64,000 nucleotides of DNA, from NCBI GenBank assembly GCA_037189525.1, contig JBBCJC010000001.1, positions 320,001 through 384,000 on the forward strand, written 5' to 3'. The notes under the pieces are model-generated. The model ran no database searches and was not told where the DNA came from. It saw nothing but the letters and a program-made list of their open reading frames with translations. A program made the position numbers and the translations under genes. Below are positions 1 to 64,000 of the stretch, in pieces; positions within the stretch are counted from its first letter, which is position 1, and the number at the start of each line of letters is the position of its first letter. The DNA comes from Gemmatimonadales bacterium. Lineage in GTDB: Bacteria; Gemmatimonadota; Gemmatimonadetes; Gemmatimonadales; GWC2-71-9.

Positions 1-1
1 T

Positions 2-226
2 GCGTTTGCCGGCCATACCCACGGCGGACAAATTGCCCTCCCGAACGGATATCCCCTGTATCTGCCCGGCGGTCTCCTGTCGCGGCGATACGCGGCCGGT
101 CGGTTCGAGCTCCCCTCGGGCGGCAGGCTGCTCGTCAGCCGCGGGGTCGGGTCGTCGACGGTGCCGATCCGGTGGAACTCCCCCGCGGAGGTCCACCTCT
201 GCCGTATCGGGGTCGCTCGCGACTGA
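2..226 (+). CDS. Metallophosphoesterase (YkuE/YaeI-like), 3' end only
   Basis: Frame 2 from the window edge reads AFAGHTHGGQIALP...LLVSRGVGSSTVPIRWNSPAEV...ARD*. GHTHGGQ and VSRGxG are C-terminal motifs of this family. Not in the ORF track. Confidence 0.85.
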   Translation, partial: AFAGHTHGGQIALPNGYPLYLPGGLLSRRYAAGRFELPSGGRLLVSRGVGSSTVPIRWNSPAEVHLCRIGVARD

Positions 227-311
227 CTGGCCCCACGCGCTTGCTTGCGTTTCTCCAAAACGGCTCTATCCTCGGGCGCATCACATCCGCATCCTTTTCT
301 TCGAGGCTCCC

Positions 312-1787
312 ATGTGGTCTTCCACCCTTACTCGAATCGTCGCGTCCCTCACCGTCGCGGCGGGTCTGCCAGCCGGTGTCGCGGCGGAACAGCGCGCCGT
401 CACGGCATCCACCTCCCCCGCATCGACCGTTGACTCGGCGGCCGTGCGACGGGCCAAGGCCGTCGACGCGCTCTTCACCCGCTGGCATACCCCCGATTCG
501 CCCGGCGCTTCGGTGGCGGTGATCTACGACGGCGCCGTGGTGCATGCCAAGGGATATGGCATGGCCAGCCTGGAACACGGCGTCCCGAACCAGCCGCACA
601 CGGTCTTCGACATCGCGTCGGTGTCGAAGCAGTTTGGCGCCTTTGCCATCACGCTGCTCGAGGCCGACGGCCGCCTGTCGCTCGACGACGACGTCCGCAA
701 GTACGTGCCCGAACTTCCCGACTTCGGACACGTCATCACCATTCGGCATCTGGTCCATCACACCTCCGGCCTGCGGGACTGGCCCGGCACGCTCCGGATG
801 GGCGGCTGGAGCTACGAAGATGTGATGTCCTTCGAGCAGATTCTGCGAATGGCCTACAACCAGAAGACGCTCAACTTCAAGCCCAACGACGAGCATGCCT
901 ACTCCAACACCGGCTACAACGTGCTGGCCGAGGTGGTCCAGCGGGTGTCGGGACAGAGCTTCAGGGAGTTTACCGAGCAGCGCATGTTCAAACCGTTAGG
1001 CATGTCGCGGACCCATTTCCACGACGACCATCGCGAGGTGGTCCGTGACATGGCCGAGTCGTACTCCCCCGATCGCGATCGTGGCTATCTCCATGTGACC
1101 TCGAATCTGACCGCGCTGGCGTCGAGCTCGCTCTTTACCACGGTCGAAGATCTGGCCAAGTGGGTGGGCAACTTCGAGACGGCCTCGGTGGGCGGACGGC
1201 GGGTCATCGACGCGATGCACCGCCGAGGCGTCCTCAACGCGGGCGACACCATTCCCTACGCCTTCGGGCAGAGCAAGGGCCAGTATCGCGGACTGGAGAC
1301 CTGGTCGCACGGCGGATCGTGGGCCGGCTACCGGAGCGTGCTGACCCGGTTCCCCGCGCAGCGGTTTGCGGTCATCATCCTCGGCAATACCTCCGACATG
1401 GCGCCGGGAACGCTCGCCAATCAGATCGCCGACATCTATCTGGGCGACAAACTCGGCCAGGCCGTTGCACAGTCTTCTCCCTCTCCGTCGCGCGAACAGA
1501 CGGCGCCGTGGAGCCCGACGGCCGCCGAACTTCGGGAGTTCGTGGGCGAGTACCGCAGCGACGAGTTAGAGACCTCATGGCACATCCGGCTGGTCGACGG
1601 CAAGCTGGTCTCGAGCCATTTCCGCCGGGGCGATTCGCCGTTTGTGCCGGCCGGCAAAGACCAATTCCGGTCGCAGGGTCCCGGCGGCGAGATCACCTTC
1701 CAGCGGGATCGCCGCGGCAAAATCACCGGGTTCGTGAGCAACCAGGTCCGGATCCGCCACTTCCTCTTCCGGCGGGTAGGCAACTGA
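312..1787 (+). CDS. Serine hydrolase, beta-lactamase class C-like, with signal peptide
   Basis: SVSK (SxxK), YSN and HGG motifs. ATG at 312 is followed by a signal-like N-terminus. Confidence 0.9.
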   Translation: MWSSTLTRIVASLTVAAGLPAGVAAEQRAVTASTSPASTVDSAAVRRAKAVDALFTRWHTPDSPGASVAVIYDGAVVHAKGYGMASLEHGVPNQPHTVFDIASVSKQFGAFAITLLEADGRLSLDDDVRKYVPELPDFGHVITIRHLVHHTSGLRDWPGTLRMGGWSYEDVMSFEQILRMAYNQKTLNFKPNDEHAYSNTGYNVLAEVVQRVSGQSFREFTEQRMFKPLGMSRTHFHDDHREVVRDMAESYSPDRDRGYLHVTSNLTALASSSLFTTVEDLAKWVGNFETASVGGRRVIDAMHRRGVLNAGDTIPYAFGQSKGQYRGLETWSHGGSWAGYRSVLTRFPAQRFAVIILGNTSDMAPGTLANQIADIYLGDKLGQAVAQSSPSPSREQTAPWSPTAAELREFVGEYRSDELETSWHIRLVDGKLVSSHFRRGDSPFVPAGKDQFRSQGPGGEITFQRDRRGKITGFVSNQVRIRHFLFRRVGN

Positions 1788-1824
1788 TCCAGCGTTCGAG
1801 CGCAGGCACAGCTCGCGTTTGACA

Positions 1825-1879
1825 TGGTGGAATACGGAGCAAGCTTAGGCAATCATCCCCTTGCTCCGTACTCCAACCA
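1825..1879. repeat. Inverted repeat or hairpin between convergent genes
   Basis: TACGGAGCAAG (1833-1843) and CTTGCTCCGTA (1860-1870) are perfect 11-bp arms, extended imperfectly by TGGTGGA/TCCAACCA. Confidence 0.75.
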
Positions 1880-1953
1880 GGATCGGATTCGTCTCTACCA
1901 CCCTCAGACATAACGGGCGACTCAGCGACTCGGACGGCCGGCAGTATCGAGTA

Positions 1954-3441
1954 TCAGCCCGGTTCGGACCGAGCCTGATCGACTGAGTCCGCAGCAAGCA
2001 CATCAATCGTCGCGGCGTAGTTACCATCCGGCTCCCGGATATGCTCGGCGCCGAACCGGGCCCATTGGAGCGGGGTCGCTTGATGCTCGTTGTCGCGGAT
2101 GCCAAGATCGGCGCCTGCCCACATCAGCATGGCCACGACCTCATCCCGGCCGGCAATCGCCGCGTGATGCACCGGCGTCGCGCCAAACTCGTCCAGGCCG
2201 TTGACCGGGAACCCGGCGCGGAGGCAGGCTCGGACCACCGCTACGTCTCCACGACGGGCGGCATCCCTGCACAGATGCAGATCTTCCGGCTCCAACTGCC
2301 GGAGCAACTCGGGCGACGCCAACCGTTCGGCGCGATCGGTATCGCCTGATGCGCACGCCTCGAGCAGCTGATCTACCGCCGAAAGCGGAACCGGGGTGGC
2401 GCCTGCCTGCTCGAGGATAGCGGCAAGCGCCTCCTGCCCGCTCCGACGGGCCAAGAGCCAGGCAGACCGGCCATCGGCTCGCGCGGCGCGCGGATCCGCC
2501 TCATGATCGAGCAGCAGCCGGATAGTCTCGGGACTTTGTCCGCGCCGCACGGCCACGTGCAGGGCCGTTTCGCGTTCGCCACCTGAGCGTACGTCCGGAT
2601 CGGCGCCGTGGTCCAGCAACCAGCGCAGCCCGCGACCCACCGCCGGATGGCGTTCGATATCCCAGTACCTGAGCAGGAAGTACAGCGGCGTATTGCCCCA
2701 ATCGCCGGTCTGGTTCAGATCGACGTCGAATTCGAGCAGCAACGCGAGCGCCTCCTCGTGAAAGCGCTCCGCGGCATGAAAGACCGACTCTCCGTCGGTC
2801 GGCCTGGCCCCCGCCTCGAGCAACATCCGCGCGATCCCGGGCACGTTCCACAGGCCGGTCACCGCATAGAGCGCCGGGAGGGTGTACTGTGTCGCCGTGA
2901 CATTGGGGTCGGCGCCGCGATCGAGCAGAAGCCTGGCACACGATGCAAGCTCCGCATTGAGCGCCGGGCTGCGGCCGTGAAAGGGCGAGAAGCACAACCA
3001 GCCCAGCGGCGACGAGGGCGGCGTCCCTTCCTGCCGTCGCACCGCATCGGGATCTGCATCGAGCAGATCGCGCAGCTCGCGCACCCGGCCGAGCGCCGCG
3101 GCCACGCCTGGACTGATCGCGACGATTCCCGGTTCCGTCGCCAGAATCTGCTCGGCCCGAGTCCGGTTGGGCTCCAGCACGGCATTCAGGAACGCGGTGA
3201 CCGCGTCATCGACCCCGCGAGACGCCTCCACTCGCGTGCGCAGCCGCGCCCAACTCGCAAACCCGTACTCCCTGGCCACCACCCGCTGGGCCTCGGTCAA
3301 CCGAAGGTCGGTACGTGGTCCCAGCACGGCCTCGACCCGCGCCACCGCTTCCGGTGCGCGCGCAAGAAAGGTGCGATGCAACGCTTTGGCTTCGTGCTTC
3401 AGGTGATCGAGGTGCGGACGTGCGGGAAGGTCCTTCGGCAT
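1954..3441 (-). CDS. Ankyrin repeat protein with N-terminal LPARPxLxxLKxxAK...AREYGFASW domain
   Basis: Repeated ankyrin motifs (LLDRGADPN, GNTPL, ETALHVAVRRG, GATPVHHAA). SD AAAGGGGG lies upstream. Confidence 0.9.
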   Translation of the reverse strand: MPKDLPARPHLDHLKHEAKALHRTFLARAPEAVARVEAVLGPRTDLRLTEAQRVVAREYGFASWARLRTRVEASRGVDDAVTAFLNAVLEPNRTRAEQILATEPGIVAISPGVAAALGRVRELRDLLDADPDAVRRQEGTPPSSPLGWLCFSPFHGRSPALNAELASCARLLLDRGADPNVTATQYTLPALYAVTGLWNVPGIARMLLEAGARPTDGESVFHAAERFHEEALALLLEFDVDLNQTGDWGNTPLYFLLRYWDIERHPAVGRGLRWLLDHGADPDVRSGGERETALHVAVRRGQSPETIRLLLDHEADPRAARADGRSAWLLARRSGQEALAAILEQAGATPVPLSAVDQLLEACASGDTDRAERLASPELLRQLEPEDLHLCRDAARRGDVAVVRACLRAGFPVNGLDEFGATPVHHAAIAGRDEVVAMLMWAGADLGIRDNEHQATPLQWARFGAEHIREPDGNYAATIDVLAADSVDQARSEPG

Positions 3442-3454
3442 GGCAACCCCCTTT

Positions 3455-3558
3455 CAGTAACGCCCGGTGTCCGCGTCGTTCGGGCCGAAAGAAGGTCGTC
3501 GATGTCCGGCGTCACTCCCAGGTGGACTGAGTCCTTTCCGCGGACCGGATGCGCCCTG
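3455..3558 (-). ncRNA. Candidate structured cis-regulatory 5' leader RNA of the ankyrin gene
   Basis: On the minus strand CAG-GGCGC-AU-CCGG-UCCGCG pairs with CGCGGA-CA-CCGG-GCGUU-A-CUG. Internal stems are GGAC/GUCC and GCCGGA/UUCGGC. The structure lies between the promoter and the SD. Confidence 0.55.
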
Positions 3559-3572
3559 ACACGCAATAGGGA

Positions 3573-3601
3573 AGCTTAGCGCGCGCCGCAGTGCCGGTCA
3601 A
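3573..3601 (-). promoter_or_regulatory. Sigma70-type promoter of the ankyrin gene
   Basis: TTGACC-17 nt-TAAGCT on the minus strand. Confidence 0.65.
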
Positions 3602-3658
3602 ACGACCGGGCAGGAAACCTCGTTATACTGCAAACGACTCGTCGAGGAACCGGAATCG

Positions 3659-4189
3659 ATGTCGCTGACAATCGAGCGTATTGCCACCACTGCTCTGTCG
3701 CAGAGCGCCCGCAACGCCATCCTCTCGCTGTGCAACGAGGCCTACGATGAGGACCTGACCGGGTACCTGAACGATATCGGCCCGGGCGTCCACCTCCTGG
3801 GCCGGGATGGCCCCGATCTGGTCTCCCACGTGATGTGGGTCGACCGCCGGCTCGAGCCCGGCAATCTGCCGTCGCTCAACACGGCCTACGTCGAACTGGT
3901 AGGTACGCATCCGGCGCATCAACATCGCGGCCATGCAACGGCCCTGATGCAGCGTCTGGCCACCGAAATCGAGTCCTATGATATCGGCGCTCTCTCGCCC
4001 AGTGACCCGGTCTTCTATGAACGACTGGGATGGGAGAGCTGGCAAGGACCGCTCCTGATACAAAGCCCGTCGGGAATCGAAGCCTCTCCCGATGAGGCCG
4101 CGATGATCCTCCGTTTGCCGGCCACGCCCTCCGCGCTCGACCTCACTGCATCGCTCGCCGTGAGTTGGCGGCCGGGTGAAATCTGGTAG
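3659..4189 (+). CDS. GNAT acetyltransferase, AAC(2')-I-like
   Basis: TAYVELVGTHPAHQHRGHA (motif A), FYERLGW, and C-terminal WRPGEIW resembling the DWRxGDxW end of AAC(2') enzymes. Confidence 0.8.
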   Translation: MSLTIERIATTALSQSARNAILSLCNEAYDEDLTGYLNDIGPGVHLLGRDGPDLVSHVMWVDRRLEPGNLPSLNTAYVELVGTHPAHQHRGHATALMQRLATEIESYDIGALSPSDPVFYERLGWESWQGPLLIQSPSGIEASPDEAAMILRLPATPSALDLTASLAVSWRPGEIW

Positions 4190-4259
4190 CAATCGACGAC
4201 GCAACCCCTCTCCGATGATGCGTGTCTAATCCTGGTTCCCTCTCGAACCAGGAGACCCC

Positions 4260-5615
4260 ATGCGTCGTCTCGTGCTCATCATCGGGCTCGGCGGGTTCAT
4301 CCTCGGGTGTGGCGCCCGACCCGGAACGCCGGCCGCGGCCGAGCTCTCCCCGAGTAAGGCGCCGGTCGTCGAACTGGCGCACGGTCGCTGGTACGATGGG
4401 CGCGGGTTCGTCACCAGAACGATGTACGTGGAGAACGGCGTTTTCCGTTCGGCCCGCCCGTCTCGCGTGGATTCAATCATCGATCTGCGCGGGGGATACG
4501 TCATTCCGCCCTTCGGTGACGCCCACACGCACAACTTGGACGGACCGTTCAACCTCGATCGGATCCGTGATACGTACGTCGCCGAGGGCACGTTCTATGT
4601 CGCGGTCCTGACGAACACGGCGAGCCGGACCGCGCCAATCCGCCGCCGCTTTAATCAGGCGTGCGACCTCGATGTTCTCTATGCCAATGGCGGCCTGACG
4701 TCGACGCTCAGTCATCCGTTCCTGGCGTACGAACCGCGCGCCATGAACCTGTTCGGCGACTGGCTGGCTCATGCGGACGCCATTCGCGCCAGCCGGATCC
4801 GTGAGAACGATGCCTACTGGTTCCTCAACAGCCAAGAGGACCTGGACGGGAAATGGCCGGCGATTCTGAGCGCAGAGCCCGATCTGATCAAGATCTTCCT
4901 GCTCGATGCGCGCGAATCACCGCCACCGACCCCGTCGACCGGCCTTCCGACCGGGCACGGACTCCGGCCATCGTTGGTTCCGGAGATCGTCCGACGAACA
5001 CACCAGCAGGGGAAGCGCGTCGCTGCACATGTCGAGACTGCCGCCGATTTCCGGATTGCCGTTGCCGGCGGGGTCGACATCCTCGCGCATCTTCCCGGAT
5101 ACGCGTTAGGCGCCGGCCCGGATGGCCGCTCCAACCTGGTTTCGGATCCGAGCCCATTCGTAATCACGGAGGACGATGCCCGGATGGCGGGCAAGCGGCG
5201 CATTGCCGTCACCCCCACCGCCCGCTGGACGTTCGGCGGCCAGGGCCCCGACTCGGCGGCGGTCGTCGCGGCGCGCCACGACCTGATGCGCCGGAACCTC
5301 GAGCGCCTGCGCGTCAACGGCGCGCGGATCGTGATCGGCTCGGATTGGTTCGGCCAGACCGCGTGGGGCGAAATCACCGCGCTCCGACAGGTGGTCGACT
5401 GGCCGGATGCCGACCTGCTGAGGATCTGGGCGGTCGAGACACCCCAAGTCATCTTCCCGGGCAGGAAGATCGGACGCCTCGAACCCGGCTACGAAGCCAG
5501 CTTTCTGGTCCTGGACGAGAACCCGATCGACCGACTGGACGCCTTGCGCACCATTCGGATGCGCGTCAAACAGGGGTGCGTCCTGAACACCGCCGAGAAC
5601 CGCCCACGAGCTTGA
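4260..5615 (+). CDS. Amidohydrolase family lipoprotein
   Basis: Lipobox ILGC, IDLRGGYVIPPFGDAHTH (HxH), GSD, and GRLEPGYEASFLVLDENP. Confidence 0.85.
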   Translation: MRRLVLIIGLGGFILGCGARPGTPAAAELSPSKAPVVELAHGRWYDGRGFVTRTMYVENGVFRSARPSRVDSIIDLRGGYVIPPFGDAHTHNLDGPFNLDRIRDTYVAEGTFYVAVLTNTASRTAPIRRRFNQACDLDVLYANGGLTSTLSHPFLAYEPRAMNLFGDWLAHADAIRASRIRENDAYWFLNSQEDLDGKWPAILSAEPDLIKIFLLDARESPPPTPSTGLPTGHGLRPSLVPEIVRRTHQQGKRVAAHVETAADFRIAVAGGVDILAHLPGYALGAGPDGRSNLVSDPSPFVITEDDARMAGKRRIAVTPTARWTFGGQGPDSAAVVAARHDLMRRNLERLRVNGARIVIGSDWFGQTAWGEITALRQVVDWPDADLLRIWAVETPQVIFPGRKIGRLEPGYEASFLVLDENPIDRLDALRTIRMRVKQGCVLNTAENRPRA

Positions 5616-5713
5616 CGAGGTCACATGTCCGGCCAAGCGATCGTCGCCGGGCCGTTGGTCCGTCCGGTCGGTGTGATATTCTGCGAAGACTTTGCCCCGA
5701 GGCACCTCGGATC

Positions 5714-5743
5714 TTTGACAGAACGGAATACGGAACGGAAGTT
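5714..5743 (+). promoter_or_regulatory. Putative promoter with operator-like GGAATACGGA in the spacer
   Basis: TTGACA-17 nt-GAAGTT. Shares TTTGACA-N4-GGAATACGGA with position 1818. Confidence 0.45.
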
Positions 5744-5787
5744 CGAGGACGCGTCGGACCGTTCCTCACCCCCTTCCAGGAGCAACC

Positions 5788-6066
5788 GTGGCTCAACGCA
5801 TCAGCCGTTTCTCTGTCGGACAGACGTCCAAGGTGCTGGCCGTACTCTACGGGTTGGGTGCCATCATCGCCATTCCCTTCCTGTGGCTGGCCAACACGGT
5901 CACACCGCCGGAAGAGCAGATCGGCATCGGGTTCCTCCTCCTGTTCCCGATCCTCTACGCCGTACTGATGTTCATCATCACGGCCATCGGGTGCGTCCTG
6001 TACAATTGGGTCGCGCGCATGCTGGGGGGTATCGAGGTCGAGATCGAAACCGCACCCCTCGCGTAA
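5788..6066 (+). CDS. Small two-TM membrane protein (DUF3566-like)
   Basis: GTG start after SD CAGGAG, two hydrophobic helices, and a C-terminal LYNWVARMLGGIEVE signature. Confidence 0.8.
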   Translation: MAQRISRFSVGQTSKVLAVLYGLGAIIAIPFLWLANTVTPPEEQIGIGFLLLFPILYAVLMFIITAIGCVLYNWVARMLGGIEVEIETAPLA

Positions 6067-6149
6067 CGCGTCACGCTGCGTGCCTGCACAGTTGCAGGTA
6101 CGCAGCGCGCTGCGGAATGCCGCAACCGGTGCGGCGCCGCGATACACCG

Positions 6150-6668
6150 GGTTGCAGCTCAATCAAGCAAGAGACGCTGCAGTTCGACGTTGGCTGTCGC
6201 GGCGACCTTCGACGAGATCTGCGCCGTCTGCCGCGATGTCTACGGCGAGGATCTTTCCGCGATATCGGCCCCGGAGTCCACCCGCTCGGCTGGGACGTCA
6301 CCACCCTCGATGCTCACCTCATGTGGGGTCGAGCGGACCTTGTACCTCGGCCGCTGCTCGATACGGCGTACGGGGAACTCGTGGCTACGCGTGTCTCCCT
6401 CAACCACAGGGCATGCCACGGCGCTGAGGCGCCGCCTCGCAGCCAAGATCAGGAAATACGAGATCGGCGCCCCTGTCCCCGTCGGACCGTTCTTCTATAG
6501 CGACTGGACTGGGAGCGCTCGCGGGGTGCCCTTCTGGTGTAGACAGCAAACGGCATCGAGGCCACGCCGGACGAGGCGCTGATGGTGCTGTGCCTGCCAC
6601 GCACGCCACCCGACCTCGATCTCAGCGCCTCCCTCGCGGTCGACTGGCGCCCGGATGAGGTTTGGTAA
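6150..6668 (+). pseudogene. Frameshifted paralogue of the AAC(2')-like GNAT
   Basis: Fragments in different frames (ICAVCRDVYGEDL; IGPGVHPLG...DTAYGELV; HATALRRRLA; GIEATPDEALMVLCLPRTPPDLDLSASLAVDWRPDEVW*) are colinear with 3659-4189. In-frame TAG near 6540. The 5' boundary is approximate. Confidence 0.85.
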
Positions 6669-6730
6669 GCCGATTGGCTAGACTGGCTCGCATACCGTAC
6701 TTGGGGGATGGACCTGTGAGGAGAAACGAC

Positions 6731-7138
6731 ATGCCGACACGCAGTTTTCGAGCGAGTGGATTCGTGGTGGCGATGGCACTGGCCGGCTGCACCCAGGTGC
6801 CGACCGAGATAAACGTGTGTCCCGCAAACATCGGTTACTCGCTGTCGGTCCAGGTACGGGACTCCCTCTCGGCCGCTCCGCTTGCCGCAGGGTCGGTCGC
6901 CTGGTTCGAGACGGGCTCCATTCGCGACTCGTTGCGTACCAATATCTGGATCGATGTCGACGGTGAGCTTGTGCCCGTCGGCTTCACGGGCGGGCACAGC
7001 GCGGGATCGTATACGGTGGAGGTTCGGAAGCCGGGGTACCAGACCTGGACGGCGCGCACGAGCGTCGAGCAAGGACCGTGCGGACCGATTACGGCGTCCC
7101 TCATCGCGCGCCTGACGAAGGACCCCGCCGCACCGTAG
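6731..7138 (+). CDS. Lipoprotein with beta-sandwich (carboxypeptidase-regulatory/PEGA-like) domain
   Basis: SD GAGGAG, lipobox LAGC, and GSYTVEVRKPGYQTW. Confidence 0.75.
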   Translation: MPTRSFRASGFVVAMALAGCTQVPTEINVCPANIGYSLSVQVRDSLSAAPLAAGSVAWFETGSIRDSLRTNIWIDVDGELVPVGFTGGHSAGSYTVEVRKPGYQTWTARTSVEQGPCGPITASLIARLTKDPAAP

Positions 7139-7382
7139 CATCGTCGGCAACCCAGGCCGGCGCTTGCCTATCGACGGCAACGCCGATCACGATCGACGGT
7201 AAGCTCGTCCCCTACGCCTTCTCAGGTGGCCTGGGCACAGCACCTTCCGTCGCGCCCGCCTTCTGAACCTCGACGTAGTACTCTCCGCGGTCGGCTCGGC
7301 ACCGGCCGACCGCGCATCATTGAACGACAAGAGGGACGCATCAGCGATCCAGCCCAAAAACAAGGACAGCCATCGGATCGCC

Positions 7383-7416
7383 TCTTGACGGGTCAAGATA
7401 TCTGACTAAGGTCAGA
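7383..7416 (+). promoter_or_regulatory. Promoter with two palindromic operators; probably a leaderless transcript
   Basis: TTGACG-16 nt-TAAGGT with ATG 6 nt after the -10. Palindromes TCTTGAC-GG-GTCAAGA and TCTGAC-TAAG-GTCAGA. Confidence 0.7.
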
Positions 7417-7418
7417 GA

Positions 7419-8303
7419 ATGGACGTACTCCAAGTCGCCCAGGTTCGCGCCTTCAATCGATTGGTGACCCAGAGGTCTGGTGCGCTGAATGACCACTTCC
7501 TCGGTCGGGACCGGCCCCTGGCTGCCTCGCGCCTCCTGTTCGAGATTGGCCCGGACGGAGCCGACCTCCGCGATCTCCGAGCACGACTGGGCCTCGACTC
7601 AGGCTATCTGAGCCGGCTGATCCAGACGCTGGTAGGAGCCGGCCTCGTGACGCTCCAGCCGGGGTCGGACGACGACCGCGTTCGCCGTGCGGAGCTGACG
7701 CAGGCTGGCCTCGCCGAAGTCGAGGAAATCGACCGGCGCTCGAACGAAGCCGCCGTGGCCATCCTGTCACCCCTCACAGAGCGGCAGCGGGAACGACTGG
7801 TAACGGCCATGGCCGATGTGTGCCGGCTCCTCCGATCCGCCGCGATGCGCATCGAGCGGGTCGATCCGAGCAGTCGCGAGGCCAGTTGGTGCCTGACGCA
7901 GTACTTTGCCGAACTCGACCGGCGCTTCGAGCACGGCTTCGATCCGGGACAGGTCCTGCCGATCGACGAAGCCGAGTTACGCCCGCCCCAGGGAGCGGTC
8001 CTGGTGGCGACCATCGACGGCGAACCCGTGGCCTGCAGCTCCCTCAAAACGATTGGCCCCGGGATCGGTTATCTCAAGCGAATGTGGGTTGCCGAGTCGG
8101 TCCGGGGCATGGGTCTGAGCAAGCGATTGCTGGCGGCGATGGAGACGGAAGCACGCCAGCTCGGCATGCACACGCTTCGTCTCGAGACGAACCGCGCGCT
8201 CGTCGAGGCGATTCGACTCTACCGGCAGGCGGGATACGCCGATATCCCGCCTTTCAACGACGAGCCGTACGCCGACTATTGGTTCGAGAAGCAACTCGCA
8301 TAA
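7419..8303 (+). CDS. MarR-HTH/GNAT bifunctional protein
   Basis: N-terminal LGLDSGYLSRLI...DDRVRRAELT winged helix. C-terminal LKRMWVAESVRGMGL and AIRLYRQAGY. Confidence 0.92.
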   Translation: MDVLQVAQVRAFNRLVTQRSGALNDHFLGRDRPLAASRLLFEIGPDGADLRDLRARLGLDSGYLSRLIQTLVGAGLVTLQPGSDDDRVRRAELTQAGLAEVEEIDRRSNEAAVAILSPLTERQRERLVTAMADVCRLLRSAAMRIERVDPSSREASWCLTQYFAELDRRFEHGFDPGQVLPIDEAELRPPQGAVLVATIDGEPVACSSLKTIGPGIGYLKRMWVAESVRGMGLSKRLLAAMETEARQLGMHTLRLETNRALVEAIRLYRQAGYADIPPFNDEPYADYWFEKQLA

Positions 8304-8347
8304 ATCCGACACGCCGGGCGGGAGATCAGACCTCCGCAACAGGCACT

Positions 8348-9316
8348 TCAGCGCCCTGGCACGGTCGCCGGCAGCGATTGCAGATAGAGCCACATCGCTT
8401 CCATCTCCACGTCCAGCATGCGCCGAGCCGCGGGGATCATGAACGTCATCGGAACCCGGAGCTTGGAGCCGTCGGGCCGAACACCCTGACGCATCGCCTG
8501 CACGAAATCCTGGTACCGCCAGCTGCCCAGCCCGTGCGGCGTCAGATTGCCGGCCGGGGGCCAACTCGGATCGCCGCCGGCGATCGGACCGCCCGCCAGG
8601 TTACCGCCGTGACAACCCGTGCAGGTTGCCGCAAGGTGCGCCCCAAAGGTTACGGACGCCTCGGTGGGCGGCGGCACCACGACATGCGTCGTCTGGTGCA
8701 ACGCGATCCGGGTCACCGTGAGCGGCAACTTTCCCGTCGCCACCAGCACCTTGCCCAACGGGCCGAGCGTCGAGGCCGGCACGGCGCTATCCACCGGCGG
8801 CTGCGCATTGATGTAGGCGATGATGTCGGACAGTTCCTGGTCGGACATGCGCTGGAAGTCCTCCGAGGGCATGGCCGACGGCCGCCCGTCGGGGAGGATC
8901 CCATGGCGGACGGCGCGGTCCCAGTCGGCAGGCGTGTACGCCAGCACCTTGCTCCCCCGCCCCCGTGTCAGGTTCGGGCCGAGCAACCGTCCGAGCGGGA
9001 AGGCATCGACCATGACGCCCCCGCCCAGATCGGCTCCGTGGCACTCGGTGCAACCGTACCGCGCCGACAGCAGGTGCCGGGCCCGCTCGACCGCCCGCTC
9101 CAGCGCCACCCGATCCGCACCCGCCGAGTCGAGGCCGAGCGCCGCGACTTCGTCCGCAGCGAGCGGAAACGGCACCGGGAAATCGACCGTGTGCGCCTCA
9201 TACGTGGCGGCGAGCAGCCGCGCCGAGGTCCGCGAAGCCCACCAGTACCCGAGCGCCACCACCAGCAGCACGAACGCCAGGACCAGGCCGGCGATCTTGA
9301 GCACCGCTTTCATCAT
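8348..9316 (-). CDS. Membrane-anchored di-heme cytochrome c
   Basis: Two CxxCH motifs (CTECH, CTGCH), each followed by (P/G)NLT, plus an N-terminal TM helix. Confidence 0.9.
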   Translation of the reverse strand: MMKAVLKIAGLVLAFVLLVVALGYWWASRTSARLLAATYEAHTVDFPVPFPLAADEVAALGLDSAGADRVALERAVERARHLLSARYGCTECHGADLGGGVMVDAFPLGRLLGPNLTRGRGSKVLAYTPADWDRAVRHGILPDGRPSAMPSEDFQRMSDQELSDIIAYINAQPPVDSAVPASTLGPLGKVLVATGKLPLTVTRIALHQTTHVVVPPPTEASVTFGAHLAATCTGCHGGNLAGGPIAGGDPSWPPAGNLTPHGLGSWRYQDFVQAMRQGVRPDGSKLRVPMTFMIPAARRMLDVEMEAMWLYLQSLPATVPGR

Positions 9317-9502
9317 ACCCGCCTTATAGAGGAAGGGTCGAGCGCCCGCCGATCCGCCAAGTTCGCTCCCGATCAGCCGGTCCGCGAGCCCCTCCGACAC
9401 TCCGCCCGCCGACCCGCTGCCGACGATACCTATGGGGCTGCCGACACCGGGCCCCGAACACGCCCCCTACACCCCGGGGCCCAAATTCCTTAATTTTCGG
9501 GG

Positions 9503-10070
9503 ATGAAGCAGTGGATCTTCGTCGGGGCAGTGGTCCTCGGCCTCGTGGCCGGCGCCTGGGGGCTGACCAGGTACGGCAATCGGAACCTGACCGTCGAGGT
9601 CGGCCGCGCCGCGCCCGATTTCACGGCCCAGAACCTCCGGACCCGGGAGGCATTCTCCCTCCGCGAGCAGTACCGGAATCAGGTCGTCCTGGTCAACCTG
9701 TGGGCCACCTGGTGCGTGCCCTGCCGCAAGGAAATGCCCGACATGGAGCGGCTCTATCGTGAGCTCGGCCCCCATGGCTTCCGGATTGCCGCCGTCAGCG
9801 TCGACGAGGGCGACCTGCAGGGCGTCATCTCCTTTGCCGACGAATACGACCTCACCTTCGACATTCTCCACGACGGCGACGGGTCGGTCCAGAAAGCCTT
9901 CCAGACCATCATGTTTCCCGAGAGCTTCCTGATCGACAAAGAAGGCGTCGTCGTCAAGAAGGTCCTCGGTGAGCACCCCTGGAGTTCCGACGCCAACCGC
10001 CGGCTCGTGGCCGAATTGCTGGGCGTCGAGCTGAGTGCCCCTGCGCCGGCGACCCCGGCGGGATCGTCCG

Positions 10071-10078
<8 letters not shown>
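9503..10078 (+). CDS. TlpA/ResA-like thiol-disulfide oxidoreductase
   Basis: NLWATWCVPC, FPESFLID, and an N-terminal anchor. Confidence 0.92.
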
Positions 10079-11140
<1,062 letters not shown>

Positions 11141-11144
<4 letters not shown>

Positions 11145-11977
11145 CGACCGTCTATCCGCTGGTTTTCAGGATCGGCACCTTCGAGATCACCGGTTTCGGC
11201 ATCCTGATGATGCTGTCCTTCCTCGTCGGCGGCTGGTTGGTATCACTCGAACTCAAGCGGCGCGGCTGGAACGAGGAGTACGGCGCCGACATCGTCGTCG
11301 CGGCCGTCATCGGCGGGATCGTCGGCGCCAAGCTCTGGTACGTGGTGCTGACCGGCGATCCGGGCTCCCTCTTTTCCCGGGGCGGCCTGGTCTGGTACGG
11401 CGGCTTTCTGGGTGGCGTCCTGGCCGTGATCCTGAACGGCTGGCGGCGCCAGGTGCCGATGCGGGTCACCATGAATCTGGTGGCGCCCGCGCTCGCCGCG
11501 GCCTATGCCGTGGGTCGCGTCGGCTGCTTCGTGGTGGGCGACGACTACGGTCGTCCGACCGATCTGCCGATCGGCGTCAAGTTCCCCCAGGGTCTGCCGC
11601 CGTCCACCGCACAGAACCTGTCCAGCATGTTCGGGATCCAGGTGCCCGCCGACATCGCGCCGTCGACTGTGCTTGCCGTGCATCCGACCCAGCTGTACGA
11701 GGTCGTGGCCATGCTCGCGGTCTTCATGATCCTCTGGCGCTGGCGCCTCAACGAGCGGCCGATGGGATGGCTCTTCGGGGCCTACCTTGCTTTTGCCGGG
11801 GTGGAGCGTTTTCTGGTGGAGATCCTGCGCGCCAAGGACGACCGCTTTCTGGGCGTCTTTACCGTTGCGCAGCTGACCAGCGTGCTGGTCGCCGCCGTCG
11901 GGGTGACGCTGCTGGCGCGATATGCCAACGCGCCGAATCCCGCTCCCGGCGCGTACCTGACCGCCCGCCCCCGCTAG
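11141..11977 (+). CDS. lgt: Prolipoprotein diacylglyceryl transferase
   Basis: GGLVWYGG, GRVGCF..GDDYG, HPTQLYE and RFLVEILR. Confidence 0.93.
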
Positions 11978-11990
11978 AGGCTCCGCCGCT

Positions 11991-12374
11991 TCAGGATTCG
12001 AGAATGGCGGTGGCCACGGCCGACAGGTCGGAGTGCGTCAGCGAAACATGGACGCGCGCTCCGACCTCGGCATCGACCACCTGCTTGGCGAGGCCGTGCA
12101 ATTCGATGGTCGGCCGACCTGACGGAGCCCGGATCACTTCGATTTCCCGCCAGCCGATGCCGCGCGCATTGGGGAGCGCCTGCAGCGCCTTGTAGACCGC
12201 TTCCTTGGCCGCGAGTCGCACCGCCAGATGGCGAGGCGGGTGCGGCATGGACAACACGTACTCGAGTTCGGCGCTGGTCAGCAGCCGATCCAGCACCCTG
12301 CGCCGATGCGCAGCCAGCATGGCTTCTGCACGCGCAATGTCGACCACGTCGACGCCCAGACCGATCAGCGCCAT
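11991..12374 (-). CDS. acpS: Holo-ACP synthase
   Basis: GLGVDVVDI, RLAAKEAVYKAL and VSLTHS. Confidence 0.95.
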   Translation of the reverse strand: MALIGLGVDVVDIARAEAMLAAHRRRVLDRLLTSAELEYVLSMPHPPRHLAVRLAAKEAVYKALQALPNARGIGWREIEVIRAPSGRPTIELHGLAKQVVDAEVGARVHVSLTHSDLSAVATAILES

Positions 12375-13060
12375 AGCAGGCTCCAGAACCATCGATGCAC
12401 CGGATCGAGCCAGGTCGGCCGAGGCAGATAGCCACCCAGCACCAGACCCAGCCAGGTCACCAACGCGAGGGCGGCCAGCAATACCACGATCCACGGCCAG
12501 AGCGCGGGCCGCCACCGCGCCACCTCCGCAGCTTTACTCTGCCAGACGGCCAATTCGCGACGGACCAGGACCTCGAGTTCATCCCAGGCATCCTCGAGCG
12601 CCACGGCCGTCTGACGCACCTGATCCCACCAGGCATCGCCGCTCCCGAAACCGCGCGCCACCCGCTCCTCGACGACGATACCCGCCGCGTCCAGACGCGC
12701 AGCAAGCACGGCCCGATCCTCCGCGCTCGGGAGGAGCGCCGCCAGCTGCCGACCCGGATAGCGAGACTGATACGCCGCCCGTTCCAACTGCGCTCGCGCA
12801 GCGGCGACGACGGCATCGGCCGCGCGACCCGCCGCGGTACGCCACAATGCGAGCCAGGTATTGCAATCGAGCGCGACCCGCGCCCCCGCTTCATCGCCTG
12901 CCAGCCGGAAATCCCGCGCCGCCGCAACCCGATCGAACAGATCCGAGACGAGATCGAGACGAATGGCATCGAGCCCCACGCTCGGATCGTCGAACTGTCG
13001 CGTGACGTCCGCCAACCGCCCCAGGTACGGCCCGATCTCGGGCAGCTCGTCGGTTGCCAT
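12365..13060 (-). CDS. Hypothetical helical protein with C-terminal TM segment
   Basis: Start overlaps the upstream CYTH stop (TGATG) and the 3' end overlaps acpS. Ends with a TM helix and LGGYLP. Confidence 0.75.
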   Translation of the reverse strand: MATDELPEIGPYLGRLADVTRQFDDPSVGLDAIRLDLVSDLFDRVAAARDFRLAGDEAGARVALDCNTWLALWRTAAGRAADAVVAAARAQLERAAYQSRYPGRQLAALLPSAEDRAVLAARLDAAGIVVEERVARGFGSGDAWWDQVRQTAVALEDAWDELEVLVRRELAVWQSKAAEVARWRPALWPWIVVLLAALALVTWLGLVLGGYLPRPTWLDPVHRWFWSLLWR

Positions 13061-13656
13061 CACGACCGTTCCCACGACGGACGCTCACCCGCATCGAGCT
13101 CCGCCAGCGCGACGGCAGCCGGGCGCCCCGTTCGGGCCTGATAGCGCTGCACGAAGACGGCGAGCGCATCGGCCGAGTAGGCGCTGCGGGGCAACTGGAG
13201 CAAAGCGACCGCCTGCTCGATGGCATCGGCGCTGCCCTCGACCTCCACCAGAACGTCCATTCTCGGATACCATTCCAGCCGCACCACCGCGCCCGCGGCT
13301 TCGTAGTACTCGACGAAACGGTCGATCGCATGGACTTCCCGATACCCGAGCGCCGCCACAATCGCTTCCGCCTCGACCGCATCGGGCGTGCCGAGTTCAT
13401 GCTCGGCGCGCAGCTTGTAGCCATCTTCGATTCGCACGGGACCCTTCCAACCAAGCCGGCTGCTGACCGAGCCATCTGACGCATGCCGCATGGTTCGGAT
13501 CCGCAGCACTTCGTCCCGGCCCGCGAGTTCACCATCGCGATCATAGCGCCGGTCGGCCATCCAGCCAGTAAAGCCGCGCACCGCACCCGACGCGTCGAGC
13601 GCGCCGCGCATCCGGTCGGGGTCGGCGACCACGGCCTTGAGCTCGCGTTCGATCAC
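13060..13656 (-). CDS. CYTH domain protein (class IV adenylate cyclase-like)
   Basis: IERELKA (ExExK), LRIR, WKGP and LVEVEG. GTGA overlap with the HAD gene. Confidence 0.88.
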   Translation of the reverse strand: MIERELKAVVADPDRMRGALDASGAVRGFTGWMADRRYDRDGELAGRDEVLRIRTMRHASDGSVSSRLGWKGPVRIEDGYKLRAEHELGTPDAVEAEAIVAALGYREVHAIDRFVEYYEAAGAVVRLEWYPRMDVLVEVEGSADAIEQAVALLQLPRSAYSADALAVFVQRYQARTGRPAAVALAELDAGERPSWERS

Positions 13657-14363
13657 GCCGACGTTCCGAGAATGGCGGCGGCCACGCGGCTCGTGTCGCT
13701 CAGATCGTCGAACACATGGTGAGCCCCGGCCTCGGCCAGATGCTCCGGACGATAGCTCCCGGTCGCCACGGCCACGGAAATGGCGCCGATGCCGTTGCCG
13801 CAGGTCACGTCGGCCGGCGTATCGCCGATGATGACGACATCGGCGCCCGAGGGCACCCGGCCAAAATGCGACAACGCTCGCTGCGCAGCGATGGCGGGCA
13901 ACTCGGCCCGAACTGCATGATCGGACCCGTAGGCGCCGACCGCAAAGCCCTCGGGAGGAATGTCCACGGCCCGGAGCTTGATCGCGGCCCCGCGCACGAC
14001 GTTGCCAGTCAGCAGCCCCAGCACGACACGACTGTCGCCGCGGAGGGTCTCGAGCAGCGGCCGCACCCCGGGCATCACGGTCGCCTGGTGCGCCGTTTCG
14101 GCCAGATCGCGCTCCAGATGGGCCAGGTAGCGGTCGATCACCCGGCCGATCCGGTCCTGGTCGCGGGAGAGCCGGTCGCCGCCGGCTTCGAGCAGCTCGA
14201 CCACGATCTGCGGGTCGGTTTTGCCGTCGAAACGGACGTGCTCCACCGCCTCCGCACCAATCGCCGCTTCCTCGGCGAGCGCGGCCAGAATCGCGCGCCG
14301 TCCCGCGCCGCCCGACAGCAACAGGGTGCCGTCGATATCGAAAAGAACCAGACGTTTCGTCAC
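13653..14363 (-). CDS. HAD family hydrolase
   Basis: LVLFDIDGTL, LLTGN and IIGDTPADV. Confidence 0.93.
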   Translation of the reverse strand: MTKRLVLFDIDGTLLLSGGAGRRAILAALAEEAAIGAEAVEHVRFDGKTDPQIVVELLEAGGDRLSRDQDRIGRVIDRYLAHLERDLAETAHQATVMPGVRPLLETLRGDSRVVLGLLTGNVVRGAAIKLRAVDIPPEGFAVGAYGSDHAVRAELPAIAAQRALSHFGRVPSGADVVIIGDTPADVTCGNGIGAISVAVATGSYRPEHLAEAGAHHVFDDLSDTSRVAAAILGTSA

Positions 14364-14509
14364 GAGGTCGGTTCCGGGTCGGCGGCGGCACAGTTGCGGC
14401 AGACGACCACTCCCTGGAAGGTGCAGATCAGGCAAACGAACGTTCCACAGCGTTCGCAGGGATACCCCTCCGAGGCGCGTTCCTCCCGACCGCAAGCTCG
14501 GCAGATCAT
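14360..14509 (-). CDS. 49-aa Cys-rich (4x CxxC) zinc-finger microprotein
   Basis: MICRACGREERASEGYPCERCGTFVCLICTFQGVVVCRNCAAADPEPTS. The stop overlaps the HAD start (GTGA). Confidence 0.8.
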   Translation of the reverse strand: MICRACGREERASEGYPCERCGTFVCLICTFQGVVVCRNCAAADPEPTS

Positions 14510-14547
14510 GGCGTCCGTGGCCGGCTTCTTCTGAGGTTCCACGCGGG

Positions 14548-15885
14548 TCACTCCGTGATGTTGTACAACTTGACCTTGTTGATCAGCGTCGCTCGGGAAA
14601 TGCCGAGCTCCTTGGCGGCGCGGGTCCGGTTGCCGCCGTGATAGCGTAGCGTCCGGTCGATGTGCTGATGCTCGAGCGCCTCCAGGGTCATCGGCGTATG
14701 ACGACGATCGCCCATCCCCGACCGGGCCCGGAACTCGCCGGGCAGATGCTCGACGTTGATCGCCGGCTGCCCCTTGGCCACCATCATGGCGCGTTCGAGC
14801 ACATTCTTCATTTCGCGGAGGTTCCCCGGCCACGGATAGGCCAGGAACCGTTCGTGGACGTCCACCGCGAGCGACTCGGGACCATCCGGCAGCTGGTTCT
14901 TGAGATCGGCGTGCAGCAGCGCGACCAGGCCGAGCCGGTCTTCCTGGCTCCGCTCGCGGATAGGCGGAAAGGCCAGCGGCATCACGCTGAGACGGTAGAA
15001 GAGATCTTCCCGGAACGTCTCCGCTTCGACGGCCTCCGACAGGTTGCGGCGAGTGGTCACCATGAGGCGGGTATCGACGCTGATATCGTCGGTGCCGCCG
15101 AGCCGGCGGAAGCTGCGCGTCTCCAGCACCCGCAGCAGTTTGGGCTGGATTTCCTCCGGCAGATCACCGATTTCCCGCAACAGCACCGTGCCGCCGTCCG
15201 CCAATTCGAGGAGACCACGACGGCGCTCGGTCGCTTCGACGTAGACGCCACGCTCGTGCCCGAATAGCAGCGACTCGAGATAGGTCGCGTTCATCCCGGT
15301 GCAGTTGATTTCCAGGAACGGCTGTCCCGCTCGGGGACCGAGATCGTGAATGATCCGCGCGGTCCAGGCCTTGCCGACGCCGGTTTCTCCGTTGAGCAAT
15401 AGCGTGGTACGATCGCTCTGCGCCAGCAGCGACACCTGCTGCACGAACTGTTTCATGACGCTCGACGTCCCCAGCGAATCGAGCCCATGCGGCGAGGCCG
15501 TCCGGGCCAACAGCGCCGAGGCGACGCGGCGGGCCTTGGTGAGCAGAACCGCGCGGGAGGCCGCCGTCAGGACGACATCCGCGTTGCCGGCGATGTCGAG
15601 CACCATGGCCGCTCCGGCACGCATCCCGCGCGCCACCGCTTCCGACCCGGGCTGGTCGCCGAAGAGCACGACGGGCACCTGCCCCGCGCCGAGCGCCTGA
15701 ATCGCTTCCGCACTGCCGAGCGAGAGCGCCAACAGCACGGCGTCGGGCCGGATGCGCGGCAGCGCACCGAGCGCGGCATCGACCGAGAGTTCCCGCACCA
15801 CCTCGTGCCCCGCCTCCTCGAAGCGGGCCCCGATGGCGCGAAGAGTCGAAGGGTCGTCATGTACCAGCAGGATCGAGTCCGTCAT
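14548..15885 (-). CDS. Atypical NtrC/AtoC-family regulator (REC-AAA+-Fis HTH)
   Basis: Walker A GETGVGK, FREDLFYRL, WPGNLRE and GNRTRAAKELGISR. The GAFTGA and Walker B motifs are degenerate. Confidence 0.9.
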   Translation of the reverse strand: MTDSILLVHDDPSTLRAIGARFEEAGHEVVRELSVDAALGALPRIRPDAVLLALSLGSAEAIQALGAGQVPVVLFGDQPGSEAVARGMRAGAAMVLDIAGNADVVLTAASRAVLLTKARRVASALLARTASPHGLDSLGTSSVMKQFVQQVSLLAQSDRTTLLLNGETGVGKAWTARIIHDLGPRAGQPFLEINCTGMNATYLESLLFGHERGVYVEATERRRGLLELADGGTVLLREIGDLPEEIQPKLLRVLETRSFRRLGGTDDISVDTRLMVTTRRNLSEAVEAETFREDLFYRLSVMPLAFPPIRERSQEDRLGLVALLHADLKNQLPDGPESLAVDVHERFLAYPWPGNLREMKNVLERAMMVAKGQPAINVEHLPGEFRARSGMGDRRHTPMTLEALEHQHIDRTLRYHGGNRTRAAKELGISRATLINKVKLYNITE

Positions 15886-15951
15886 GGTCAAGTCCCTGAA
15901 AAGATCGAACGAATCGGCGCCCCTCCTCGCGGCGGGCAGCCGGATACATTC

Positions 15952-16845
15952 CTACACCAGCACGCGAATCGCCTTGGGCGCCACCGTCGCCGTAAAGGGC
16001 GTTTCACCGAACAGATCGCCATCGAACTGCGCCGGTTCGGCGGGATGAGCCTCAACCCGAACCTGCTGACCGCGAGCATAGGTCAAGTATGGCGTCTCAC
16101 CCGTATCCAATGCGACGTTGGCCAGCGCACGCACCAGGCTGCGCGCCGCCTCCCACGGAGTATCGGCATCGATGATCAGGACGTCGAACAGCCCATCATC
16201 GAGCGCCGTCTCCCGATGCACCCGAACCAGCGGCGGAATCACCTCGCCGCAATTGAGCACCATGACCAGCGCCGCATCCCGCTCGATCACCCGCTCGTCG
16301 ACGGTAACCGTAAACTGGCGCGAACGAATCTCCGGCATCACCCGAAACAGGGAATTGAAGTACCCGCCAATACCCAACCGGCGTTTCTCCGCCGCCCCTG
16401 TCCCACCCATGACCCGGGCATCGGCCCCGGCGCCGCACGCCACTCCGAAGTAGCGGAGCCCCATCGCATTCTCCAGCCGGCCCAGATCGATCCGTCTGGA
16501 TCGCCCCCGGAGGATCAGCTCGGCAGCCTGGACCGGACCGAGTGGCAACCGCAGGTTGCCCGCCAGCACGTTGCCGGTGCCCCCGGGCACGAGGCCGAGC
16601 GCCACATCCGTTCCCACCAGCGCGGCAGCCGCCTGCATCGTAGTACCGTCGCCGCCGAAGACCGCGACGACATCGGCGCCGTCGGCAACCGCTTCCTCCG
16701 CAAAACGCCGGGTGTCCTCCGCCACGGAGGTCTGCCGAAGGTCGATCGACCAGCCTGCCGCTTCAAACACACGCCGCACCGTATCGGCCACGTCCGGATT
16801 GGTCCGGGCCGCCACCGGATTGGCAATCAACAACGCTCGAGCCAT
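15952..16845 (-). CDS. Diacylglycerol/lipid kinase (DagK/YegS family)
   Basis: IANPVA, GGDGT, PGGTGN and QFDGD. Confidence 0.93.
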   Translation of the reverse strand: MARALLIANPVAARTNPDVADTVRRVFEAAGWSIDLRQTSVAEDTRRFAEEAVADGADVVAVFGGDGTTMQAAAALVGTDVALGLVPGGTGNVLAGNLRLPLGPVQAAELILRGRSRRIDLGRLENAMGLRYFGVACGAGADARVMGGTGAAEKRRLGIGGYFNSLFRVMPEIRSRQFTVTVDERVIERDAALVMVLNCGEVIPPLVRVHRETALDDGLFDVLIIDADTPWEAARSLVRALANVALDTGETPYLTYARGQQVRVEAHPAEPAQFDGDLFGETPFTATVAPKAIRVLV

Positions 16846-16851
16846 CGCGTA

Positions 16852-19800
16852 CTAGTACTCCCGATCCCATTTGATGTCCGCACCGAACTGATAACGACTC
16901 GGCCGGATCAAGCTGGCCGCCACCTGACTCAGGCATGACTGCACGGGTTCCGCAGCCACCTGGATTTTGAGTGTCGGATGGAGTCGATATTCGAGGCTGG
17001 CGCCAAGATAGCGCCGGTTGAGTTCGACCTGGAGGCCCTCGACCACACATCCCCCCAGGCTCAGCGTGGCAAACAGACGCCGGGTCAGCTGCCGACCGAG
17101 CGAAAGCCGGGTCACGGAACCTCCCGTGGCCAGCGCCGTGTTGCCCTGGGCAAAGCCCGGACTGATTTCCACCAGATCGAAGGGAGAATCCTTGGAGGAG
17201 ATCAGGGAGCGCTCCAGCTCCGAGGTCAGCACCTTGCTGGCCAGCGCTGCAACGACTCGGCCCTGGTCCTCGAATGCGTTGCGCACTCCGCTCGAAACCG
17301 TGCCGAACACCAGCAGCGAAACCAGTTCGCGCTCGGGGAACTGCTGCCGGCCTGGTTCACTGGTCAGCTGAAGGTTGGGCGCCAGCAACGTTCCCGTAAT
17401 TCGCGCAATGATCGGATAGTCGGCGGTTCCGGTCGTCGTTCCTGACACCGTCCGCACCACATAGCGCGCGGTCAGATCGAGACTGGCGTTCATGTCCGGC
17501 GTGTTGAAGTATCGGACCGTACCCTGCTCGACCGTGAAGGTTCGGGCGACACCGAGGCCGGGTCGGAACGTGTAGGTTCCGCGCGGCACGGTCAGTTCAC
17601 CACTGACACGGAACTCGCTTCGCCCCGCCCGGCGCCGCTCTTTGTTGACCGAGACCTGGCCCTCGAGCTGCACGTTGGCTTCGCTCGAGCGGAGCCAGAC
17701 GTCCTGCGCCACCCGGACGCTCAGATCACGAATCGTCAGCGAGTCGAGGAACCGGCTCTGGAACTGCGCCCCCAACCCCTGGGCCCGAAGCGCGGTGGTG
17801 TCGACCAGATCGATATTGGCCGGATCTTCGAGGTTGATCACGTTCTTCGACAGCAGGTCGGCAAAGTAGACCACGCTGTTGGTCGCGCGGATGCTGCCGC
17901 TCAACACCGGCCGCACCAGCGGACCGTCGAGCGCGACATCTCCGGTCGCGCGGAAGGTGAGATACTCCGGTACATCGATCAGCAGGAAATCCCGGGCAGA
18001 CAACTCCAGACCCAGCACCGGCGTGGTGAGCCGTTCGAGCCGGACAGCCCCGCCGATTCGCGCCTCGCCGATATCGCTGCGGATCACGACCGAGTCCGCC
18101 ACGATCGAGTCGCCTGCCAGGCGAACCCGCCCGAACATCGGCCCGTAGCCGACGCCGAGCCCCGGAACGTAGAGGGCGGCATCGGCCACGGTGACCTGCC
18201 CGGCCAGCCGCGGTGCTTCCCACGAACCGCCGACCTGCGCATCGAGCGCCAGCGTACCGACCACACCTCGGAGATTGGGCGTCAGCGCCTCGATCACGGC
18301 GAGATCGACGCTGTCGGCCTGGCCGCGGATGACGAGTTCTCCCGGGATCTGCCGCCGGGCCACCTCGCCCACCGAGAGATCCAACGGCAGCCGCGCATCG
18401 ATGTCCAGAATCGGCCGGCCGGTGCGCCAGAAGCTCAGGTTGCTCTGGAGCAATCGGTCGTCGTAGTTGAAGACCGCCCGCACCAGCGGCGCCTTGACCT
18501 GCCCCACGACCGGCCCGGTCAGCGTCGCCGAGCCCCGGAAAGTCGGCAACGCCATGGTTCCCGCCACGCGAACGTCGACACCCAGCGAGCCGCCGATCCC
18601 CGCCGTGTCGCGCTGCGCCAGCGCATAGATGTCACGCAACGAAATCCCCGATGCCTGCAGATGGGCTCGGCCCTCGTTCCGTCCCGGCAGGACGCCTTCC
18701 AGGCGAATCGTACCCGAGCCGTCATCCGTCGCAATCAGCACGGTATCGGCCGCCGTTACGCTGTCGACCGTGAACATGGCCGGGCGCTGCAAACGCCACT
18801 GCCGACCCAACAGCCCCAGCGCCAGCGAATCCACCTGCAGCACCCGGATACTGTCCGCGCCGGCCCGCCACTGGCCCAGCGCAGCAAGCCGAGCGGCCGT
18901 TCCGCTCGCACCGCGAACATTCCAGTCGAACCGGGCCGGCGTTCCCAGCAACCCCGCCTCCAGATCGGCAAAGCGGAGTTTGCCGGACGCGAGCGTGTCG
19001 ACCGCCAGGGTGAGTCCCATCACCAGGCTGTCGGGCGCGACCCCGCTGGCCTGGATTTGAATCGTGCCGAGCCGAACCTGGTTGCGCAGCCACGCGGCGG
19101 AGTCGAGCCGAATGTCCGCGACCGCGTTCCATCGATCGAGCGACCCCTCCAGTGAGAAGGTGCCGCGGGCGCGCCCGCTCATCAGGTCTTCCTCGATCAG
19201 AGCGGCCCGGTCTAACCCCGCAAGCTCCGCAGCCAGGCTGTCGAAGGGCGCCAGGTTGAGCGCCGCCACTGTTCCCTTGAGGCTCCCCTGGTGCGGCTCG
19301 GCCCAGCCGAAGCTGCCGGCCAGGTAGGCGCCGCCGCCCGGCCAGATGATCCCGGCCGTATCGACCGTGATGAGGCTATCCCGAATGGCCAGGCGCGCCC
19401 AGGCCGAGTCGAACACGAAGCTGCGCACCGAGCTGCGCCGCAGGGCCAGGTCGACGACCGCGTCGGGCGCTACCGCCGAATCGATCACCCCGGTCAGCGT
19501 CGCCTGCCCGGCCAGGGAGGTCACCGGTCCGGTGGGCATCAGCATGGCCAGATTGGCGCGCTCGAAGGAGACCCGCAGACTGTCCGCCCCGAGACGCGGC
19601 GGCTCCAGGCTGGTCCGACCGATGAACCGATAGTTGCCGATCTGACCGGCCAGGCCGCCTTCGACCCAGAGCGCGTCCAGGTATCCCGACATCTTGAGGG
19701 TGCCCGCCACCATGCCCTGGAGCGTCAGCGTCGGGAAGCTGCCGCGAATTCCGTCGAACGCCAGCGTGTCGACCGTCAGGTCCGCATCGAGCCCCAGGGT

Positions 19801-21324
19801 CGCCGTCCGGGTATCCAGGCGGGCTCGGCCGCCGAGGACGCTACGCGGCTTGGTCCCGTCCTCGTGCTCGACCCGCCCCTGATAGGTCACGTTCTGCCAG
19901 GGACCGTCGAGACTGCCCGCCAAGCGCAACCGGCCGTCGAGCGCGACTGCCGGAGTAACCAGGCGGATGGTGCGCAAGTCGAGATCCGCATGGGGAATCC
20001 GGGTCTGGGCAAAGACCATACCCTCCGGGCCGCCTAACGCCAGGTCGCCCTCGATTGCCAGGCGGTTGTTCCCGCCGTCCGGCACCCGGGCGTCCTCGAA
20101 GAGCCAGTCGGCGCTGATGGTCATCGCGTCGAAGAAGCCGGTGACCTGGAGCGGACCGGTTATCCGCCCGACAAGCGGAAGGGTATCGAGAAACGGGCGG
20201 ACCATCTCCAGATCGAGCGACTGGAGATCGAGCGACAGGTCGCGGAAACCGAGCCCGCGGTAGACATCGACCAGCGCCACCATCCGGCCACGCACCCGGC
20301 TGCCGTCGCCCGCGACATCGAGATCGCGCACATCGTAGGCGGAGCGGCTCCCGGCCGGCGAACTCGCGATGACCTGTCCCCGTCCCTGCAGCGCGGGAAA
20401 GTTGGGCGAGATCCAGCGCAGGTCGACCAGATCGAGCGTCGGCGCATCGAGCCGGAAGTCGTACAGGATGGTATCGCGCGGCCAGTCGATCCTGCCGCCG
20501 CCCCGCACAATGGTGTTGGGCAGCGCGGCCCGCTCGACCTGGAAGAGCAAACTGTCTCCACCCTGCGTGAGAGTGGCCTGGAGGTCGCGCACCGCGATGG
20601 CCGGATCGCTGATCACCGTCGTCAGCGAATCGATCGCCATCGAGAACGGCGCGCCGTCGGGCGAGGAGATGGCCAGGCGCCGGAAGCGGGCGGTCAGCCG
20701 ATCCAAAGTGCGTTCGATCAGCAGCGCATCCTCGGGCCGCGCCGCCTGCTCGATCCGGCGGCCCGGCTTGGCCCGTTCCGCAGCAAGCGCTGAGTCTTTC
20801 TGGACCTGGGTGCGCAGCCGGCCATCGGGATTCCAAGGAAGCCGGATGGTGACATGGGCCCGGTCGAGCGCCAGATCCTCGACCAGTACCAGCGGCTTGG
20901 CCCGCTTGACGGTGTCGGTGGACGGAAGGCCCAGGCGGAAGATCTCTTCGTAGTTGAGCCGGCCGTTCCGATGCCGGACGATCTCGAGCCGGGCATCGCT
21001 GACCCGGGCATCCCGAAACACGAAGCGCCGGGCCAGAAAATCGCCGAAGCGGTATCCGACCTCGATGCGCGACGCATCCACCAGCAACTCGCCGGCCGTG
21101 TCACGGATCACGACGGAATCGAGCACCAGATCGCCCAGGAAGCTACCCTGAATCGCGCCGATCCGGATCGAGCCTTCGACCAGCCGAATCGATTCATCCG
21201 TCACCACCCGCGCCAGCAACGCTCGGCCCGGCGCCAGCGCCGTCAGCGCAGCAACCGTTCCGAACACCGCCGCCAGCACCGAGACGGCAAAGACGAAGAC
21301 GAATCGCGTCAGGCGGCGTAGCAT
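16852..21324 (-). CDS. tamB: TamB/AsmA-like translocation and assembly module protein
   Basis: 1490 aa with an N-terminal anchor, beta-rich repeats and a C-terminal DUF490-like region. Directly follows an Omp85 gene. Confidence 0.8.
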   Translation of the reverse strand: MLRRLTRFVFVFAVSVLAAVFGTVAALTALAPGRALLARVVTDESIRLVEGSIRIGAIQGSFLGDLVLDSVVIRDTAGELLVDASRIEVGYRFGDFLARRFVFRDARVSDARLEIVRHRNGRLNYEEIFRLGLPSTDTVKRAKPLVLVEDLALDRAHVTIRLPWNPDGRLRTQVQKDSALAAERAKPGRRIEQAARPEDALLIERTLDRLTARFRRLAISSPDGAPFSMAIDSLTTVISDPAIAVRDLQATLTQGGDSLLFQVERAALPNTIVRGGGRIDWPRDTILYDFRLDAPTLDLVDLRWISPNFPALQGRGQVIASSPAGSRSAYDVRDLDVAGDGSRVRGRMVALVDVYRGLGFRDLSLDLQSLDLEMVRPFLDTLPLVGRITGPLQVTGFFDAMTISADWLFEDARVPDGGNNRLAIEGDLALGGPEGMVFAQTRIPHADLDLRTIRLVTPAVALDGRLRLAGSLDGPWQNVTYQGRVEHEDGTKPRSVLGGRARLDTRTATLGLDADLTVDTLAFDGIRGSFPTLTLQGMVAGTLKMSGYLDALWVEGGLAGQIGNYRFIGRTSLEPPRLGADSLRVSFERANLAMLMPTGPVTSLAGQATLTGVIDSAVAPDAVVDLALRRSSVRSFVFDSAWARLAIRDSLITVDTAGIIWPGGGAYLAGSFGWAEPHQGSLKGTVAALNLAPFDSLAAELAGLDRAALIEEDLMSGRARGTFSLEGSLDRWNAVADIRLDSAAWLRNQVRLGTIQIQASGVAPDSLVMGLTLAVDTLASGKLRFADLEAGLLGTPARFDWNVRGASGTAARLAALGQWRAGADSIRVLQVDSLALGLLGRQWRLQRPAMFTVDSVTAADTVLIATDDGSGTIRLEGVLPGRNEGRAHLQASGISLRDIYALAQRDTAGIGGSLGVDVRVAGTMALPTFRGSATLTGPVVGQVKAPLVRAVFNYDDRLLQSNLSFWRTGRPILDIDARLPLDLSVGEVARRQIPGELVIRGQADSVDLAVIEALTPNLRGVVGTLALDAQVGGSWEAPRLAGQVTVADAALYVPGLGVGYGPMFGRVRLAGDSIVADSVVIRSDIGEARIGGAVRLERLTTPVLGLELSARDFLLIDVPEYLTFRATGDVALDGPLVRPVLSGSIRATNSVVYFADLLSKNVINLEDPANIDLVDTTALRAQGLGAQFQSRFLDSLTIRDLSVRVAQDVWLRSSEANVQLEGQVSVNKERRRAGRSEFRVSGELTVPRGTYTFRPGLGVARTFTVEQGTVRYFNTPDMNASLDLTARYVVRTVSGTTTGTADYPIIARITGTLLAPNLQLTSEPGRQQFPERELVSLLVFGTVSSGVRNAFEDQGRVVAALASKVLTSELERSLISSKDSPFDLVEISPGFAQGNTALATGGSVTRLSLGRQLTRRLFATLSLGGCVVEGLQVELNRRYLGASLEYRLHPTLKIQVAAEPVQSCLSQVAASLIRPSRYQFGADIKWDREY

Positions 21325-23459
21325 CAGAACGCCTGCCCGATCGAAACCTGGAGGTTGAACTTGCCGGTCCGCGGCTTCCGGTAGTCGCTCCGCACCAGCG
21401 TCAGTTCTTCATTCAGAACCGAGTAGAGTCCGCCCGCTGCGTAGGGTGAGTTGGTATAGGCAATGTCGGCTCGCATCGGGCCGAGCGGCGTCCCGAATCT
21501 GATCCCGACGCCCGGAGTGACCCGCAACGCCGCGCTCGACGCGAGCGACCCGCCCCGTTCCCAGACCGTGCCCGCATCGACGAACAGCGCCCACCGGAGC
21601 CGCCCGCCCAGGAGCGGCGACGGCAGCCGGAGTTCCAGGTTGCTGACCACGAGCGTGTTCCCGCCGATCGGCGCCACCTGCACCGAGTCGGCCTCGATCA
21701 CCTCGCCATCCTCGGTCAGGTTGCCGGCGGACGTGACGTACACCACCGGCCCCAGTTCGTTCCGATCGTAGCCGCGGACATCGTTGGCCCCGCCGGCGTA
21801 GAAGCGCTGATCGGGCGGAATGAAGCTGGCCTCGCCGGCGCCGAGCTGAAGCCGCGGCGATACCGCCGCTCCGGCCTTGATGTGCGCAGCCAGCACGACC
21901 TCGCGGCCAAGCGGGGTGTACCAGGAGGCCTCACCGACCAGCCGGGTAAATTCGGAAAACCGGCTCGAACCGATCAGCGGCGAACTGACCGTAGCTTCGA
22001 GGCTGTAAAAGGAACCTCGGGTCGGATCGAGCGCATTGTTGACCCGCTGCCGGCTGACCGTCCCGATCAGCGACGCGGAAAACCGGCGCTCCCTGAGCTG
22101 CGCAATGTCGTCCTGCCGGCAGGCCAGGAAGAAGGCGCAGAAGCTGACGGCCGTCGCCTGCGTGGAACCGTAGGCCAGCCGGTAGGTGAGCGAGAAGGGA
22201 ACCCCGCGATAACTTTCCCGGGTGAAGGTGACGCTGGTCCCCACTTCGTCCCGCAGATAGATCCGATACTCCGACCGCCGCTCACCGAACACGGTGCCGG
22301 TAATCGAATTCGAGGGCGACAGAAACGCGGGCCGCCGGATCGACGCCGAGAGCGCGTAGTTGACCTTGCTCGACCCGATGGTATCGGCTTCGAGGCCGTT
22401 GCAGATGGTCGACGCGAGCGGATCGAGCGCCACGCCCAGCTTCGACACCGATCCGTTGAAGTCGAGTTGTCGCCCGCGGCCGCCGACGTTGCGCGCGGTC
22501 CACCCCGCATTGGCCCGTAAGCAGTCGTTGGTGGCGATACCGAGTCCCGACCGGACCCGGAAGTGCGGACCCTCCTGGATCTGCACCAGAAGCGGCACCG
22601 CGGGGTCGCCCATGGTGAACCGGGTGGTGTCGACATCGACCGTCGCGAAACGGAAGAGACCCGATTGATAGAGGTTGAGCTGGCTGCGATAGATGTCGGT
22701 GTAGCGGAAGGTCCGACCCGGCCGCGCAGCAAGCAGCGACCGCACGAAGGAGGAATCGACCGACTCGGTGCCCTCGATCCGGATCGGGCCGATCACCGCG
22801 GGGGCTCCGGGATCGGCCACCAGCTCGATGTCGACGGTCCGCGCCTCCCGGTCGAGATCCCGCCTCCCCAGGAGCACTGACGCCGAGGGATAGCCACGAT
22901 CCCAGAGGCGGCTCTGGATCGTGTCCGCCGTGGCTTCGAGGCGGACATACCTGTCGTACGGCATTCCCACCTGCAACGGCAGATCACGCACGATACGCGG
23001 CCGGTCCGGGAGAGAATCGAGTCCCGCAATGGTGAGCGACCGGACCCGAACCGGCTCCCCTTCCGTGATGTGGAAGGTGATGTAGGCATCCGTTTCCGTG
23101 CGAACGATCGTGGTATCGATCTGCACATCCATGAAGCCGTTGAGCTGATAGAGGAGCCGCAGCCGCGCCAGATCGACGCGCAATTCCCGCTCATTGAGCC
23201 GGCGACGCTCGCCCAGACCGAGCCAGCTGATCCACGAATAGCGAACGAAGAAGCTCGAATTCGTCGTCGAAATCGCCGCGCCGAGCGTCACCGCATCGAG
23301 TGAACGATTGCCTTTGAAGTCGAGATGCCGAATCACGAGCCCCTGGTCCTGCGCATCGAGCTCAGCAACTGCAAATCCCAGCATCAGGACGAGCACGAGC
23401 CCCCGGCGGATCCGGCGCAATCCCGGAACTGCCAAAATCCGCAACACGGCGCCGCCCAT
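21324..23459 (-). CDS. BamA/TamA family (Omp85) outer membrane protein
   Basis: POTRA-like segments, RFYAGGANDVRGY, TPLGPMRAD and C-terminal IGQAF. Start uncertain. Confidence 0.92.
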   Translation of the reverse strand: MGGAVLRILAVPGLRRIRRGLVLVLMLGFAVAELDAQDQGLVIRHLDFKGNRSLDAVTLGAAISTTNSSFFVRYSWISWLGLGERRRLNERELRVDLARLRLLYQLNGFMDVQIDTTIVRTETDAYITFHITEGEPVRVRSLTIAGLDSLPDRPRIVRDLPLQVGMPYDRYVRLEATADTIQSRLWDRGYPSASVLLGRRDLDREARTVDIELVADPGAPAVIGPIRIEGTESVDSSFVRSLLAARPGRTFRYTDIYRSQLNLYQSGLFRFATVDVDTTRFTMGDPAVPLLVQIQEGPHFRVRSGLGIATNDCLRANAGWTARNVGGRGRQLDFNGSVSKLGVALDPLASTICNGLEADTIGSSKVNYALSASIRRPAFLSPSNSITGTVFGERRSEYRIYLRDEVGTSVTFTRESYRGVPFSLTYRLAYGSTQATAVSFCAFFLACRQDDIAQLRERRFSASLIGTVSRQRVNNALDPTRGSFYSLEATVSSPLIGSSRFSEFTRLVGEASWYTPLGREVVLAAHIKAGAAVSPRLQLGAGEASFIPPDQRFYAGGANDVRGYDRNELGPVVYVTSAGNLTEDGEVIEADSVQVAPIGGNTLVVSNLELRLPSPLLGGRLRWALFVDAGTVWERGGSLASSAALRVTPGVGIRFGTPLGPMRADIAYTNSPYAAGGLYSVLNEELTLVRSDYRKPRTGKFNLQVSIGQAF

Positions 23460-23619
23460 CGCGGCCCGAAACCGGTTCCTCGCCAAGCATGACCGCACTC
23501 GCTAAATGTAGTCTCCTGTTGACGTTACGCCATCCTGTGCCGAAATTCCAACGATCCGATCCACCGGAATTCGGCCGTCTGACTTCCGCTCACGCCTCTC
23601 CAACCGACTGTCTAGCTCC

Positions 23620-25137
23620 ATGACACTTTCTTTCGCTTCGATCCGGACGGCGATCCTGGTCACGTTGCTGGTGCCTAGCCTGGCCAGCTCGCAGTCGTTG
23701 ACGAAGAGACTGAACGAACGCCTCACACGGGCGCCGTTCGACCGGCATCACTGGGGCGTCGCCGTCCTGGACGAGCAGGGCAAGCTGCTGTTCGGCCACA
23801 ACGCCGAGCGGCTGTTTACCCCGGCCAGCAATACCAAATTGATCGTGACCGCCACGGCGACCATGCTGCTGGGCCCCGACGCCACGGTGCGAACCCCGGT
23901 CTACCTGGACGGGCCGGTCAACCAGGGCACGCTCGAGGGGAACGTGATCCTCTACGGTAACGGCGACGCCACCTGGGCCAGCCGATGCTACGCAGTGGAC
24001 TCCCTGGCCGCCGGCGCCTGCACGACTGATCCGTTCGCCCCCCTCCGCCCGGTCGCCGGCGCCCTGAAGCGACTCGGCGTTCGCCAGATCACCGGGCAGG
24101 TGGTGGGCGACGGCAGCTTCTTCGAACCCGCGATCCATCACCCGACCTGGGAAATCGGCGATCTGGTCTGGGCCTATGGCGCTCCCGTCTCGGGGCTCGG
24201 CTTCAACGAGAACACCATCCAGGCCACCATCCGCCCCGGACCCACCCCCGGCGCTCTGGCTTCCATCAGCCTCTGGCCCGATCTCGGCGCGCTGGCGGTC
24301 GACAACCGTCTGGTCACCGTACCCGACTCGGAACGGAGCCGGATGGAGTGGACGCGTGGTCCCGACGGGGTCACCGCCGTGGTCACCGGCACCATCCGGG
24401 TGAGCGACCGCGAGCGCCGCAACACCCTCGCCGCGCCGGACCCGAACCGCTACGCCGCCCTCGCGCTGCACCAGGTCCTCGCCGACTCGGGGATCGTGGT
24501 ACTCGGCGGCGTCTCGAGCACCACCGATCCGCTTGCCACGCAGGCGGCCCGGCGCAGTCCGCCGGTTGCCGAGATCGTGTCGCGTCCGATTCGCGACTGG
24601 GTCTTTCCGGTGCTCAACGTCAGCCAGAACTGGGTCGCCGAGATGCTGCTCAAGCAGCTGGGCAAACGATTCGAATCCGAGGGATCGTGGGAGGCAGGAA
24701 TCAAGGTCGAACGACGGTTCCTGATCGATGTGGTCGGCGCCGACTCGACCCAGTTCTCCGTCCAGGACGGCTCCGGCCTGTCGGCCCAGAACAGCGTCTC
24801 GCCGCTGACCTTTGCGCGGCTCCTGGCGTTCATGCAGAAGCAGCCGCAGTACGCCGCCTTTGCCGCCGGGATGCCGCAGAGTGGCTCGGTAGGTTCGCTG
24901 CGTAACCGGTTCCTCACTACTCCGGTGGCGCAACGGGTCTGGGCCAAGACGGGCAGCATCGCCCAGGTCAACAGTCTCTCGGGGTACATCGGCGGGACGA
25001 CGCTCGGCGGGGCCCATTGCCGGATCTTCAGCGTCCAGGCCATGAACCACATTCTGGGCGGCCAGACCATGATTCGCGCCATCGACAGCGTCGTTACCGA
25101 CATCGGTGCGCAGAGCCGCTGCAGCGTCAAACGGTGA
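23620..25137 (+). CDS. dacB: D-Ala-D-Ala carboxypeptidase/endopeptidase PBP4
   Basis: PASNTK (SxxK), SQN (SxN), DGSGLS and AKTG. Confidence 0.93.
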   Translation: MTLSFASIRTAILVTLLVPSLASSQSLTKRLNERLTRAPFDRHHWGVAVLDEQGKLLFGHNAERLFTPASNTKLIVTATATMLLGPDATVRTPVYLDGPVNQGTLEGNVILYGNGDATWASRCYAVDSLAAGACTTDPFAPLRPVAGALKRLGVRQITGQVVGDGSFFEPAIHHPTWEIGDLVWAYGAPVSGLGFNENTIQATIRPGPTPGALASISLWPDLGALAVDNRLVTVPDSERSRMEWTRGPDGVTAVVTGTIRVSDRERRNTLAAPDPNRYAALALHQVLADSGIVVLGGVSSTTDPLATQAARRSPPVAEIVSRPIRDWVFPVLNVSQNWVAEMLLKQLGKRFESEGSWEAGIKVERRFLIDVVGADSTQFSVQDGSGLSAQNSVSPLTFARLLAFMQKQPQYAAFAAGMPQSGSVGSLRNRFLTTPVAQRVWAKTGSIAQVNSLSGYIGGTTLGGAHCRIFSVQAMNHILGGQTMIRAIDSVVTDIGAQSRCSVKR

Positions 25138-25183
25138 CGGAGCGGACTATACTTCCCCCGTTCCACAGGAAGCGAGGGACGGC

Positions 25184-25726
25184 GTGAAGATCTATACTCG
25201 AACGGGCGACAAGGGGACCACCGGGCTCTTCGGCGGCGGGCGGGTTCCCAAGTCGCACCCGCGCGTGGCGGCCTACGGCGATGTCGACGAACTGAATTCC
25301 GTGCTCGGCGTGGTCCGCGCCACCGGCCCGGACCTGTTCGACCCGGAACTCGAACGCATCCAGCGCGATCTGTTCTCTATCGGAGGCCACCTGGCCACGC
25401 CCGAACCGGACAAGGTCAGAGCCGCGCTGGCCAAGGCAGACCTGGGTGAAGGGCGCATCGACGAACTCGAGCGGCTGATCGACTCGGCCGACGAACAACT
25501 CCCGCCGCTCCGGGCATTCGTCCTCCCGGGCGGAAGTCCCAAAGCCGCCCATCTCCACGTGGCGCGAACGGTCTGCCGCCGGGCCGAGCGCCATGTGGTC
25601 GCCCTGGCCGCCGAGGACGAGATTCCCGCCCTCTTCGTCAGCTATCTCAATCGCTTGAGCGATCTGCTGTTCACCTGGGCCAGGCTCGCCAACCACCACG
25701 AGGGACGCGGCGACATTACATGGTAG
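25184..25726 (+). CDS. PduO-type cob(I)alamin adenosyltransferase
   Basis: KIYTRTGDKGTT, YGDVDELNS, RTVCRRAER and YLNRLSD. Confidence 0.95.
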   Translation: MKIYTRTGDKGTTGLFGGGRVPKSHPRVAAYGDVDELNSVLGVVRATGPDLFDPELERIQRDLFSIGGHLATPEPDKVRAALAKADLGEGRIDELERLIDSADEQLPPLRAFVLPGGSPKAAHLHVARTVCRRAERHVVALAAEDEIPALFVSYLNRLSDLLFTWARLANHHEGRGDITW

Positions 25727-26814
25727 CCGGCACACGGATCGAGGTCCGCCACGCCACCGGACACTATCCGGTCATCATCCGGGCGGGCCTGCTGGACGAT
25801 CTAGCATTGATTGCCGAGGAGATCCTGCCGGGCCGGCGCCTGGTAGCGATTACCGACCGCAACGTGGCCCGCGCCGTCCCCCCGACCCTCAAGTGCCCGT
25901 TTCTGGTGGTGCCGCCGGGAGAAGGCTCCAAGACCCGGCGGCGCTGGGCCGATCTGACCGATCAGCTCCTCACGTTAGGCCTGACTCGGCACGGCGCGCT
26001 GGTGGCCGTCGGCGGGGGCGTCGTCGGTGACCTGACCGGGTTCATCGCGGCCACCTATCTCCGCGGCATTCCGTTCCTCCAGGTCCCCACCTCGCTGCTC
26101 GCCATGGTCGACGCATCGGTAGGCGGCAAAACCGGGGTCAACACGCGGCACGGCAAGAACCTGGTCGGCGCCTTCCATCCGCCGGCCGCCGTGATCGTCG
26201 ACCCGCTGGCGATCCGGTCGCTCCGAAGTGCGCACGTCCGGGGCGGCCTGATGGAAGCGGTCAAGCACGGCCTGGTGGCCGACGCCGCCTACTACGACTG
26301 GATTGCCGAGTCGACCCGGGCGCTCCTGGCGCGCGATGCCACCGCCGTGACCCGCCTGGTCGAAACCAGCGTCACCATCAAAGCCGACGTGGTGGGCGAC
26401 GACGAAAAGGAGGCCGGACGGCGCGCCATTCTCAACGCCGGGCACACCGTAGCCCACGCGTTGGAGCGCTGGTCGGGGTACCGTATTCCACATGGCGACG
26501 CCGTCGGCATCGGGCTCCATGTGGAAACCGTACTGGCCGAAGATCTGGGCCTGGCGCCGCAGGGTACCGCCGCGCTGCTCCAGCGGCGTCTCACTGCACT
26601 CGGCTTGACCCTGACGCTGCCGCCGGCGAGCGACGACGATGCGCTGCTCGAGGCGATGCACCATGACAAAAAGGTCCGGGACCACGCCATCCGCTTCGCG
26701 CTTCCGCGACAGCCCGGCGCCCTTGGTGCGCTCGCGGCGGACTGGACCACCGCCGTACCGGACGACATCGTTAGGCAATCGTTAGGCAGGGTCCGTTCGC
26801 TTTACGGCGCCTGA
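25720..26814 (+). CDS. aroB: 3-dehydroquinate synthase
   Basis: GGGVVGD, PTSLLAMVDASVGGKTGVN, LNAGHT and HGDAV. Confidence 0.96.
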   Translation: MVAGTRIEVRHATGHYPVIIRAGLLDDLALIAEEILPGRRLVAITDRNVARAVPPTLKCPFLVVPPGEGSKTRRRWADLTDQLLTLGLTRHGALVAVGGGVVGDLTGFIAATYLRGIPFLQVPTSLLAMVDASVGGKTGVNTRHGKNLVGAFHPPAAVIVDPLAIRSLRSAHVRGGLMEAVKHGLVADAAYYDWIAESTRALLARDATAVTRLVETSVTIKADVVGDDEKEAGRRAILNAGHTVAHALERWSGYRIPHGDAVGIGLHVETVLAEDLGLAPQGTAALLQRRLTALGLTLTLPPASDDDALLEAMHHDKKVRDHAIRFALPRQPGALGALAADWTTAVPDDIVRQSLGRVRSLYGA

Positions 26815-27051
26815 TCTTGTCCACAGCGCCGCCTCGGCATTATGGCGCAGCAAATCGTTGACAATCAATGAGTTATCTCACTTTTCCACGAGCATGTGGA
26901 TTACAGGATTTCGGCCCATGTTGACGAACATCGCAAGTCGTTGACTGCCTAACGAATCGCGATGTTGACGGCCTAACGCTATTGACGGTTCGCCCGGCCG
27001 ATCCCTAGATTGGATGCCGGTTTTCCTGAACCAAATCGCTGTTGTAACAAC
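26767..27051. promoter_or_regulatory. Repeat-rich control region with DnaA-like boxes upstream of the sigma factor
   Basis: TTGTCCACA at 26817, TTTTCCACG at 26882 and TGTGGATTA at 26895; five TTGAC motifs; direct repeat GTTGAC(T/G)GCCTAACG; promoter-like TTGACG-18-TAGATT at 26982-27011; palindrome GTTGTAACAAC at 27041. Confidence 0.55.
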
Positions 27052-27104
27052 GCGCTCGCATTCCTGAGCCCCAAGGCACCCGACCGTCTCCCAGTCGAGG
27101 TTGT

Positions 27105-28001
27105 ATGCGCACGTACCGCGATCGCCGGCCACGCTCGCTCGCCCGGTCTACCGCTGGTGGTTCCTTCGATCAGTACCTGCTGGACATTCGCAAGTTGCCG
27201 ATGATCACCGATCCCAAAGAGGAGATCCGGCTGGCCAAACGCGCCCAGAAAGGCGACGTCGACGCCATGGACCGGTTGGTGACGGCCAACCTGCGTTTCG
27301 TGATCTCGTACGTGAAGCGGTTCCAGGGCCACGGCCTCGACCTGGGCGAGCTGGTGGCCATCGGCAACGAGGGCCTGCTCAAGGCGGTCAAGAAGTTCGA
27401 CCCGGCCCACGGCGTGAAGTTCATCAGCTACGCCGTCTGGTGGGTCCGTCAGTGCGTCCTCAAAGCGCTGGCCGAACAGACCCGCACCGTCCGCATCCCG
27501 CTCAATCAAAACGCCGCCCTGCTCCGAATGGCCAAGGTCGAAAGCCTGCTCTCGCAGGAACTGGGACGCTCGCCGACCGACGCCGAGACGGCGCAGGTGC
27601 TGGGTGAGTCCGTCGATACGATCCGGTCGGCCCGGCTGGTCTCGACCGTGGAGATGTCGCTCGACGCCCCGGTCGAACGCAACGAATCGGGCTCGGCCAC
27701 CTTCGGTGAGCGGGTCACCGGTGCCGCCGGCGGTGAGATCGAAGACTTCGTCGATACCGGCCTGCAGCGGGAGTTTCTGGCCAAACTGTTCGAGACCTAC
27801 CTGACCCCGCGGGAGCGCCGGATCCTGGCGCTCTACTACGGCCTGGACGAAGGCTCCGAATCGCTCACGCTGGAAGGGATCGGCTCCCTGCTCGGCGTGA
27901 CCCGGGAGCGGGTCCGGCAGATCCGCGAACGCGCCTTCGAAAAACTCCGCAACTCGCCCGAAGTCCGCTGTCTTCGGGTTCCTCCGGCCGAGATGGCCTG
28001 A
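27105..28001 (+). CDS. RpoD/SigA-like sigma-70 factor lacking region 1.1
   Basis: LVTANLRFV, GNEGLLKAVKKFD, KFISYAVWWVRQ and TRERVRQIRERA. Confidence 0.95.
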   Translation: MRTYRDRRPRSLARSTAGGSFDQYLLDIRKLPMITDPKEEIRLAKRAQKGDVDAMDRLVTANLRFVISYVKRFQGHGLDLGELVAIGNEGLLKAVKKFDPAHGVKFISYAVWWVRQCVLKALAEQTRTVRIPLNQNAALLRMAKVESLLSQELGRSPTDAETAQVLGESVDTIRSARLVSTVEMSLDAPVERNESGSATFGERVTGAAGGEIEDFVDTGLQREFLAKLFETYLTPRERRILALYYGLDEGSESLTLEGIGSLLGVTRERVRQIRERAFEKLRNSPEVRCLRVPPAEMA

Positions 28002-28029
28002 GCTCCGGAAAAAACCGGGAGGTGGAACG

Positions 28030-28061
28030 ACGGGAGCGCCAGGGCGCTCCCGTTTTCTCTT
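28030..28061 (+). terminator. Intrinsic terminator after the sigma factor gene
   Basis: ACGGGAGCGC-CAGG-GCGCTCCCGT followed by TTTCTCTT. Confidence 0.8.
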
Positions 28062-28082
28062 CCGCTCCGTCTACATTGCGGG

Positions 28083-28730
28083 ATGGCCTGGTATCCTCTA
28101 TTCCCGCTGCCGGTCGTCCTCTTTCCGGGGGCCTTGCTGCCGCTTCACATTTTCGAGCCGCGCTACCGCGCCATGATTGCCGATTGCGCCGAAGGCAATC
28201 AGCGTTTCGTGCTGCTCCCGCCCGGAGAGGATCAGGAAGCGCCGGCGCCAGGCACGGTCGGGACGATCGCGCGGATCCGGGCGGTCCAGCCGCTCACCGA
28301 TGGGCGCTCGAACATCGCGGTCTCGGGAGAAGAGCGGATCTCGCTGACGGTTCTCGCGCCGAGCGATCGTCCCTACCTGGTCGGCGAGGTCGCTTCGTTG
28401 GCGGACTTCGACGAATCGCCTGGGGTGTCACCCGCGGACACGGCTCGCCTCCTGGCGTTCGGCGAACGGTACGTCAACGCCTTGAGCACCATGAGCGAAA
28501 CGGAGCCCGACGCCGATCTGTCGGTCGACCCCGGAACGCTCACCTTTCAGATCGCTTCGCTGACGGAGTGGGATTTCCCCACCAAGCAGCACTTTCTCAC
28601 GCTCCGATCGACGCGTGAACGGGTCGAACGATTGCTCGCGGCACTGCCCTCGATGCTCGGCGACGTCGAAGCCCGCGCGGCAACCCATCGCGGCGCCAAG
28701 CTGAACGGGAAAGGAAAGCACCACGCGTGA
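28083..28730 (+). CDS. Stand-alone Lon substrate-binding (N) domain protein
   Basis: PLFPLPVVLFPGALLPLHIFEPRY. No AAA or protease domain. Confidence 0.92.
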   Translation: MAWYPLFPLPVVLFPGALLPLHIFEPRYRAMIADCAEGNQRFVLLPPGEDQEAPAPGTVGTIARIRAVQPLTDGRSNIAVSGEERISLTVLAPSDRPYLVGEVASLADFDESPGVSPADTARLLAFGERYVNALSTMSETEPDADLSVDPGTLTFQIASLTEWDFPTKQHFLTLRSTRERVERLLAALPSMLGDVEARAATHRGAKLNGKGKHHA

Positions 28731-30148
28731 GCCCCTCTTCCGATCTTCGCGATGCGCTCGCGGCCATCGTCGGCGCACGCTGGGTCAAGACCGCCAACGC
28801 CGAGCGGCGGACCTACGAGGCGGATGGGCTGCCGACCCATGCCTCGGTTCCGATGCTCGCGGTGCTGCCCGGCTCCCGCGAGGAAGTGATCGCGATCATC
28901 AAGCTGCTCGCCGAGCGGAAGGTGTCCTGGGTGGTGCGCGGCGCCGGAACCGGACTGTCGGGCGGTGCGCTGGCCGACCACGCCACCGTCCTGATCCCCC
29001 TGACTCGGCTCAATCGGATCCTGTCGATCGACCCCGTGTCGCGGCGCGCGGTCATCCAACCCGGCGTCGTCAATGCCAAGCTATCGGAAGCGGCTGCGCC
29101 GTTCGGGCTCTACTACGCGCCCGACCCGTCGAGCCAGGCCGCCTGCACCATCGGGGGAAACGTCGCGGAAAATGCCGGCGGGCCGCACTGCCTCAAGTAC
29201 GGCACCACCACCAATCACATCGTGGAAATCGAAGTCGTGCTGGCCGATGGAACCGTGACCCGGCTGGGCAGCCCACAGGGTGAGTCGTGGGGCCCGGATC
29301 TGGTCGGGCTGTTCGTCGGTTCCGAGGGGATGTTCGGGGTCGCGCTGGAGATCACCACCCGGCTCGAGCCCACGCCTGCCGCGGTGCGCACCTTGCTTTC
29401 GGCGTTCGATTCGGTTCGCGCCGCGAGCGAAGCGGTCAGCGCCATCGTCGCATCCGGCGTGGTCCCCGCCGCGCTCGAACTGCTCGACCGGGCCTGCGTC
29501 GCCGCCGTAGAGAACTCGATCTACGCAGCCGGATACCCCACCGACGCGGAAGCAGTCCTGCTGGTGGAGCTTGACGGTACCCGCGCATCGGTCGACGCCG
29601 AAGCGCCCGTGGTCGAAGCCATTCTGCACCGTTTCAAGGCCCAGTCGGTCCGGTCGGCCGAAACGCCGGAGAGCCGCGCCAAGCTCTGGCAGGGTCGCAA
29701 GAAGGCGTTCGGCGCGCTCGGCCGAATCACCGCCGATCTGGTGGTGCAGGACGCGGTCGTGCCGCGCTCGACCCTGCCCGGCATCCTCGACACCATCACG
29801 GAAATCGGCGAGCGCCATCGCCTCCTGATTACCAACGTCTTCCACGCCGGCGACGGCAATCTGCATCCCGTGATCTGCTACGACCAGCGCGATCCGGATC
29901 TCCGCCGCCGAGCCATCCTGGCCAGCCGCGAGATCATGGAGGCCTGCGTCGCGGCGGGTGGCACCATCACGGGCGAGCATGGCGTCGGCTCCGACAAGAT
30001 CGATTACATGCCGCTCATCTTCGACGAGACGAGCCTCGCCACCATGTGCGCCATTCGCAAAGTCTTCGACCCCACCGAGCGGGCCAATCCCGGCAAGGTC
30101 GTCCCGGTCCACAGCTGCCGCGAGTGGCGCGCCGGATGGGTCGCATGA
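28727..30148 (+). CDS. glcD: Glycolate oxidase FAD subunit, GlcD-like
   Basis: RGAGTGLSGG, PDPSSQ, GGPHCLKYG, HAGDGNLHP and GEHGVG. Confidence 0.9.
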   Translation: MSPSSDLRDALAAIVGARWVKTANAERRTYEADGLPTHASVPMLAVLPGSREEVIAIIKLLAERKVSWVVRGAGTGLSGGALADHATVLIPLTRLNRILSIDPVSRRAVIQPGVVNAKLSEAAAPFGLYYAPDPSSQAACTIGGNVAENAGGPHCLKYGTTTNHIVEIEVVLADGTVTRLGSPQGESWGPDLVGLFVGSEGMFGVALEITTRLEPTPAAVRTLLSAFDSVRAASEAVSAIVASGVVPAALELLDRACVAAVENSIYAAGYPTDAEAVLLVELDGTRASVDAEAPVVEAILHRFKAQSVRSAETPESRAKLWQGRKKAFGALGRITADLVVQDAVVPRSTLPGILDTITEIGERHRLLITNVFHAGDGNLHPVICYDQRDPDLRRRAILASREIMEACVAAGGTITGEHGVGSDKIDYMPLIFDETSLATMCAIRKVFDPTERANPGKVVPVHSCREWRAGWVA

Positions 30149-31345
30149 GCAACGCGATCCATCGCGCGCTCGCTGCGCAACTGGGCGATGCCGTCACGCT
30201 CGATCCGTCGGGGCTGCCGCGGGTGGCGCCCGCCTCGACCGACGCCCTGGCCACCGCGCTCGGCGTGGCCAACGAGCACCAGTGGCGGATCCGGATCGAA
30301 GGCAACGGCACCTGGATGCCGGCCGACGCCCCCGCTGACCTCACGGTCACCACCCGCCGGCTCGACCGGATCACCTCGATTGCGTCCGCCGATCTGGTGG
30401 CCACGGTGCAATCGGGCGTCGCCATCGGGACGCTGGCGCAATCGCTTGCCGCGCATAAGGCGTGGCTGGCGCTCGACCCGCCCGGCGCCCCGGAACGTTC
30501 GATTGGCTCCGTGCTCGCTACCGCCACGCCCGGCCCGGCGCGCTACCGTTTCGGGACCGTACGCGACCATGTGCTCGGCACTACGGTCGTGACCGGCGAT
30601 GGCCGGGTCGTGCGCGCCGGCGGGTCGGTCGTCAAGAACGTGGCGGGCTACGATCTGACCAAGCTGCAGATCGGCGGCTTCGGCGCGTTCGGTGTCATTG
30701 CCGATGTCAATCTCCGCCTCCGGGCGCTCCCCGCGGCCCGGCTGCTGCTGACCGCGACCGGCGCGCTCGATCCGCTCTTTCACGCCGGCCGAGCCCTGGT
30801 CGACGCCGCGATCGACGCCACCACCATCGAACTCCTCTCGCCCGGGGTGACCAATCGGGCCGACTGGATGCTGATCGTGGAACTCGCCGGCACCGAAGCG
30901 GGCGTCGATGCGGAGCTGGCGAGAGCGGCGGCCCTGGCGCCGGTGCTACGCCCCTCGCCCGAAGCGCAGGCCGGTGTGACCAACGCGCTGGCCCAGGCTT
31001 TCCTCGAAGGGGCGATCTCCCTGCGCGCCGGGGCGCTGCCGCCGTCCTTGCCCGCCCTGGCCGATGCCGTCGAATCGCAGCTTGGCCCGGGACGGATGAG
31101 TCTGGGCGTAGGCGGAGGCGGGTTCCGCTGGGCCGGCAATGCCGCGGTACCCGATCTGCTCGAGTTCCGCCGCTCGCTGGCTGAGCAGGAAATTCCACTG
31201 ACCATCGAGCGGGCGCCTTGGCCCATCCGTTCGGCCGTCGGTCACTTCGGCGCCTTCCGCGAAGGGGTGGGTACTCTGACGACCAGGCTCCGCGCCGTCT
31301 TCGATCCGAGCAACATCCTGACCGCCCCACTCGAAGGACAGCGTG

Positions 31346-31353
<8 letters not shown>
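30145..31353 (+). CDS. glcE: Glycolate oxidase subunit, GlcE-like
   Basis: GGSVVKNVAGYDLTKL and FDP. ATGA overlap with glcD. Confidence 0.87.
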
Positions 31354-32617
<1,264 letters not shown>

Positions 32618-32619
32618 CC

Positions 32620-33612
32620 ATGGAATCGATCCCTCGCTCGCCTGCGCAGCTGTTGCGGCTCCGCTCCGCTCCGATTCGGGTTCCCGATCGCCTCGCCATT
32701 TTCCGGATTGCCGGACCGGGCGCCGAGCAGTGCCTGCAGGGTCTCCTGACCAACGACGTCAGCAAGCCGGGCGTCGACGCGTTGATCTACGGCGCGCTGC
32801 TGACGCCCAAGGGCATGATCGTGGTCGACTACTGGGTCGTCCGGCTCGCCGACGCCTTCCTGTTCGCCACCGACCTTTCAGCGCAGCAAGCGTCACTCGA
32901 TCTCTTTCGCCGCCAGCTGCCGCCCCGGCTGGCTAAGGTGACCGACCTGACCGACAGCTGGGATGCTCGCTGGCTTCTCGGTACGGGTACCGACGCCTGG
33001 ATCGACGCCGCCGGCGGCACTCGCCCGGAGCCGGGTCGGGTACGCCGCCTTCCGGTCGGATCGGGTGACATCCTGGTCGGCGCCCCGTCCTCCCACCGGG
33101 CCGGCTTCCGATACTTGGTCCTGGGCCCATCCGATCTCCTCCGCGATGCGGATGCCCTGCTTGGCGGCGGCGGCGCGGCGGGTGAGCTCGCGGACGTGAG
33201 AGCCGCCCGGGTGCTCGCCGGGTTTCCCTCGCTCGGGGCCGAGATCGACGACAAAACCCTGCCCCAGGAAGTGGACTTCGACGGCATCGGCGGGATCTCC
33301 TACACCAAGGGATGCTACGTGGGACAGGAGACGGTGGCGCGGCTCCATTTCCGCGGCCACGCCAACTGGTTGCTGCGCGGCGTCGAGGTCACCGGCGACC
33401 GCGCCGGACTCACCGATCCGGTCGAGCGAGACGGCAAGCCGGTCGTGCGCATCGGCACCTTGATCGAGCTTGGTCCGCATCAGGCCATCGGGCTCGCCAA
33501 GGTGCGGCGCGAAGTGGAACCGGAAACGATGCTCGAGCTATCGGGAGTGACGATTCGCGTGGTGGCCCTGGACGCCGAACCCGGATTCTCTCCGCCGCTC
33601 GACTCCGCCTGA
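32620..33612 (+). CDS. YgfZ/GcvT-like folate-binding protein
   Basis: LQGLLTND and the KGCYVGQE signature. Confidence 0.92.
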   Translation: MESIPRSPAQLLRLRSAPIRVPDRLAIFRIAGPGAEQCLQGLLTNDVSKPGVDALIYGALLTPKGMIVVDYWVVRLADAFLFATDLSAQQASLDLFRRQLPPRLAKVTDLTDSWDARWLLGTGTDAWIDAAGGTRPEPGRVRRLPVGSGDILVGAPSSHRAGFRYLVLGPSDLLRDADALLGGGGAAGELADVRAARVLAGFPSLGAEIDDKTLPQEVDFDGIGGISYTKGCYVGQETVARLHFRGHANWLLRGVEVTGDRAGLTDPVERDGKPVVRIGTLIELGPHQAIGLAKVRREVEPETMLELSGVTIRVVALDAEPGFSPPLDSA

Positions 33613-33618
33613 CCTCCG

Positions 33619-33660
33619 GAAAACAACGAGCCCCGGCAACCAGAACGTCGCCGGGGCCCT
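33619..33660 (-). terminator. Terminator hairpin between convergent genes
   Basis: GCCCCGGC...GCCGGGGC, with a U-rich tail (GTTGTTTT) on the minus strand. Confidence 0.65.
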
Positions 33661-33680
33661 TCACACTGATGATGAGACGC

Positions 33681-33869
33681 TTACTGCGGAGTCGCCGCAG
33701 TGGCGGTGTCACGCGCGACCGTGGTGTCGGTCGTGCTGTCGACGGCAGCCGGCGGGACGACCGGAGCGACGACGGCGGCGGTATCGACCGCCGGAACTTC
33801 TTCGGCCTTCTTTTCACCGCAGGCGGCCAGGACCAGCACCGACGCGGCGGCCAACACGTACTTGGACAT
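33681..33869 (-). CDS. Small low-complexity lipoprotein
   Basis: SD TAAGGAG, lipobox LAAC, and an Ala/Thr/Asp-rich mature part. Confidence 0.85.
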   Translation of the reverse strand: MSKYVLAAASVLVLAACGEKKAEEVPAVDTAAVVAPVVPPAAVDSTTDTTVARDTATAATPQ

Positions 33870-33945
33870 TCCTACTCCTTACGCAACCGAGGGTTACTTT
33901 GTCAGTGGTCGACAGGAGCCGGTGAGCGCTGTTCCACTGCGGTTG

Positions 33946-33973
33946 AAGATAGGAACCGGCCCCATCTTGTCAA
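33946..33973 (-). promoter_or_regulatory. Sigma70 promoter of the small lipoprotein
   Basis: TTGACA-16 nt-TATCTT on the minus strand. Confidence 0.7.
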
Positions 33974-34101
33974 TCAGGGCAACGACTTAGCTCCACTTTG
34001 CCTGGTTGGAATATGCCCTGCTGCGCCGAAACGACACCCGAACACAAACCGAACGAGGCGTGACTTCGCAGCACGGAGCCAAACGCCGGAATGACAGGCC
34101 G

Positions 34102-35547
34102 ATGGAACGACCCACTACCCTTGGCGGACTCCGCGCCAGTCCGTATGTCGGCGCCCGCAGCATCCACGACGAGATCCGGGCCAATCTGCTGGCGGCCCTG
34201 GCCCGCGGCGAAACCCTCTTTCCCGGGATCCAGGGATACGAGGACACCGTCGTGCCGCAGGTGGTCAATGCTCTGCTCGCCCGTCAGGATTTCATTCTGC
34301 TGGGCCTCCGCGGCCAGGCCAAGAGCCGCTTGCTGCGCGGCCTGACCCGCTTTCTCGATGCGGCCGTTCCGGTGGTGGCCGGCAGCGAAATCAACGACGA
34401 CCCCTTCGCCCCGATTTCCCGATACGCTCGCGACATCCTTGCTGCGCAGGGCGACGCCACCCCGATCACCTGGCTGCCGCGTGAAGCGCGCTACGTGGAG
34501 AAGCTGGCGACCCCCGATGTGACCATCGCCGACCTGATCGGCGACATCGACCCGATCAAGGCCGCCAAGGGCGGTCATACGCTGGGTGACGAACTCACCA
34601 TGCACTACGGCCTGCTGCCTCGGGCCAATCGCTGCATCTTTGCCATCAACGAGTTGCCCGATTTGAGCGGCAAGATTCAGGTCGGGCTCTTCAACATCAT
34701 GCAGGAAGGCGACGTCCAGATCAAAGGGTACCCGGTGCGTCTGCCCCTCGACGTGGCGCTCGTGTTCACCGCCAATCCGGAGGACTACACCGCCCGCGGG
34801 AAAATCGTCACCCCGCTCAAAGATCGGATCGGCGCCGAAATCCAGACGCACTATCCCCGCGCGGTGGAGATGGGCATGGCCATCACCGCCCAGGAAGCCT
34901 GGGTCGACCGCGGCGAGCTCGAGGTCCGGACCCCGGAGTTCATGCGGGAGCTGATCGAACGGGTGGCCTTCGAAGCCCGGAGCGACCGCCGGATCGACAA
35001 ACGCTCCGGCGTCAGCCAGCGCCTCCCCATCAGCCTGCTCGAAAATGTGGTGTCCAACGCGGAGCGGCGCGGCATCATGCGCGGCGAGCGATCGGTCGTG
35101 CCGCGCATCGGCGACTGCTACGCCTCGCTTCCCGCCATCACCGGCAAACTCGAACTCGAGTACGAAGGCGAACTGCAAGGCGCGGAAACGATCGCCAAGG
35201 ATCTGGTGCGCCGCGCTGCGCAGCGGACCTTTGTGTCCCGCGCCGAGCACGTCGGCCCGGAAGGGATCGAGGAGGTGGTGGCGTGGTTCGACGGCGGCGG
35301 AGCCCTGCGGATCGGCGGCGATGAGCGGACCGAGCTCTGCCTCAAGGCCTTCCACACCGTCCCCGGTCTGATCTCGCTTGCCGAGCAAGTGGCCGGTGGT
35401 TCCGAGCCGACACCAGGCGACCTGGTCTCGGCGGCGGAGCTGGCCCTCGAAGCCCTCACCGCGCAGAAGCGGATCAGCCGGAGCGACGATCTGGGATGGA
35501 CCGCCGCCCGGTTCGGACGGGAGCGGCGCCGCGACCCGGATGATTGA
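34102..35547 (+). CDS. AAA+ ATPase, magnesium chelatase/MoxR-like
   Basis: GLRGQAKS (variant Walker A), FAINELPDL and [19 protein letters not shown]. Confidence 0.9.
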
Positions 35548-35553
35548 TCCGGC

Positions 35554-36207
35554 TCAGGGACGAGCCGAACGGCGCTCGAGGGTTTCGTGGGGCCAGCGGA
35601 TCTTGGCCCGCCCCACGATGGTGTCGACGGTCTGATCGATCCCGAGGGCCGCCGTGTTGAGGACGAGGTGGTACTTCGAGGCATCCCGCCAATCCCGCCC
35701 GTAGTACAACTCGTGATAGCGGGCCCGCGCCGCATCAGACCGGGTAATCTCCGCAGCCGCTTGCTCCGGAGTACACCCCGACCGCAATACGATGGCATCG
35801 ATCCTGGTCTGGCGCGGCGCCACCACTTTGACGTGCAGCGCGTCGCGCTCGCCGCCCAGGACCGCCGACGCGGCCCGGCCCACCATCACCACGCGCCCGT
35901 CCCGGCTCGCATCGGCCACCGCCGCTTCGGTCACTCGGACCAGCTTGGCCTCTTCGAGTTCCGGGATCTCCTCCGAAGGCGCCGCCTGAATCTCCGGGGC
36001 CGCATTGCTCAACGCGCGCACCAGGCGTTCCACAAATCCCGGCGCCCGCTCCTCCCGCTCGGCCACTTCCTCGGGCGTCAGGCCCGAACGGTCGGCGATC
36101 TGATCGATCAACTCGTTATCGACCACGCGCCAGCCCAGCGCCGACGCCACCTGCCGCGCCACCAGAGCGCCGCCGGCGCCGATTTCCCGAGACAAGGTGA
36201 TGATCAT
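35554..36207 (-). CDS. Cytidylate kinase-like family protein
   Basis: MIITLSREIGAGG, VMVGR and YHLVLNT. ATGA overlap with the MFS gene. Confidence 0.9.
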   Translation of the reverse strand: MIITLSREIGAGGALVARQVASALGWRVVDNELIDQIADRSGLTPEEVAEREERAPGFVERLVRALSNAAPEIQAAPSEEIPELEEAKLVRVTEAAVADASRDGRVVMVGRAASAVLGGERDALHVKVVAPRQTRIDAIVLRSGCTPEQAAAEITRSDAARARYHELYYGRDWRDASKYHLVLNTAALGIDQTVDTIVGRAKIRWPHETLERRSARP

Positions 36208-37505
36208 GCGGTACTCCCGGTCGCCGACACTTCTTCGTTGGGCGGAGGCGGGGGCCGGAAAAAGCCCATACGCCAGGATACCGTCACCGCAGCCATCAGA
36301 CAAATCGCGCCGCCCATACCGATGGCAAAGGACGGCCCGAACCGCTCACCCACCCAGGAGGCCTGCGCCGAACCGAACGGCGCCATGCCGATCACGATGA
36401 AGGCGTAGAGCCCGACCACCTGGCCCCGGATATGATCGGGCGCGCTGGTCTGTAGGATGGTGTTGGTCATGATCGCGTTGAGCGCCATACAGAGGCCGGC
36501 CACCACGAGCAGGACCGCCGATGCCGTGTAGGAATGGATGATGCCGATCAAGAGGAGACTGCTGCCCAGACCGAGCCCCGCCGTGAAGGCTACCCGCTCC
36601 CTCGGAAACCGCTGACCGATTGCCGCGAGCATCAAGGCTCCGGACGCCGCGCCGATACCGAAGGACGCGAGCAGGCCGCCGAAGCCCTCGACTTCGACGC
36701 CAAGCGTTTTCCGGGCGTACGCCGGCAGGATGGCCGTCAGCGATGCGCCGAAGAGGGTGAACGTGGTGGTCAGGATCACCAGGGCGCGCGGTAAGCGAAG
36801 CCCGAGCACGTGATCGATCCCGGCGCGATACCCGGTCCGCCGAATCACCGACGGCGCCGCCCCCAGGTTCGCATCGATCTTGTAGAGACCGATCAGCACC
36901 GCAAGGAAACTCGCGGCATTGATGAAGAAGCAGGCGGCCGAGCCCAGTATCGCGCTGACCAGACTGCCCAGCGCGGGGCCGAAGACGCGGGACAGATTGA
37001 ACGCGGAGCTGTTGAGCGCAATCGCGCTCATCAGATGCTGCTTGCCCACCATCTCGACCAGATAGGCCTGCCGGATCGGGATCTCGAAGGCGCTGATCAG
37101 TCCGGCGCACGCCGCGAGCAGGTAGATCAGCGGAACCGTAATCCATCCCATCACCGTCAGAATGCCGAGCGCCAGGGCTTCGACCAGAAACGCCGTCTGC
37201 AGCATCATCAGCCAGCGGCGTTTGTTGACCCGGTCGGCCACGATCCCGCCGTAGAGCGTGAACAGCAGCACCGGCAAGGCGTTGAGGGTGACGACCAGTC
37301 CGGTCTTGAGGGTGGAATCGGTGAGCTCGAGCACCAGCCACGAGAGCGCCACCGTCTGCATCCACGACCCGCAGAGGGAGACGAACTGACCCGCAATGAA
37401 GAGCCGAAAGTTGCGACTCTGGAGCGCACCGATCGACAGGAGGCCCCGTCCGACGGATTCACCGGCCCGGCGTAAGAATGGGAGCACGGACCGGAAGATA
37501 GTCAC
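36204..37505 (-). CDS. MFS transporter
   Basis: RNFRLFIAGQFVS, GIVADRVNKRR and about 12 TM helices. Confidence 0.93.
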   Translation of the reverse strand: MTIFRSVLPFLRRAGESVGRGLLSIGALQSRNFRLFIAGQFVSLCGSWMQTVALSWLVLELTDSTLKTGLVVTLNALPVLLFTLYGGIVADRVNKRRWLMMLQTAFLVEALALGILTVMGWITVPLIYLLAACAGLISAFEIPIRQAYLVEMVGKQHLMSAIALNSSAFNLSRVFGPALGSLVSAILGSAACFFINAASFLAVLIGLYKIDANLGAAPSVIRRTGYRAGIDHVLGLRLPRALVILTTTFTLFGASLTAILPAYARKTLGVEVEGFGGLLASFGIGAASGALMLAAIGQRFPRERVAFTAGLGLGSSLLLIGIIHSYTASAVLLVVAGLCMALNAIMTNTILQTSAPDHIRGQVVGLYAFIVIGMAPFGSAQASWVGERFGPSFAIGMGGAICLMAAVTVSWRMGFFRPPPPPNEEVSATGSTA

Positions 37506-37573
37506 GCCCGGAAATCGGTCCGACCACGACCCTTCCTGTTGCCGTGGCCGGCCCGAGTCGGCACCTTATCAGG

Positions 37574-38866
37574 ATGCGGTACACCACCTACGCCAAGTTC
37601 ACCCCCGGACTGGCCGACGCCGTCAATCTCCAGGCACTGCTCGACGAGTTGGGGGACTTTCTGCTCCAGTCCGGCTTTGCCGGCAGCGACGCTGACTGGC
37701 CCTGGTGGGCGCCACCTCCCGAAGGGGGAGACCGCACGCTCGACACGCTGCGGCAGGCCATCCTCGACGCGCTGATCCACTCGAACCAGCTGACCCCCGA
37801 GATGGTACGCTATCTCCGCGGCGAACCGTCGGGCGATGAGGCCAAAGATGCCGAGCTGGCGGCGCAATTGGCCGCGCTGATCGATTCGCTGATCGAACGG
37901 CTGATGGCCGAGGGATACCTCAAGACCCGCCCAATGCCCCAAGCCCCTTCGGGATACTCGGCAGTCACGGGCCCCGGCGGTCAGGCGCGCGCCGCCGCCG
38001 AGCAGGTCCATTTCGAGCTGACCGACAAGGGCCTCGATTTTCTCGGCCATCGCACACTCAAGCACCTCCTGGGCACCGCGGGGAAGTCCAGTCTCGGCGC
38101 TCACGAAACCCGCCTGCTCTCCACCGGCATCGAAGCCGAGGGATCGTCACGCCCCTACCAGTTCGGCGACACCCTGAATCTCGACGTCCCGGGCACCCTC
38201 GCGAGCGCCATCGCCCGGCACGGTCTGTCGGTCCCGCTCGACCTGGACTACGACGATCTCCAGGTCCACCAGTCCGAGTACCGCTCCTCGGCGGCGACCG
38301 TGCTGATGCTCGACTGCTCCCATTCGATGATCCTCTACGGCGAGGACCGCTTCACTCCCGCCAAGAAAGTGGCGTTGGCGCTCACCCATCTGATTCGGAC
38401 CCAGTTCCCGGGTGACACCCTCAAGCTCGTTCTTTTCCACGACTACGCCGAAGAGATTCCACTTGCTGCGCTGCCGTCGGCTCAGGTCGGCCCCTATCAC
38501 ACCAATACCGCCGACGGCCTCAAACTCGCGCGACGGCTGCTGATGGCGCAGAAGAAGGAGATGCGGCAGATCATCATGATCACCGACGGGAAGCCGTCCG
38601 CCATGACGGGACCGTCCGGACAGACCTACGTCAACGCTATGGGACTCGATCCCGAGATCCTAGACGTCACCTTCCGCGAGGTCGCCGCCTGCCGGCAAAG
38701 CGGGATCGTGATCAACACCTTCATGCTCGCCCGGGAGCCGAGCCTGGTGGAGTTCGTCAAACAGGTTTCCGAGATCTGCCGCGGCAAGGCGTACTTCACC
38801 AACACGATGACCCTGGGCCAATTCATCCTGATGGATTTCATGCGGCGCCGGACCACCCGGGGCTGA
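37574..38866 (+). CDS. VWA domain protein, probable partner of the AAA+ ATPase
   Basis: MIDAS motif DCSHSM, plus TNT and MITDGKPS. Confidence 0.9.
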
Positions 38867-38893
38867 GCCGGTCCCGGCTCGGCAGGTCTCGAC

Positions 38894-38930
38894 TTGCTAC
38901 AGAAATAAACTGATATTATTTTTTCTGCAG
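38894..38930 (+). promoter_or_regulatory. TA promoter/operator, probably leaderless
   Basis: AT-rich. TTGCTA-17-TATTTT, imperfect inverted repeat CTACAGAAATAA/TTTTTTCTGCAG, and ATG immediately after. Confidence 0.6.
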
Positions 38931-38931
38931 A

Positions 38932-39309
38932 ATGACACACCCACTTCCGACCACCTCCCCGCATCCGGAACCGGTCCTGTCGAAGGCCGTGGTCCGAGCC
39001 GCGACCCTGCTCGGGTTGAACCAGAGCGAGTTGGCCGAGATCCTGGGCATCAGCCCGGCCTCGGCGTCGCGCCTGGTGGCCGGCCGGTATCAGCTCGCGC
39101 CGGGACGCGGCAAGGAATGGGAGCTCGGGGTCCTGTTGGTCCGCCTCTTCCGGTCGCTCGATGCCATCGTCGGGCACGGCGAGGCAGCCGCGATCTGGCT
39201 CCGCGGGCACAACAGCGACCTGAACGGCAAGCCCGTGGCGCTGATCGGCACGGCGGAAGGCCTGGTCCGGGTCATTCACCACCTCGACGCCGTCCGTGGC
39301 CGAGTTTGA
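38932..39309 (+). CDS. Xre/MbcA/ParS-type antitoxin
   Basis: HTH LGLNQSELAEILGISPASASRL and C-terminal WLRGHNSDLNGKP...HLDAVRG. Confidence 0.9.
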   Translation: MTHPLPTTSPHPEPVLSKAVVRAATLLGLNQSELAEILGISPASASRLVAGRYQLAPGRGKEWELGVLLVRLFRSLDAIVGHGEAAAIWLRGHNSDLNGKPVALIGTAEGLVRVIHHLDAVRGRV

Positions 39310-40021
39310 CCCGATAACGGTAAGGCTGGCGGTGTGGCGCGCGGTCGAAGCGCAGCACATCGTCTCGACCATGGTGCTGGTCGACACCGCCGACGAACAA
39401 CGCCTGCTGGAAGATCTCCTCGAAGCGCACAAACCCGCCGTACCCGCCGACGCCTCCCGGCTGCACTATCTCCTGTTCACGCCGTTCCGCTACCCGACGA
39501 GCGAGTTCGGCTCGCGCTTTCGCGCGCCGCACGACCCCGGGGTGTTCTATGGCGCCGATGAGATTCGCACGGCCTGTGCGGAGGTGGGATACTGGCGTTG
39601 GCGCTTCCTGATGGCGAGCCCGGCGCTGCCGGAACTCGAGCCCCGCGAGCAGACGGTCTTTCAGTCCCAGCTGCGCGGCCCCGCCATCGACCTGCGCACG
39701 CCGCCGTACCTGCGCCGCCGACGCGCCTGGACCGACCCCGATGACTACGGCCCCTGCCAGACGCTGGCCCGCCAGGCGCGCAGCACGGGGGTCCAGGTGA
39801 TCCGCTACCAGTCGGTGCGCGATCCGGAGTCCGGCGGCTGCGCAGCAGTGCTGTCACCCGCCGCGTTTGCCCGCCGTACCCCACTCAAGCTGGAATCGTG
39901 GTATCTCGCAGTGTCACGCGACCGGGTCCGCTGGTATCGGGGCCGGCTCACCGGCCCCGGACGTCACTTCGAATTTCTCATGTCCCCCCGCGAGGCCCGA
40001 AGCAGCACGCCGACCGAGTAA
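39296..40021 (+). CDS. RES domain toxin (NAD+ phosphorylase family)
   Basis: WRAVE, GSRFR, GVFYGA..TACAE and IRYQSVR. Overlaps the antitoxin. Confidence 0.92.
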   Translation: MAEFDPITVRLAVWRAVEAQHIVSTMVLVDTADEQRLLEDLLEAHKPAVPADASRLHYLLFTPFRYPTSEFGSRFRAPHDPGVFYGADEIRTACAEVGYWRWRFLMASPALPELEPREQTVFQSQLRGPAIDLRTPPYLRRRRAWTDPDDYGPCQTLARQARSTGVQVIRYQSVRDPESGGCAAVLSPAAFARRTPLKLESWYLAVSRDRVRWYRGRLTGPGRHFEFLMSPREARSSTPTE

Positions 40022-40029
40022 GCCGCTGT

Positions 40030-40437
40030 TGATAGCCCATCTGCAGGAGCGACCCGTTCGGGAGCTGAAAGACGAGCCACCCCGATCATGGCTCCCATCG
40101 GCGCCAGCCACCGGCACCGGCACCGGCACCGGGACCGTGGGCAGCGTCGCTCCGTATCGGATACTCACACCAAGGCCTACAGCAAGTACCACGGCAGCCG
40201 CCGCCGCGCCGGCACACTGCGCAACGATGTACGGAGCAACCATCCTGACCGGGAACCGACCCGTCGACCACAGTGCCACCGTTACGGCCGGATTGATATG
40301 CGCTCCGGAAATGGGACCGAGCGCGTAGACGACCACCGACACCGCCGCACCAAACGCAATGGCAACGCCGAGATGCGTGATCATGCCGCTTCGACAAGTG
40401 CTCGACGCAATACCCCGTCAGACGGCGACTCGCTCAT
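40030..40437 (-). pseudogene. MIP/aquaporin (arsenite channel-like) pseudogene with internal deletions
   Basis: ATG coupled to the upstream stop gives MSESPSDGVLRRALVEAA*. After a frameshift it reads ISGAHINPAVT (first NPA). After a CCGGTG repeat it shifts again to the TM6-like WLAPMGAMIGWLVFQ. The second NPA is absent. Confidence 0.85.
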
Positions 40438-41183
40438 GCCGTTCCTCCTCGGCGCAGTTCCTCCGCAAACCGATCGGGAAGATCACTCGTCAGGATTGCA
40501 CTTGCCGCTCTCTCCACCTCGTACTCGACGCGAATGAAATCGACCTCGAATCGCTCGGATCCGGCAGCGACGACGACATACCCAGCGCGCGGATCGCCGT
40601 CTTTCGGACGTCCCACGCTTCCCGCGTTGACATAGTGGACACCGTCGATAATGCGGTGCCAGGGCCGATGAGTATGTCCAAAAGCAATCAGGTCGCCGGC
40701 TCGCGCCCCGGCATGCGCAGCCATTTTCCGGCAGAAATCGTCCGGTCGATCCTCGGTCCAATACACCGTGTTGAGCATCGGGTTGCCGTGCACCAGAATG
40801 AGACGCTGACCTGCCGCATGACCACCTCGAATACTGACATCGATTCGAAAAGGCAGTGCCGCAAGACGCCGTTTCGTCTCGGCCGAGAGATGGCGTCTGG
40901 TCCAGTCGTAGCTCAGATGACTGGCCGCCTCCTGCTCAGGGTTCTCATAGCGGCAACCACAGTGCGAATGATCGAAAGCAACGGTGGAGTCGTAGTTCCC
41001 CGCGACACCAGCAATACCGCGTCGATCCAGCAATGCCACGACCTCGTTAGGCCACGGCGCATAGCCGACCAGGTCCCCGAGATGATAGATGACGGTATCG
41101 CGGTTCCGGCTGGCAATGTCGTCCAGCACGGCCTCCAATGCCGGGAGATTGGCATGAATATCCGAGATCAGCGTGTATCGCAC
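40434..41183 (-). CDS. Metallophosphoesterase (ars-cluster associated)
   Basis: ISDIHAN, LGDLVGY, GNYD, VHG, FGHTH and NAGSVGRPKDGD. Confidence 0.92.
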   Translation of the reverse strand: MRYTLISDIHANLPALEAVLDDIASRNRDTVIYHLGDLVGYAPWPNEVVALLDRRGIAGVAGNYDSTVAFDHSHCGCRYENPEQEAASHLSYDWTRRHLSAETKRRLAALPFRIDVSIRGGHAAGQRLILVHGNPMLNTVYWTEDRPDDFCRKMAAHAGARAGDLIAFGHTHRPWHRIIDGVHYVNAGSVGRPKDGDPRAGYVVVAAGSERFEVDFIRVEYEVERAASAILTSDLPDRFAEELRRGGTA

Positions 41184-41235
41184 CGGCCACCTCGAGTCCC
41201 GTTCGCGGAGTTTGACCGATTCGTGCCCGGTCGGT

Positions 41236-42120
41236 TCACACCTGACTGGCCGGCTTACACCCTCTGACAAAAGCCCCCATGACGCGCCCATCGACCTCAT
41301 GCGCCAGGCGGTCGGCATCGAGACCGGCACCGGCCAGGAAATCACGGGCGTCCTCGTACCGGTAGATCCGCGTCGGCTCGATCGACGTCTCCACGAACCC
41401 CGCCTCTGCCAGCAGCCGGTGAAAGGTGGTCTCTTCGAGAGCGCCAGCCACGCATCCAACCCACAGTTCCATGCTGCGACGAACGTCGGCCGGTACCTCG
41501 CCGCGAATCACCACGTCGGATACCGCAAAGCGACCGCCGGGACGGAGCACCCGAAACGCCTCCCGCAGGACACGCGCTTTGTCGCCCGAGAGATTGATGA
41601 CGCAGTTGGAGATGATTACGTCCACCGATGCATCGGGAAGGGGAATTTGTTCGATCTCGCCCTTCAGAAAGGTCACGTTGGTGACACCTGCTTCCCGCGC
41701 ATTGTCGCTCGCGAGGGCAAGCATCTCGTCCGTCATGTCGAGACCATACGCGTGCCCGGTCGGGCCAACTCGTCGAGCCGACAGCAGCACGTCGATCCCG
41801 CCGCCGGACCCGAGATCGAGCACCGTCTCACCCTGGCGCAGTTGGGCCAACGCCGTGGGGTTGCCACAACCGAGCGAGGCCTGGAGTGCTTGCGCCGGAA
41901 TCCCGGCCGTCTCACCCGTATCGTAGAGATTCGAGGTAATCGGATCGGCGCAGTCGGAGCCCGGCGCCGATCCGCAGCAACCGTGGAACTGGCCGGCTCG
42001 GACCCGCTGCGCCGCCGCACCATACTTGTCGCGCACCACAGTCCGGATTTGTCCCGCGTCGGCTGGCTTGTCGTCACAGCACCCCGGAGCGCAGCACGCA
42101 TCGGATGTCGAAAGATCCAC
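41236..42120 (-). CDS. arsM: Arsenite S-adenosylmethionine methyltransferase
   Basis: SLGCGNP, LDLGSGGGID, ISNCVINL, WVGCVAGAL and a Cys-rich N-terminus. Confidence 0.93.
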   Translation of the reverse strand: MDLSTSDACCAPGCCDDKPADAGQIRTVVRDKYGAAAQRVRAGQFHGCCGSAPGSDCADPITSNLYDTGETAGIPAQALQASLGCGNPTALAQLRQGETVLDLGSGGGIDVLLSARRVGPTGHAYGLDMTDEMLALASDNAREAGVTNVTFLKGEIEQIPLPDASVDVIISNCVINLSGDKARVLREAFRVLRPGGRFAVSDVVIRGEVPADVRRSMELWVGCVAGALEETTFHRLLAEAGFVETSIEPTRIYRYEDARDFLAGAGLDADRLAHEVDGRVMGAFVRGCKPASQV

Positions 42121-42131
42121 GGTTTCTCCTA

Positions 42132-42147
42132 ATCAAAAAATTTTGAT
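42132..42147. promoter_or_regulatory. ArsR operator upstream of arsM
   Basis: ATCAA-N6-TTGAT palindrome. Confidence 0.75.
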
Positions 42148-42166
42148 ATATAAGATCAAAAAAAAA

Positions 42167-42490
42167 TCAGCTACAACAACTCGAGCCGCCAGCGGATACC
42201 GCCGTGAAAGTCGGAGCCAGATCATCGAGCGCCAAGCGAAGCTCCTGAAGCGCCGCAGGCCGAATGGTGTAGTAGATCCACCGCCCGTCCCTTCGGTCGG
42301 TGACCAGTCCGGCATCCTTGAGAACCTTGAGGTGAAAGGAGAGCCTCGACTGGGCGGCATCCAGCACCCCGGTCAACTCGCAAACACACCGTTCTCCCCC
42401 GCGCAGCAGACCGAGAATCTGCAGGCGGGTCGGATCAGACAGAGCCTGAAACAGCCGGGCGGTTTCGACGGGGTCGCTGGTGGAGGTCAT
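42167..42490 (-). CDS. arsR: ArsR family repressor
   Basis: ALSDPTRLQIL, ERCVCEL, LSFHLKVLKDAGLV and C-terminal CC. Confidence 0.95.
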   Translation of the reverse strand: MTSTSDPVETARLFQALSDPTRLQILGLLRGGERCVCELTGVLDAAQSRLSFHLKVLKDAGLVTDRRDGRWIYYTIRPAALQELRLALDDLAPTFTAVSAGGSSCCS

Positions 42491-42497
42491 GGAATCA

Positions 42498-42525
42498 ATA
42501 ATATCAACAAAATTTGATTAGTCAA
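42498..42525 (-). promoter_or_regulatory. arsR promoter with overlapping operator
   Basis: TTGACT-16-TATTAT on the minus strand, ATCAA-N6-TTGAT at 42503-42518, and ATG 7 nt after the -10 (likely leaderless). Confidence 0.75.
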
Positions 42526-42541
42526 TCCGGGGAGCCCCTCC

Positions 42542-42580
42542 AACAAAAACACCGCCACCCACGATGCGGATGGCGGTGTT
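42542..42580 (-). terminator. Intrinsic terminator of the M48 gene
   Basis: AACACCGCCA...TGGCGGTGTT followed by TTTGTT on the minus strand. Confidence 0.75.
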
Positions 42581-42611
42581 ACCGGGAACCGGGCGTCGAG
42601 ACGCTATCGGC

Positions 42612-44060
42612 TCACTGCACCCGCTTGGCCATGGTGCCCGACTTGAGCATATCGGTCGGCGCATTGACGCCATTGATGTACGCAACGGCCGTGACCGATA
42701 CCGAGCTCGGATACTGGCGATGGAAGGCCTCCACTGTCATGTCCCGGGTCAGGCGCACCAGGCGGATCCGACTGGGCTGCTTGGCAAGCGCCGCCTGATC
42801 CGTCAACCGTCCGAAGCTCTGGATCGACTGGCTCAGCGCTCCCCGATACGACGCCCACTGCGCAGCCGGCGTGTAGCCGAGCAACTGAAAGGTGCTTCCT
42901 CCGTGAGACACATAGGTGATCCGTCCGATCACCGCCCCGCTCTCCGTCTGCGCCTGGAACTCCGCCGATGCGGCCGGCAGCCCGTTGATCGACGCGTTCG
43001 ACGTCGCCCCGGCCTGAATGCCCTGCTGGCCGAGAAACTGTGTCAGGGCCTGCGCGGGGGCCGTCTTGCCGGGCACACTGAGAACCACCATAGCATCCTG
43101 CGCGCTGCTCATGCCGACCACCGCCGCCGCCTGGTTCTGGGTCTGCCAGCCGCTCGGAAAGTCGAGCCGGAACGCCATGTCCGGGTGATTGAACCGGGTG
43201 CCCTCGAAGTAGCCATGACGGGGGTTCTCACCGTAGATGAGACCGTCCATCCGCTGGATGAAGGGATCCCGATTGAGCTTGGACTTGCTGAAGTCGACCG
43301 ATACCGTGGCCAGCCGTTCTTCGGTCTTGATGATCCGATTCTCCGGATCGGGGTGGGTCGACAGCCACTGCGGCAAGCGCCCCTCGGCGTTGGCACCTCC
43401 GCTCACGCGGCTCAGCATCGCAAACATGCTCTGCATCGCGCGGACGTCATACCCGTCGCCGAGCGCATACTTGAAGCCCAGGTCATCCGCCTGGGTTTCG
43501 GCATCCCGGCCGTACTTGAGAAACATCAGACCCAGCCCCTGGCTCGCGATGCCCGCGACGGCCGCGACTTCATTGCTCAGGATGCTGCCGACACCCAACA
43601 GACCCTGTGCCAGCTGCGTACGGGAAATCTGCTGCACGGAATGCTTGGCGGTGATGTGGCCGATCTCGTGGCCGAGCACCGACGCCAGCTCCGCTTCGTT
43701 CTGCATGAAGGCGAGGATGCCGCGCGTCACGAAGATGGGCCCGCCGGGCAGCGCAAAGGCGTTGACCGCGGCGTCATCGACCACTTCGAACGACCAGGGA
43801 AGATTGGGACGCTCCGACTCGCGGGCCAGCCGCATCCCGATGCCCCGGACATATTCCTGCAGCGCGGCATCCTGGACCAGGCCCATCGACTGCCGGACCT
43901 CCTCGGCGCCCTGCTGCCCCATCGCGATCTCTTGGGATTCGGACACGAAGGAGAGTTCGCGCCGGCCGGTCACCGGGTTGGTCGCGCAGGCGCCGGTAAA
44001 ACCGGCCAGAACGGTCGCCAGCACGGCTGTACGTACCAGGCTTCCACTCAACAGCATCAT
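42612..44060 (-). CDS. M48 family metalloprotease lipoprotein
   Basis: ACATNPVTG, NAFALPGG, HEIGH, ETQAD and STHP. Confidence 0.93.
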   Translation of the reverse strand: MMLLSGSLVRTAVLATVLAGFTGACATNPVTGRRELSFVSESQEIAMGQQGAEEVRQSMGLVQDAALQEYVRGIGMRLARESERPNLPWSFEVVDDAAVNAFALPGGPIFVTRGILAFMQNEAELASVLGHEIGHITAKHSVQQISRTQLAQGLLGVGSILSNEVAAVAGIASQGLGLMFLKYGRDAETQADDLGFKYALGDGYDVRAMQSMFAMLSRVSGGANAEGRLPQWLSTHPDPENRIIKTEERLATVSVDFSKSKLNRDPFIQRMDGLIYGENPRHGYFEGTRFNHPDMAFRLDFPSGWQTQNQAAAVVGMSSAQDAMVVLSVPGKTAPAQALTQFLGQQGIQAGATSNASINGLPAASAEFQAQTESGAVIGRITYVSHGGSTFQLLGYTPAAQWASYRGALSQSIQSFGRLTDQAALAKQPSRIRLVRLTRDMTVEAFHRQYPSSVSVTAVAYINGVNAPTDMLKSGTMAKRVQ

Positions 44061-44204
44061 CGGTTCGACTCCCTCGGGATTGGTCGACTTCGGGTGGACC
44101 GGATATCTATCTTTCAGACGTTCGCTTGACGGCCGCCAGACACATCCGTTGGTTATGATCGCAACCCGCGACGACGGCGGCAAGGCCCCCACAGGGAGAA
44201 CCGT

Positions 44205-44723
44205 ATGGCCCGATTCGGATGGCTGCTCACGCTCGCCGGCCTGCTCTGGCACCCCGCCGGCGCCGCTGCCCAGGAGGCGACCACGGTGTTCGTGGTCCGC
44301 CACGCGGAACGCGCCTCGGGCGAGGCCGACTCGCCGCTGAGCGACATCGGACGGACTCGGGCCACCGCCCTGGCCCATACCCTCTCCGCCGCCCGGATCA
44401 CCGCGATCTTCACGTCACAGTTCAAGCGCACCCAGGAAACCGCCGCGCCGCTGGCCGCCGCGACCGGCGTGACGGCGCAGACGGTCGACGCGCGCGACCA
44501 GGAGGCACTGGTCAAGGCCATTGCGGCCCTGCCGGCCGGCAGTCGCGTGCTGGTGGTGAGTCACAGCAATCTGGTGCCGGTCATCGTGACCCGGCTGTCC
44601 GGTCAGCCCGTTCCGGAGATGACAGAAGCGGAATTCGACTGGCTCTATCAGGTCGCGATGGTGTCGCCGGGCAAGGGCGCCGTCATCCCGCTCCGCTTTG
44701 GCGGGCCCTCAGGGGCGCATTAG
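44205..44723 (+). CDS. Histidine phosphatase family protein, secreted
   Basis: VVRHAE, RTQETA, VVSHSN and a signal peptide. Confidence 0.9.
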   Translation: MARFGWLLTLAGLLWHPAGAAAQEATTVFVVRHAERASGEADSPLSDIGRTRATALAHTLSAARITAIFTSQFKRTQETAAPLAAATGVTAQTVDARDQEALVKAIAALPAGSRVLVVSHSNLVPVIVTRLSGQPVPEMTEAEFDWLYQVAMVSPGKGAVIPLRFGGPSGAH

Positions 44724-45906
44724 TCCACCCGGGCCGGCCCGCCACTCGGCGCGGATCGGCCTTGCCCAGCAAGGCGAGCACATAGGCGCGCTGCCGCCAG
44801 AAGAGCAGCGCGCCGATCCAGACGGCAAAACCGAACAGGAGCGCTTCGATCAGGCTCGCGCCATGTTCGGGAGAGAAGCCGCGCAGTCCGACCAGCACCA
44901 TCCCAGCCACAGCGCTTGCTGCGAAGGTTCTCGCTCGCCCGATCAGCGCCCGGTCCGCAGCCCGGCTCCGAATCTCCGCCGCGGCGTATCCGATCACACT
45001 GCAGGCCGCCATCAGCTCCAGCAGCCGCAGGATCCCGGCATTGCCCAATTCGCGGACCGGATGGCTGGGCAGGACTCCGCCCTCCCAGACCGGAGTCAGG
45101 TCGACCACCGGCCAGAGGGCCACGCAGAGCAGATAGACGCCGAACGGGCCTAGAGCCCGCCGGACCGTGGGCACTTCGTACCGTCGCCCGTCCGATTCGG
45201 CCCGGGTCAGGTACTCGCCCAGGAGCAGGACGCCCAGCGCCACCAGCAGCGAACACCCGACCAGAAAGACCGGCTCACGAAACCACCCCGGCGCCAGCCC
45301 GATGGCAAAGAGCACCCCGCCCGACAGCGCCACGACGGTCTTGGGCACGCCCCGCGGTATCAGATGATGCCGCGCGACCGACGCGAGGATGACCGCCACG
45401 CCCAATCCGACCAGGCCCAGGAGCCAGCGGCGGACCGGATCGCCATCGTCGGCCAATCCCGACAGCCAGAGTAACGGAATGGTGAGATACACGAGCCCCA
45501 TGAGCGGCAGGTCGAGGGCCAGCACCCCGACCCGGGAATTGCGCATCAGAACCCGCCGAATGGCGTGGTAGACGAGCCCGCCCAGCCAGGCGCCGGTGGT
45601 GTTGGTGACCAGATCGACCAGCGAGGGCGACCGCGCCGGGAGCAGCTGCTGCAGCAACTCGACCGACAGGCTGAGCCCGGCCCCAACCAGCACGGGCTGC
45701 CAGCGCCCGGCAAAGGCCACGACGAACCCCAGCGGAACGAAGAGAGCGATGTTCTGCACCACGTCGGCCACGGTCGCAAAACCGATCAGCCGAAATCCGG
45801 ACGGCCGCTCGAAACCGAACGGCACCAGGGTTACGACAATGATGACGACGACGAGATACCAGGTGAGGGCCAACCCGAGCCGGCGTTGGGTTCGATCGAT
45901 TGTCAC
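44683..45906 (-). CDS. VanZ family multi-pass membrane protein
   Basis: NIALFVPLG, SVELLQ, RSPSLVDLVTNTTG and many TMs. The 3' end overlaps the convergent gene by 41 bp. Confidence 0.8.
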   Translation of the reverse strand: MTIDRTQRRLGLALTWYLVVVIIVVTLVPFGFERPSGFRLIGFATVADVVQNIALFVPLGFVVAFAGRWQPVLVGAGLSLSVELLQQLLPARSPSLVDLVTNTTGAWLGGLVYHAIRRVLMRNSRVGVLALDLPLMGLVYLTIPLLWLSGLADDGDPVRRWLLGLVGLGVAVILASVARHHLIPRGVPKTVVALSGGVLFAIGLAPGWFREPVFLVGCSLLVALGVLLLGEYLTRAESDGRRYEVPTVRRALGPFGVYLLCVALWPVVDLTPVWEGGVLPSHPVRELGNAGILRLLELMAACSVIGYAAAEIRSRAADRALIGRARTFAASAVAGMVLVGLRGFSPEHGASLIEALLFGFAVWIGALLFWRQRAYVLALLGKADPRRVAGRPGWTNAPLRARQSGAG

Positions 45907-45980
45907 GACTACCCTTGGGCGCAAGACACTACGGCGGAACCTGTCGAAGTATCGGCGCCGGAGGGCTGCGACTTGAGGGG

Positions 45981-47963
45981 TCAGCGCGCCAATTCGACCA
46001 ATGTCTGGTTGGTCCCCATGGCCAGGAGCGAACCGGCGGGGGTCTTGGTAAGGCCGACCAGGAAGACATCGGTCACAGGAGGGAGAGCGGTCCAGCGAGA
46101 CCCGTTGAACCGCAGCATGACGCCCTCGTGACCCACGGCGTAGTATTCGGTCGGACCGACCGTGGCCACGGCCCGGAGTTCGATGTCGGTAGGCGTCGGC
46201 ACCGGATACCAGCTGTGCCCGTCGAAACGGAGGGCGACCCCCGCCTCACCGACGGCCACGACATCCCGTGAGCTGGTCCCAACCACCGATCGCAGCCGCA
46301 GGAAAGTCGGCGCCGCCATCCGCTCCCAGGTCTCGCCGCGGTAGCGCAGCACGACGCCACTGTCGCCCACGGCAAAGACGTCTCGGCCGTTCACGCCCCA
46401 GATGTGACGGATGAAGGCGGTGGTGGGCGTCGCATGCAGCCGCCAGACCCCGCCGACCCGCTGGATGATGGTGCCGCGATCGCCCGCGGCAAAAACGGCA
46501 TCGGGGTCGGTCGCATCTGCCCAGACCGACCGCATCAACATCCGGGTGGGCGTCGGTTCGATCTGCCACTCCTCGCCGCGCTTGCTGAGCGCCATCCCGC
46601 TGTCGCCGACCACCAGGAGATCGCCGGAGGCGGTCTGCACCATCCCGTACAGATCGCGTCGAAGAAGCGGACCGACCCGCTCGAAGCCAGTGCCGGTCCG
46701 GCGCAGCAGCGTCCCGGCCCCGCCGGCCAGATAGAGCCGTCCATCCGCACCAACCGCCGACGCCGTCAGCAGCGGCGACGACTGCGAGAGCCGCCACCCG
46801 CCGGTCGATCGGGTCATGATGGTGCCGGCCCAGGCGACCGTCCAGAGCGTCCCGGACGGATCGAAGGCCGCCGCGCGCAGGTTCTCCAGCGTGGCCTGCT
46901 GGGGCGCCTGGGTCCAGGCAATGCCGTTGAAGCTGATCACCGCTCCCGTATTGCCGACCACGACGATGTCGCCCCGGTTCCGGCCCGCGATGGCAAAAAA
47001 ATCGGCCTTACTCGGCACGGGAACCTGTCGCCACGCCGTGCCGTCATAGTGGAGGACGGTGCCGCGGATCCCGACCGCAAAGACGTCGACCGGCGAGGTA
47101 CCCCAGAGGCCGAACAGCACCAGATGCGTCGGCGTTTCCATCATCCGCCAGGTGTTGCCGTCCCAGGTCTGGATCTCGCCGTTTTGCCCGCTGGTGAAGA
47201 GCTGATCCGGCGCCGTACCCCACACCGCCCAGAGCTCGGACGACTCGACACCCGGCATGGAACGCCAGGCACCCTCCTCCCGCGCAAACGCTACTTGCGC
47301 ACCAACGATGTAGACGTGATCGGCATCGAGGCCCCAGACATCCAGCAGCGCCTGCTCCGTCTCGAGCGAGAAGGCCCGCCAGGCTTGGCCATCGTAGTGG
47401 ATGGCCGCCCCACGCGCACCGACCGCATAGACATCGGTGGCCGAACTGCCCCATACCGCGGTGAGGTCCGCCGTGATCGGCGTCTCCATCTTCTGCCAGC
47501 TCTGCCCCGCATCCCGGGTCACCAGCACGACCCCGTCGGCGCCGACCGCAAAGATGGTGGACGCATCGGCGGCCCAAACACCGAGCAAGCTGGCATCGGT
47601 CAGTCCCTGCGCAGCGAGCGTTGCCTGGCGCGACGCGATGGGAGCCCGAACCTCGATTGCCGCGGTCCGGCGGCCGACTCGAAACGACGCCTCGAGATCG
47701 GTACGGCCCGGAGCGAGCGCCACCATCCGCGCCCCGGACAGGCCTAACACACCCGGATCCGAGACCCGCAAACTCATCGGTTGGCTGGGCTCGGCGCGCA
47801 ACGTCATGGTGTCGCCGGTCTCGAGCCAGAGCGCGGCGGGGAGCAGGGTCGGCACCACGTCGGGCAGCGGCGACCCGTCGGGTGCGGTAGGCTCGCGATC
47901 GAGACATCCGCCGAGCGTGAGCAGACACCACACCAGGACACCGGACCGTCGCATGCGCCTCAC
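45981..47963 (-). CDS. Lipoprotein with an Ig-like segment and 14 beta-propeller repeats
   Basis: Lipobox LGGC and 14 repeats of about 40 aa, L.xVWG.S..DVfAVG..G.il.ydG..W. Confidence 0.85.
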   Translation of the reverse strand: MRRMRRSGVLVWCLLTLGGCLDREPTAPDGSPLPDVVPTLLPAALWLETGDTMTLRAEPSQPMSLRVSDPGVLGLSGARMVALAPGRTDLEASFRVGRRTAAIEVRAPIASRQATLAAQGLTDASLLGVWAADASTIFAVGADGVVLVTRDAGQSWQKMETPITADLTAVWGSSATDVYAVGARGAAIHYDGQAWRAFSLETEQALLDVWGLDADHVYIVGAQVAFAREEGAWRSMPGVESSELWAVWGTAPDQLFTSGQNGEIQTWDGNTWRMMETPTHLVLFGLWGTSPVDVFAVGIRGTVLHYDGTAWRQVPVPSKADFFAIAGRNRGDIVVVGNTGAVISFNGIAWTQAPQQATLENLRAAAFDPSGTLWTVAWAGTIMTRSTGGWRLSQSSPLLTASAVGADGRLYLAGGAGTLLRRTGTGFERVGPLLRRDLYGMVQTASGDLLVVGDSGMALSKRGEEWQIEPTPTRMLMRSVWADATDPDAVFAAGDRGTIIQRVGGVWRLHATPTTAFIRHIWGVNGRDVFAVGDSGVVLRYRGETWERMAAPTFLRLRSVVGTSSRDVVAVGEAGVALRFDGHSWYPVPTPTDIELRAVATVGPTEYYAVGHEGVMLRFNGSRWTALPPVTDVFLVGLTKTPAGSLLAMGTNQTLVELAR

Positions 47964-48826
47964 GCCAGTTTGCGCTCCAGCCGTGCCAGCGCGGACCGGA
48001 TCAGACGGTCGGTGACCCGGTCCGGCAGGAATCGGGTCAGGGTCGCGCGCAGCTTAGCGTCCGTACCGACCAGATAGCGGGTCCGCGGCCGCTCGGCGCG
48101 CAGGGCGTCGACCACCGCATCGACCACGGCCTCAGGCAGCACCCCGCGCCGATCGTTGAGTTCGAGCAATTTGCCCAGGAAGCGCAACTTGGCGCCGTAG
48201 CGCGCCTCGGCGTCGGGCGGCATCGGCGTGGCCGAGGCGAGCGCATCGAGTCCCTTCTGCCAGATCGGGGTACGTACGGCGCCGGGTTCGATGACGACGA
48301 CCTCGATCCCCTCCGGCGCCAGTTCGAGCCGCAACCCGTCCGTCAGCGCTTCGACGGCGAATTTGGACATGCTGTACGGCGCCACGAAGGGCGTGACCGT
48401 CTTGCCGGCAATCGACCCGATATTGACGATCCGCCCGCGAGCTTTCCTGAGCAGAGGAATCACCGCCTGCGTCACCGCCAGGAGGCCGAACACGTTGACC
48501 TCGAAGAGACGTCTCACCTCGGCCAGCGGAACGACCTCGAGCGGACCGCCGCCCGCCACGCCGGCATTATTGATGAGGCCCGCGAGGCCGGCGTCGCCGA
48601 CCCGGGCGCCGATCTGCGAGATCGCGGCCGCAATCTGATCGGCATCGGTCACATCGAGTGCGATCGGCTCGAGCCGCGACGATGCCCCCGATCGCAGCCG
48701 ATCGGCGTCCGAGGCTTTCCGTACCCCGGCAAACACCGTGAACCCCTGACGATCCAGCTCGAGCGCACAGGCCGCGCCGATCCCGGTCGAGGCACCTGTC
48801 ACGAGTACGGCGGGATGGGTTACCAT
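47960..48826 (-). CDS. SDR family oxidoreductase
   Basis: TGASTGIG, NNAG and YSMSK (YxxxK). Confidence 0.95.
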   Translation of the reverse strand: MVTHPAVLVTGASTGIGAACALELDRQGFTVFAGVRKASDADRLRSGASSRLEPIALDVTDADQIAAAISQIGARVGDAGLAGLINNAGVAGGGPLEVVPLAEVRRLFEVNVFGLLAVTQAVIPLLRKARGRIVNIGSIAGKTVTPFVAPYSMSKFAVEALTDGLRLELAPEGIEVVVIEPGAVRTPIWQKGLDALASATPMPPDAEARYGAKLRFLGKLLELNDRRGVLPEAVVDAVVDALRAERPRTRYLVGTDAKLRATLTRFLPDRVTDRLIRSALARLERKLA

Positions 48827-48990
48827 CTGCGGAATCTAGCCGAGCCGGCGGCCCCGCCGCTCGAAATCCCGACCCCAGGCCCAACTCACGAAACCGAAGG
48901 TGTGTCACTATCGTACGAGGCACGTCGCCCGCGGACGCGGGTGCCCGAAGTTCTCACGGCCAGATCAGCCCCGACTCAAGGAGTTTCCCG

Positions 48991-50133
48991 ATGCGTCGTG
49001 TCCCGCGACTCGGCATCGTTGCAGCGCTCACCCTCGTCCTGGCCGCACCGGTTGTGGCGCAGACGGGGCGTTTCGATCTCGAACGAACCAAGACGGTCCT
49101 GTCCGGGATGATCGAACAGATCATCAAGGAACGCGGGGTGCCGTCGATTTCGATCGCCCTGGTTCGCGGGGACTCGATCGTCTGGAAAGCGGCCTTCGGT
49201 TACGCCAACGTCCGGACCAAGACGGCCGCCACGCCCGAGACGATCTACAGCACCGGCTCGACCTTCAAGGCCGCGACGGCCACGGCCATCATGCAGTTGG
49301 TCGAGCAGGGGAAATTGCAGCTCGATCACCCGGTCAACCGTTATCTCGGCGACGACCGGATCCAGGACCGGCTCCAGAGTGAAAAGCCGGTCACCTTCAC
49401 CCACATCCTCTCCCATTGGTCGGGGCTGACGCCCGGCGCCGTCACCAAGCCGATCTGGGGACGCGAGCTGCCCAAGACGCTCGGCGCCATGACCAACACG
49501 CTCTACTCGATCCGAGCCCCGGAAACCAAGTACGAGTACAACAATTTCGCGTACGGCATGGCGGGACTCCTGATCGAAAAGATCTCCGGCGTCGAGTACG
49601 AGCAGTACATGGTGAACAACCTGCTCAAGCCGCTGGGCGTCGCGATCGCCAATCCGATCACGCCCTCACCGGAAATGGTCGAGCTGATGGCCCTGCCCTA
49701 CCTGCCCGGCGGCGCCAGCGGCAAGCCTCGGCCCGTTGCCCAGGTGCACTTCGACGTCTACCCGGCCGGCGACGTGTACCTGACGGCCGAGGACATGGCC
49801 AAGTTCCTGGCGATGCATTTGAACGACGGGATGTATCGCGGCAAGCGAATCATCTCGGAGGCCTCCGCCCGGAAGATGCGGGAGCCACAATTCGGCGGGA
49901 GCTATGGCTTTGGCTTCGGGATTCAGAAGGATTCGACCAACGGCAACACCCTGATCCTCCACAGCGGCGGCATCCCGGGACAGAGTTCGTGGATGATCGG
50001 CGACGTAGACGCCAAGGTCGGGGTCTACTACATGTCCAACTCCGGCGCGCCGGTCGGACTCGGCATGGCCGCCATTCGGTTGCTGCGCGGCGAGAACTAC
50101 GTCCCGCCGGCGCCCGGCAGCAACCGCGACTGA
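48991..50133 (+). CDS. Serine hydrolase, beta-lactamase class C-like
   Basis: STFK, YNN, HSG, a signal peptide and SD AAGGAG. Confidence 0.9.
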   Translation: MRRVPRLGIVAALTLVLAAPVVAQTGRFDLERTKTVLSGMIEQIIKERGVPSISIALVRGDSIVWKAAFGYANVRTKTAATPETIYSTGSTFKAATATAIMQLVEQGKLQLDHPVNRYLGDDRIQDRLQSEKPVTFTHILSHWSGLTPGAVTKPIWGRELPKTLGAMTNTLYSIRAPETKYEYNNFAYGMAGLLIEKISGVEYEQYMVNNLLKPLGVAIANPITPSPEMVELMALPYLPGGASGKPRPVAQVHFDVYPAGDVYLTAEDMAKFLAMHLNDGMYRGKRIISEASARKMREPQFGGSYGFGFGIQKDSTNGNTLILHSGGIPGQSSWMIGDVDAKVGVYYMSNSGAPVGLGMAAIRLLRGENYVPPAPGSNRD

Positions 50134-50144
50134 TCAATGTGCTC

Positions 50145-50176
50145 CCGACCGGGGCGGATGGTGTCGCCCCGGTCGG
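50145..50176. terminator. Hairpin between convergent genes
   Basis: CCGACCGGGGCG-N8-CGCCCCGGTCGG with perfect 12-bp arms. No clear U tract. Confidence 0.6.
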
Positions 50177-50184
50177 CTCGAGCG

Positions 50185-53100
50185 CTATTCGACCCGCTGG
50201 ACCACCGAGCGCACGCCGTCGGAGAAGGTCACGTCGAAACGCCGGCTCGCGGTCCAGATCGCCGCTGACCCGCCCCGCGCAAACGAGAGGATCTCTCCCG
50301 TTACCGCGTCGCGCACCATCGCCACCGGATACGTTGCCGCATCCCAGGTCAGCCCGGCCTGAACCGCATTGGGCGCCCGGAGCGCCACCGCCGGGCTCCG
50401 CAACTGCAATCGGCCGGCACCAGCCGCCGCCAATCCCTGCGCCGATCGGCGCTCCACCGAGCCGGCCGGACCGACTAAACGCAGCCGCACCAGATCCCGA
50501 TCGGCGACGGCGTCGAGTGGCACGGCAGACGAGAAATGTTCCTCGCGCTCCCGATCGTTGTGCGTCTCCTCCACCGCGATCGGATAGTCGAACAGCAACC
50601 GACCGTCTGCTGCGTAGCCTTCGATCCGGTAGGGGCTGTTGGCCGGAGCCAGCGGCGTGGGCGCCGCCAGCCGCAATGCCGGTTCGAGCTGAATCCCGCC
50701 GGCCGTGATCCGGCCCCAGACAAGCAGCGCACCAACCGCACTCGGCGGCGGCGCCATGGGTGGGGCATAGTTAGGATTCGACTGCCGGTACGCGATCATC
50801 GCGCGCCAGGTGTAGTCGCTGATCCAATCGGGGCTGCAATAGCCCATCAGGTCGAAGTGTCCGGTCGGCGACTTGAGGCCCATGGTGGCAAGGTCGATGC
50901 CCCAGCTGCCAATGGCGCCGCCCGCATGAGGATAGCCGGCGTCGGCGCCCGACACCCCGCCGCACGGGGCGTGCGACCGCCCCATGTTGTGACCGAGCTC
51001 GTGCGCCATGACCCCGGAGCCGCTGGGCATGTGGTCCCACCCGATCGACGCCAGCCAGCCGCCACCGACATACCCCATGCCCGCAATCCCGCTGCCGTAG
51101 GTCGTCTTCACGACGCCATAGTAGTAGCGAGTGCTGGCGTCGGCCGTGCGCAGGTTGCGAACTTCGAGCAGAATGGTACCCCAGGCGCCGTTACCGTTAC
51201 CCGACTGGAGCACCGGCGCCGTCGTGGTATAGGCCGCTCGGACATCGGCGCTGTAGGTGCCGATTGGAAGCATCTTGAGCGGGTCCACCAGATACTGGGC
51301 CATGTTGCCCGCCGTCACGTTGCCCTGCAGGCCGTTGACCTGCTGCAGCACCGGAACGAAGCGCACCTGCCAGGTCGGCACGGTCCGGACATCGACATTC
51401 GCCGGTGTCCCGGACAACGGGAACTCGTTGTCGCTCTCGTTCGACTCGCCCACCACGGCGGTCGGATCGACGTCAGCCAGGATGCGCAGATTGGCCTGCA
51501 CCAGGGACCCCGGCACCGCCAGGTTCCACGAACTGGCCAGCGAGCCTTCATTGACCGTCTGCGGAACGCTGGCGCCCGGTGCGTTGATGGTCGAGGTCTG
51601 CACCAGGGAGGCCCCATGATAGAACCGGACCCGCACCGTCGGTGCCGCCGTGTTGGCCTGGTTGGCACGCACGAAGACGCGCAGATAGGCGTCCCGTCCC
51701 GCCACGACCGGCGTGGTGCCGTCGTACTTGGCAATCGGCTGGGTCAGATAGAGCCCGTCGATCGTCAGGTTGAGCGTGGCGCCCGGGGTCGAGGCCGCGT
51801 AGGCAATCGTGGCGGTACCGGTAGCTCCGGAGGGCACGGTGACGTTTTGCGTCGGAGGCGTCGGCGCATAGGTGGTGCCTCCGGAGACGACGGCCGCCGC
51901 GGTGACGGTGTAGCTGCCCGGCGTCACACCATTGAGCACCTGGCTACCGGTCAGCGTCTGCGAGAAGCCTCCGGGCCCGGCGACCTGGACGCTGGCCGAG
52001 GTTCCGCCCGGCAGCCCCGACACGGACACCGACAAGGTGCCGGGGGCAACCGTTCCGTACGTCACGGTGGCGGTACCGGTCCCGCCGGCCGAGACCGCGC
52101 GGGACTGCGAGGCGGGGCTCGGAAGATAGGTCTGCCCACCTGACGATACATTGGACGCCGCAATGGTGTAGGCCCCCACCGCGAGGCCGGTCAGGGTGGT
52201 AGTCGCCGTGAGGGCGCGGCTGAAGCCGCCCGGTCCGCTGACCTGCACCGCGGCGCTGGCGCCTCCCGGCAATCCGTTGACGGTCACCGTGAGCGAACCA
52301 AGCGTGGCGCCATAGGTGACGGTGCGGGCAACCGTCCCGCCGACCGTAACGACGGCGGTCTGGGACGGCGGCGCTGGCTGATAGACCTGGCCGCCGGACG
52401 ACACCGCCCCGGCGGTGATGGTGTAAGTACCCGGGGCGAGATCACTCAAACGACCCGACCCGGTGATCGACCTGGTAAATCCGCCCGGACCGCCCACCGT
52501 TACGGCGGCGGCAACACTACCCGGCAAGCCGCCGATATTCAGATCCAGAGTACCCACGCCATGGCTGTACGTGACCTGACGCACCGCCGGCTCGGCGGAC
52601 GCAGCGACCGTAACCGATTGCTGCGCCGGCGCCGCGACGTAGAGCGACCCTCCGTCGGTGAGATTCTGCGCAGCGATCGTATAGGCGCCCGGCGTCAGGC
52701 CTCGAAGCGTTTCGGTCGAGGTGATCGCGCGCTGGAACCCGGCCGGTCCGCTGACCGTCACTCGGCCGTCGGTACCCGTGGGAAGGCCGTTCACCTGAAT
52801 GCGCAGCAAACCACTGGCGAGCCGGAAGCGGACGTCGGCGTCGGTAGTGGCGCCGGCCTCGATGTCGACCTGATCGGGCGCAATCAGCGCCGAGAATCGA
52901 TCGCCGGCGAGGGTCAACTCGGCGGCAGAAATACGATAGCGTCCCGGGGTCAGGCCTTTGACGACGGCCGAGGCCGAGACGGTGTGCAGAAATCCGGCAG
53001 GCCCTTCGATCCTCACCGACGGCTCGGTCCCATCCGGAGCATCGCGCACCGTGAGCGCGAGCCGCCCGGTCACCAATCCGTACTCGACCGCCGCTGGCGC

Positions 53101-53676
53101 AGCAACCGGACCGGGGGTCACCAGAATCAGGAGCGAATCGACGGCCGTGGCAAAGCCTTCGCCATCGACTTGGACCGGGCGCGCCCGGACGACGTAGACA
53201 CCCGGAGGCAAGCCGCGCAGCTGATCGGAGCCGGTCGCAGTCCGGTTGACTCCTTCGGCCCCCGAAACGACGACATCGGCGGCTCCGGCGGGCACGCCGG
53301 TTACCGACAGCCCGATCCGGCCTGTCGTCGCCGTGTATTCGATCGTGGCGCTGGCCACTTCGTTCGACCGGATTGCAATCGTCTGGGTTACGGGAGCGCC
53401 GCGGTAGCCGTCGCCATCGATGGTCTGATCGGCCGCGGTCACCGAGTACGTCCCAGGGGTCAGCCCGGTCAGCGTCTCGGAACCTCCGATCGTCCTGCTA
53501 AACCCGCCGGCGCCGGTAATCGTGACACTCCCCTGTCCCCCGATCGGCAGCCCCTGGACGGCAACGGAGAGGCTCCCCGGCCGGGTGGGTTCGGGGCCTA
53601 GACCGCCCTGCTCCGTCCCGCCGCATCCGGCCAGCAGCGCGGCCGCCAGGACTGGCAGGACGCGGGCAAGCTGCAA
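50185..53676 (-). CDS. M66-like zinc metalloprotease lipoprotein with seven tandem beta-sandwich repeats
   Basis: TTG start after CAGGAG, lipobox LAGC, HELGHNMGRSH and Met-turn DLMGYC. Confidence 0.87.
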   Translation of the reverse strand: MQLARVLPVLAAALLAGCGGTEQGGLGPEPTRPGSLSVAVQGLPIGGQGSVTITGAGGFSRTIGGSETLTGLTPGTYSVTAADQTIDGDGYRGAPVTQTIAIRSNEVASATIEYTATTGRIGLSVTGVPAGAADVVVSGAEGVNRTATGSDQLRGLPPGVYVVRARPVQVDGEGFATAVDSLLILVTPGPVAAPAAVEYGLVTGRLALTVRDAPDGTEPSVRIEGPAGFLHTVSASAVVKGLTPGRYRISAAELTLAGDRFSALIAPDQVDIEAGATTDADVRFRLASGLLRIQVNGLPTGTDGRVTVSGPAGFQRAITSTETLRGLTPGAYTIAAQNLTDGGSLYVAAPAQQSVTVAASAEPAVRQVTYSHGVGTLDLNIGGLPGSVAAAVTVGGPGGFTRSITGSGRLSDLAPGTYTITAGAVSSGGQVYQPAPPSQTAVVTVGGTVARTVTYGATLGSLTVTVNGLPGGASAAVQVSGPGGFSRALTATTTLTGLAVGAYTIAASNVSSGGQTYLPSPASQSRAVSAGGTGTATVTYGTVAPGTLSVSVSGLPGGTSASVQVAGPGGFSQTLTGSQVLNGVTPGSYTVTAAAVVSGGTTYAPTPPTQNVTVPSGATGTATIAYAASTPGATLNLTIDGLYLTQPIAKYDGTTPVVAGRDAYLRVFVRANQANTAAPTVRVRFYHGASLVQTSTINAPGASVPQTVNEGSLASSWNLAVPGSLVQANLRILADVDPTAVVGESNESDNEFPLSGTPANVDVRTVPTWQVRFVPVLQQVNGLQGNVTAGNMAQYLVDPLKMLPIGTYSADVRAAYTTTAPVLQSGNGNGAWGTILLEVRNLRTADASTRYYYGVVKTTYGSGIAGMGYVGGGWLASIGWDHMPSGSGVMAHELGHNMGRSHAPCGGVSGADAGYPHAGGAIGSWGIDLATMGLKSPTGHFDLMGYCSPDWISDYTWRAMIAYRQSNPNYAPPMAPPPSAVGALLVWGRITAGGIQLEPALRLAAPTPLAPANSPYRIEGYAADGRLLFDYPIAVEETHNDREREEHFSSAVPLDAVADRDLVRLRLVGPAGSVERRSAQGLAAAGAGRLQLRSPAVALRAPNAVQAGLTWDAATYPVAMVRDAVTGEILSFARGGSAAIWTASRRFDVTFSDGVRSVVQRVE

Positions 53677-53882
53677 CGCAAACTCCTGCACCCAACCAGT
53701 GCATTTTCCTGCAGTTGCCGCCGCAACCCGTGGCGCCGCAAGCAGATGGGCGACCGCGGGGAACCGGCCTCGAATCGGAGTCAGGGACATGGCCTTGGCG
53801 AGGGGCACGCCGCATGCCCCGGCTTGCCAACCGGACCGTCCGGGCAAACATTTGGACCACCCTCCAACCACAGGCAACCGTT

Positions 53883-55160
53883 ATGCGGTCGCGCCGTGCC
53901 TTTGTTTCGACCGTTCTGGGTGCTGCGGCAACGCTGCCGGCATTCCGTCCCGATGCATTCCGGAGCGTGCTCCGCGCCGCCGAACGCGGGTCCGGCAACC
54001 CGAACGACGAAGCCTACTGGGGCGAGATCCAGCGAGCCTTCGATGCCGACCGGACCATGATCAATCTGAACAGTGGCGGGGTGAGCCCGACTCCGACCCA
54101 CGTGCTCGAGGCCATGATCCGGGACCTGCGGTTCTCGAACGAGTTGCCGGTCAACCACATGTGGACCGTGCTCGAGCCGCGCATCGAAAGCGTCCGCCGC
54201 GACTTGGCCCGCGACTTCGGCTGCGACCCCGAGGAAATGGCGATTACCCGGAACGCGTCCGAAGCCAACGAGATCATGATCTTCGGACTCGACCTCAAAC
54301 GCGGCGACGAAGTCATCGTCACCAATCAGAATTATCCGCGCATGCTGACCGCGTGGGACCAGCGCGCCCGGCGCGATGGTGTGGTGATCAAGTCGATCAG
54401 TTTCCGGGTTCCACCGCCGTCACAGGAATATCTGGTCGACCAGTTCCGCGCCGCCATCACGCCGCGGACCAAAGTGATCGAGGTCACCCACATCACCAAC
54501 CTGACCGGACAGATCATGCCGGTTCGGGAAATCGTCGCGATGGCCAGGCCGCTGGGCATCGAAGTCTTCGTCGACGGCGCGCACGCCTACGCTCACTTCC
54601 CGTTCAAGCATGCCGATCTCGATTGCGACTACTACGGCACCAGCCTGCACAAATGGCTGCTGGCGCCGGTCGGCACCGGGTTCCTGTACGTCAAGAAGGC
54701 CAAGCAGCGTTCGCTCTGGCCCCTGATGGCGGCCACCCGCGAACAGGACAACGACATCCGGAAGTACGAGGAAATCGGCACCCACCCCGCCGCCAATCAC
54801 AATGCGATCTCCGTGGCGCTGGCTTTCCACCGCTCGATCGGCGCCGAGCGGAAGATTGCCCGGCTCCGCTACCTGCGCGACCGCTGGGCCAAGCGCCTCT
54901 TGGCCGACAGCAATCGCGTCTCGGTGCCGACGCCGCTCGGCTCACCCCATGCCGGCGCCATCGGCTTGCTGAGCATTGCCGGGGCCGATGTGAACAAGCT
55001 GCACGGGTGGCTGCTCGACCGGCACCGGATTCAGACGGTGGCCATCGTGCACCCGGAGTTCAGCGGGCTCCGCATCACGCCCAACGTGTTCAGCACGCCG
55101 GACGAAATCGATCTGTTCGGTGATAAGGTGATGGAAGCGATCCGTAGCGGCGTGGCCTGA
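53883..55160 (+). CDS. Class V PLP aminotransferase (isopenicillin-N epimerase/PvdN-like) with Tat signal
   Basis: SRRAFV Tat motif, VDGAH and SLHKW (PLP lysine). Confidence 0.9.
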   Translation: MRSRRAFVSTVLGAAATLPAFRPDAFRSVLRAAERGSGNPNDEAYWGEIQRAFDADRTMINLNSGGVSPTPTHVLEAMIRDLRFSNELPVNHMWTVLEPRIESVRRDLARDFGCDPEEMAITRNASEANEIMIFGLDLKRGDEVIVTNQNYPRMLTAWDQRARRDGVVIKSISFRVPPPSQEYLVDQFRAAITPRTKVIEVTHITNLTGQIMPVREIVAMARPLGIEVFVDGAHAYAHFPFKHADLDCDYYGTSLHKWLLAPVGTGFLYVKKAKQRSLWPLMAATREQDNDIRKYEEIGTHPAANHNAISVALAFHRSIGAERKIARLRYLRDRWAKRLLADSNRVSVPTPLGSPHAGAIGLLSIAGADVNKLHGWLLDRHRIQTVAIVHPEFSGLRITPNVFSTPDEIDLFGDKVMEAIRSGVA

Positions 55161-55181
55161 CCTCCAGCGCGGCCCCGCCGA

Positions 55182-56195
55182 TCAGACGCTGACGTACCGC
55201 AAGGCTGGGTTGAACTCGCCGGCAACCTGATCGAGGTTGGCAACGCGCAGCTGGCCCCGTTCGTAGAGATACTCCACGTGCGCCCCGATTTCGGTGAGCG
55301 CCAGCAGAATATTCCAGCCTGCCACGCCTGGATACATCCGGTGCCGGAGTTCGTCGATCGTCGTGCCCGCCGAACTCTTGAGCAACTCGGCGATCCGATC
55401 CAGCTTGCGCCGGTGATCGATCCGAATCGTCTCGATCCGCGGATAGAAATCATCCAGCGGCGTCTCATGCCCGCCAAGCGCCAATCGAATGCCCGGCACC
55501 CGCCCGATCTTGTCGAGCGCGTCGAGATAGTGGCCGAGTCCGGTCCAGGCGGTAATGCTCTCGGGATTCTGGTGAGGAGTGGTCTTCGGCAGCACGTGAT
55601 CGGCCGAGAGCAGGATGTCGCCGACTTTGAGGCAGACCTGTCCCGGGCAATGCCCGGGGGTGTGGATCACCTCGATGCCGTCGAGAACCTGTCCGTCGCG
55701 CAACGCGAAATCGACCGGAACACTCCGCAGGTGCTGCTTCCCTTCCATGTACATCTCGAGCAGCGTGCCACGATCCTCATCGGGCACACCCGCCTGCGCC
55801 AGGTAGAACCGCAACGCCTTGGTGGCGACCACGACCCGCTCTTCGTACCCGTCGAGCACCCATCGGTCCAGTTCATGGATCCCGACTTCCGCGGTGATCG
55901 GCCCTGAAAGCTGCGCAATGCCGCCGAAGTGGTCGAGATGGCCGTGCGTGATGATAACCCGTTCGATCTCCCCCGGCCCGGCTCGTTCGCCGTACTCCCG
56001 GCGCACCTGCTCGAGGCCGGCCAGCAGCTGCGGAGTCGAGTCGCCGTACCCGCTCCCGGTGTCGACCAGGGTGATCGGCCCGGCTCCGATCAGGAGATAG
56101 CAATGCACCACCAGGCCGGGAAAGGCCTGGCTCGAAATACGATAGATGCGAACTCCGGTGTCGCTCTCGAAACGGAGCGGCGAGGGGACACTCAT
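55182..56195 (-). CDS. MBL-fold metallohydrolase
   Basis: LVDTG, THGHLDH, HTPGH, SADH and GGH. Confidence 0.92.
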   Translation of the reverse strand: MSVPSPLRFESDTGVRIYRISSQAFPGLVVHCYLLIGAGPITLVDTGSGYGDSTPQLLAGLEQVRREYGERAGPGEIERVIITHGHLDHFGGIAQLSGPITAEVGIHELDRWVLDGYEERVVVATKALRFYLAQAGVPDEDRGTLLEMYMEGKQHLRSVPVDFALRDGQVLDGIEVIHTPGHCPGQVCLKVGDILLSADHVLPKTTPHQNPESITAWTGLGHYLDALDKIGRVPGIRLALGGHETPLDDFYPRIETIRIDHRRKLDRIAELLKSSAGTTIDELRHRMYPGVAGWNILLALTEIGAHVEYLYERGQLRVANLDQVAGEFNPALRYVSV

Positions 56196-56265
56196 CGGGG
56201 GAGAGACGAACAGGTTCCGGTCGGGCCGCCGGTCGGATGACCGACGGCCGCGAACCCGAAAACGA

Positions 56266-57393
56266 TCAGGCCGGCGCGGCGTGCGTCACGTCGCTCGTCC
56301 GGCGGGCCCACGCTTCAGGGCCAAAGGCGCGAAGCATCCGTTGGTGTGAGCGAACCGCCGCCATCAGCGTCGGCTGCTGATAATACGGCACCCCGTGCTT
56401 CGCCGCGATTCGCTCGACGATCGTACTGATGGCCGGATAGTGGATGCTGCAGACTTTGGGGAACAGATGATGTTCGACCTGGTAATTGAGGCCGCCCACA
56501 TACCAGGTCAGCAGCTTGTTGGAGCGGGCAAAATTCGAGGTGGTCTCCATTTCGTGGAGCAACCACTGGTCTTCCATCCGCCCCTGCTCGTCGGGCGCCG
56601 GAAACTCGGGACCTTCGACGACGTGGGCCAACTGGAAGATGACGCCGAGGATGAAACCCGCCACCAGGTGCATGACCAGGAACGCGATCAGATACTGCCA
56701 CCACGCCACGTTCGAGAGCACCGCGATCGGAATGATCAGCGCCCAGGTGTAGTAGAGTCCTTTGGTCACGAACAGATTGACCCACTCACCCACCGGATGC
56801 TTCTTGTCCTCGTACGGGCCCAAATTCTTCTGGAAGAAGTATTTGTAGTCCTTGCCGAAGACCCAGAACAGGGTCGACAGCCCGTAGGCAAAGAAGGCGT
56901 AGTAGGGCTGGAATCGGTGGATCCACAACAACGGAGAATTGGGCGACAGGCGGAGCAGCGGCGAAACGGTCAGGTCTTCATCGACACCTTCGATATTGGT
57001 GTAGGTGTGATGAATCACGTTGTGAGTGATTTTCCAGAGGTAGCCGTTCGCGCCAAGAATGTCGAACAATCGCCCGATCGTGGCATTCACTTTGGGATTG
57101 TCCGAATAGGCGCCGTGCAGAGCGTCGTGCGTAACCGCAAAGCCGATCCCGGCAAAGCCGATGCCCATCAGGACCATCAGGCCCATAAGCGGCCAGAAAG
57201 TCGGATTGAGCGCCAGCACCAATCCGTAGCTGCCGAAAGTGATCAGCACCAGCACGGCCGTCTTGACCATCATGGCCGTGTTGGCTTTGCTCGAAATCCC
57301 GCGGCTCTTGAAGTACTGGTCGACTTCTCGTTTGAGTTCGCGAACGAACGCTTCCGCATTGCGAGCCGGGAACGTGATACCCGAAGTGCTCAA
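56266..57393 (-). CDS. Fatty acid (acyl-CoA) desaturase
   Basis: His boxes HDALH, HNVIHH and QVEHH. TTG start after CAGGAG. Confidence 0.93.
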   Translation of the reverse strand: MSTSGITFPARNAEAFVRELKREVDQYFKSRGISSKANTAMMVKTAVLVLITFGSYGLVLALNPTFWPLMGLMVLMGIGFAGIGFAVTHDALHGAYSDNPKVNATIGRLFDILGANGYLWKITHNVIHHTYTNIEGVDEDLTVSPLLRLSPNSPLLWIHRFQPYYAFFAYGLSTLFWVFGKDYKYFFQKNLGPYEDKKHPVGEWVNLFVTKGLYYTWALIIPIAVLSNVAWWQYLIAFLVMHLVAGFILGVIFQLAHVVEGPEFPAPDEQGRMEDQWLLHEMETTSNFARSNKLLTWYVGGLNYQVEHHLFPKVCSIHYPAISTIVERIAAKHGVPYYQQPTLMAAVRSHQRMLRAFGPEAWARRTSDVTHAAPA

Positions 57394-57535
57394 GTCGATC
57401 TCCTGCGATGTCTGCAGAACGGGGAAACGAGGCCGTAGTTGGCAGGGATGATGCCCCTCAAGCAAATTGCATCCGAACCCATCGACCGGCAAGTCTCGGT
57501 CCGTCCGGATAACGACTTTTTCACAGGTTATTCCT

Positions 57536-59773
57536 ATGAAATTCACCTCCTGGTGGATTCCCGCACTGTTGGCGGTGATACCGTTCACCCCTGAACCATT
57601 TCAGGAACCAACTCCGATCCGAGGTTACTCGGCGCAGGACTCGCGAATCCAGCGTGATTGGGAAGCCAAGTTCCAGGCAGTGCCGTCGACCGACAGCCTG
57701 CGGTCGTACCTTCGCACGCTGGCCGCGCGGCCTCAGTTCCTGGGATCACCGGGAGGCAAGCGCAACGCGGAGTGGCTGGTCGAGGTGTATCGGAGTTGGG
57801 GACTCGACGCCAAAATCGAAACGTTCGAAGTCCTCTTTCCGACGCCGAAGGAGCGGCGGGTCGAACTGCTTGCCCCGGTGCGCTTCACGGCCGCGCTTCG
57901 CGAACCGCCGGTGCGCGGCGACCACTCCTCGACCCTGCAGAGCGAGCACCTGCCGTCCTACAACGCCTATTCGATCGACGGCGACGTAACCGGCCCGCTG
58001 GTGTTCGTGAACTACGGCATCCCCGCCGACTACGATGAACTCGAGCGGCGCGGCATCTCGGTCAAAGGCGCCATCGTGATTGCCAAGTACGGCGGATCGT
58101 GGCGCGGCATCAAACCCAAGGTCGCGGCGGAACGCGGCGCCATCGGCTGCATCATCTACTCCGACCCGGCACAGGACGGCTTCGTGCAGGGCGACGTCTA
58201 TCCCGACGGCCCCTACCGGCCGCCGCATGGTGTGCAGCGCGGCAGCGTAGCCGACATGCCCCTCTACGCCGGTGATCCGTCGACACCCTTCGTCGGCTCC
58301 GTACCCGGCGTCACGCCGCTGCCGCTCGACCGGATCGAATCGCTCACCAAGATTCCGGTGCTGCCCATTTCGTACGCCGACGCGGAGCCCTTGCTGCGCC
58401 AGCTGGGCGGCGATGTGGTCCCCCCAGCCTGGCGCGGCGGCCTGCCGCTGACCTACAAGACCGGCCCCGGCCCCGCGACGGTCCGCCTCAAGGTCGCGTT
58501 CGACTGGAAACGGGTGCCGCTCTACAACGTGATGGTGACGATTCCCGGCACCGATGCCGCCGCCGAGTGGATTCTGCGCGGCAACCATCGCGACGGCTGG
58601 GGTGCCGGCGCCGAGGATCCGCTCTCGGGCACGGCGGCCCAGATGGAGGAGCTGCGCGCCTTTGCCCAGCTGCTCCAGCAGGGCTGGAAGCCACGGCGCA
58701 CCATCGTGTACGCCGCCTGGGACGGCGAGGAACAGGGCTTACTCGGCAGCACGGAGTACGTCGAAACCCATCGCGACGAACTCCGGGCCAAGGCCGTCAC
58801 CTATCTCAACACGGATTCGAACGGCCGCGGCTTCCTGAGCATGGGCGGTTCGCATTCGCTGGAGCGCTTCATCAACGACGTCGCTCGCGAAGTCCGCGAT
58901 CCCGAAACCGGCCTCTCGGTCTGGCAGCGAAACCAGGCGCGCGCCATCGCGAGCGGAGACGCCACCACGCGGCGCGAAGCCCGCACCCGCCGCGACCTGC
59001 GCATCGGCGCACTCGGCAGCGGGTCCGACTACACCCCGTTCCTGCAGCACGCCGGCATTGCCGCCTTGAACCTCGGCTTCGGCGGGCACGGGGGCTCCGG
59101 TATCTACCATTCGATCTACGACAGCTTCGAACACTACACCCGGTTCAACGACACCAACTTCGTCTACGGCCGAGCGCTGGCGCAGGTGGTGGGAACGGCG
59201 GTGATGCGACTGGCCGGCGCGCCGGTGCTGCCGCACCACTTCATCGGCATGGCCGACACCTACGGCCGCTACATCGATGAGCTCAAAGCCCTGCTGGTGG
59301 CCAGCCGCGAGGCGGCTCTGGAGCAGAACCGCCAACTCGAGGAAGGCGTCTTCGCGGCGGTTGCCGATCCGCGGTTGCCGCGCAAGCAACCGGACCGGGC
59401 TGCGGTTGCTCCGCATCTCAACCTGACTCCGCTCGACAACGCGCTGACGGTGCTCCAGACCGCCGCCGAGCGCTACGAGTCGGCATTGGCCCGCACCGCG
59501 CTGGACCGGCCGCGACCGGCCACCAACCGGGCCCTCCGTGAGGTGGAGTTTGCCCTGACCAGTACCGAAGGGCTGCCTCGACGGCCCTGGTATCGCCACC
59601 ACATCTATGCGCCGGGGTTCTATACCGGATACGGCGTCAAGACGATGCCGGGGGTGCGGGAAGCGATCGAACAGGGAGACTGGGCCGAAGCCGAACGGGA
59701 AGCCGCGCGGATTGCCGAGCGGTTGCTGGCCGCCGCCGCGGTCATCGATCAGGCGCGCGCCGGCCTCGACTGA
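57536..59773 (+). CDS. M28 peptidase, glutamate carboxypeptidase II-like (PA + TfR dimerisation domains)
   Basis: GNHRDGW, WDGEE, LGSGSDY, YHSIYD and RPWYRH. Confidence 0.93.
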   Translation: MKFTSWWIPALLAVIPFTPEPFQEPTPIRGYSAQDSRIQRDWEAKFQAVPSTDSLRSYLRTLAARPQFLGSPGGKRNAEWLVEVYRSWGLDAKIETFEVLFPTPKERRVELLAPVRFTAALREPPVRGDHSSTLQSEHLPSYNAYSIDGDVTGPLVFVNYGIPADYDELERRGISVKGAIVIAKYGGSWRGIKPKVAAERGAIGCIIYSDPAQDGFVQGDVYPDGPYRPPHGVQRGSVADMPLYAGDPSTPFVGSVPGVTPLPLDRIESLTKIPVLPISYADAEPLLRQLGGDVVPPAWRGGLPLTYKTGPGPATVRLKVAFDWKRVPLYNVMVTIPGTDAAAEWILRGNHRDGWGAGAEDPLSGTAAQMEELRAFAQLLQQGWKPRRTIVYAAWDGEEQGLLGSTEYVETHRDELRAKAVTYLNTDSNGRGFLSMGGSHSLERFINDVAREVRDPETGLSVWQRNQARAIASGDATTRREARTRRDLRIGALGSGSDYTPFLQHAGIAALNLGFGGHGGSGIYHSIYDSFEHYTRFNDTNFVYGRALAQVVGTAVMRLAGAPVLPHHFIGMADTYGRYIDELKALLVASREAALEQNRQLEEGVFAAVADPRLPRKQPDRAAVAPHLNLTPLDNALTVLQTAAERYESALARTALDRPRPATNRALREVEFALTSTEGLPRRPWYRHHIYAPGFYTGYGVKTMPGVREAIEQGDWAEAEREAARIAERLLAAAAVIDQARAGLD

Positions 59774-59800
59774 CCCTAACGACCCGGGCGTCGCGGGCCC

Positions 59801-61045
59801 TCAGCTCGCGGCGCCTAGGCCGGCCAGTCGGCCGGTCGCCCAGGCCCAGCTGAAGTTGTACCCGCCGATCGGCCCAAAGGCGTCCAGGATTTCGCCGCAG
59901 AGATACAACCCGGCCGCCCGCCGGCTTTCCATCGTGGCGGGGTGAATCTCACCCAAACCGACGCCGCCGCCGGTAACCTCCGCCTTCTTGTACCCCTCGT
60001 CACCGGTCCAGGGCAACGGATAGTCGGCGACCATCTGGACCAGAAGACGCCGCTCCTCCCGACTCAATTGCGACAGAGTCCGATCCGGCGGTACGCCCGC
60101 CTCCGCCAGCAGCCGCGCCGCCAGCCGATCGGGCAATTCGGCCCGCAACACGGTGGCAACCGCCTGCCGGGACTGGGCCCGGAGCCGTTCGTCCCAGGCC
60201 GCCGGATCGTCGCCGGTCCACCGCACCCGCAGCACCGCGTCGGATTGGCCCAGCAGACGAGAGCGGACCGCCAGATGCGAGACGTCGAGCGCCGCCGGAC
60301 CGCTGTAGCCCCGATGGGTAAAGAGAAAGCCGCCATCCGACTCCGCCGACTCGCCCCGCCAGGCGCCCACGATCCGGACCCGGCGCGACACGCCCGCAAG
60401 CTCCGCATGAACGGGTGGAGTGGCCGTGAGCGGGGTCAGCGCTGGGTAGGTGGGCACCATCCGATGACCCAGTCGCTCCGCAGCCGCGAGGCCGATCCCG
60501 TCGCTTCCGGTTTGCGGCACGCTGAGGCCGCCGGTCGCCAGGATGACGCGGTCTGCCGCCAGCGCGGTTCCTCCGTCGAGCTCCGCGCTCCACCCGGATG
60601 CAGTCGGCGCGAGGTTGCGGACCACCACGCCGAACCGGAAGGTGGCGCCGGCCGCCCGGGCTTCGGCCACGAGCCGGTCGCGCACCTCCCGAGCCCGGTT
60701 GGATACCGGGAACAGCTTGCCGGTTTCCTGCTCCAGCGCCAGCGGAATCCCCAGCGCCGTCTCGATGAACTGCCGCTGCGCATCGAGCGGCCAGCTGCCC
60801 AGCAGGCGATTGAGGGTGTGGCGGGACGAATCCGTCACGAACCGTCGCTCGGCCGCGACCGAGGGCAGCACGTTACACCGGCCACCGCCACTGATCAGGA
60901 TCTTCCGGCCGCCATCCGCGGTCCGCTCGAGCACGGTGACCTCCGCGCCGCTTCGGGCCGCGTGAATCGCCGCCATCAACCCGGCGGCCCCGGCGCCTAC
61001 GACCAGGACTCGGCGTTCAGCCACGGACGGGACTCGCAAGCTCAT
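59801..61045 (-). CDS. HI0933/BaiN-family flavoprotein
   Basis: GAGAAG, KILISGGGRCN, ATGG, FTHRGYSGPA, VTGGGV and GGYNF. Confidence 0.93.
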   Translation of the reverse strand: MSLRVPSVAERRVLVVGAGAAGLMAAIHAARSGAEVTVLERTADGGRKILISGGGRCNVLPSVAAERRFVTDSSRHTLNRLLGSWPLDAQRQFIETALGIPLALEQETGKLFPVSNRAREVRDRLVAEARAAGATFRFGVVVRNLAPTASGWSAELDGGTALAADRVILATGGLSVPQTGSDGIGLAAAERLGHRMVPTYPALTPLTATPPVHAELAGVSRRVRIVGAWRGESAESDGGFLFTHRGYSGPAALDVSHLAVRSRLLGQSDAVLRVRWTGDDPAAWDERLRAQSRQAVATVLRAELPDRLAARLLAEAGVPPDRTLSQLSREERRLLVQMVADYPLPWTGDEGYKKAEVTGGGVGLGEIHPATMESRRAAGLYLCGEILDAFGPIGGYNFSWAWATGRLAGLGAAS

Positions 61046-61083
61046 GAGGCCAGCACCGCATCGAACACCCCTTGGATCCAACG

Positions 61084-61126
61084 GAAAACGGCCACCCCGC
61101 CGAATCATCGTCGGCGTGGCGGCCGT
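61084..61126 (-). terminator. Intrinsic terminator
   Basis: Minus-strand ACGGCCGCCACGCCGA...TCGGCGGGGTGGCCGT followed by TTTCC. Confidence 0.65.
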
Positions 61127-61173
61127 GGGTTGCCGGATGCCTAACCGCGGGCATCCCGGCCAATATCACGCGG

Positions 61174-61692
61174 TCAGCGTCGCCCGCCGCGGTCCCTGTC
61201 TCCTTTGGGCCGAGTCTTTTCCCGCTCGACGGCGGCGGCCTCGGCCCGGCGGATCATCTTCTCGGGGCTGATCGGATTTGCGCCCGGACGGGGGGCGCCC
61301 ATCTTGAGCGAGATCTGCCCTGCGTCGTCGGTCGAAACCGTCACCGGTCGCCCGCCGCGAACTTCGTAGACACCGAGCACTTCCTCACCGACGGTCGCAC
61401 CGGGCTTGATCCGCTCGATCAGGGCCTCCCGGTTGGCAAATCCCTCCAACGACAGGAATTTGACGCCGCTCGCCCCCTGGATCCTGATCAGGGCGGCAAA
61501 CCGGGACCCGCTCAACGCGCGGATCGACCGAAGATCCGTTCCTTTGGCCAACTCACGTGCCCACCGGGTGGCCTCCTGCTCCTGCGCCGACAACGGCTGC
61601 GCCGGCGCGGCACCGGACTCCGGTCCACGCTTCTGCTGCTTCCGCTCCTGGCTCTTACGGAGCCGTTGGAGATACTCTGGTTCGTCCGACAC
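61174..61692 (-). CDS. Hypothetical protein
   Basis: GTG start after GAGGA. Fills the gap between co-oriented genes and is followed by a terminator. Confidence 0.7.
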   Translation of the reverse strand: MSDEPEYLQRLRKSQERKQQKRGPESGAAPAQPLSAQEQEATRWARELAKGTDLRSIRALSGSRFAALIRIQGASGVKFLSLEGFANREALIERIKPGATVGEEVLGVYEVRGGRPVTVSTDDAGQISLKMGAPRPGANPISPEKMIRRAEAAAVEREKTRPKGDRDRGGRR

Positions 61693-61796
61693 GGGGTAAT
61701 TCCTCTACCTTGTTAGTCTGGTAGGATAAGAGGACGATAGAGAGGACGAAAGGCCCGTCCGCCATCGTACCCCAGCTACCGCCGGACTTTTCGCGG

Positions 61797-63140
61797 TCAG
61801 CGAGCGTCGCCAGGCCCCTCGAGCCGCCGCACCAGTTCGCTCGACGGTTCGGGACCGCGCCGGACCTCGATTTCGGCCGCCGCACCGATCCGGAACCAGA
61901 CGGCGCCTCCCTGCGGCGCGGCCCGCAACGCCTTCGGCGTCGGGTGCAGGAACAGCCCGGTCGCATCCAGCGTATCGATGGCCACCGCGCGCTGGAGATC
62001 GCCGACCTCCCGAACCCGTCCCCCGGTCCGCGCCACCGCGTCGTCGAAATTGATCGCCACATCCGCGACGAAGGGCGCCGCGCCCGGCAGGACGACCTTG
62101 CCACCGAGCACCAGCAGGTCGTTCGCGCCCCCGGCGTTGAAGGGCAGATCATCGTACCAGGCCGCCGAAGCCCGTGCGTACCCGCCGGTCGCAATGGCAT
62201 CCAGGGCCGCGAGGATCCCGCCCACATGGAGCGCCCGCAGTCGCTGCTTCTGCGGATCGTCGGGCAGCGCGCCGCTTTCGATCAGGACCGTGCTGGTGCC
62301 CCACTGCTGCATCAGGTCGCCAAAGGCGCGCGGATTGAAGCCGTCGTCGTACTTGGCAATCCGACCCGGAATTTCCGATTCGAACGTCTTGGCGAGGGTG
62401 GCGGCGACCAAACGGGCCCGGGTGCGCACCTCGTTGTAGTTCCGCTCCGCATCGAACGGCGGGGCCAGCAGCGCAATGCCCGCCTGGCGGCCGCCCTGCC
62501 CGACCCGGCTGCGGGCGTTCTGGTCATGCAGATTGAAACCGAACTGCGGATTGAACCGGTCGCGGAAGGTCTTGAGCGTCTGCCCTTCCGGCGTGGACAG
62601 GCGACGGGCATCCCGATTGATGTCGATACCCCAGGCATTTTCCCGCTGGAACAACTCGGCGCCATCGGGGTTGAGCATGGGGATGAACGCAACGGTCAGC
62701 TGGCTCCGCAGCCGCTCCCGGAGCGAATCCCCTTCGGCTTCGGCCAGAAACCGGAAGATATCCGCCAGGGCCATCGACGCCGTCGACTCGTCGCCGTGCA
62801 TCTGCGACCACAAGAGGACTGTAGTGGGACCGGTGCCGTAGGTAATCGCCCGAATGGGGCGTCCCTGAACCGACTTGCCAATCTCCTCGGTACGGAAAAC
62901 CGGGGAGGCGAGTGACGGCTCCAGCGCCTTCCAGTAGGTTGCATGATTGAAGCGACGCCCGCTGATCGCATCGACCCGATAGCGGCCTGCCAGTTCGAGC
63001 CCGGTCTTCGCATCCATCGTCGTGGGCGGCGCCTCTGAAGCCGGGCTGGGTTTGGCCTGGTCAGAACCGCAGGAGGCCAGTCCAGGCAGCGTGACGGCGA
63101 CAGCGAGCGTGAGGCGAAGGGATCGGGCACGAAGGGGCAT
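61797..63140 (-). CDS. M14 zinc carboxypeptidase-family lipoprotein
   Basis: Lipobox LASC, MHGDE, LNPDG, DINRD, NLHDQ and LIESG. Confidence 0.9.
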   Translation of the reverse strand: MPLRARSLRLTLAVAVTLPGLASCGSDQAKPSPASEAPPTTMDAKTGLELAGRYRVDAISGRRFNHATYWKALEPSLASPVFRTEEIGKSVQGRPIRAITYGTGPTTVLLWSQMHGDESTASMALADIFRFLAEAEGDSLRERLRSQLTVAFIPMLNPDGAELFQRENAWGIDINRDARRLSTPEGQTLKTFRDRFNPQFGFNLHDQNARSRVGQGGRQAGIALLAPPFDAERNYNEVRTRARLVAATLAKTFESEIPGRIAKYDDGFNPRAFGDLMQQWGTSTVLIESGALPDDPQKQRLRALHVGGILAALDAIATGGYARASAAWYDDLPFNAGGANDLLVLGGKVVLPGAAPFVADVAINFDDAVARTGGRVREVGDLQRAVAIDTLDATGLFLHPTPKALRAAPQGGAVWFRIGAAAEIEVRRGPEPSSELVRRLEGPGDAR

Positions 63141-63315
63141 CGGCACGGGGATTCTCGCGGAAAAGGTCGGAAGGGAACGCCGGCCTAATGTGCGCCGTTC
63201 TGCCGACATGGGCAAGCGCACGCGACAGGGCCACGTCTCCCGCGGCATCCGGCGCTCGACGGACGGGTTTGTTGGGCTCCCCGAGCGACTCGACCCAGCC
63301 TGACACCGGAGCGAT

Positions 63316-63357
63316 TTGCGCTTTCGTACCACGATATATACAATCAATTGCGCAATT
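63316..63357 (+). promoter_or_regulatory. Promoter and palindromic operator of the phosphotriesterase gene
   Basis: TTGCGC-17-TACAAT, then AATTGCGCAATT (63346-63357) over the expected TSS. Confidence 0.65.
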
Positions 63358-63394
63358 ACATGAGGGTCCGTCCCGAGACTCAATAGGGGGCACG

Positions 63395-64000
63395 GTGACG
63401 ACACGGCGGGCGTTTATTGGGGACGCGGGTCGGCTGACAGTCACGGCAGTCGCCGGCCCCGCGCTGGGGGTGTTCGAAGCCGTCAACCGGACCGCGGCGA
63501 ATCGGCGCGTCCATACCGTGACCGGCCCGGTCGATGCGCAGCAACTGGGATTTACGCTCCCGCACGAACACATCGCGGTGCGAAGCGCGGGGCTGTTCGA
63601 TGCTTGGCCGGAGCTCTTCGGCCCGCGCGCCCGATTCGTCGATCGGGTTGTCACACGACTCAAAGCCCTGCGAGCGGCGGGAGTCGCCACCATCGTCGAG
63701 GTCACACCCAGCGATCTCGGCCGTGATGTCCGCCTGCTGCGCGAGGTCTCGCGCAAATCCGGTGTTCGCATCGTCGCCTGCACCGGACACTGGCTCACGC
63801 CCTCGCCGTCGATGGCGGCGCGGTCGATGGAGGAGCTGACCGACTTCTTCGTGCTGGAACACAGCCGAGGCCTCGACGGCACCGGAATCAAACCCGGCGT
63901 GATCAAGATCGCCTCCGATCGCGAGGTCACCCCGTTCCTCGACAAAGCACTCCGGGCCGCCGCCCGGGCAGGCAAGCAGACAGGGCTTCCGGTCACGACG
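63395..64000 (+). CDS. Phosphotriesterase (OPH/Opd-like) with Tat signal, truncated by the window end
   Basis: GTG after AGGGGG, then TRRAFI, TVTGPV, GFTLPHEH, DLGRDV, GVIKIA and TGLPVTT. Not in the ORF track because no stop occurs. Confidence 0.92.
   Translation, partial: MTTRRAFIGDAGRLTVTAVAGPALGVFEAVNRTAANRRVHTVTGPVDAQQLGFTLPHEHIAVRSAGLFDAWPELFGPRARFVDRVVTRLKALRAAGVATIVEVTPSDLGRDVRLLREVSRKSGVRIVACTGHWLTPSPSMAARSMEELTDFFVLEHSRGLDGTGIKPGVIKIASDREVTPFLDKALRAAARAGKQTGLPVTT

Follow-up and report, generated by a model that had tools for sequence, protein, structure and literature searches.

A dispersed GTTAGGC-core word in Gemmatimonadales genomes and their phages, probably a tag read by a protein

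Copies of the word in the window and at a sigma-factor promoter

The window (the whole 64,000-nt stretch of DNA that was analysed) carries the heptamer GTTAGGC, or its complement GCCTAAC, at all eleven positions listed by eye in an initial annotation, and the list proved complete. The full octamer CGTTAGGC makes up 9 of the 11, as claimed there, compared with 1.13 +/- 1.06 copies in 100 dinucleotide shuffles, none of which reached 9. By our gene calls the word is read as TTA GGC (Leu-Gly) at 995, 5105, 20032, 25974, 26781 and 47742, as GTT AGG (Val-Arg) at 26770 and as CCT AAC (Pro-Asn) at 41046, while the copies at 26947, 26971 and 61139 lie outside called genes. These readings do use rare codons, as had been noted, TTA accounting for 0.65% of Leu codons and AGG for 2.2% of Arg codons. 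The copies and their neighbouring features are as follows.

994..1001, plus strand: CGTTAGGC in a beta-lactamase-fold/peptidase gene, CCG TTA GGC (Pro-Leu-Gly)
5104..5111, plus strand: CGTTAGGC, GCG TTA GGC (Ala-Leu-Gly)
20032..20039, minus strand: CGTTAGGC in a TamB-like gene, sense strand, GCG TTA GGC
25720..26814, plus strand: aroB, 3-dehydroquinate synthase (TIGR01357, over cut-off)
25973..25980, plus strand: CGTTAGGC in aroB, ACG TTA GGC; absent from relatives G005 and G013
26769..26776, plus strand: cluster site A, 3' end of aroB, GTT AGG (Val-Arg), a rare frame
26780..26787, plus strand: cluster site B, 3' end of aroB, 11 bp downstream of site A, TCG TTA GGC
26817..26903, no strand assigned: three 9-mers between the two site pairs that resemble the DnaA box consensus
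26947..26954, minus strand: cluster site C, upstream of the sigma-factor promoter
26971..26978, minus strand: cluster site D, ending 3 bp ahead of the -35 hexamer
26982..27011, plus strand: sigma-70-type promoter TTGACG-18-TAGATT, which the genus alignment shows to be conserved
27105..28001, plus strand: RpoD/RpoS-like sigma-70 factor with regions 1.2, 2, 3 and 4
41045..41052, plus strand: CGTTAGGC, antisense reading G CCT AAC G (Pro-Asn) in a low-scoring gene call
47742..47749, minus strand: variant TGTTAGGC, GTG TTA GGC, a one-off form that is enriched
61139..61146, minus strand: GGTTAGGC, intergenic

The last of these, GGTTAGGC, is not enriched in the genome (7 vs 15.5), and the copy at 61139 is probably background. 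The four sites at 26.8-27.0 kb form a cluster whose genus-wide conservation was missed in the initial annotation. Both sites at the end of aroB are present in 14 of 20 genus loci and at least one in all 20; both upstream sites are present in 12 and at least one in 19 of the 20, and 14 of 20 loci have an extra near-match in the -35/-10 spacer. The frame class of site A is used just 6 times genome-wide. The sigma-factor orthologue is single-copy in 30/30 Gemmatimonadales genomes tested, and the promoter cluster was found at 0 of 25 loci outside the genus, 11 motif-rich genomes included. This absence, together with the ancestral state of the first TAAC of the cluster, implies that part of the conservation may reflect another element. 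Elements of the form GATGTGGA(T/A)AA, similar to the three DnaA-box-like 9-mers, are found ahead of the orthologue's -35 in motif-poor relatives and also upstream of dnaA. The cluster was rejected as an oriC: a different contig carries dnaA and the skew minimum, and no copy of the word lies in the 20 kb surrounding dnaA.

Enrichment, spacing and the attC end

The over-representation extends to the whole genome and exceeds a codon-preserving shuffle: 238 copies of CGTTAGGC lie inside CDS compared with 22 +/- 5 in 20 synonymous shuffles, the highest ratio of observed to shuffled counts of any 8-mer inside genes. Chance and codon usage are ruled out as its source by the dinucleotide and synonymous shuffles. 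Of the 337 copies in the genome, 235 lie in CDS, 44 provide a stop codon, 31 are ends of attC sites and 27 fall elsewhere. The word is present in every open frame and on both strands, with enrichment in each of the four open frame classes (144, 6, 13 and 75 copies vs 6.5, 2.5, 3.2 and 10 expected). CGTTAGGC is imposed on the DNA regardless of frame, strand or replichore. The associated gain in the encoded tripeptide is small (51 vs 47 in G239, 125 vs 91 in G013). Copies are few in atypical genes and in strongly biased genes; the low-GC islands of this genome (G000) hold 4 in 190 kb and four of its mobile-like contigs hold 2 in 124 kb vs about 9 expected, yet both persist. Depletion of one-off neighbours of the word, a pattern suggestive of repair-driven conversion, is mostly a general avoidance of TTAG/TTAA, and it was not consistent.

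Across 210 kb of G239, 31 gaps were shorter than 150 bp vs 55 +/- 6, the most even distribution among 42 equally common 7-mers. Plasmids of the cultured Gemmatirosa kalamazoonensis (KBS708) held 563 copies in 850 kb vs 2.3 expected, with a pair correlation of 0.46-0.64 at 75-300 bp; none of 111 control 8-mers was more evenly spread. In these two genomes a site thus tends to lack a second one within about 75-300 bp, and even spacing was not seen in the sparse G000 (CV 1.10). Helical phasing of close pairs was rejected, the pairs being mostly codon-multiple tandem repeats, and tandem arrays on the KBS708 plasmids were rejected as iterons, being low-complexity repeats with partly converted units.

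The integron attC sites of this genome also have the word as one of their ends, an identity that escaped the initial annotation. A hairpin RYYYAAC...GTTRRRY in the cassette array accounts for 31 genome copies, 0 of the 11 in the window and 0 of the other 306. The opposite attC end supplies the enriched variant TGTTAGGC, and the attC ends of this genome include CGTTAGAC as well, a form without enrichment in genes (1 vs 11). CGTTAGGC is identical to the commonest attC core, and it is unlikely that this match arose by chance.

Relatives, plasmids and phages

The proposal of a lineage-specific DNA signal was supported, the word being rich in 22/22 genomes of the genus and in 0/80 outside the order. 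Two other Gemmatimonadales families also contain scattered genera that are rich in it, with densities reaching about 1 per kb. Density among relatives spans 30-fold, reaching background in sister genera, and tolerance of one-off variants differs by lineage, as dialects would. KBS708 is motif-rich, its plasmids holding 778 and 701 copies. No alternative word was prominent in the 10-20 kb loci of motif-poor genomes that were searched, a weak test; matches in low-GC metagenomes were rejected as tandem heptamer runs, unlike this dispersed word. Few individual sites are shared. G005 (84% nt identity) has 3 of 13 G000 sites, G013 has 2 of 6 and G239 has 0 of 1, the aroB pair being two of the shared sites in both G005 and G013. 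Unshared sites align gap-free with the relatives, and sites arise by point substitution at tolerant positions, as these alignments show; the aroB site at 25973..25980 is typical of such turnover. Outside the cluster, 1 of 11 sites was kept at 84% nt identity compared with 0.21 for controls, in what is a small sample.

Carriage of the word by phages had gone unremarked in the initial annotation. Five phage contigs have it at host-like density (18 copies in 49 kb, 43 in 41 kb, 35 in 46 kb, 16 in 42 kb and 6 in 14 kb), with fewer than one copy expected in each of the four checked, and the copies sit in terminase, portal and stop codons. The phages were picked for a close pair of sites, so the motif-rich share is uninformative on phages in general: of 361 viral loci, 7 contained 5 or more separate sites, and one of these 7 duplicates a contig already counted. 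The integrase of phage contig G278 clusters at 90% with a Gemmatimonadales protein, and phage contig G277 has 74-78% nt stretches in common with KBS708 plasmid 1. Phage contig G279, which is only 70% complete and only putatively assigned to these hosts, encodes a polymerase, a primase and 7-deazaguanine genes of its own, and its scanned ORFs included no integrase. A search for a phage terminase in five hosts gave no match. Four annotated motif-rich phage contigs encode integrases, so prolonged residence as prophages could account for the word in them if it were an uptake sequence. Chromosomes, megaplasmids and phages of these hosts all carry the word. For uncultured phages it is a host-assignment marker.

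Candidate readers and competing explanations

The word is probably a tag read by a protein, and candidate readers were compared with its distribution. Competence machinery (ComEC, ComEA, PilMNOQ, pilins) is present in G000, with DprA, ComM, RadA and PilT identified through motif regex only, and is also present in motif-poor genomes. ComEC, ComEA and pilin count were rejected since none tracks the word, as was HU/IHF, whose copy number does not follow it. Six rescanned pilins gave no ComP above cut-off (best E 0.003, on a major pilin), and a second pilin had no match in five genomes. A FimT-like pilin grouped independently of motif load, and a stand-alone pilin of early promise was rejected on 80 genomes. 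IntI was rejected as well: strong IntI-type matches occur in many motif-poor genomes, none was found in motif-rich G005, G013, G029, G036, G037 or G131, and this genome's own intI is frameshifted in the assembly. For AddAB/RecB-type nucleases, G000 (98% complete) had no PF12705 match. An adjacent AddAB-like pair occurred in 0/20 genomes with at least 72 sites/Mb, 4/7 with 32-55/Mb and 15/53 motif-poor genomes, a pattern drawn from phylogenetically non-independent genomes in which most motif-poor members also have no AddAB; four dense genomes had a single long PD-(D/E)XK match. Another candidate reader, and a weak lead, is a UvrD helicase into which a DEDDh exonuclease is inserted (G000:C1:419486-422395); it comprises at least 1346 clusters and was not found in motif-rich G131. 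The genome also has a DtxR-family repressor, and no copy of the word was found upstream of its gene.

The reading we favour, tentatively and aware that it could well be wrong, is that CGTTAGGC, through its core GTTAGGC, is an unmethylated intracellular "self" word bound in either orientation by a sequence-specific dsDNA-binding protein. Bound sites would protect linear or newly entered DNA, or pass it on for recombination, a Chi-like role that would be non-polar and work without AddAB. Site-bearing alleles would then outlast others in DNA exchange, and this molecular drive could fix rare codons rich in T/A even though background GC is 66-73%; phages would benefit from carrying the word. The same reader may have been co-opted in the genus to act on the sigma-factor promoter, whose -35 element and DnaA-like boxes are flanked by four to five sites. 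A more elaborate picture, which we consider doubtful, is that AddAB-less Gemmatimonadales have a word-reading self/non-self system in which DNA with a site every kb or so is spared or recombined, phages mimic the word in host-matched dialects, the sigma promoter is regulated through it, and the word was taken from attC ends so that cassettes count as self. An intracellular binding site and an uptake sequence both remain among the options named in the initial annotation. The second, the main rival, has a real if minor chance of being correct: a pilus or periplasmic receptor would prefer CGTTAGGC, biased transformation and homologous recombination would accumulate it, and differences in density would be differences in transformation rate. 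Most properties shared by the DUS of Neisseria (GCCGTCTGAA) and the USS of Pasteurellaceae (AAGTGCGGT) are matched: the word is non-palindromic, lies on both strands, is evenly spaced at up to about 0.9-1 per kb and shows frame-biased genic use (PMC2817400). DUS and USS are also low in recently acquired DNA (PMC2817400), and the word is low in the islands and mobile-like contigs of G000 but not in phages or megaplasmids. Its point-mutation origin, its scarcity in atypical and strongly biased genes, its dialects and the competence genes of G000 also agree with uptake. Vibrio integrons are described as acquiring cassettes from transformed DNA (PMC12614218), and since attC already ends in the word, an uptake preference may have begun as cassette harvesting. 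The word is, however, shorter than DUS/USS (7-8 bp), outside Proteobacteria and patchy among sister genera, and it is at host level in phages and megaplasmids. Inverted close pairs of the terminator type number only a handful outside attC sites, the tripeptide gain is small and individual sites are kept no better than controls. Motif-poor genomes have the same machinery, and neither the FimT-like nor the stand-alone pilin follows the word. The cluster, kept in 19-20 of 20 loci with one site in a rare frame, is something for which an outer-surface receptor gives no reason.

A nucleoid-organising or SMC-related protein, with site density held by purifying selection and no drive, would explain even spacing at a few hundred bp, carriage by all replicons and the conserved cluster, but is unlikely given the 30-fold range of density, the behaviour of HU/IHF, the lack of helical phasing and a word distribution with no gap at the terminus. 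That the word is an integron by-product, IntI or an attC host factor recognising dispersed GTTRRRY-type boxes, is quite improbable: its letters are those of the attC R' box and 31 of 337 copies are true attC ends, the other end giving TGTTAGGC, but about 90% are single dispersed copies with no hairpin partner, the specificity is narrower, CGTTAGAC is unenriched and IntI does not track the word. We give still less credence to the idea that a housekeeping methyltransferase (Dam/CcrM/HIP1-like) methylates the word and that methyl-directed repair or a methyl reader enriches it. A type IIG-like adenine methyltransferase is found order-wide (33/35 genomes), GCCTAAC has the shape of an MmeI-family site, and clusters beside DnaA boxes resemble those of GATC at the dnaA promoter. 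This enzyme, however, occurs in motif-rich and motif-poor genomes alike, has no residue separating the two beyond shuffled labels and was not found in motif-rich G013; G239 had no C5 or N6/N4 methylase match, and methylases of these families were rejected as readers because they do not track the word, the profiles having covered C5, N6/N4 and IIG families. Adenine methylation of the word is likewise not supported in KBS708, where the word is missing from the SMRT methylome despite its plasmid copies, 5mC being poorly detected by this method. That methylome lists only RGATCY, ATGCAC and CCAGN7TCA (PMC3974934). A polar Chi- or KOPS-type motif, proposed from an orientation flip at 26-27 kb, is scarcely credible. 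The counts behind it are correct (GTTAGGC in 5 of 6 copies to the left, GCCTAAC in 4 of 5 to the right), but the cut was chosen post hoc and the split is weak (Fisher p = 0.08), and the suspected confounding was borne out, the "flip" being gene strand plus one promoter cluster. GC skew is negative over the entire contig and flips on other contigs, near dnaA and a dif-like site; because a single replichore contains the whole window, ori/ter polarity does not account for the split. Genome-wide, 162 of 299 sites (54%, p = 0.17) are on the leading strand, whereas the KOPS GGGNAGGG of the same genome is there in 546 of 636 cases (86%), and G000 gave no AddAB/RecB match.

To our knowledge few genome-wide words this dense are understood (two uptake-sequence families, Chi, KOPS, GATC/GANTC and HIP1), and this one fits none of them fully. 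Like the Chi of RecBCD/AddAB, it is a genome-wide 8-mer and plausibly a self mark copied by phages, but it is non-polar and the densest genomes have no AddAB pair. It resembles HIP1 (GCGATCGC) of cyanobacteria and the GATC/GANTC of Dam/CcrM in being highly iterated, frame-independent, lineage-patchy and clustered at some promoters, and differs in being non-palindromic and, in the one KBS708 methylome, not adenine-methylated. As an uptake sequence it would have arisen independently of the two known families, making three origins, and would be the first one outside Proteobacteria; with an intracellular reader, it would be a methylation-free self mark copied by phages. KBS708, a cultured type strain with public SMRT data, makes direct tests possible, and the sister genera, ranging from background to about 1 site per kb, constitute a natural experiment on molecular drive.

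Enrichment of the octamer in the window and the assembly

All 11 GTTAGGC/GCCTAAC heptamers of the initial annotation were located where it placed them and no further copy is present in the window; nine are the octamer CGTTAGGC (hereafter the word), against 1.13 expected. The codon readings it proposed were also borne out, the eight sites in called genes comprising six TTA GGC, one GTT AGG and one CCT AAC. Orientation counts were indeed uneven to the left and right, but the proposed split reached only p = 0.08 and, as seven of the eight genic sites are sense-oriented, is accounted for by gene strand and one promoter cluster.

The word occurs 337 times in the whole 4.65 Mb assembly (G000), with 176 copies on the forward strand and 161 on the reverse. 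With 3,747 genes called for this analysis, 238 copies fell inside coding sequence compared with 22 ± 5 in 20 synonymous shuffles, so that the suspected over-representation held against a codon-preserving background, in all open frame classes. The word is the highest-ratio 8-mer in the genome, although TTAG outside it occurs at about one third of expectation. Reclassification of the 337 copies gave 235 in coding sequence, 44 stop-codon suppliers, 31 attC ends and 27 others; 47 of 1,312 TAG/TAA stops fall within the word. Divergent promoter regions held only 5 copies in 155 kb, which argues that the word is not an ordinary transcription-factor site. Few sites were found in low-GC windows, in genes that are atypical or strongly biased, or on four mobile-like contigs. 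Soil and sludge metagenomes contain DNA near-identical to this genome, whose genes also over-represent TGCGCA, GCTGCGCA and GCTTGCTGCG (10-mer 181 versus 13; no clear polarity).

GC skew is negative over the entire window-bearing contig and flips near dnaA (contig C2) and near a dif-like site (C3). The suggestion of a polar Chi/KOPS-like motif did not hold: the leading strand carries 162 of 299 copies (p = 0.17), compared with 546 of 636 for the comparison word GGGNAGGG, and an AddAB/RecB-type nuclease had no match in G000. We consider this reading barely credible. The dif-like site (C3:765945) lies at the GC-skew maximum, and the replichores appear unequal in this assembly.

Distribution, turnover and spacing among relatives

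All 22 genomes of the genus carry the word, at 145-1,971 copies each. In a survey of 251 genomes of the phylum, 100 or more copies were found in all 5 genus members and in 8 of 54 second-family genomes (maximum 3,896 in 4.0 Mb), and in none of 109 other genomes of its own family or 80 outside the order Gemmatimonadales; the count that covered the 22 genus genomes found 3 of 8 third-family genomes at this level. Four genomes marked unpublished (G085, G204, G179, G124) entered the tallies only as motif-poor genomes. Rich and poor genomes interleave in a sigma-factor tree, for example G131 (452 copies) with G138 (17). Variants differ between lineages: both ends are C/T in G000, the first position is relaxed in G239, and KBS708 (cultured Gemmatirosa kalamazoonensis) keeps a strict core preceded by first-position T.

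In codon-aligned orthologues, 3 of 13 G000 sites were common to G005 (84% nucleotide identity), 2 of 6 to G013 and 0 of 1 to G239, whose own 45 sites were all unshared with G000; gains were in-place substitutions. The word encoded 144 of 3,635 [ASTP]-Leu-Gly tripeptides in G000; the corresponding shares were 15 of 117 for G013 and 23 of 47 for G239, with tripeptide counts varying little. Close pairs were scarce in 210 kb of G239 (31 gaps below 150 bp versus 55 ± 6), and across the 850 kb covered (of 2,147 kb) of the KBS708 plasmids the pair correlation was about 0.5 for separations of 75-300 bp; G000 sites are too sparse to reveal this pattern.

A conserved cluster at the aroB end and a sigma-factor promoter

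The window's aroB gene ends with two word sites 11 bp apart, and two further sites lie upstream of a sigma-70 gene promoter.

Sigma-70 gene promoter: TTGACG-18-TAGATT
Window 26815-26990 and orthologous loci: repeated TCCACA/GTNGAC-type elements in the aroB-sigma gene interval, across the genus

This cluster is an exception to site turnover, being kept across the genus. Of the 22 genus genomes, 20 had a whole aroB locus. All 20 carried at least one aroB-end site and 14 carried both; 19 had at least one site upstream of the sigma gene and 12 had both; 14 had a promoter-spacer near-match. At 25 loci from outside the genus, 11 rich genomes among them, no copy of the word lay within 420 bp upstream of the sigma gene. 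The cluster is therefore probably a genus-level co-option of the word, and it points to a cytoplasmic reader (the proposed binding protein). Outside the genus the corresponding position holds TAAC and then a CRP- or DnaA-like element, which adjoins the -35.

Candidate readers and competing explanations

The pattern calls for a protein that reads double-stranded copies of the word whichever way they face and that saturates locally. The reading that we tentatively favour is an intracellular self mark with drive. A DNA uptake sequence (DUS/USS) is a possible alternative. Such sequences resemble the word in abundance and spacing (PMC2817400), but the word lacks, or does not clearly show, several of their defining features and is thus not classed among them. 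Competence genes are present in G000 but universal in the order. Binding by a nucleoid protein under plain selection seems rather unlikely.

Phages shift the odds between these readings and settle nothing. The sample comprised at least 361 viral loci from three scans for close word pairs. Five viral contigs counted whole held 18, 43, 35, 16 and 6 copies (fewer than one expected in the four checked), and a sixth locus held 13 in 17 kb. The word-rich viral contigs are tailed phages, four with integrases; in G279 no integrase was seen among the ORFs scanned of a 70% complete contig. Two were linked to Gemmatimonadales, and variant spectra were similar to those of hosts. Where a host has an uptake sequence, its temperate phages can carry that sequence too, phage HP1 being an example, and the phage evidence is therefore not decisive.

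An integron by-product is improbable. The attC sites of G000 cassette arrays span GCCTAACA to CGTTAGGC, and this identity of the attC end with the word may mark its origin; however, poor genomes too have arrays and the integrase IntI, and six rich genomes yielded no IntI, for which reasons IntI was rejected as a present reader. GTTAGGC appears in the literature together with attC and integrons, for example in PMC12614218.

Large chromosomal integron of G000: at least 34 attC sites, homogeneous and about 135-142 bp long, at C1 start, C2:1-3400, C4, C7, C12, C13 end, C16 and C5:157846
intI gene: C2:2376-3380, frameshifted in this assembly

Methylation as the reason for the word is highly improbable. 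The two KBS708 megaplasmids are full of it (778 and 701 copies versus 20 and 19 of a reversed control), yet RGATCY, ATGCAC and CCAGN7TCA are the only motifs in the published methylome (PMC3974934). A type IIG-like methylase beside a helicase occurs order-wide (33 of 35 genomes); rich and poor genomes share it, with no residue found that separates them, and neither a C5 nor an N6/N4 methylase was matched in rich G239.

G000 C1:475758-480913 (L111:9758-14913): type IIG-like adenine methyltransferase, apparently vertically inherited in the order, and helicase
G000 C1:507052-510066 (L112): HmaB-type DNA adenine methylase (PADLOC), inside a low-GC island

In a search of the main texts of open-access papers, none of the 20 listed of the 223 papers containing CGTTAGGC treats it, by title or abstract, as a genome-wide word, and nothing was found on uptake sequences in Gemmatimonads or over-represented octamers in Gemmatimonadota; passages of a 2026 epigenome preprint contain no such word.

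The pilins, integrase and HU/IHF tested as readers do not follow word load. An adjacent AddAB-like pair was seen in none of the 20 genomes with 72 or more sites per Mb, but in 4 of the 7 with 32-55 and in 15 of the 53 poor genomes, tallies that include kin and so non-independent genomes. A UvrD helicase into which a DEDDh exonuclease is inserted, adjoining Ku and LigD in G000, was present in rich G000, G013, G239 and G040 and not found in rich G131 or in poor G138 and G095; as the family is large, it is a lead only.

G000 C1:415190-423088 (L887): LigD, Ku, DUF72 and the UvrD helicase just described; both DUF72 and an alpha/beta hydrolase remain near this helicase gene in G013 and G239
G279 (L825-L827): word-rich phage with PolA, primase, clamp, helicases and FolE/QueC/QueE genes, the last suggesting 7-deazaguanine DNA modification
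KBS708 plasmid 1, L343 (NZ_CP007129.1:1-50000): duplicated 53 kb stretch, probably a prophage, whose phage-like genes have relatives on IMG/VR contig G277
L475, L526, L542, L365: tandem runs of the heptamer GCGTTAG(G/A) on contigs of 44-54% GC from other organisms, a repeat phenomenon distinct from the word

Follow-up and report, generated by a model that had tools for sequence, protein, structure and literature searches.

The ankyrin gene and its surroundings

The window, meaning the whole 64-kb stretch of DNA analysed here, carries on its reverse strand an ankyrin-repeat gene headed by a promoter-like sequence and a structured leader RNA. The features are listed in the order of transcription; the label type A for this leader and the labels type B, C and D used below were coined in the present analysis.

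3596..3601 (-): -35-like hexamer TTGACC, 17 nt before TAAGCT
3573..3578 (-): -10-like hexamer TAAGCT, at a position conserved among homologous leaders
3442..3565 (-): structured leader RNA of type A, whole (match to model R1 at 3439-3565)
3558-3555 with 3522-3519 (-): P1, CAGG with CCUG, closing the three-way junction; compensatory pairs
3539..3553 (-): P2, CGC 3553-3551 with GCG 3541-3539; its loop holds the docking strand
3540..3545 (-): docking strand GUCCGC, pairing with 3474-3469; 5' side of the pseudoknot or kissing helix
3524..3534 (-): P3, hairpin GGAC-UCA-GUCC; compensatory pairs
3496..3518 (-): variable spacer, conserved in neither sequence nor length in the alignment
3487..3495 (-): anti-SD pyrimidine tract CCUUCUUUC, pairing with the SD in the single-sequence fold
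3462..3485 (-): P4, GCCCG 3485-3481 with CGGGC 3466-3462; its loop contains the docking partner
3469..3474 (-): docking partner GCGGAC in the P4 loop; long-range pairing across leaders
3447..3455 (-): Shine-Dalgarno sequence (SD) GAAAGGGGG, paired with the anti-SD
3441 to 1954 (-): ORF with ankyrin repeats, 495 aa; the N-terminal peptide quoted previously was confirmed
3223..3441 (-): N-terminal helical domain, aa 1-73, candidate leader-binding module (AlphaFold2 and Glyoxalase_8 homology)
2089..2628 (-): ankyrin-repeat cargo; best Pfam stretches aa 272-348 and 420-451

The original prediction described a clean TTGACC-17-TAAGCT promoter and a 5' UTR of about 125 nt. The hexamers and their spacing are present, but the consensus is matched at just 8 of 12 positions, and the promoter fell below the threshold of a consensus promoter scan and was therefore not reported there. 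Among 57 homologous leaders, 21 have a -35 match of at least 4/6 at a spacing of 16-18 nt, and 50 have TANNNT at a distance of 30-35 nt upstream of the docking strand, compared to 5.2 expected from shuffles. Transcription would start near 3566-3564 on the reverse strand. The conserved position of the -10 hexamer in the homologous leaders lends good support to a 5' UTR length of about 124 nt, close to the predicted one. One public RNA-library run (share 0.06) provided a single 157-nt contig of depth 2 spanning 3397-3553, which is not counted as evidence because it could stem from DNA carry-over.

The encoded protein matches Pfam Ank_4 above the cut-off (E 6.5e-27), with the repeats in its C-terminal half, and further degenerate ankyrin repeats are probably located upstream of aa 272. 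Back to back with the leader promoter lies a divergent GNAT acetyltransferase gene (3659-4189, forward strand) with TATACT just upstream of it (3624-3629), and the same GNAT-side DNA adjoins the leader in a genome of the same genus (L004). A convergent gene encodes a beta-lactamase-family serine hydrolase with a weak DUF3471 tail (312-1787, forward strand); no connection between this gene and the leader was seen.

The N-terminal domain of about 73 aa is predicted to consist of four helices (11-26, 30-40, 48-58 and 64-74; AlphaFold2 pLDDT 89). In 30 aligned domain members, R57 and W64 are invariant and two further positions are always K or R, while the net charge is mildly positive with a median of +3.5. 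No Pfam family above the cut-off was found for aa 1-73, only a weak match to Glyoxalase_8 (PF20066), which reaches 13.3 bits against a cut-off of 23.7 for the window protein. The relationship to Glyoxalase_8 that had been proposed for this module is nevertheless supported: the E-value of 0.087 for the single sequence contrasts with 97.3% and E 2.2e-11 for the profile-profile comparison of the type A domain with the Glyoxalase_8 N-terminus by hhalign, and 12 of the 30 members match PF20066 at E <= 1, with a best E-value of 1.4e-4. An NCBIfam scan of the type A domain yielded only weak PRK05973 matches, and the Pfam scans of window proteins and domain members contained no ANTAR match. In sequence searches against solved structures, the best E-value was 0.16 for type A, and no match at E <= 1 was obtained for type B. 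Foldseek gave no clear match (best E 3.8), and the highest VIA Z-scores, 4.4 (type A) and 5.3 (type B), lie within the background range. These scores for predicted models point to neither a new fold nor a relative. The top VIA match of type B, 3fyb (DUF1244), recurs below significance in the fold searches, in third (Z 4.2) and first place (Z 5.3). Three unnamed Protein Atlas clusters at 0.87-0.88 are leads only.

With the type A profile alone, 10,275 clusters at 50% identity were matched at E <= 0.001, and in the best 150 of these library matches the domain begins within the first 25 residues. Decayed second or third domain copies also occur: 104 of 151 proteins (P0002-P0151) have two or more long matches, in a ranking that favours multi-copy proteins. 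The cargo behind the domain was classified with Pfam for 57 proteins, made up of 46 of the 52 RNA-first proteins (at least 150 aa) and 11 chosen from the 62 domain-first proteins. It consists of ankyrin repeats in 43 cases, other families in seven (WD40, LRR, Clp_N, FliG_C, PNP_UDP_1, DUF6624 and a methyltransferase, one each) and sequences without a match in the remaining seven. Tested for a common metabolic theme, the cargo proved to be mixed and mostly of unassigned role.

A docked leader RNA and its coupling to the domain

The upstream regions of the domain loci share one motif. Its alignment comprises 56 motif-filtered sequences upstream of domain homologues, leaving out three non-homologous or truncated loci, one duplicate, one broken copy, one leader with a long insert and those missed by the filter. 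The consensus consists of P1, P3, P4, the anti-SD:SD helix and a 6-bp long-range helix. Within it, 94.4% of the cells are paired and 15 of 24 pairs show compensatory changes, a level that none of 500 shuffles reached, and slid pairing partners reach at most 52%. For the nested helices of 98 held-out metagenome leaders, the alignment of which was fitted to the model and hence leans towards it, the corresponding values are 96.0%, 13 of 21 pairs and 0 of 500 shuffles. The expectation of a conserved and covarying leader RNA is supported by both sets.

Compensatory changes affect 4/4 pairs of P1 in the 56 leaders and 3/4 in the held-out set, and 4/5 pairs of P4 in both sets (86.4% and 97.2% paired, respectively). 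P3 is paired to 98.2% with 2/4 compensatory pairs in the 56 leaders and to 100% in the held-out leaders. For the docking helix (3540-3545 with 3469-3474), 99.7% pairing and compensatory changes in 3/6 pairs were found in the 56 leaders. P2 is invariant and, despite about 99% pairing (99.4% in the 56 leaders and 99.0% in the 98 held-out ones), remains unproven since it has no compensatory change. Because P2 and the docking helix share two bases, the leader has two alternatives: P2 together with a kiss of 4 bp, or the full 6-bp helix in the absence of P2. Comparison of the leaders shows that the 5' three-way junction formed by P1-P3 docks into the P4 loop through a helix of 6 bp, and that an anti-SD paired with the SD makes up the base of this 3' hairpin.

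A different fold had originally been proposed, with an interrupted outer stem of about 18 bp closing directly before the SD. Although all 18 pairs can be written in the window sequence, they are absent from its minimum-energy fold, and in the 56 leaders 78.2% of the cells are paired compared to 77.9% after shuffling, with 143 of 500 shuffles reaching the same level. The outer 12 pairs are paired to only 67.8% in these leaders. The inner UCCGCG/CGCGGA helix, paired to 96.4%, is identical with the long-range docking helix and is the part of the stem that persists.

The window leader alone folds no better than its shuffles (z = -1.0), so that its stability is uninformative. Across the leaders, the native anti-SD:SD duplexes have a mean of -13.85 kcal/mol, compared to -11.59 +/- 0.26 kcal/mol when swapped among leaders. 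With the docking strands set aside, the predicted probability of an unpaired SD falls from 0.20 to 0.03, and this drop is seen in 50 of 56 leaders. Model R1 finds the leader as its single match in the 64-kb window; the score of 106.2 bits is not independent since the window leader belongs to the training set. No Rfam match at gathering score was obtained anywhere in the window, and around the leader (3300-3700) only chance-level matches with E-values of 2-9 occurred.

Domain searches were positive for 74 out of 301 genomes from the phylum, a tally that counts the unpublished genome G181, which gave no locus to the analysis, and a further 36 loci came from named genomes. Named type A carriers belong to six phyla, namely Gemmatimonadota, Actinomycetota, Pseudomonadota, Verrucomicrobiota, Planctomycetota and Vulcanimicrobiota, and the closest named homologues are found in Gemmatimonadales (77% over the domain). 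Cultured bacteria in which leaders were identified include Gemmatirosa kalamazoonensis and Methylosinus sp. C49. The source genome contains a second copy outside the window (L002/L191, G000:C1:609657-), where a leader of 89.7 bits precedes a gene for a 422-aa protein with the same domain at 45% identity over the domain. Two leaders and two domains, co-located, are present in this genome. A third model match in the same genome (L192, 25.5 bits) was rejected as a chance match, lying inside a coding frame and lacking the 3' half, and L003 was discarded as a chance protein match.

Starting from the domain, a full leader of more than 50 bits is present at 61 of 64 loci, of which 56 are training loci and five lie outside the training set. 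Two of the three exceptions have a partial leader (L057, and L029 with the 3' half only), and one has none (L060). In the opposite direction, a scan of metagenomes with the RNA pattern only identified at least 121 loci. Among the pattern matches listed, the domain follows in 105 of the 111 with enough downstream DNA (two duplicates included). Three of the six exceptions are chance matches without the 3' half; the others are a 5' half fused into an ankyrin gene, a gene diverging after the domain start and a leader without a gene. When 151 genomes from the phylum were searched with the model, 67 matches in 40 genomes were obtained, and 62 of the 65 evaluable ones precede the domain, the other three being broken leaders. 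Neither the listed pattern matches nor the 151-genome model search contained an intact type A leader ahead of an intact different gene.

Judged by this co-occurrence, leader and N-terminal domain go together whichever of the two is searched for first, and irrespective of the cargo. The coupling counts include kin and are not independent of one another; together with the mixed Pfam cargo, they support the proposal of a portable unit of RNA and domain attached to varied proteins. Since RNA and domain are adjacent, they would be inherited together regardless of function, a point that is taken up below.

Some type A leaders adjoin tRNA genes (L199:913-1260, and upstream of L048, L051, L062 and L067). 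Two of these tRNA neighbours were found in an Rfam scan of loci, and the other tRNA-like ends were recognised by eye. This adjacency hints at insertion sites.

Sister pairs and known systems

Homologous domains are accompanied by further leaders. Comparing profile with profile, domain homology reaches 97.3% for types A and B, 96.4% for B and C, 95.4% for B and D, and 92.7% for A and D; types A and C are joined through B alone, their direct comparison giving 7%. Model R1 has no match at the type B loci, at seven COG3860 loci or at the three sul1 loci tested. As the type A model misses types B and C, these are separate classes sharing one layout. Comparison of the aligned leaders shows that each of the four domain subfamilies has its own leader sequence on this common layout.

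Type B is the leader class of Glyoxalase_8 genes in Pseudomonadota (L207-L241) and carries GGUGAA. From 32 Glyoxalase_8 loci, 21 of them flagged by script, 27 were aligned by eye after exclusion of one near-duplicate, one long leader, two leaderless loci and one locus of type D. The docking helix GYYYGC/GCRRRC is paired to 99.4%, with 3/6 pairs compensatory, while P1 (49.6%) and P3 (34.6%) are both poorly aligned. The type B leader had no Rfam match in the loci scanned, and the Glyoxalase_8 genes at L221 and L234 have no visible leader. One weak Glyoxalase_8 match carried the Rfam COG3860 RNA (RF02940).

The COG3860 RNA itself constitutes type C (L242-L257). All 13 matches above the cut-off have a perfect 6-bp partner located 41-60 nt downstream in a hairpin loop ahead of the SD. 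The partners occur in six sequence variants, and swapped partners fit in 0 of 134 cases, compared to 13 of 13 native ones. By this pairing, the Rfam COG3860 model (54 nt) covers only the 5' half of its leader. Twelve of the 13 matches precede a DUF2087-type protein with a homologous N-terminus. At L257 (1501-2598), a COG3860 leader lies before an alpha/beta-hydrolase-like gene without the domain, and a standard copy (L254) is present in the same genome. The arrangement at L257 may reflect control in trans or an RNA that is able to work without the domain. On contig G449:C4 (L242, L200), a sul1 RNA with its permease gene is located directly upstream of a COG3860 RNA with its gene, on the same strand.

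For type D, which belongs to PRK05973 ('DNA helicase') genes, an own leader was predicted before inspection and found at 7 of 7 loci (L326-L332), a sample of six loci above the cut-off and one frameshifted locus, with none from the unpublished genomes G684 and G492. This leader is a three-way junction with a loop CCCUCC complementary to GGAGGG in the loop of the hairpin that hides the SD, and the docking loop GGAGGG is itself SD-like. The docking helix shows no covariation because it is invariant in this small sample. No Rfam match was found for the type D leader. Near other members, a SorX-like sRNA just below the cut-off (L328:1293-1358) and a group II intron fragment (L323:232-349) were observed.

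The sul1-type leaders to which the domain had been linked turned out to be a different system. All six RF03058 matches above the cut-off precede genes for sulfate-permease-type membrane proteins of 468-496 aa that lack the domain, and model R1 did not match at the three sul1 loci. Membership of the window leader in sul1 was likewise rejected: RF03058 has no match in the window, and the downstream gene encodes an ankyrin protein rather than a sulfate transporter or a sulfur-metabolism protein. The sul1 motif, described ahead of sulfate transporters in the main text of PMC5737381, measures 56 nt and is unrelated in sequence to the type A leader of about 125 nt, although the latter is likewise a cis-regulatory candidate ahead of varied genes.

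The nearest catalogued relative of the type A leader is the COG3860 RNA (RF02940; Cis-reg, 54 nt). In both, the junction docks into the loop of a 3' hairpin, and the gene that follows encodes a homologous domain at the N-terminus. However, this domain homology is indirect, via Glyoxalase_8, with weak direct similarity; the leader sequences differ, RF02940 has no match to the window leader, and the COG3860 cargo is DUF2087. Glyoxalase_8 shares the helix-loop-helix-GF-x-x-W-x-x-L module, and the leaders of its genes follow the same layout, whereas the type A domain has an LP-x-x-P-x-L motif in front and, in most cases, one more helix, and the leader sequences differ.

In the ribosomal-protein leaders S15 and L20, the leader structure hides the SD and binds the product of its own gene. 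The type A leader resembles such autogenous protein-binding leaders in a conserved 5' UTR structure that overlaps or hides the SD and in a constant tie to one protein module. These are tied to one nucleic-acid-binding gene family, whereas here a dedicated small domain is placed on unrelated cargo. ANTAR is a small helical RNA-binding output domain that is fused to varied sensors and has a cognate two-hairpin RNA; it acts in trans on regulons via tandem hexaloop hairpins, mainly by antitermination. In contrast, the type A RNA is a pseudoknotted junction with an anti-SD, located in cis on the domain's own gene. By analogy, the type A unit would work like the autogenous leaders, is modular like the ANTAR systems and is a member of neither.

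Possible function of the RNA-domain pair

The arrangement of promoter, structured leader and N-terminal domain is consistent with a cis-acting unit of translational control. The small basic helical domain would bind the docked RNA of its own mRNA and stabilise the state in which the SD is hidden, so that free protein would shut off its own translation. We consider it likely, on the comparative evidence, that the domain binds its own leader and controls translation, probably by repression, which appears about twice as likely as activation. A weaker inference concerns the cargo: ankyrin repeats, VOC/glyoxalase, Clp_N, ATPase and other domains could serve as the input, and engagement of a partner or ligand by the cargo would lower the amount of free domain and allow translation to resume. 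Direct binding is the simplest account because the RNA follows the domain and not the cargo, changes with the subfamily and hides the SD, and because the domain has conserved basic residues. Several points speak against this account: the structure searches gave no match to a known RNA-binding fold, the net charge of the domain is only mildly positive, the coupling has exceptions (L060, L029, L257, L221 and L234), and no intact type A leader was found before an intact different gene, as might be expected of a freely diffusing regulator. Since intact type A leaders hardly occur before other genes and the domain keeps to the N-terminus, a cis or co-translational mode is conceivable.

Three other explanations have to be considered. 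The leader could be an orphan riboswitch, in which the junction and the kissing helix bind a small molecule or ion and switch the accessibility of the SD, while the domain serves some other purpose under the same physiological conditions, such as oligomerisation or protease targeting. The riboswitch-like layout, the invariant unpaired bases, the anti-SD platform and the type C leader ahead of a gene without the domain at L257 would fit this. Nevertheless, the RNA follows the domain and not the function of the cargo, four RNA sequences match four domain subfamilies, and it is difficult to think of one ligand that ankyrin, VOC, DUF2087 and ATPase genes would share, which makes a riboswitch improbable. 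An indirect coupling is unlikely as well, by a trifle less so: here, the nascent N-terminal peptide would act on the ribosome or recruit a third factor (a helicase, an RNase or a protease adaptor) that remodels the leader, and domain and RNA would have no direct contact. The N-terminal position of the domain in the best 150 of the 10,275 library matches and the almost strict cis linkage of RNA and domain agree with such a coupling, but the domain is a well-folded unit of about 70 aa in the predicted models, unlike short arrest peptides, and tolerates large loop deletions between its helices, and the RNA sequence varies with the domain subfamily.

Alternatively, promoter, leader and the first 70 or so codons may recombine as one piece onto new genes, with an RNA that works alone, for instance by thermal or kinetic control of initiation or through mRNA stability, and a domain that is not its ligand. 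The adjacency of the two parts accounts for their co-inheritance, the fusion points lie just after the domain, and broken remnants exist (L111, L314, L318 and L320). Adjacency does not, however, account for the retention of both parts. Such a hitch-hiking scenario does not explain why both, unlike the drifting spacer, are conserved over six phyla, why type A leaders do not persist intact before other genes and why the pairing has survived in four diverged subfamilies. We regard it as the least probable of the explanations discussed here. Direct binding of the leader by the domain remains the preferred reading.

A more far-reaching interpretation, towards which we are inclined only tentatively and with slightly more doubt than confidence, is that the four types belong to a superfamily, so far unrecognised, in which RNA-binding domains are matched with cognate pseudoknotted leaders. 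At least four mutually specific pairs would have arisen in it and would act as a plug-in feedback cassette, by which any gene that takes it up limits its own translation. Within this interpretation, the nascent domain possibly reaches back in cis to the leader of its own mRNA and the fused cargo would be the sensor, which would make these proteins one-component regulators acting on their own mRNA.

In the literature covered here (titles, beginnings of abstracts and passages of the papers named below), neither the RNA nor the RNA-domain pair is described. The main text of PMC5737381 (sul1, chrB) mentions no ankyrin, glyoxalase or COG3860, and the same applies to part of the supplements of PMC2864571, which also lacks the core motif. 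The main text of PMC8632094 and the supplements of PMC6429828 contained none of the searched terms in the portions covered. A leader class termed 'protein binding candidate' is defined in PMC11109978, as far as its covered text goes. In the covered part of PMC7113386, the DUF2087 protein BtmL was not pulled down on DNA, and a 5' UTR target is one hypothesis raised by its authors. The type A RNA-domain pair is real, widespread and apparently undescribed, although supplements or subscription journals may contain an earlier description, above all of COG3860.

The RNA-domain pairing would provide a function for a large unannotated domain, which in type A already comprises 10,275 clusters at 50% identity, and for the N-terminal regions of Glyoxalase_8, COG3860/DUF2087 and PRK05973 proteins. 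The COG3860 motif, an orphan in Rfam, gains a candidate ligand, and three leader classes that Rfam does not contain are added. Should the pairs be mutually specific, they would represent orthogonal protein-RNA switches of natural origin, about 70 aa and 125 nt in size, for synthetic feedback circuits. Overall, the pattern points to an uncatalogued, portable means for bacterial proteins to limit their own production.
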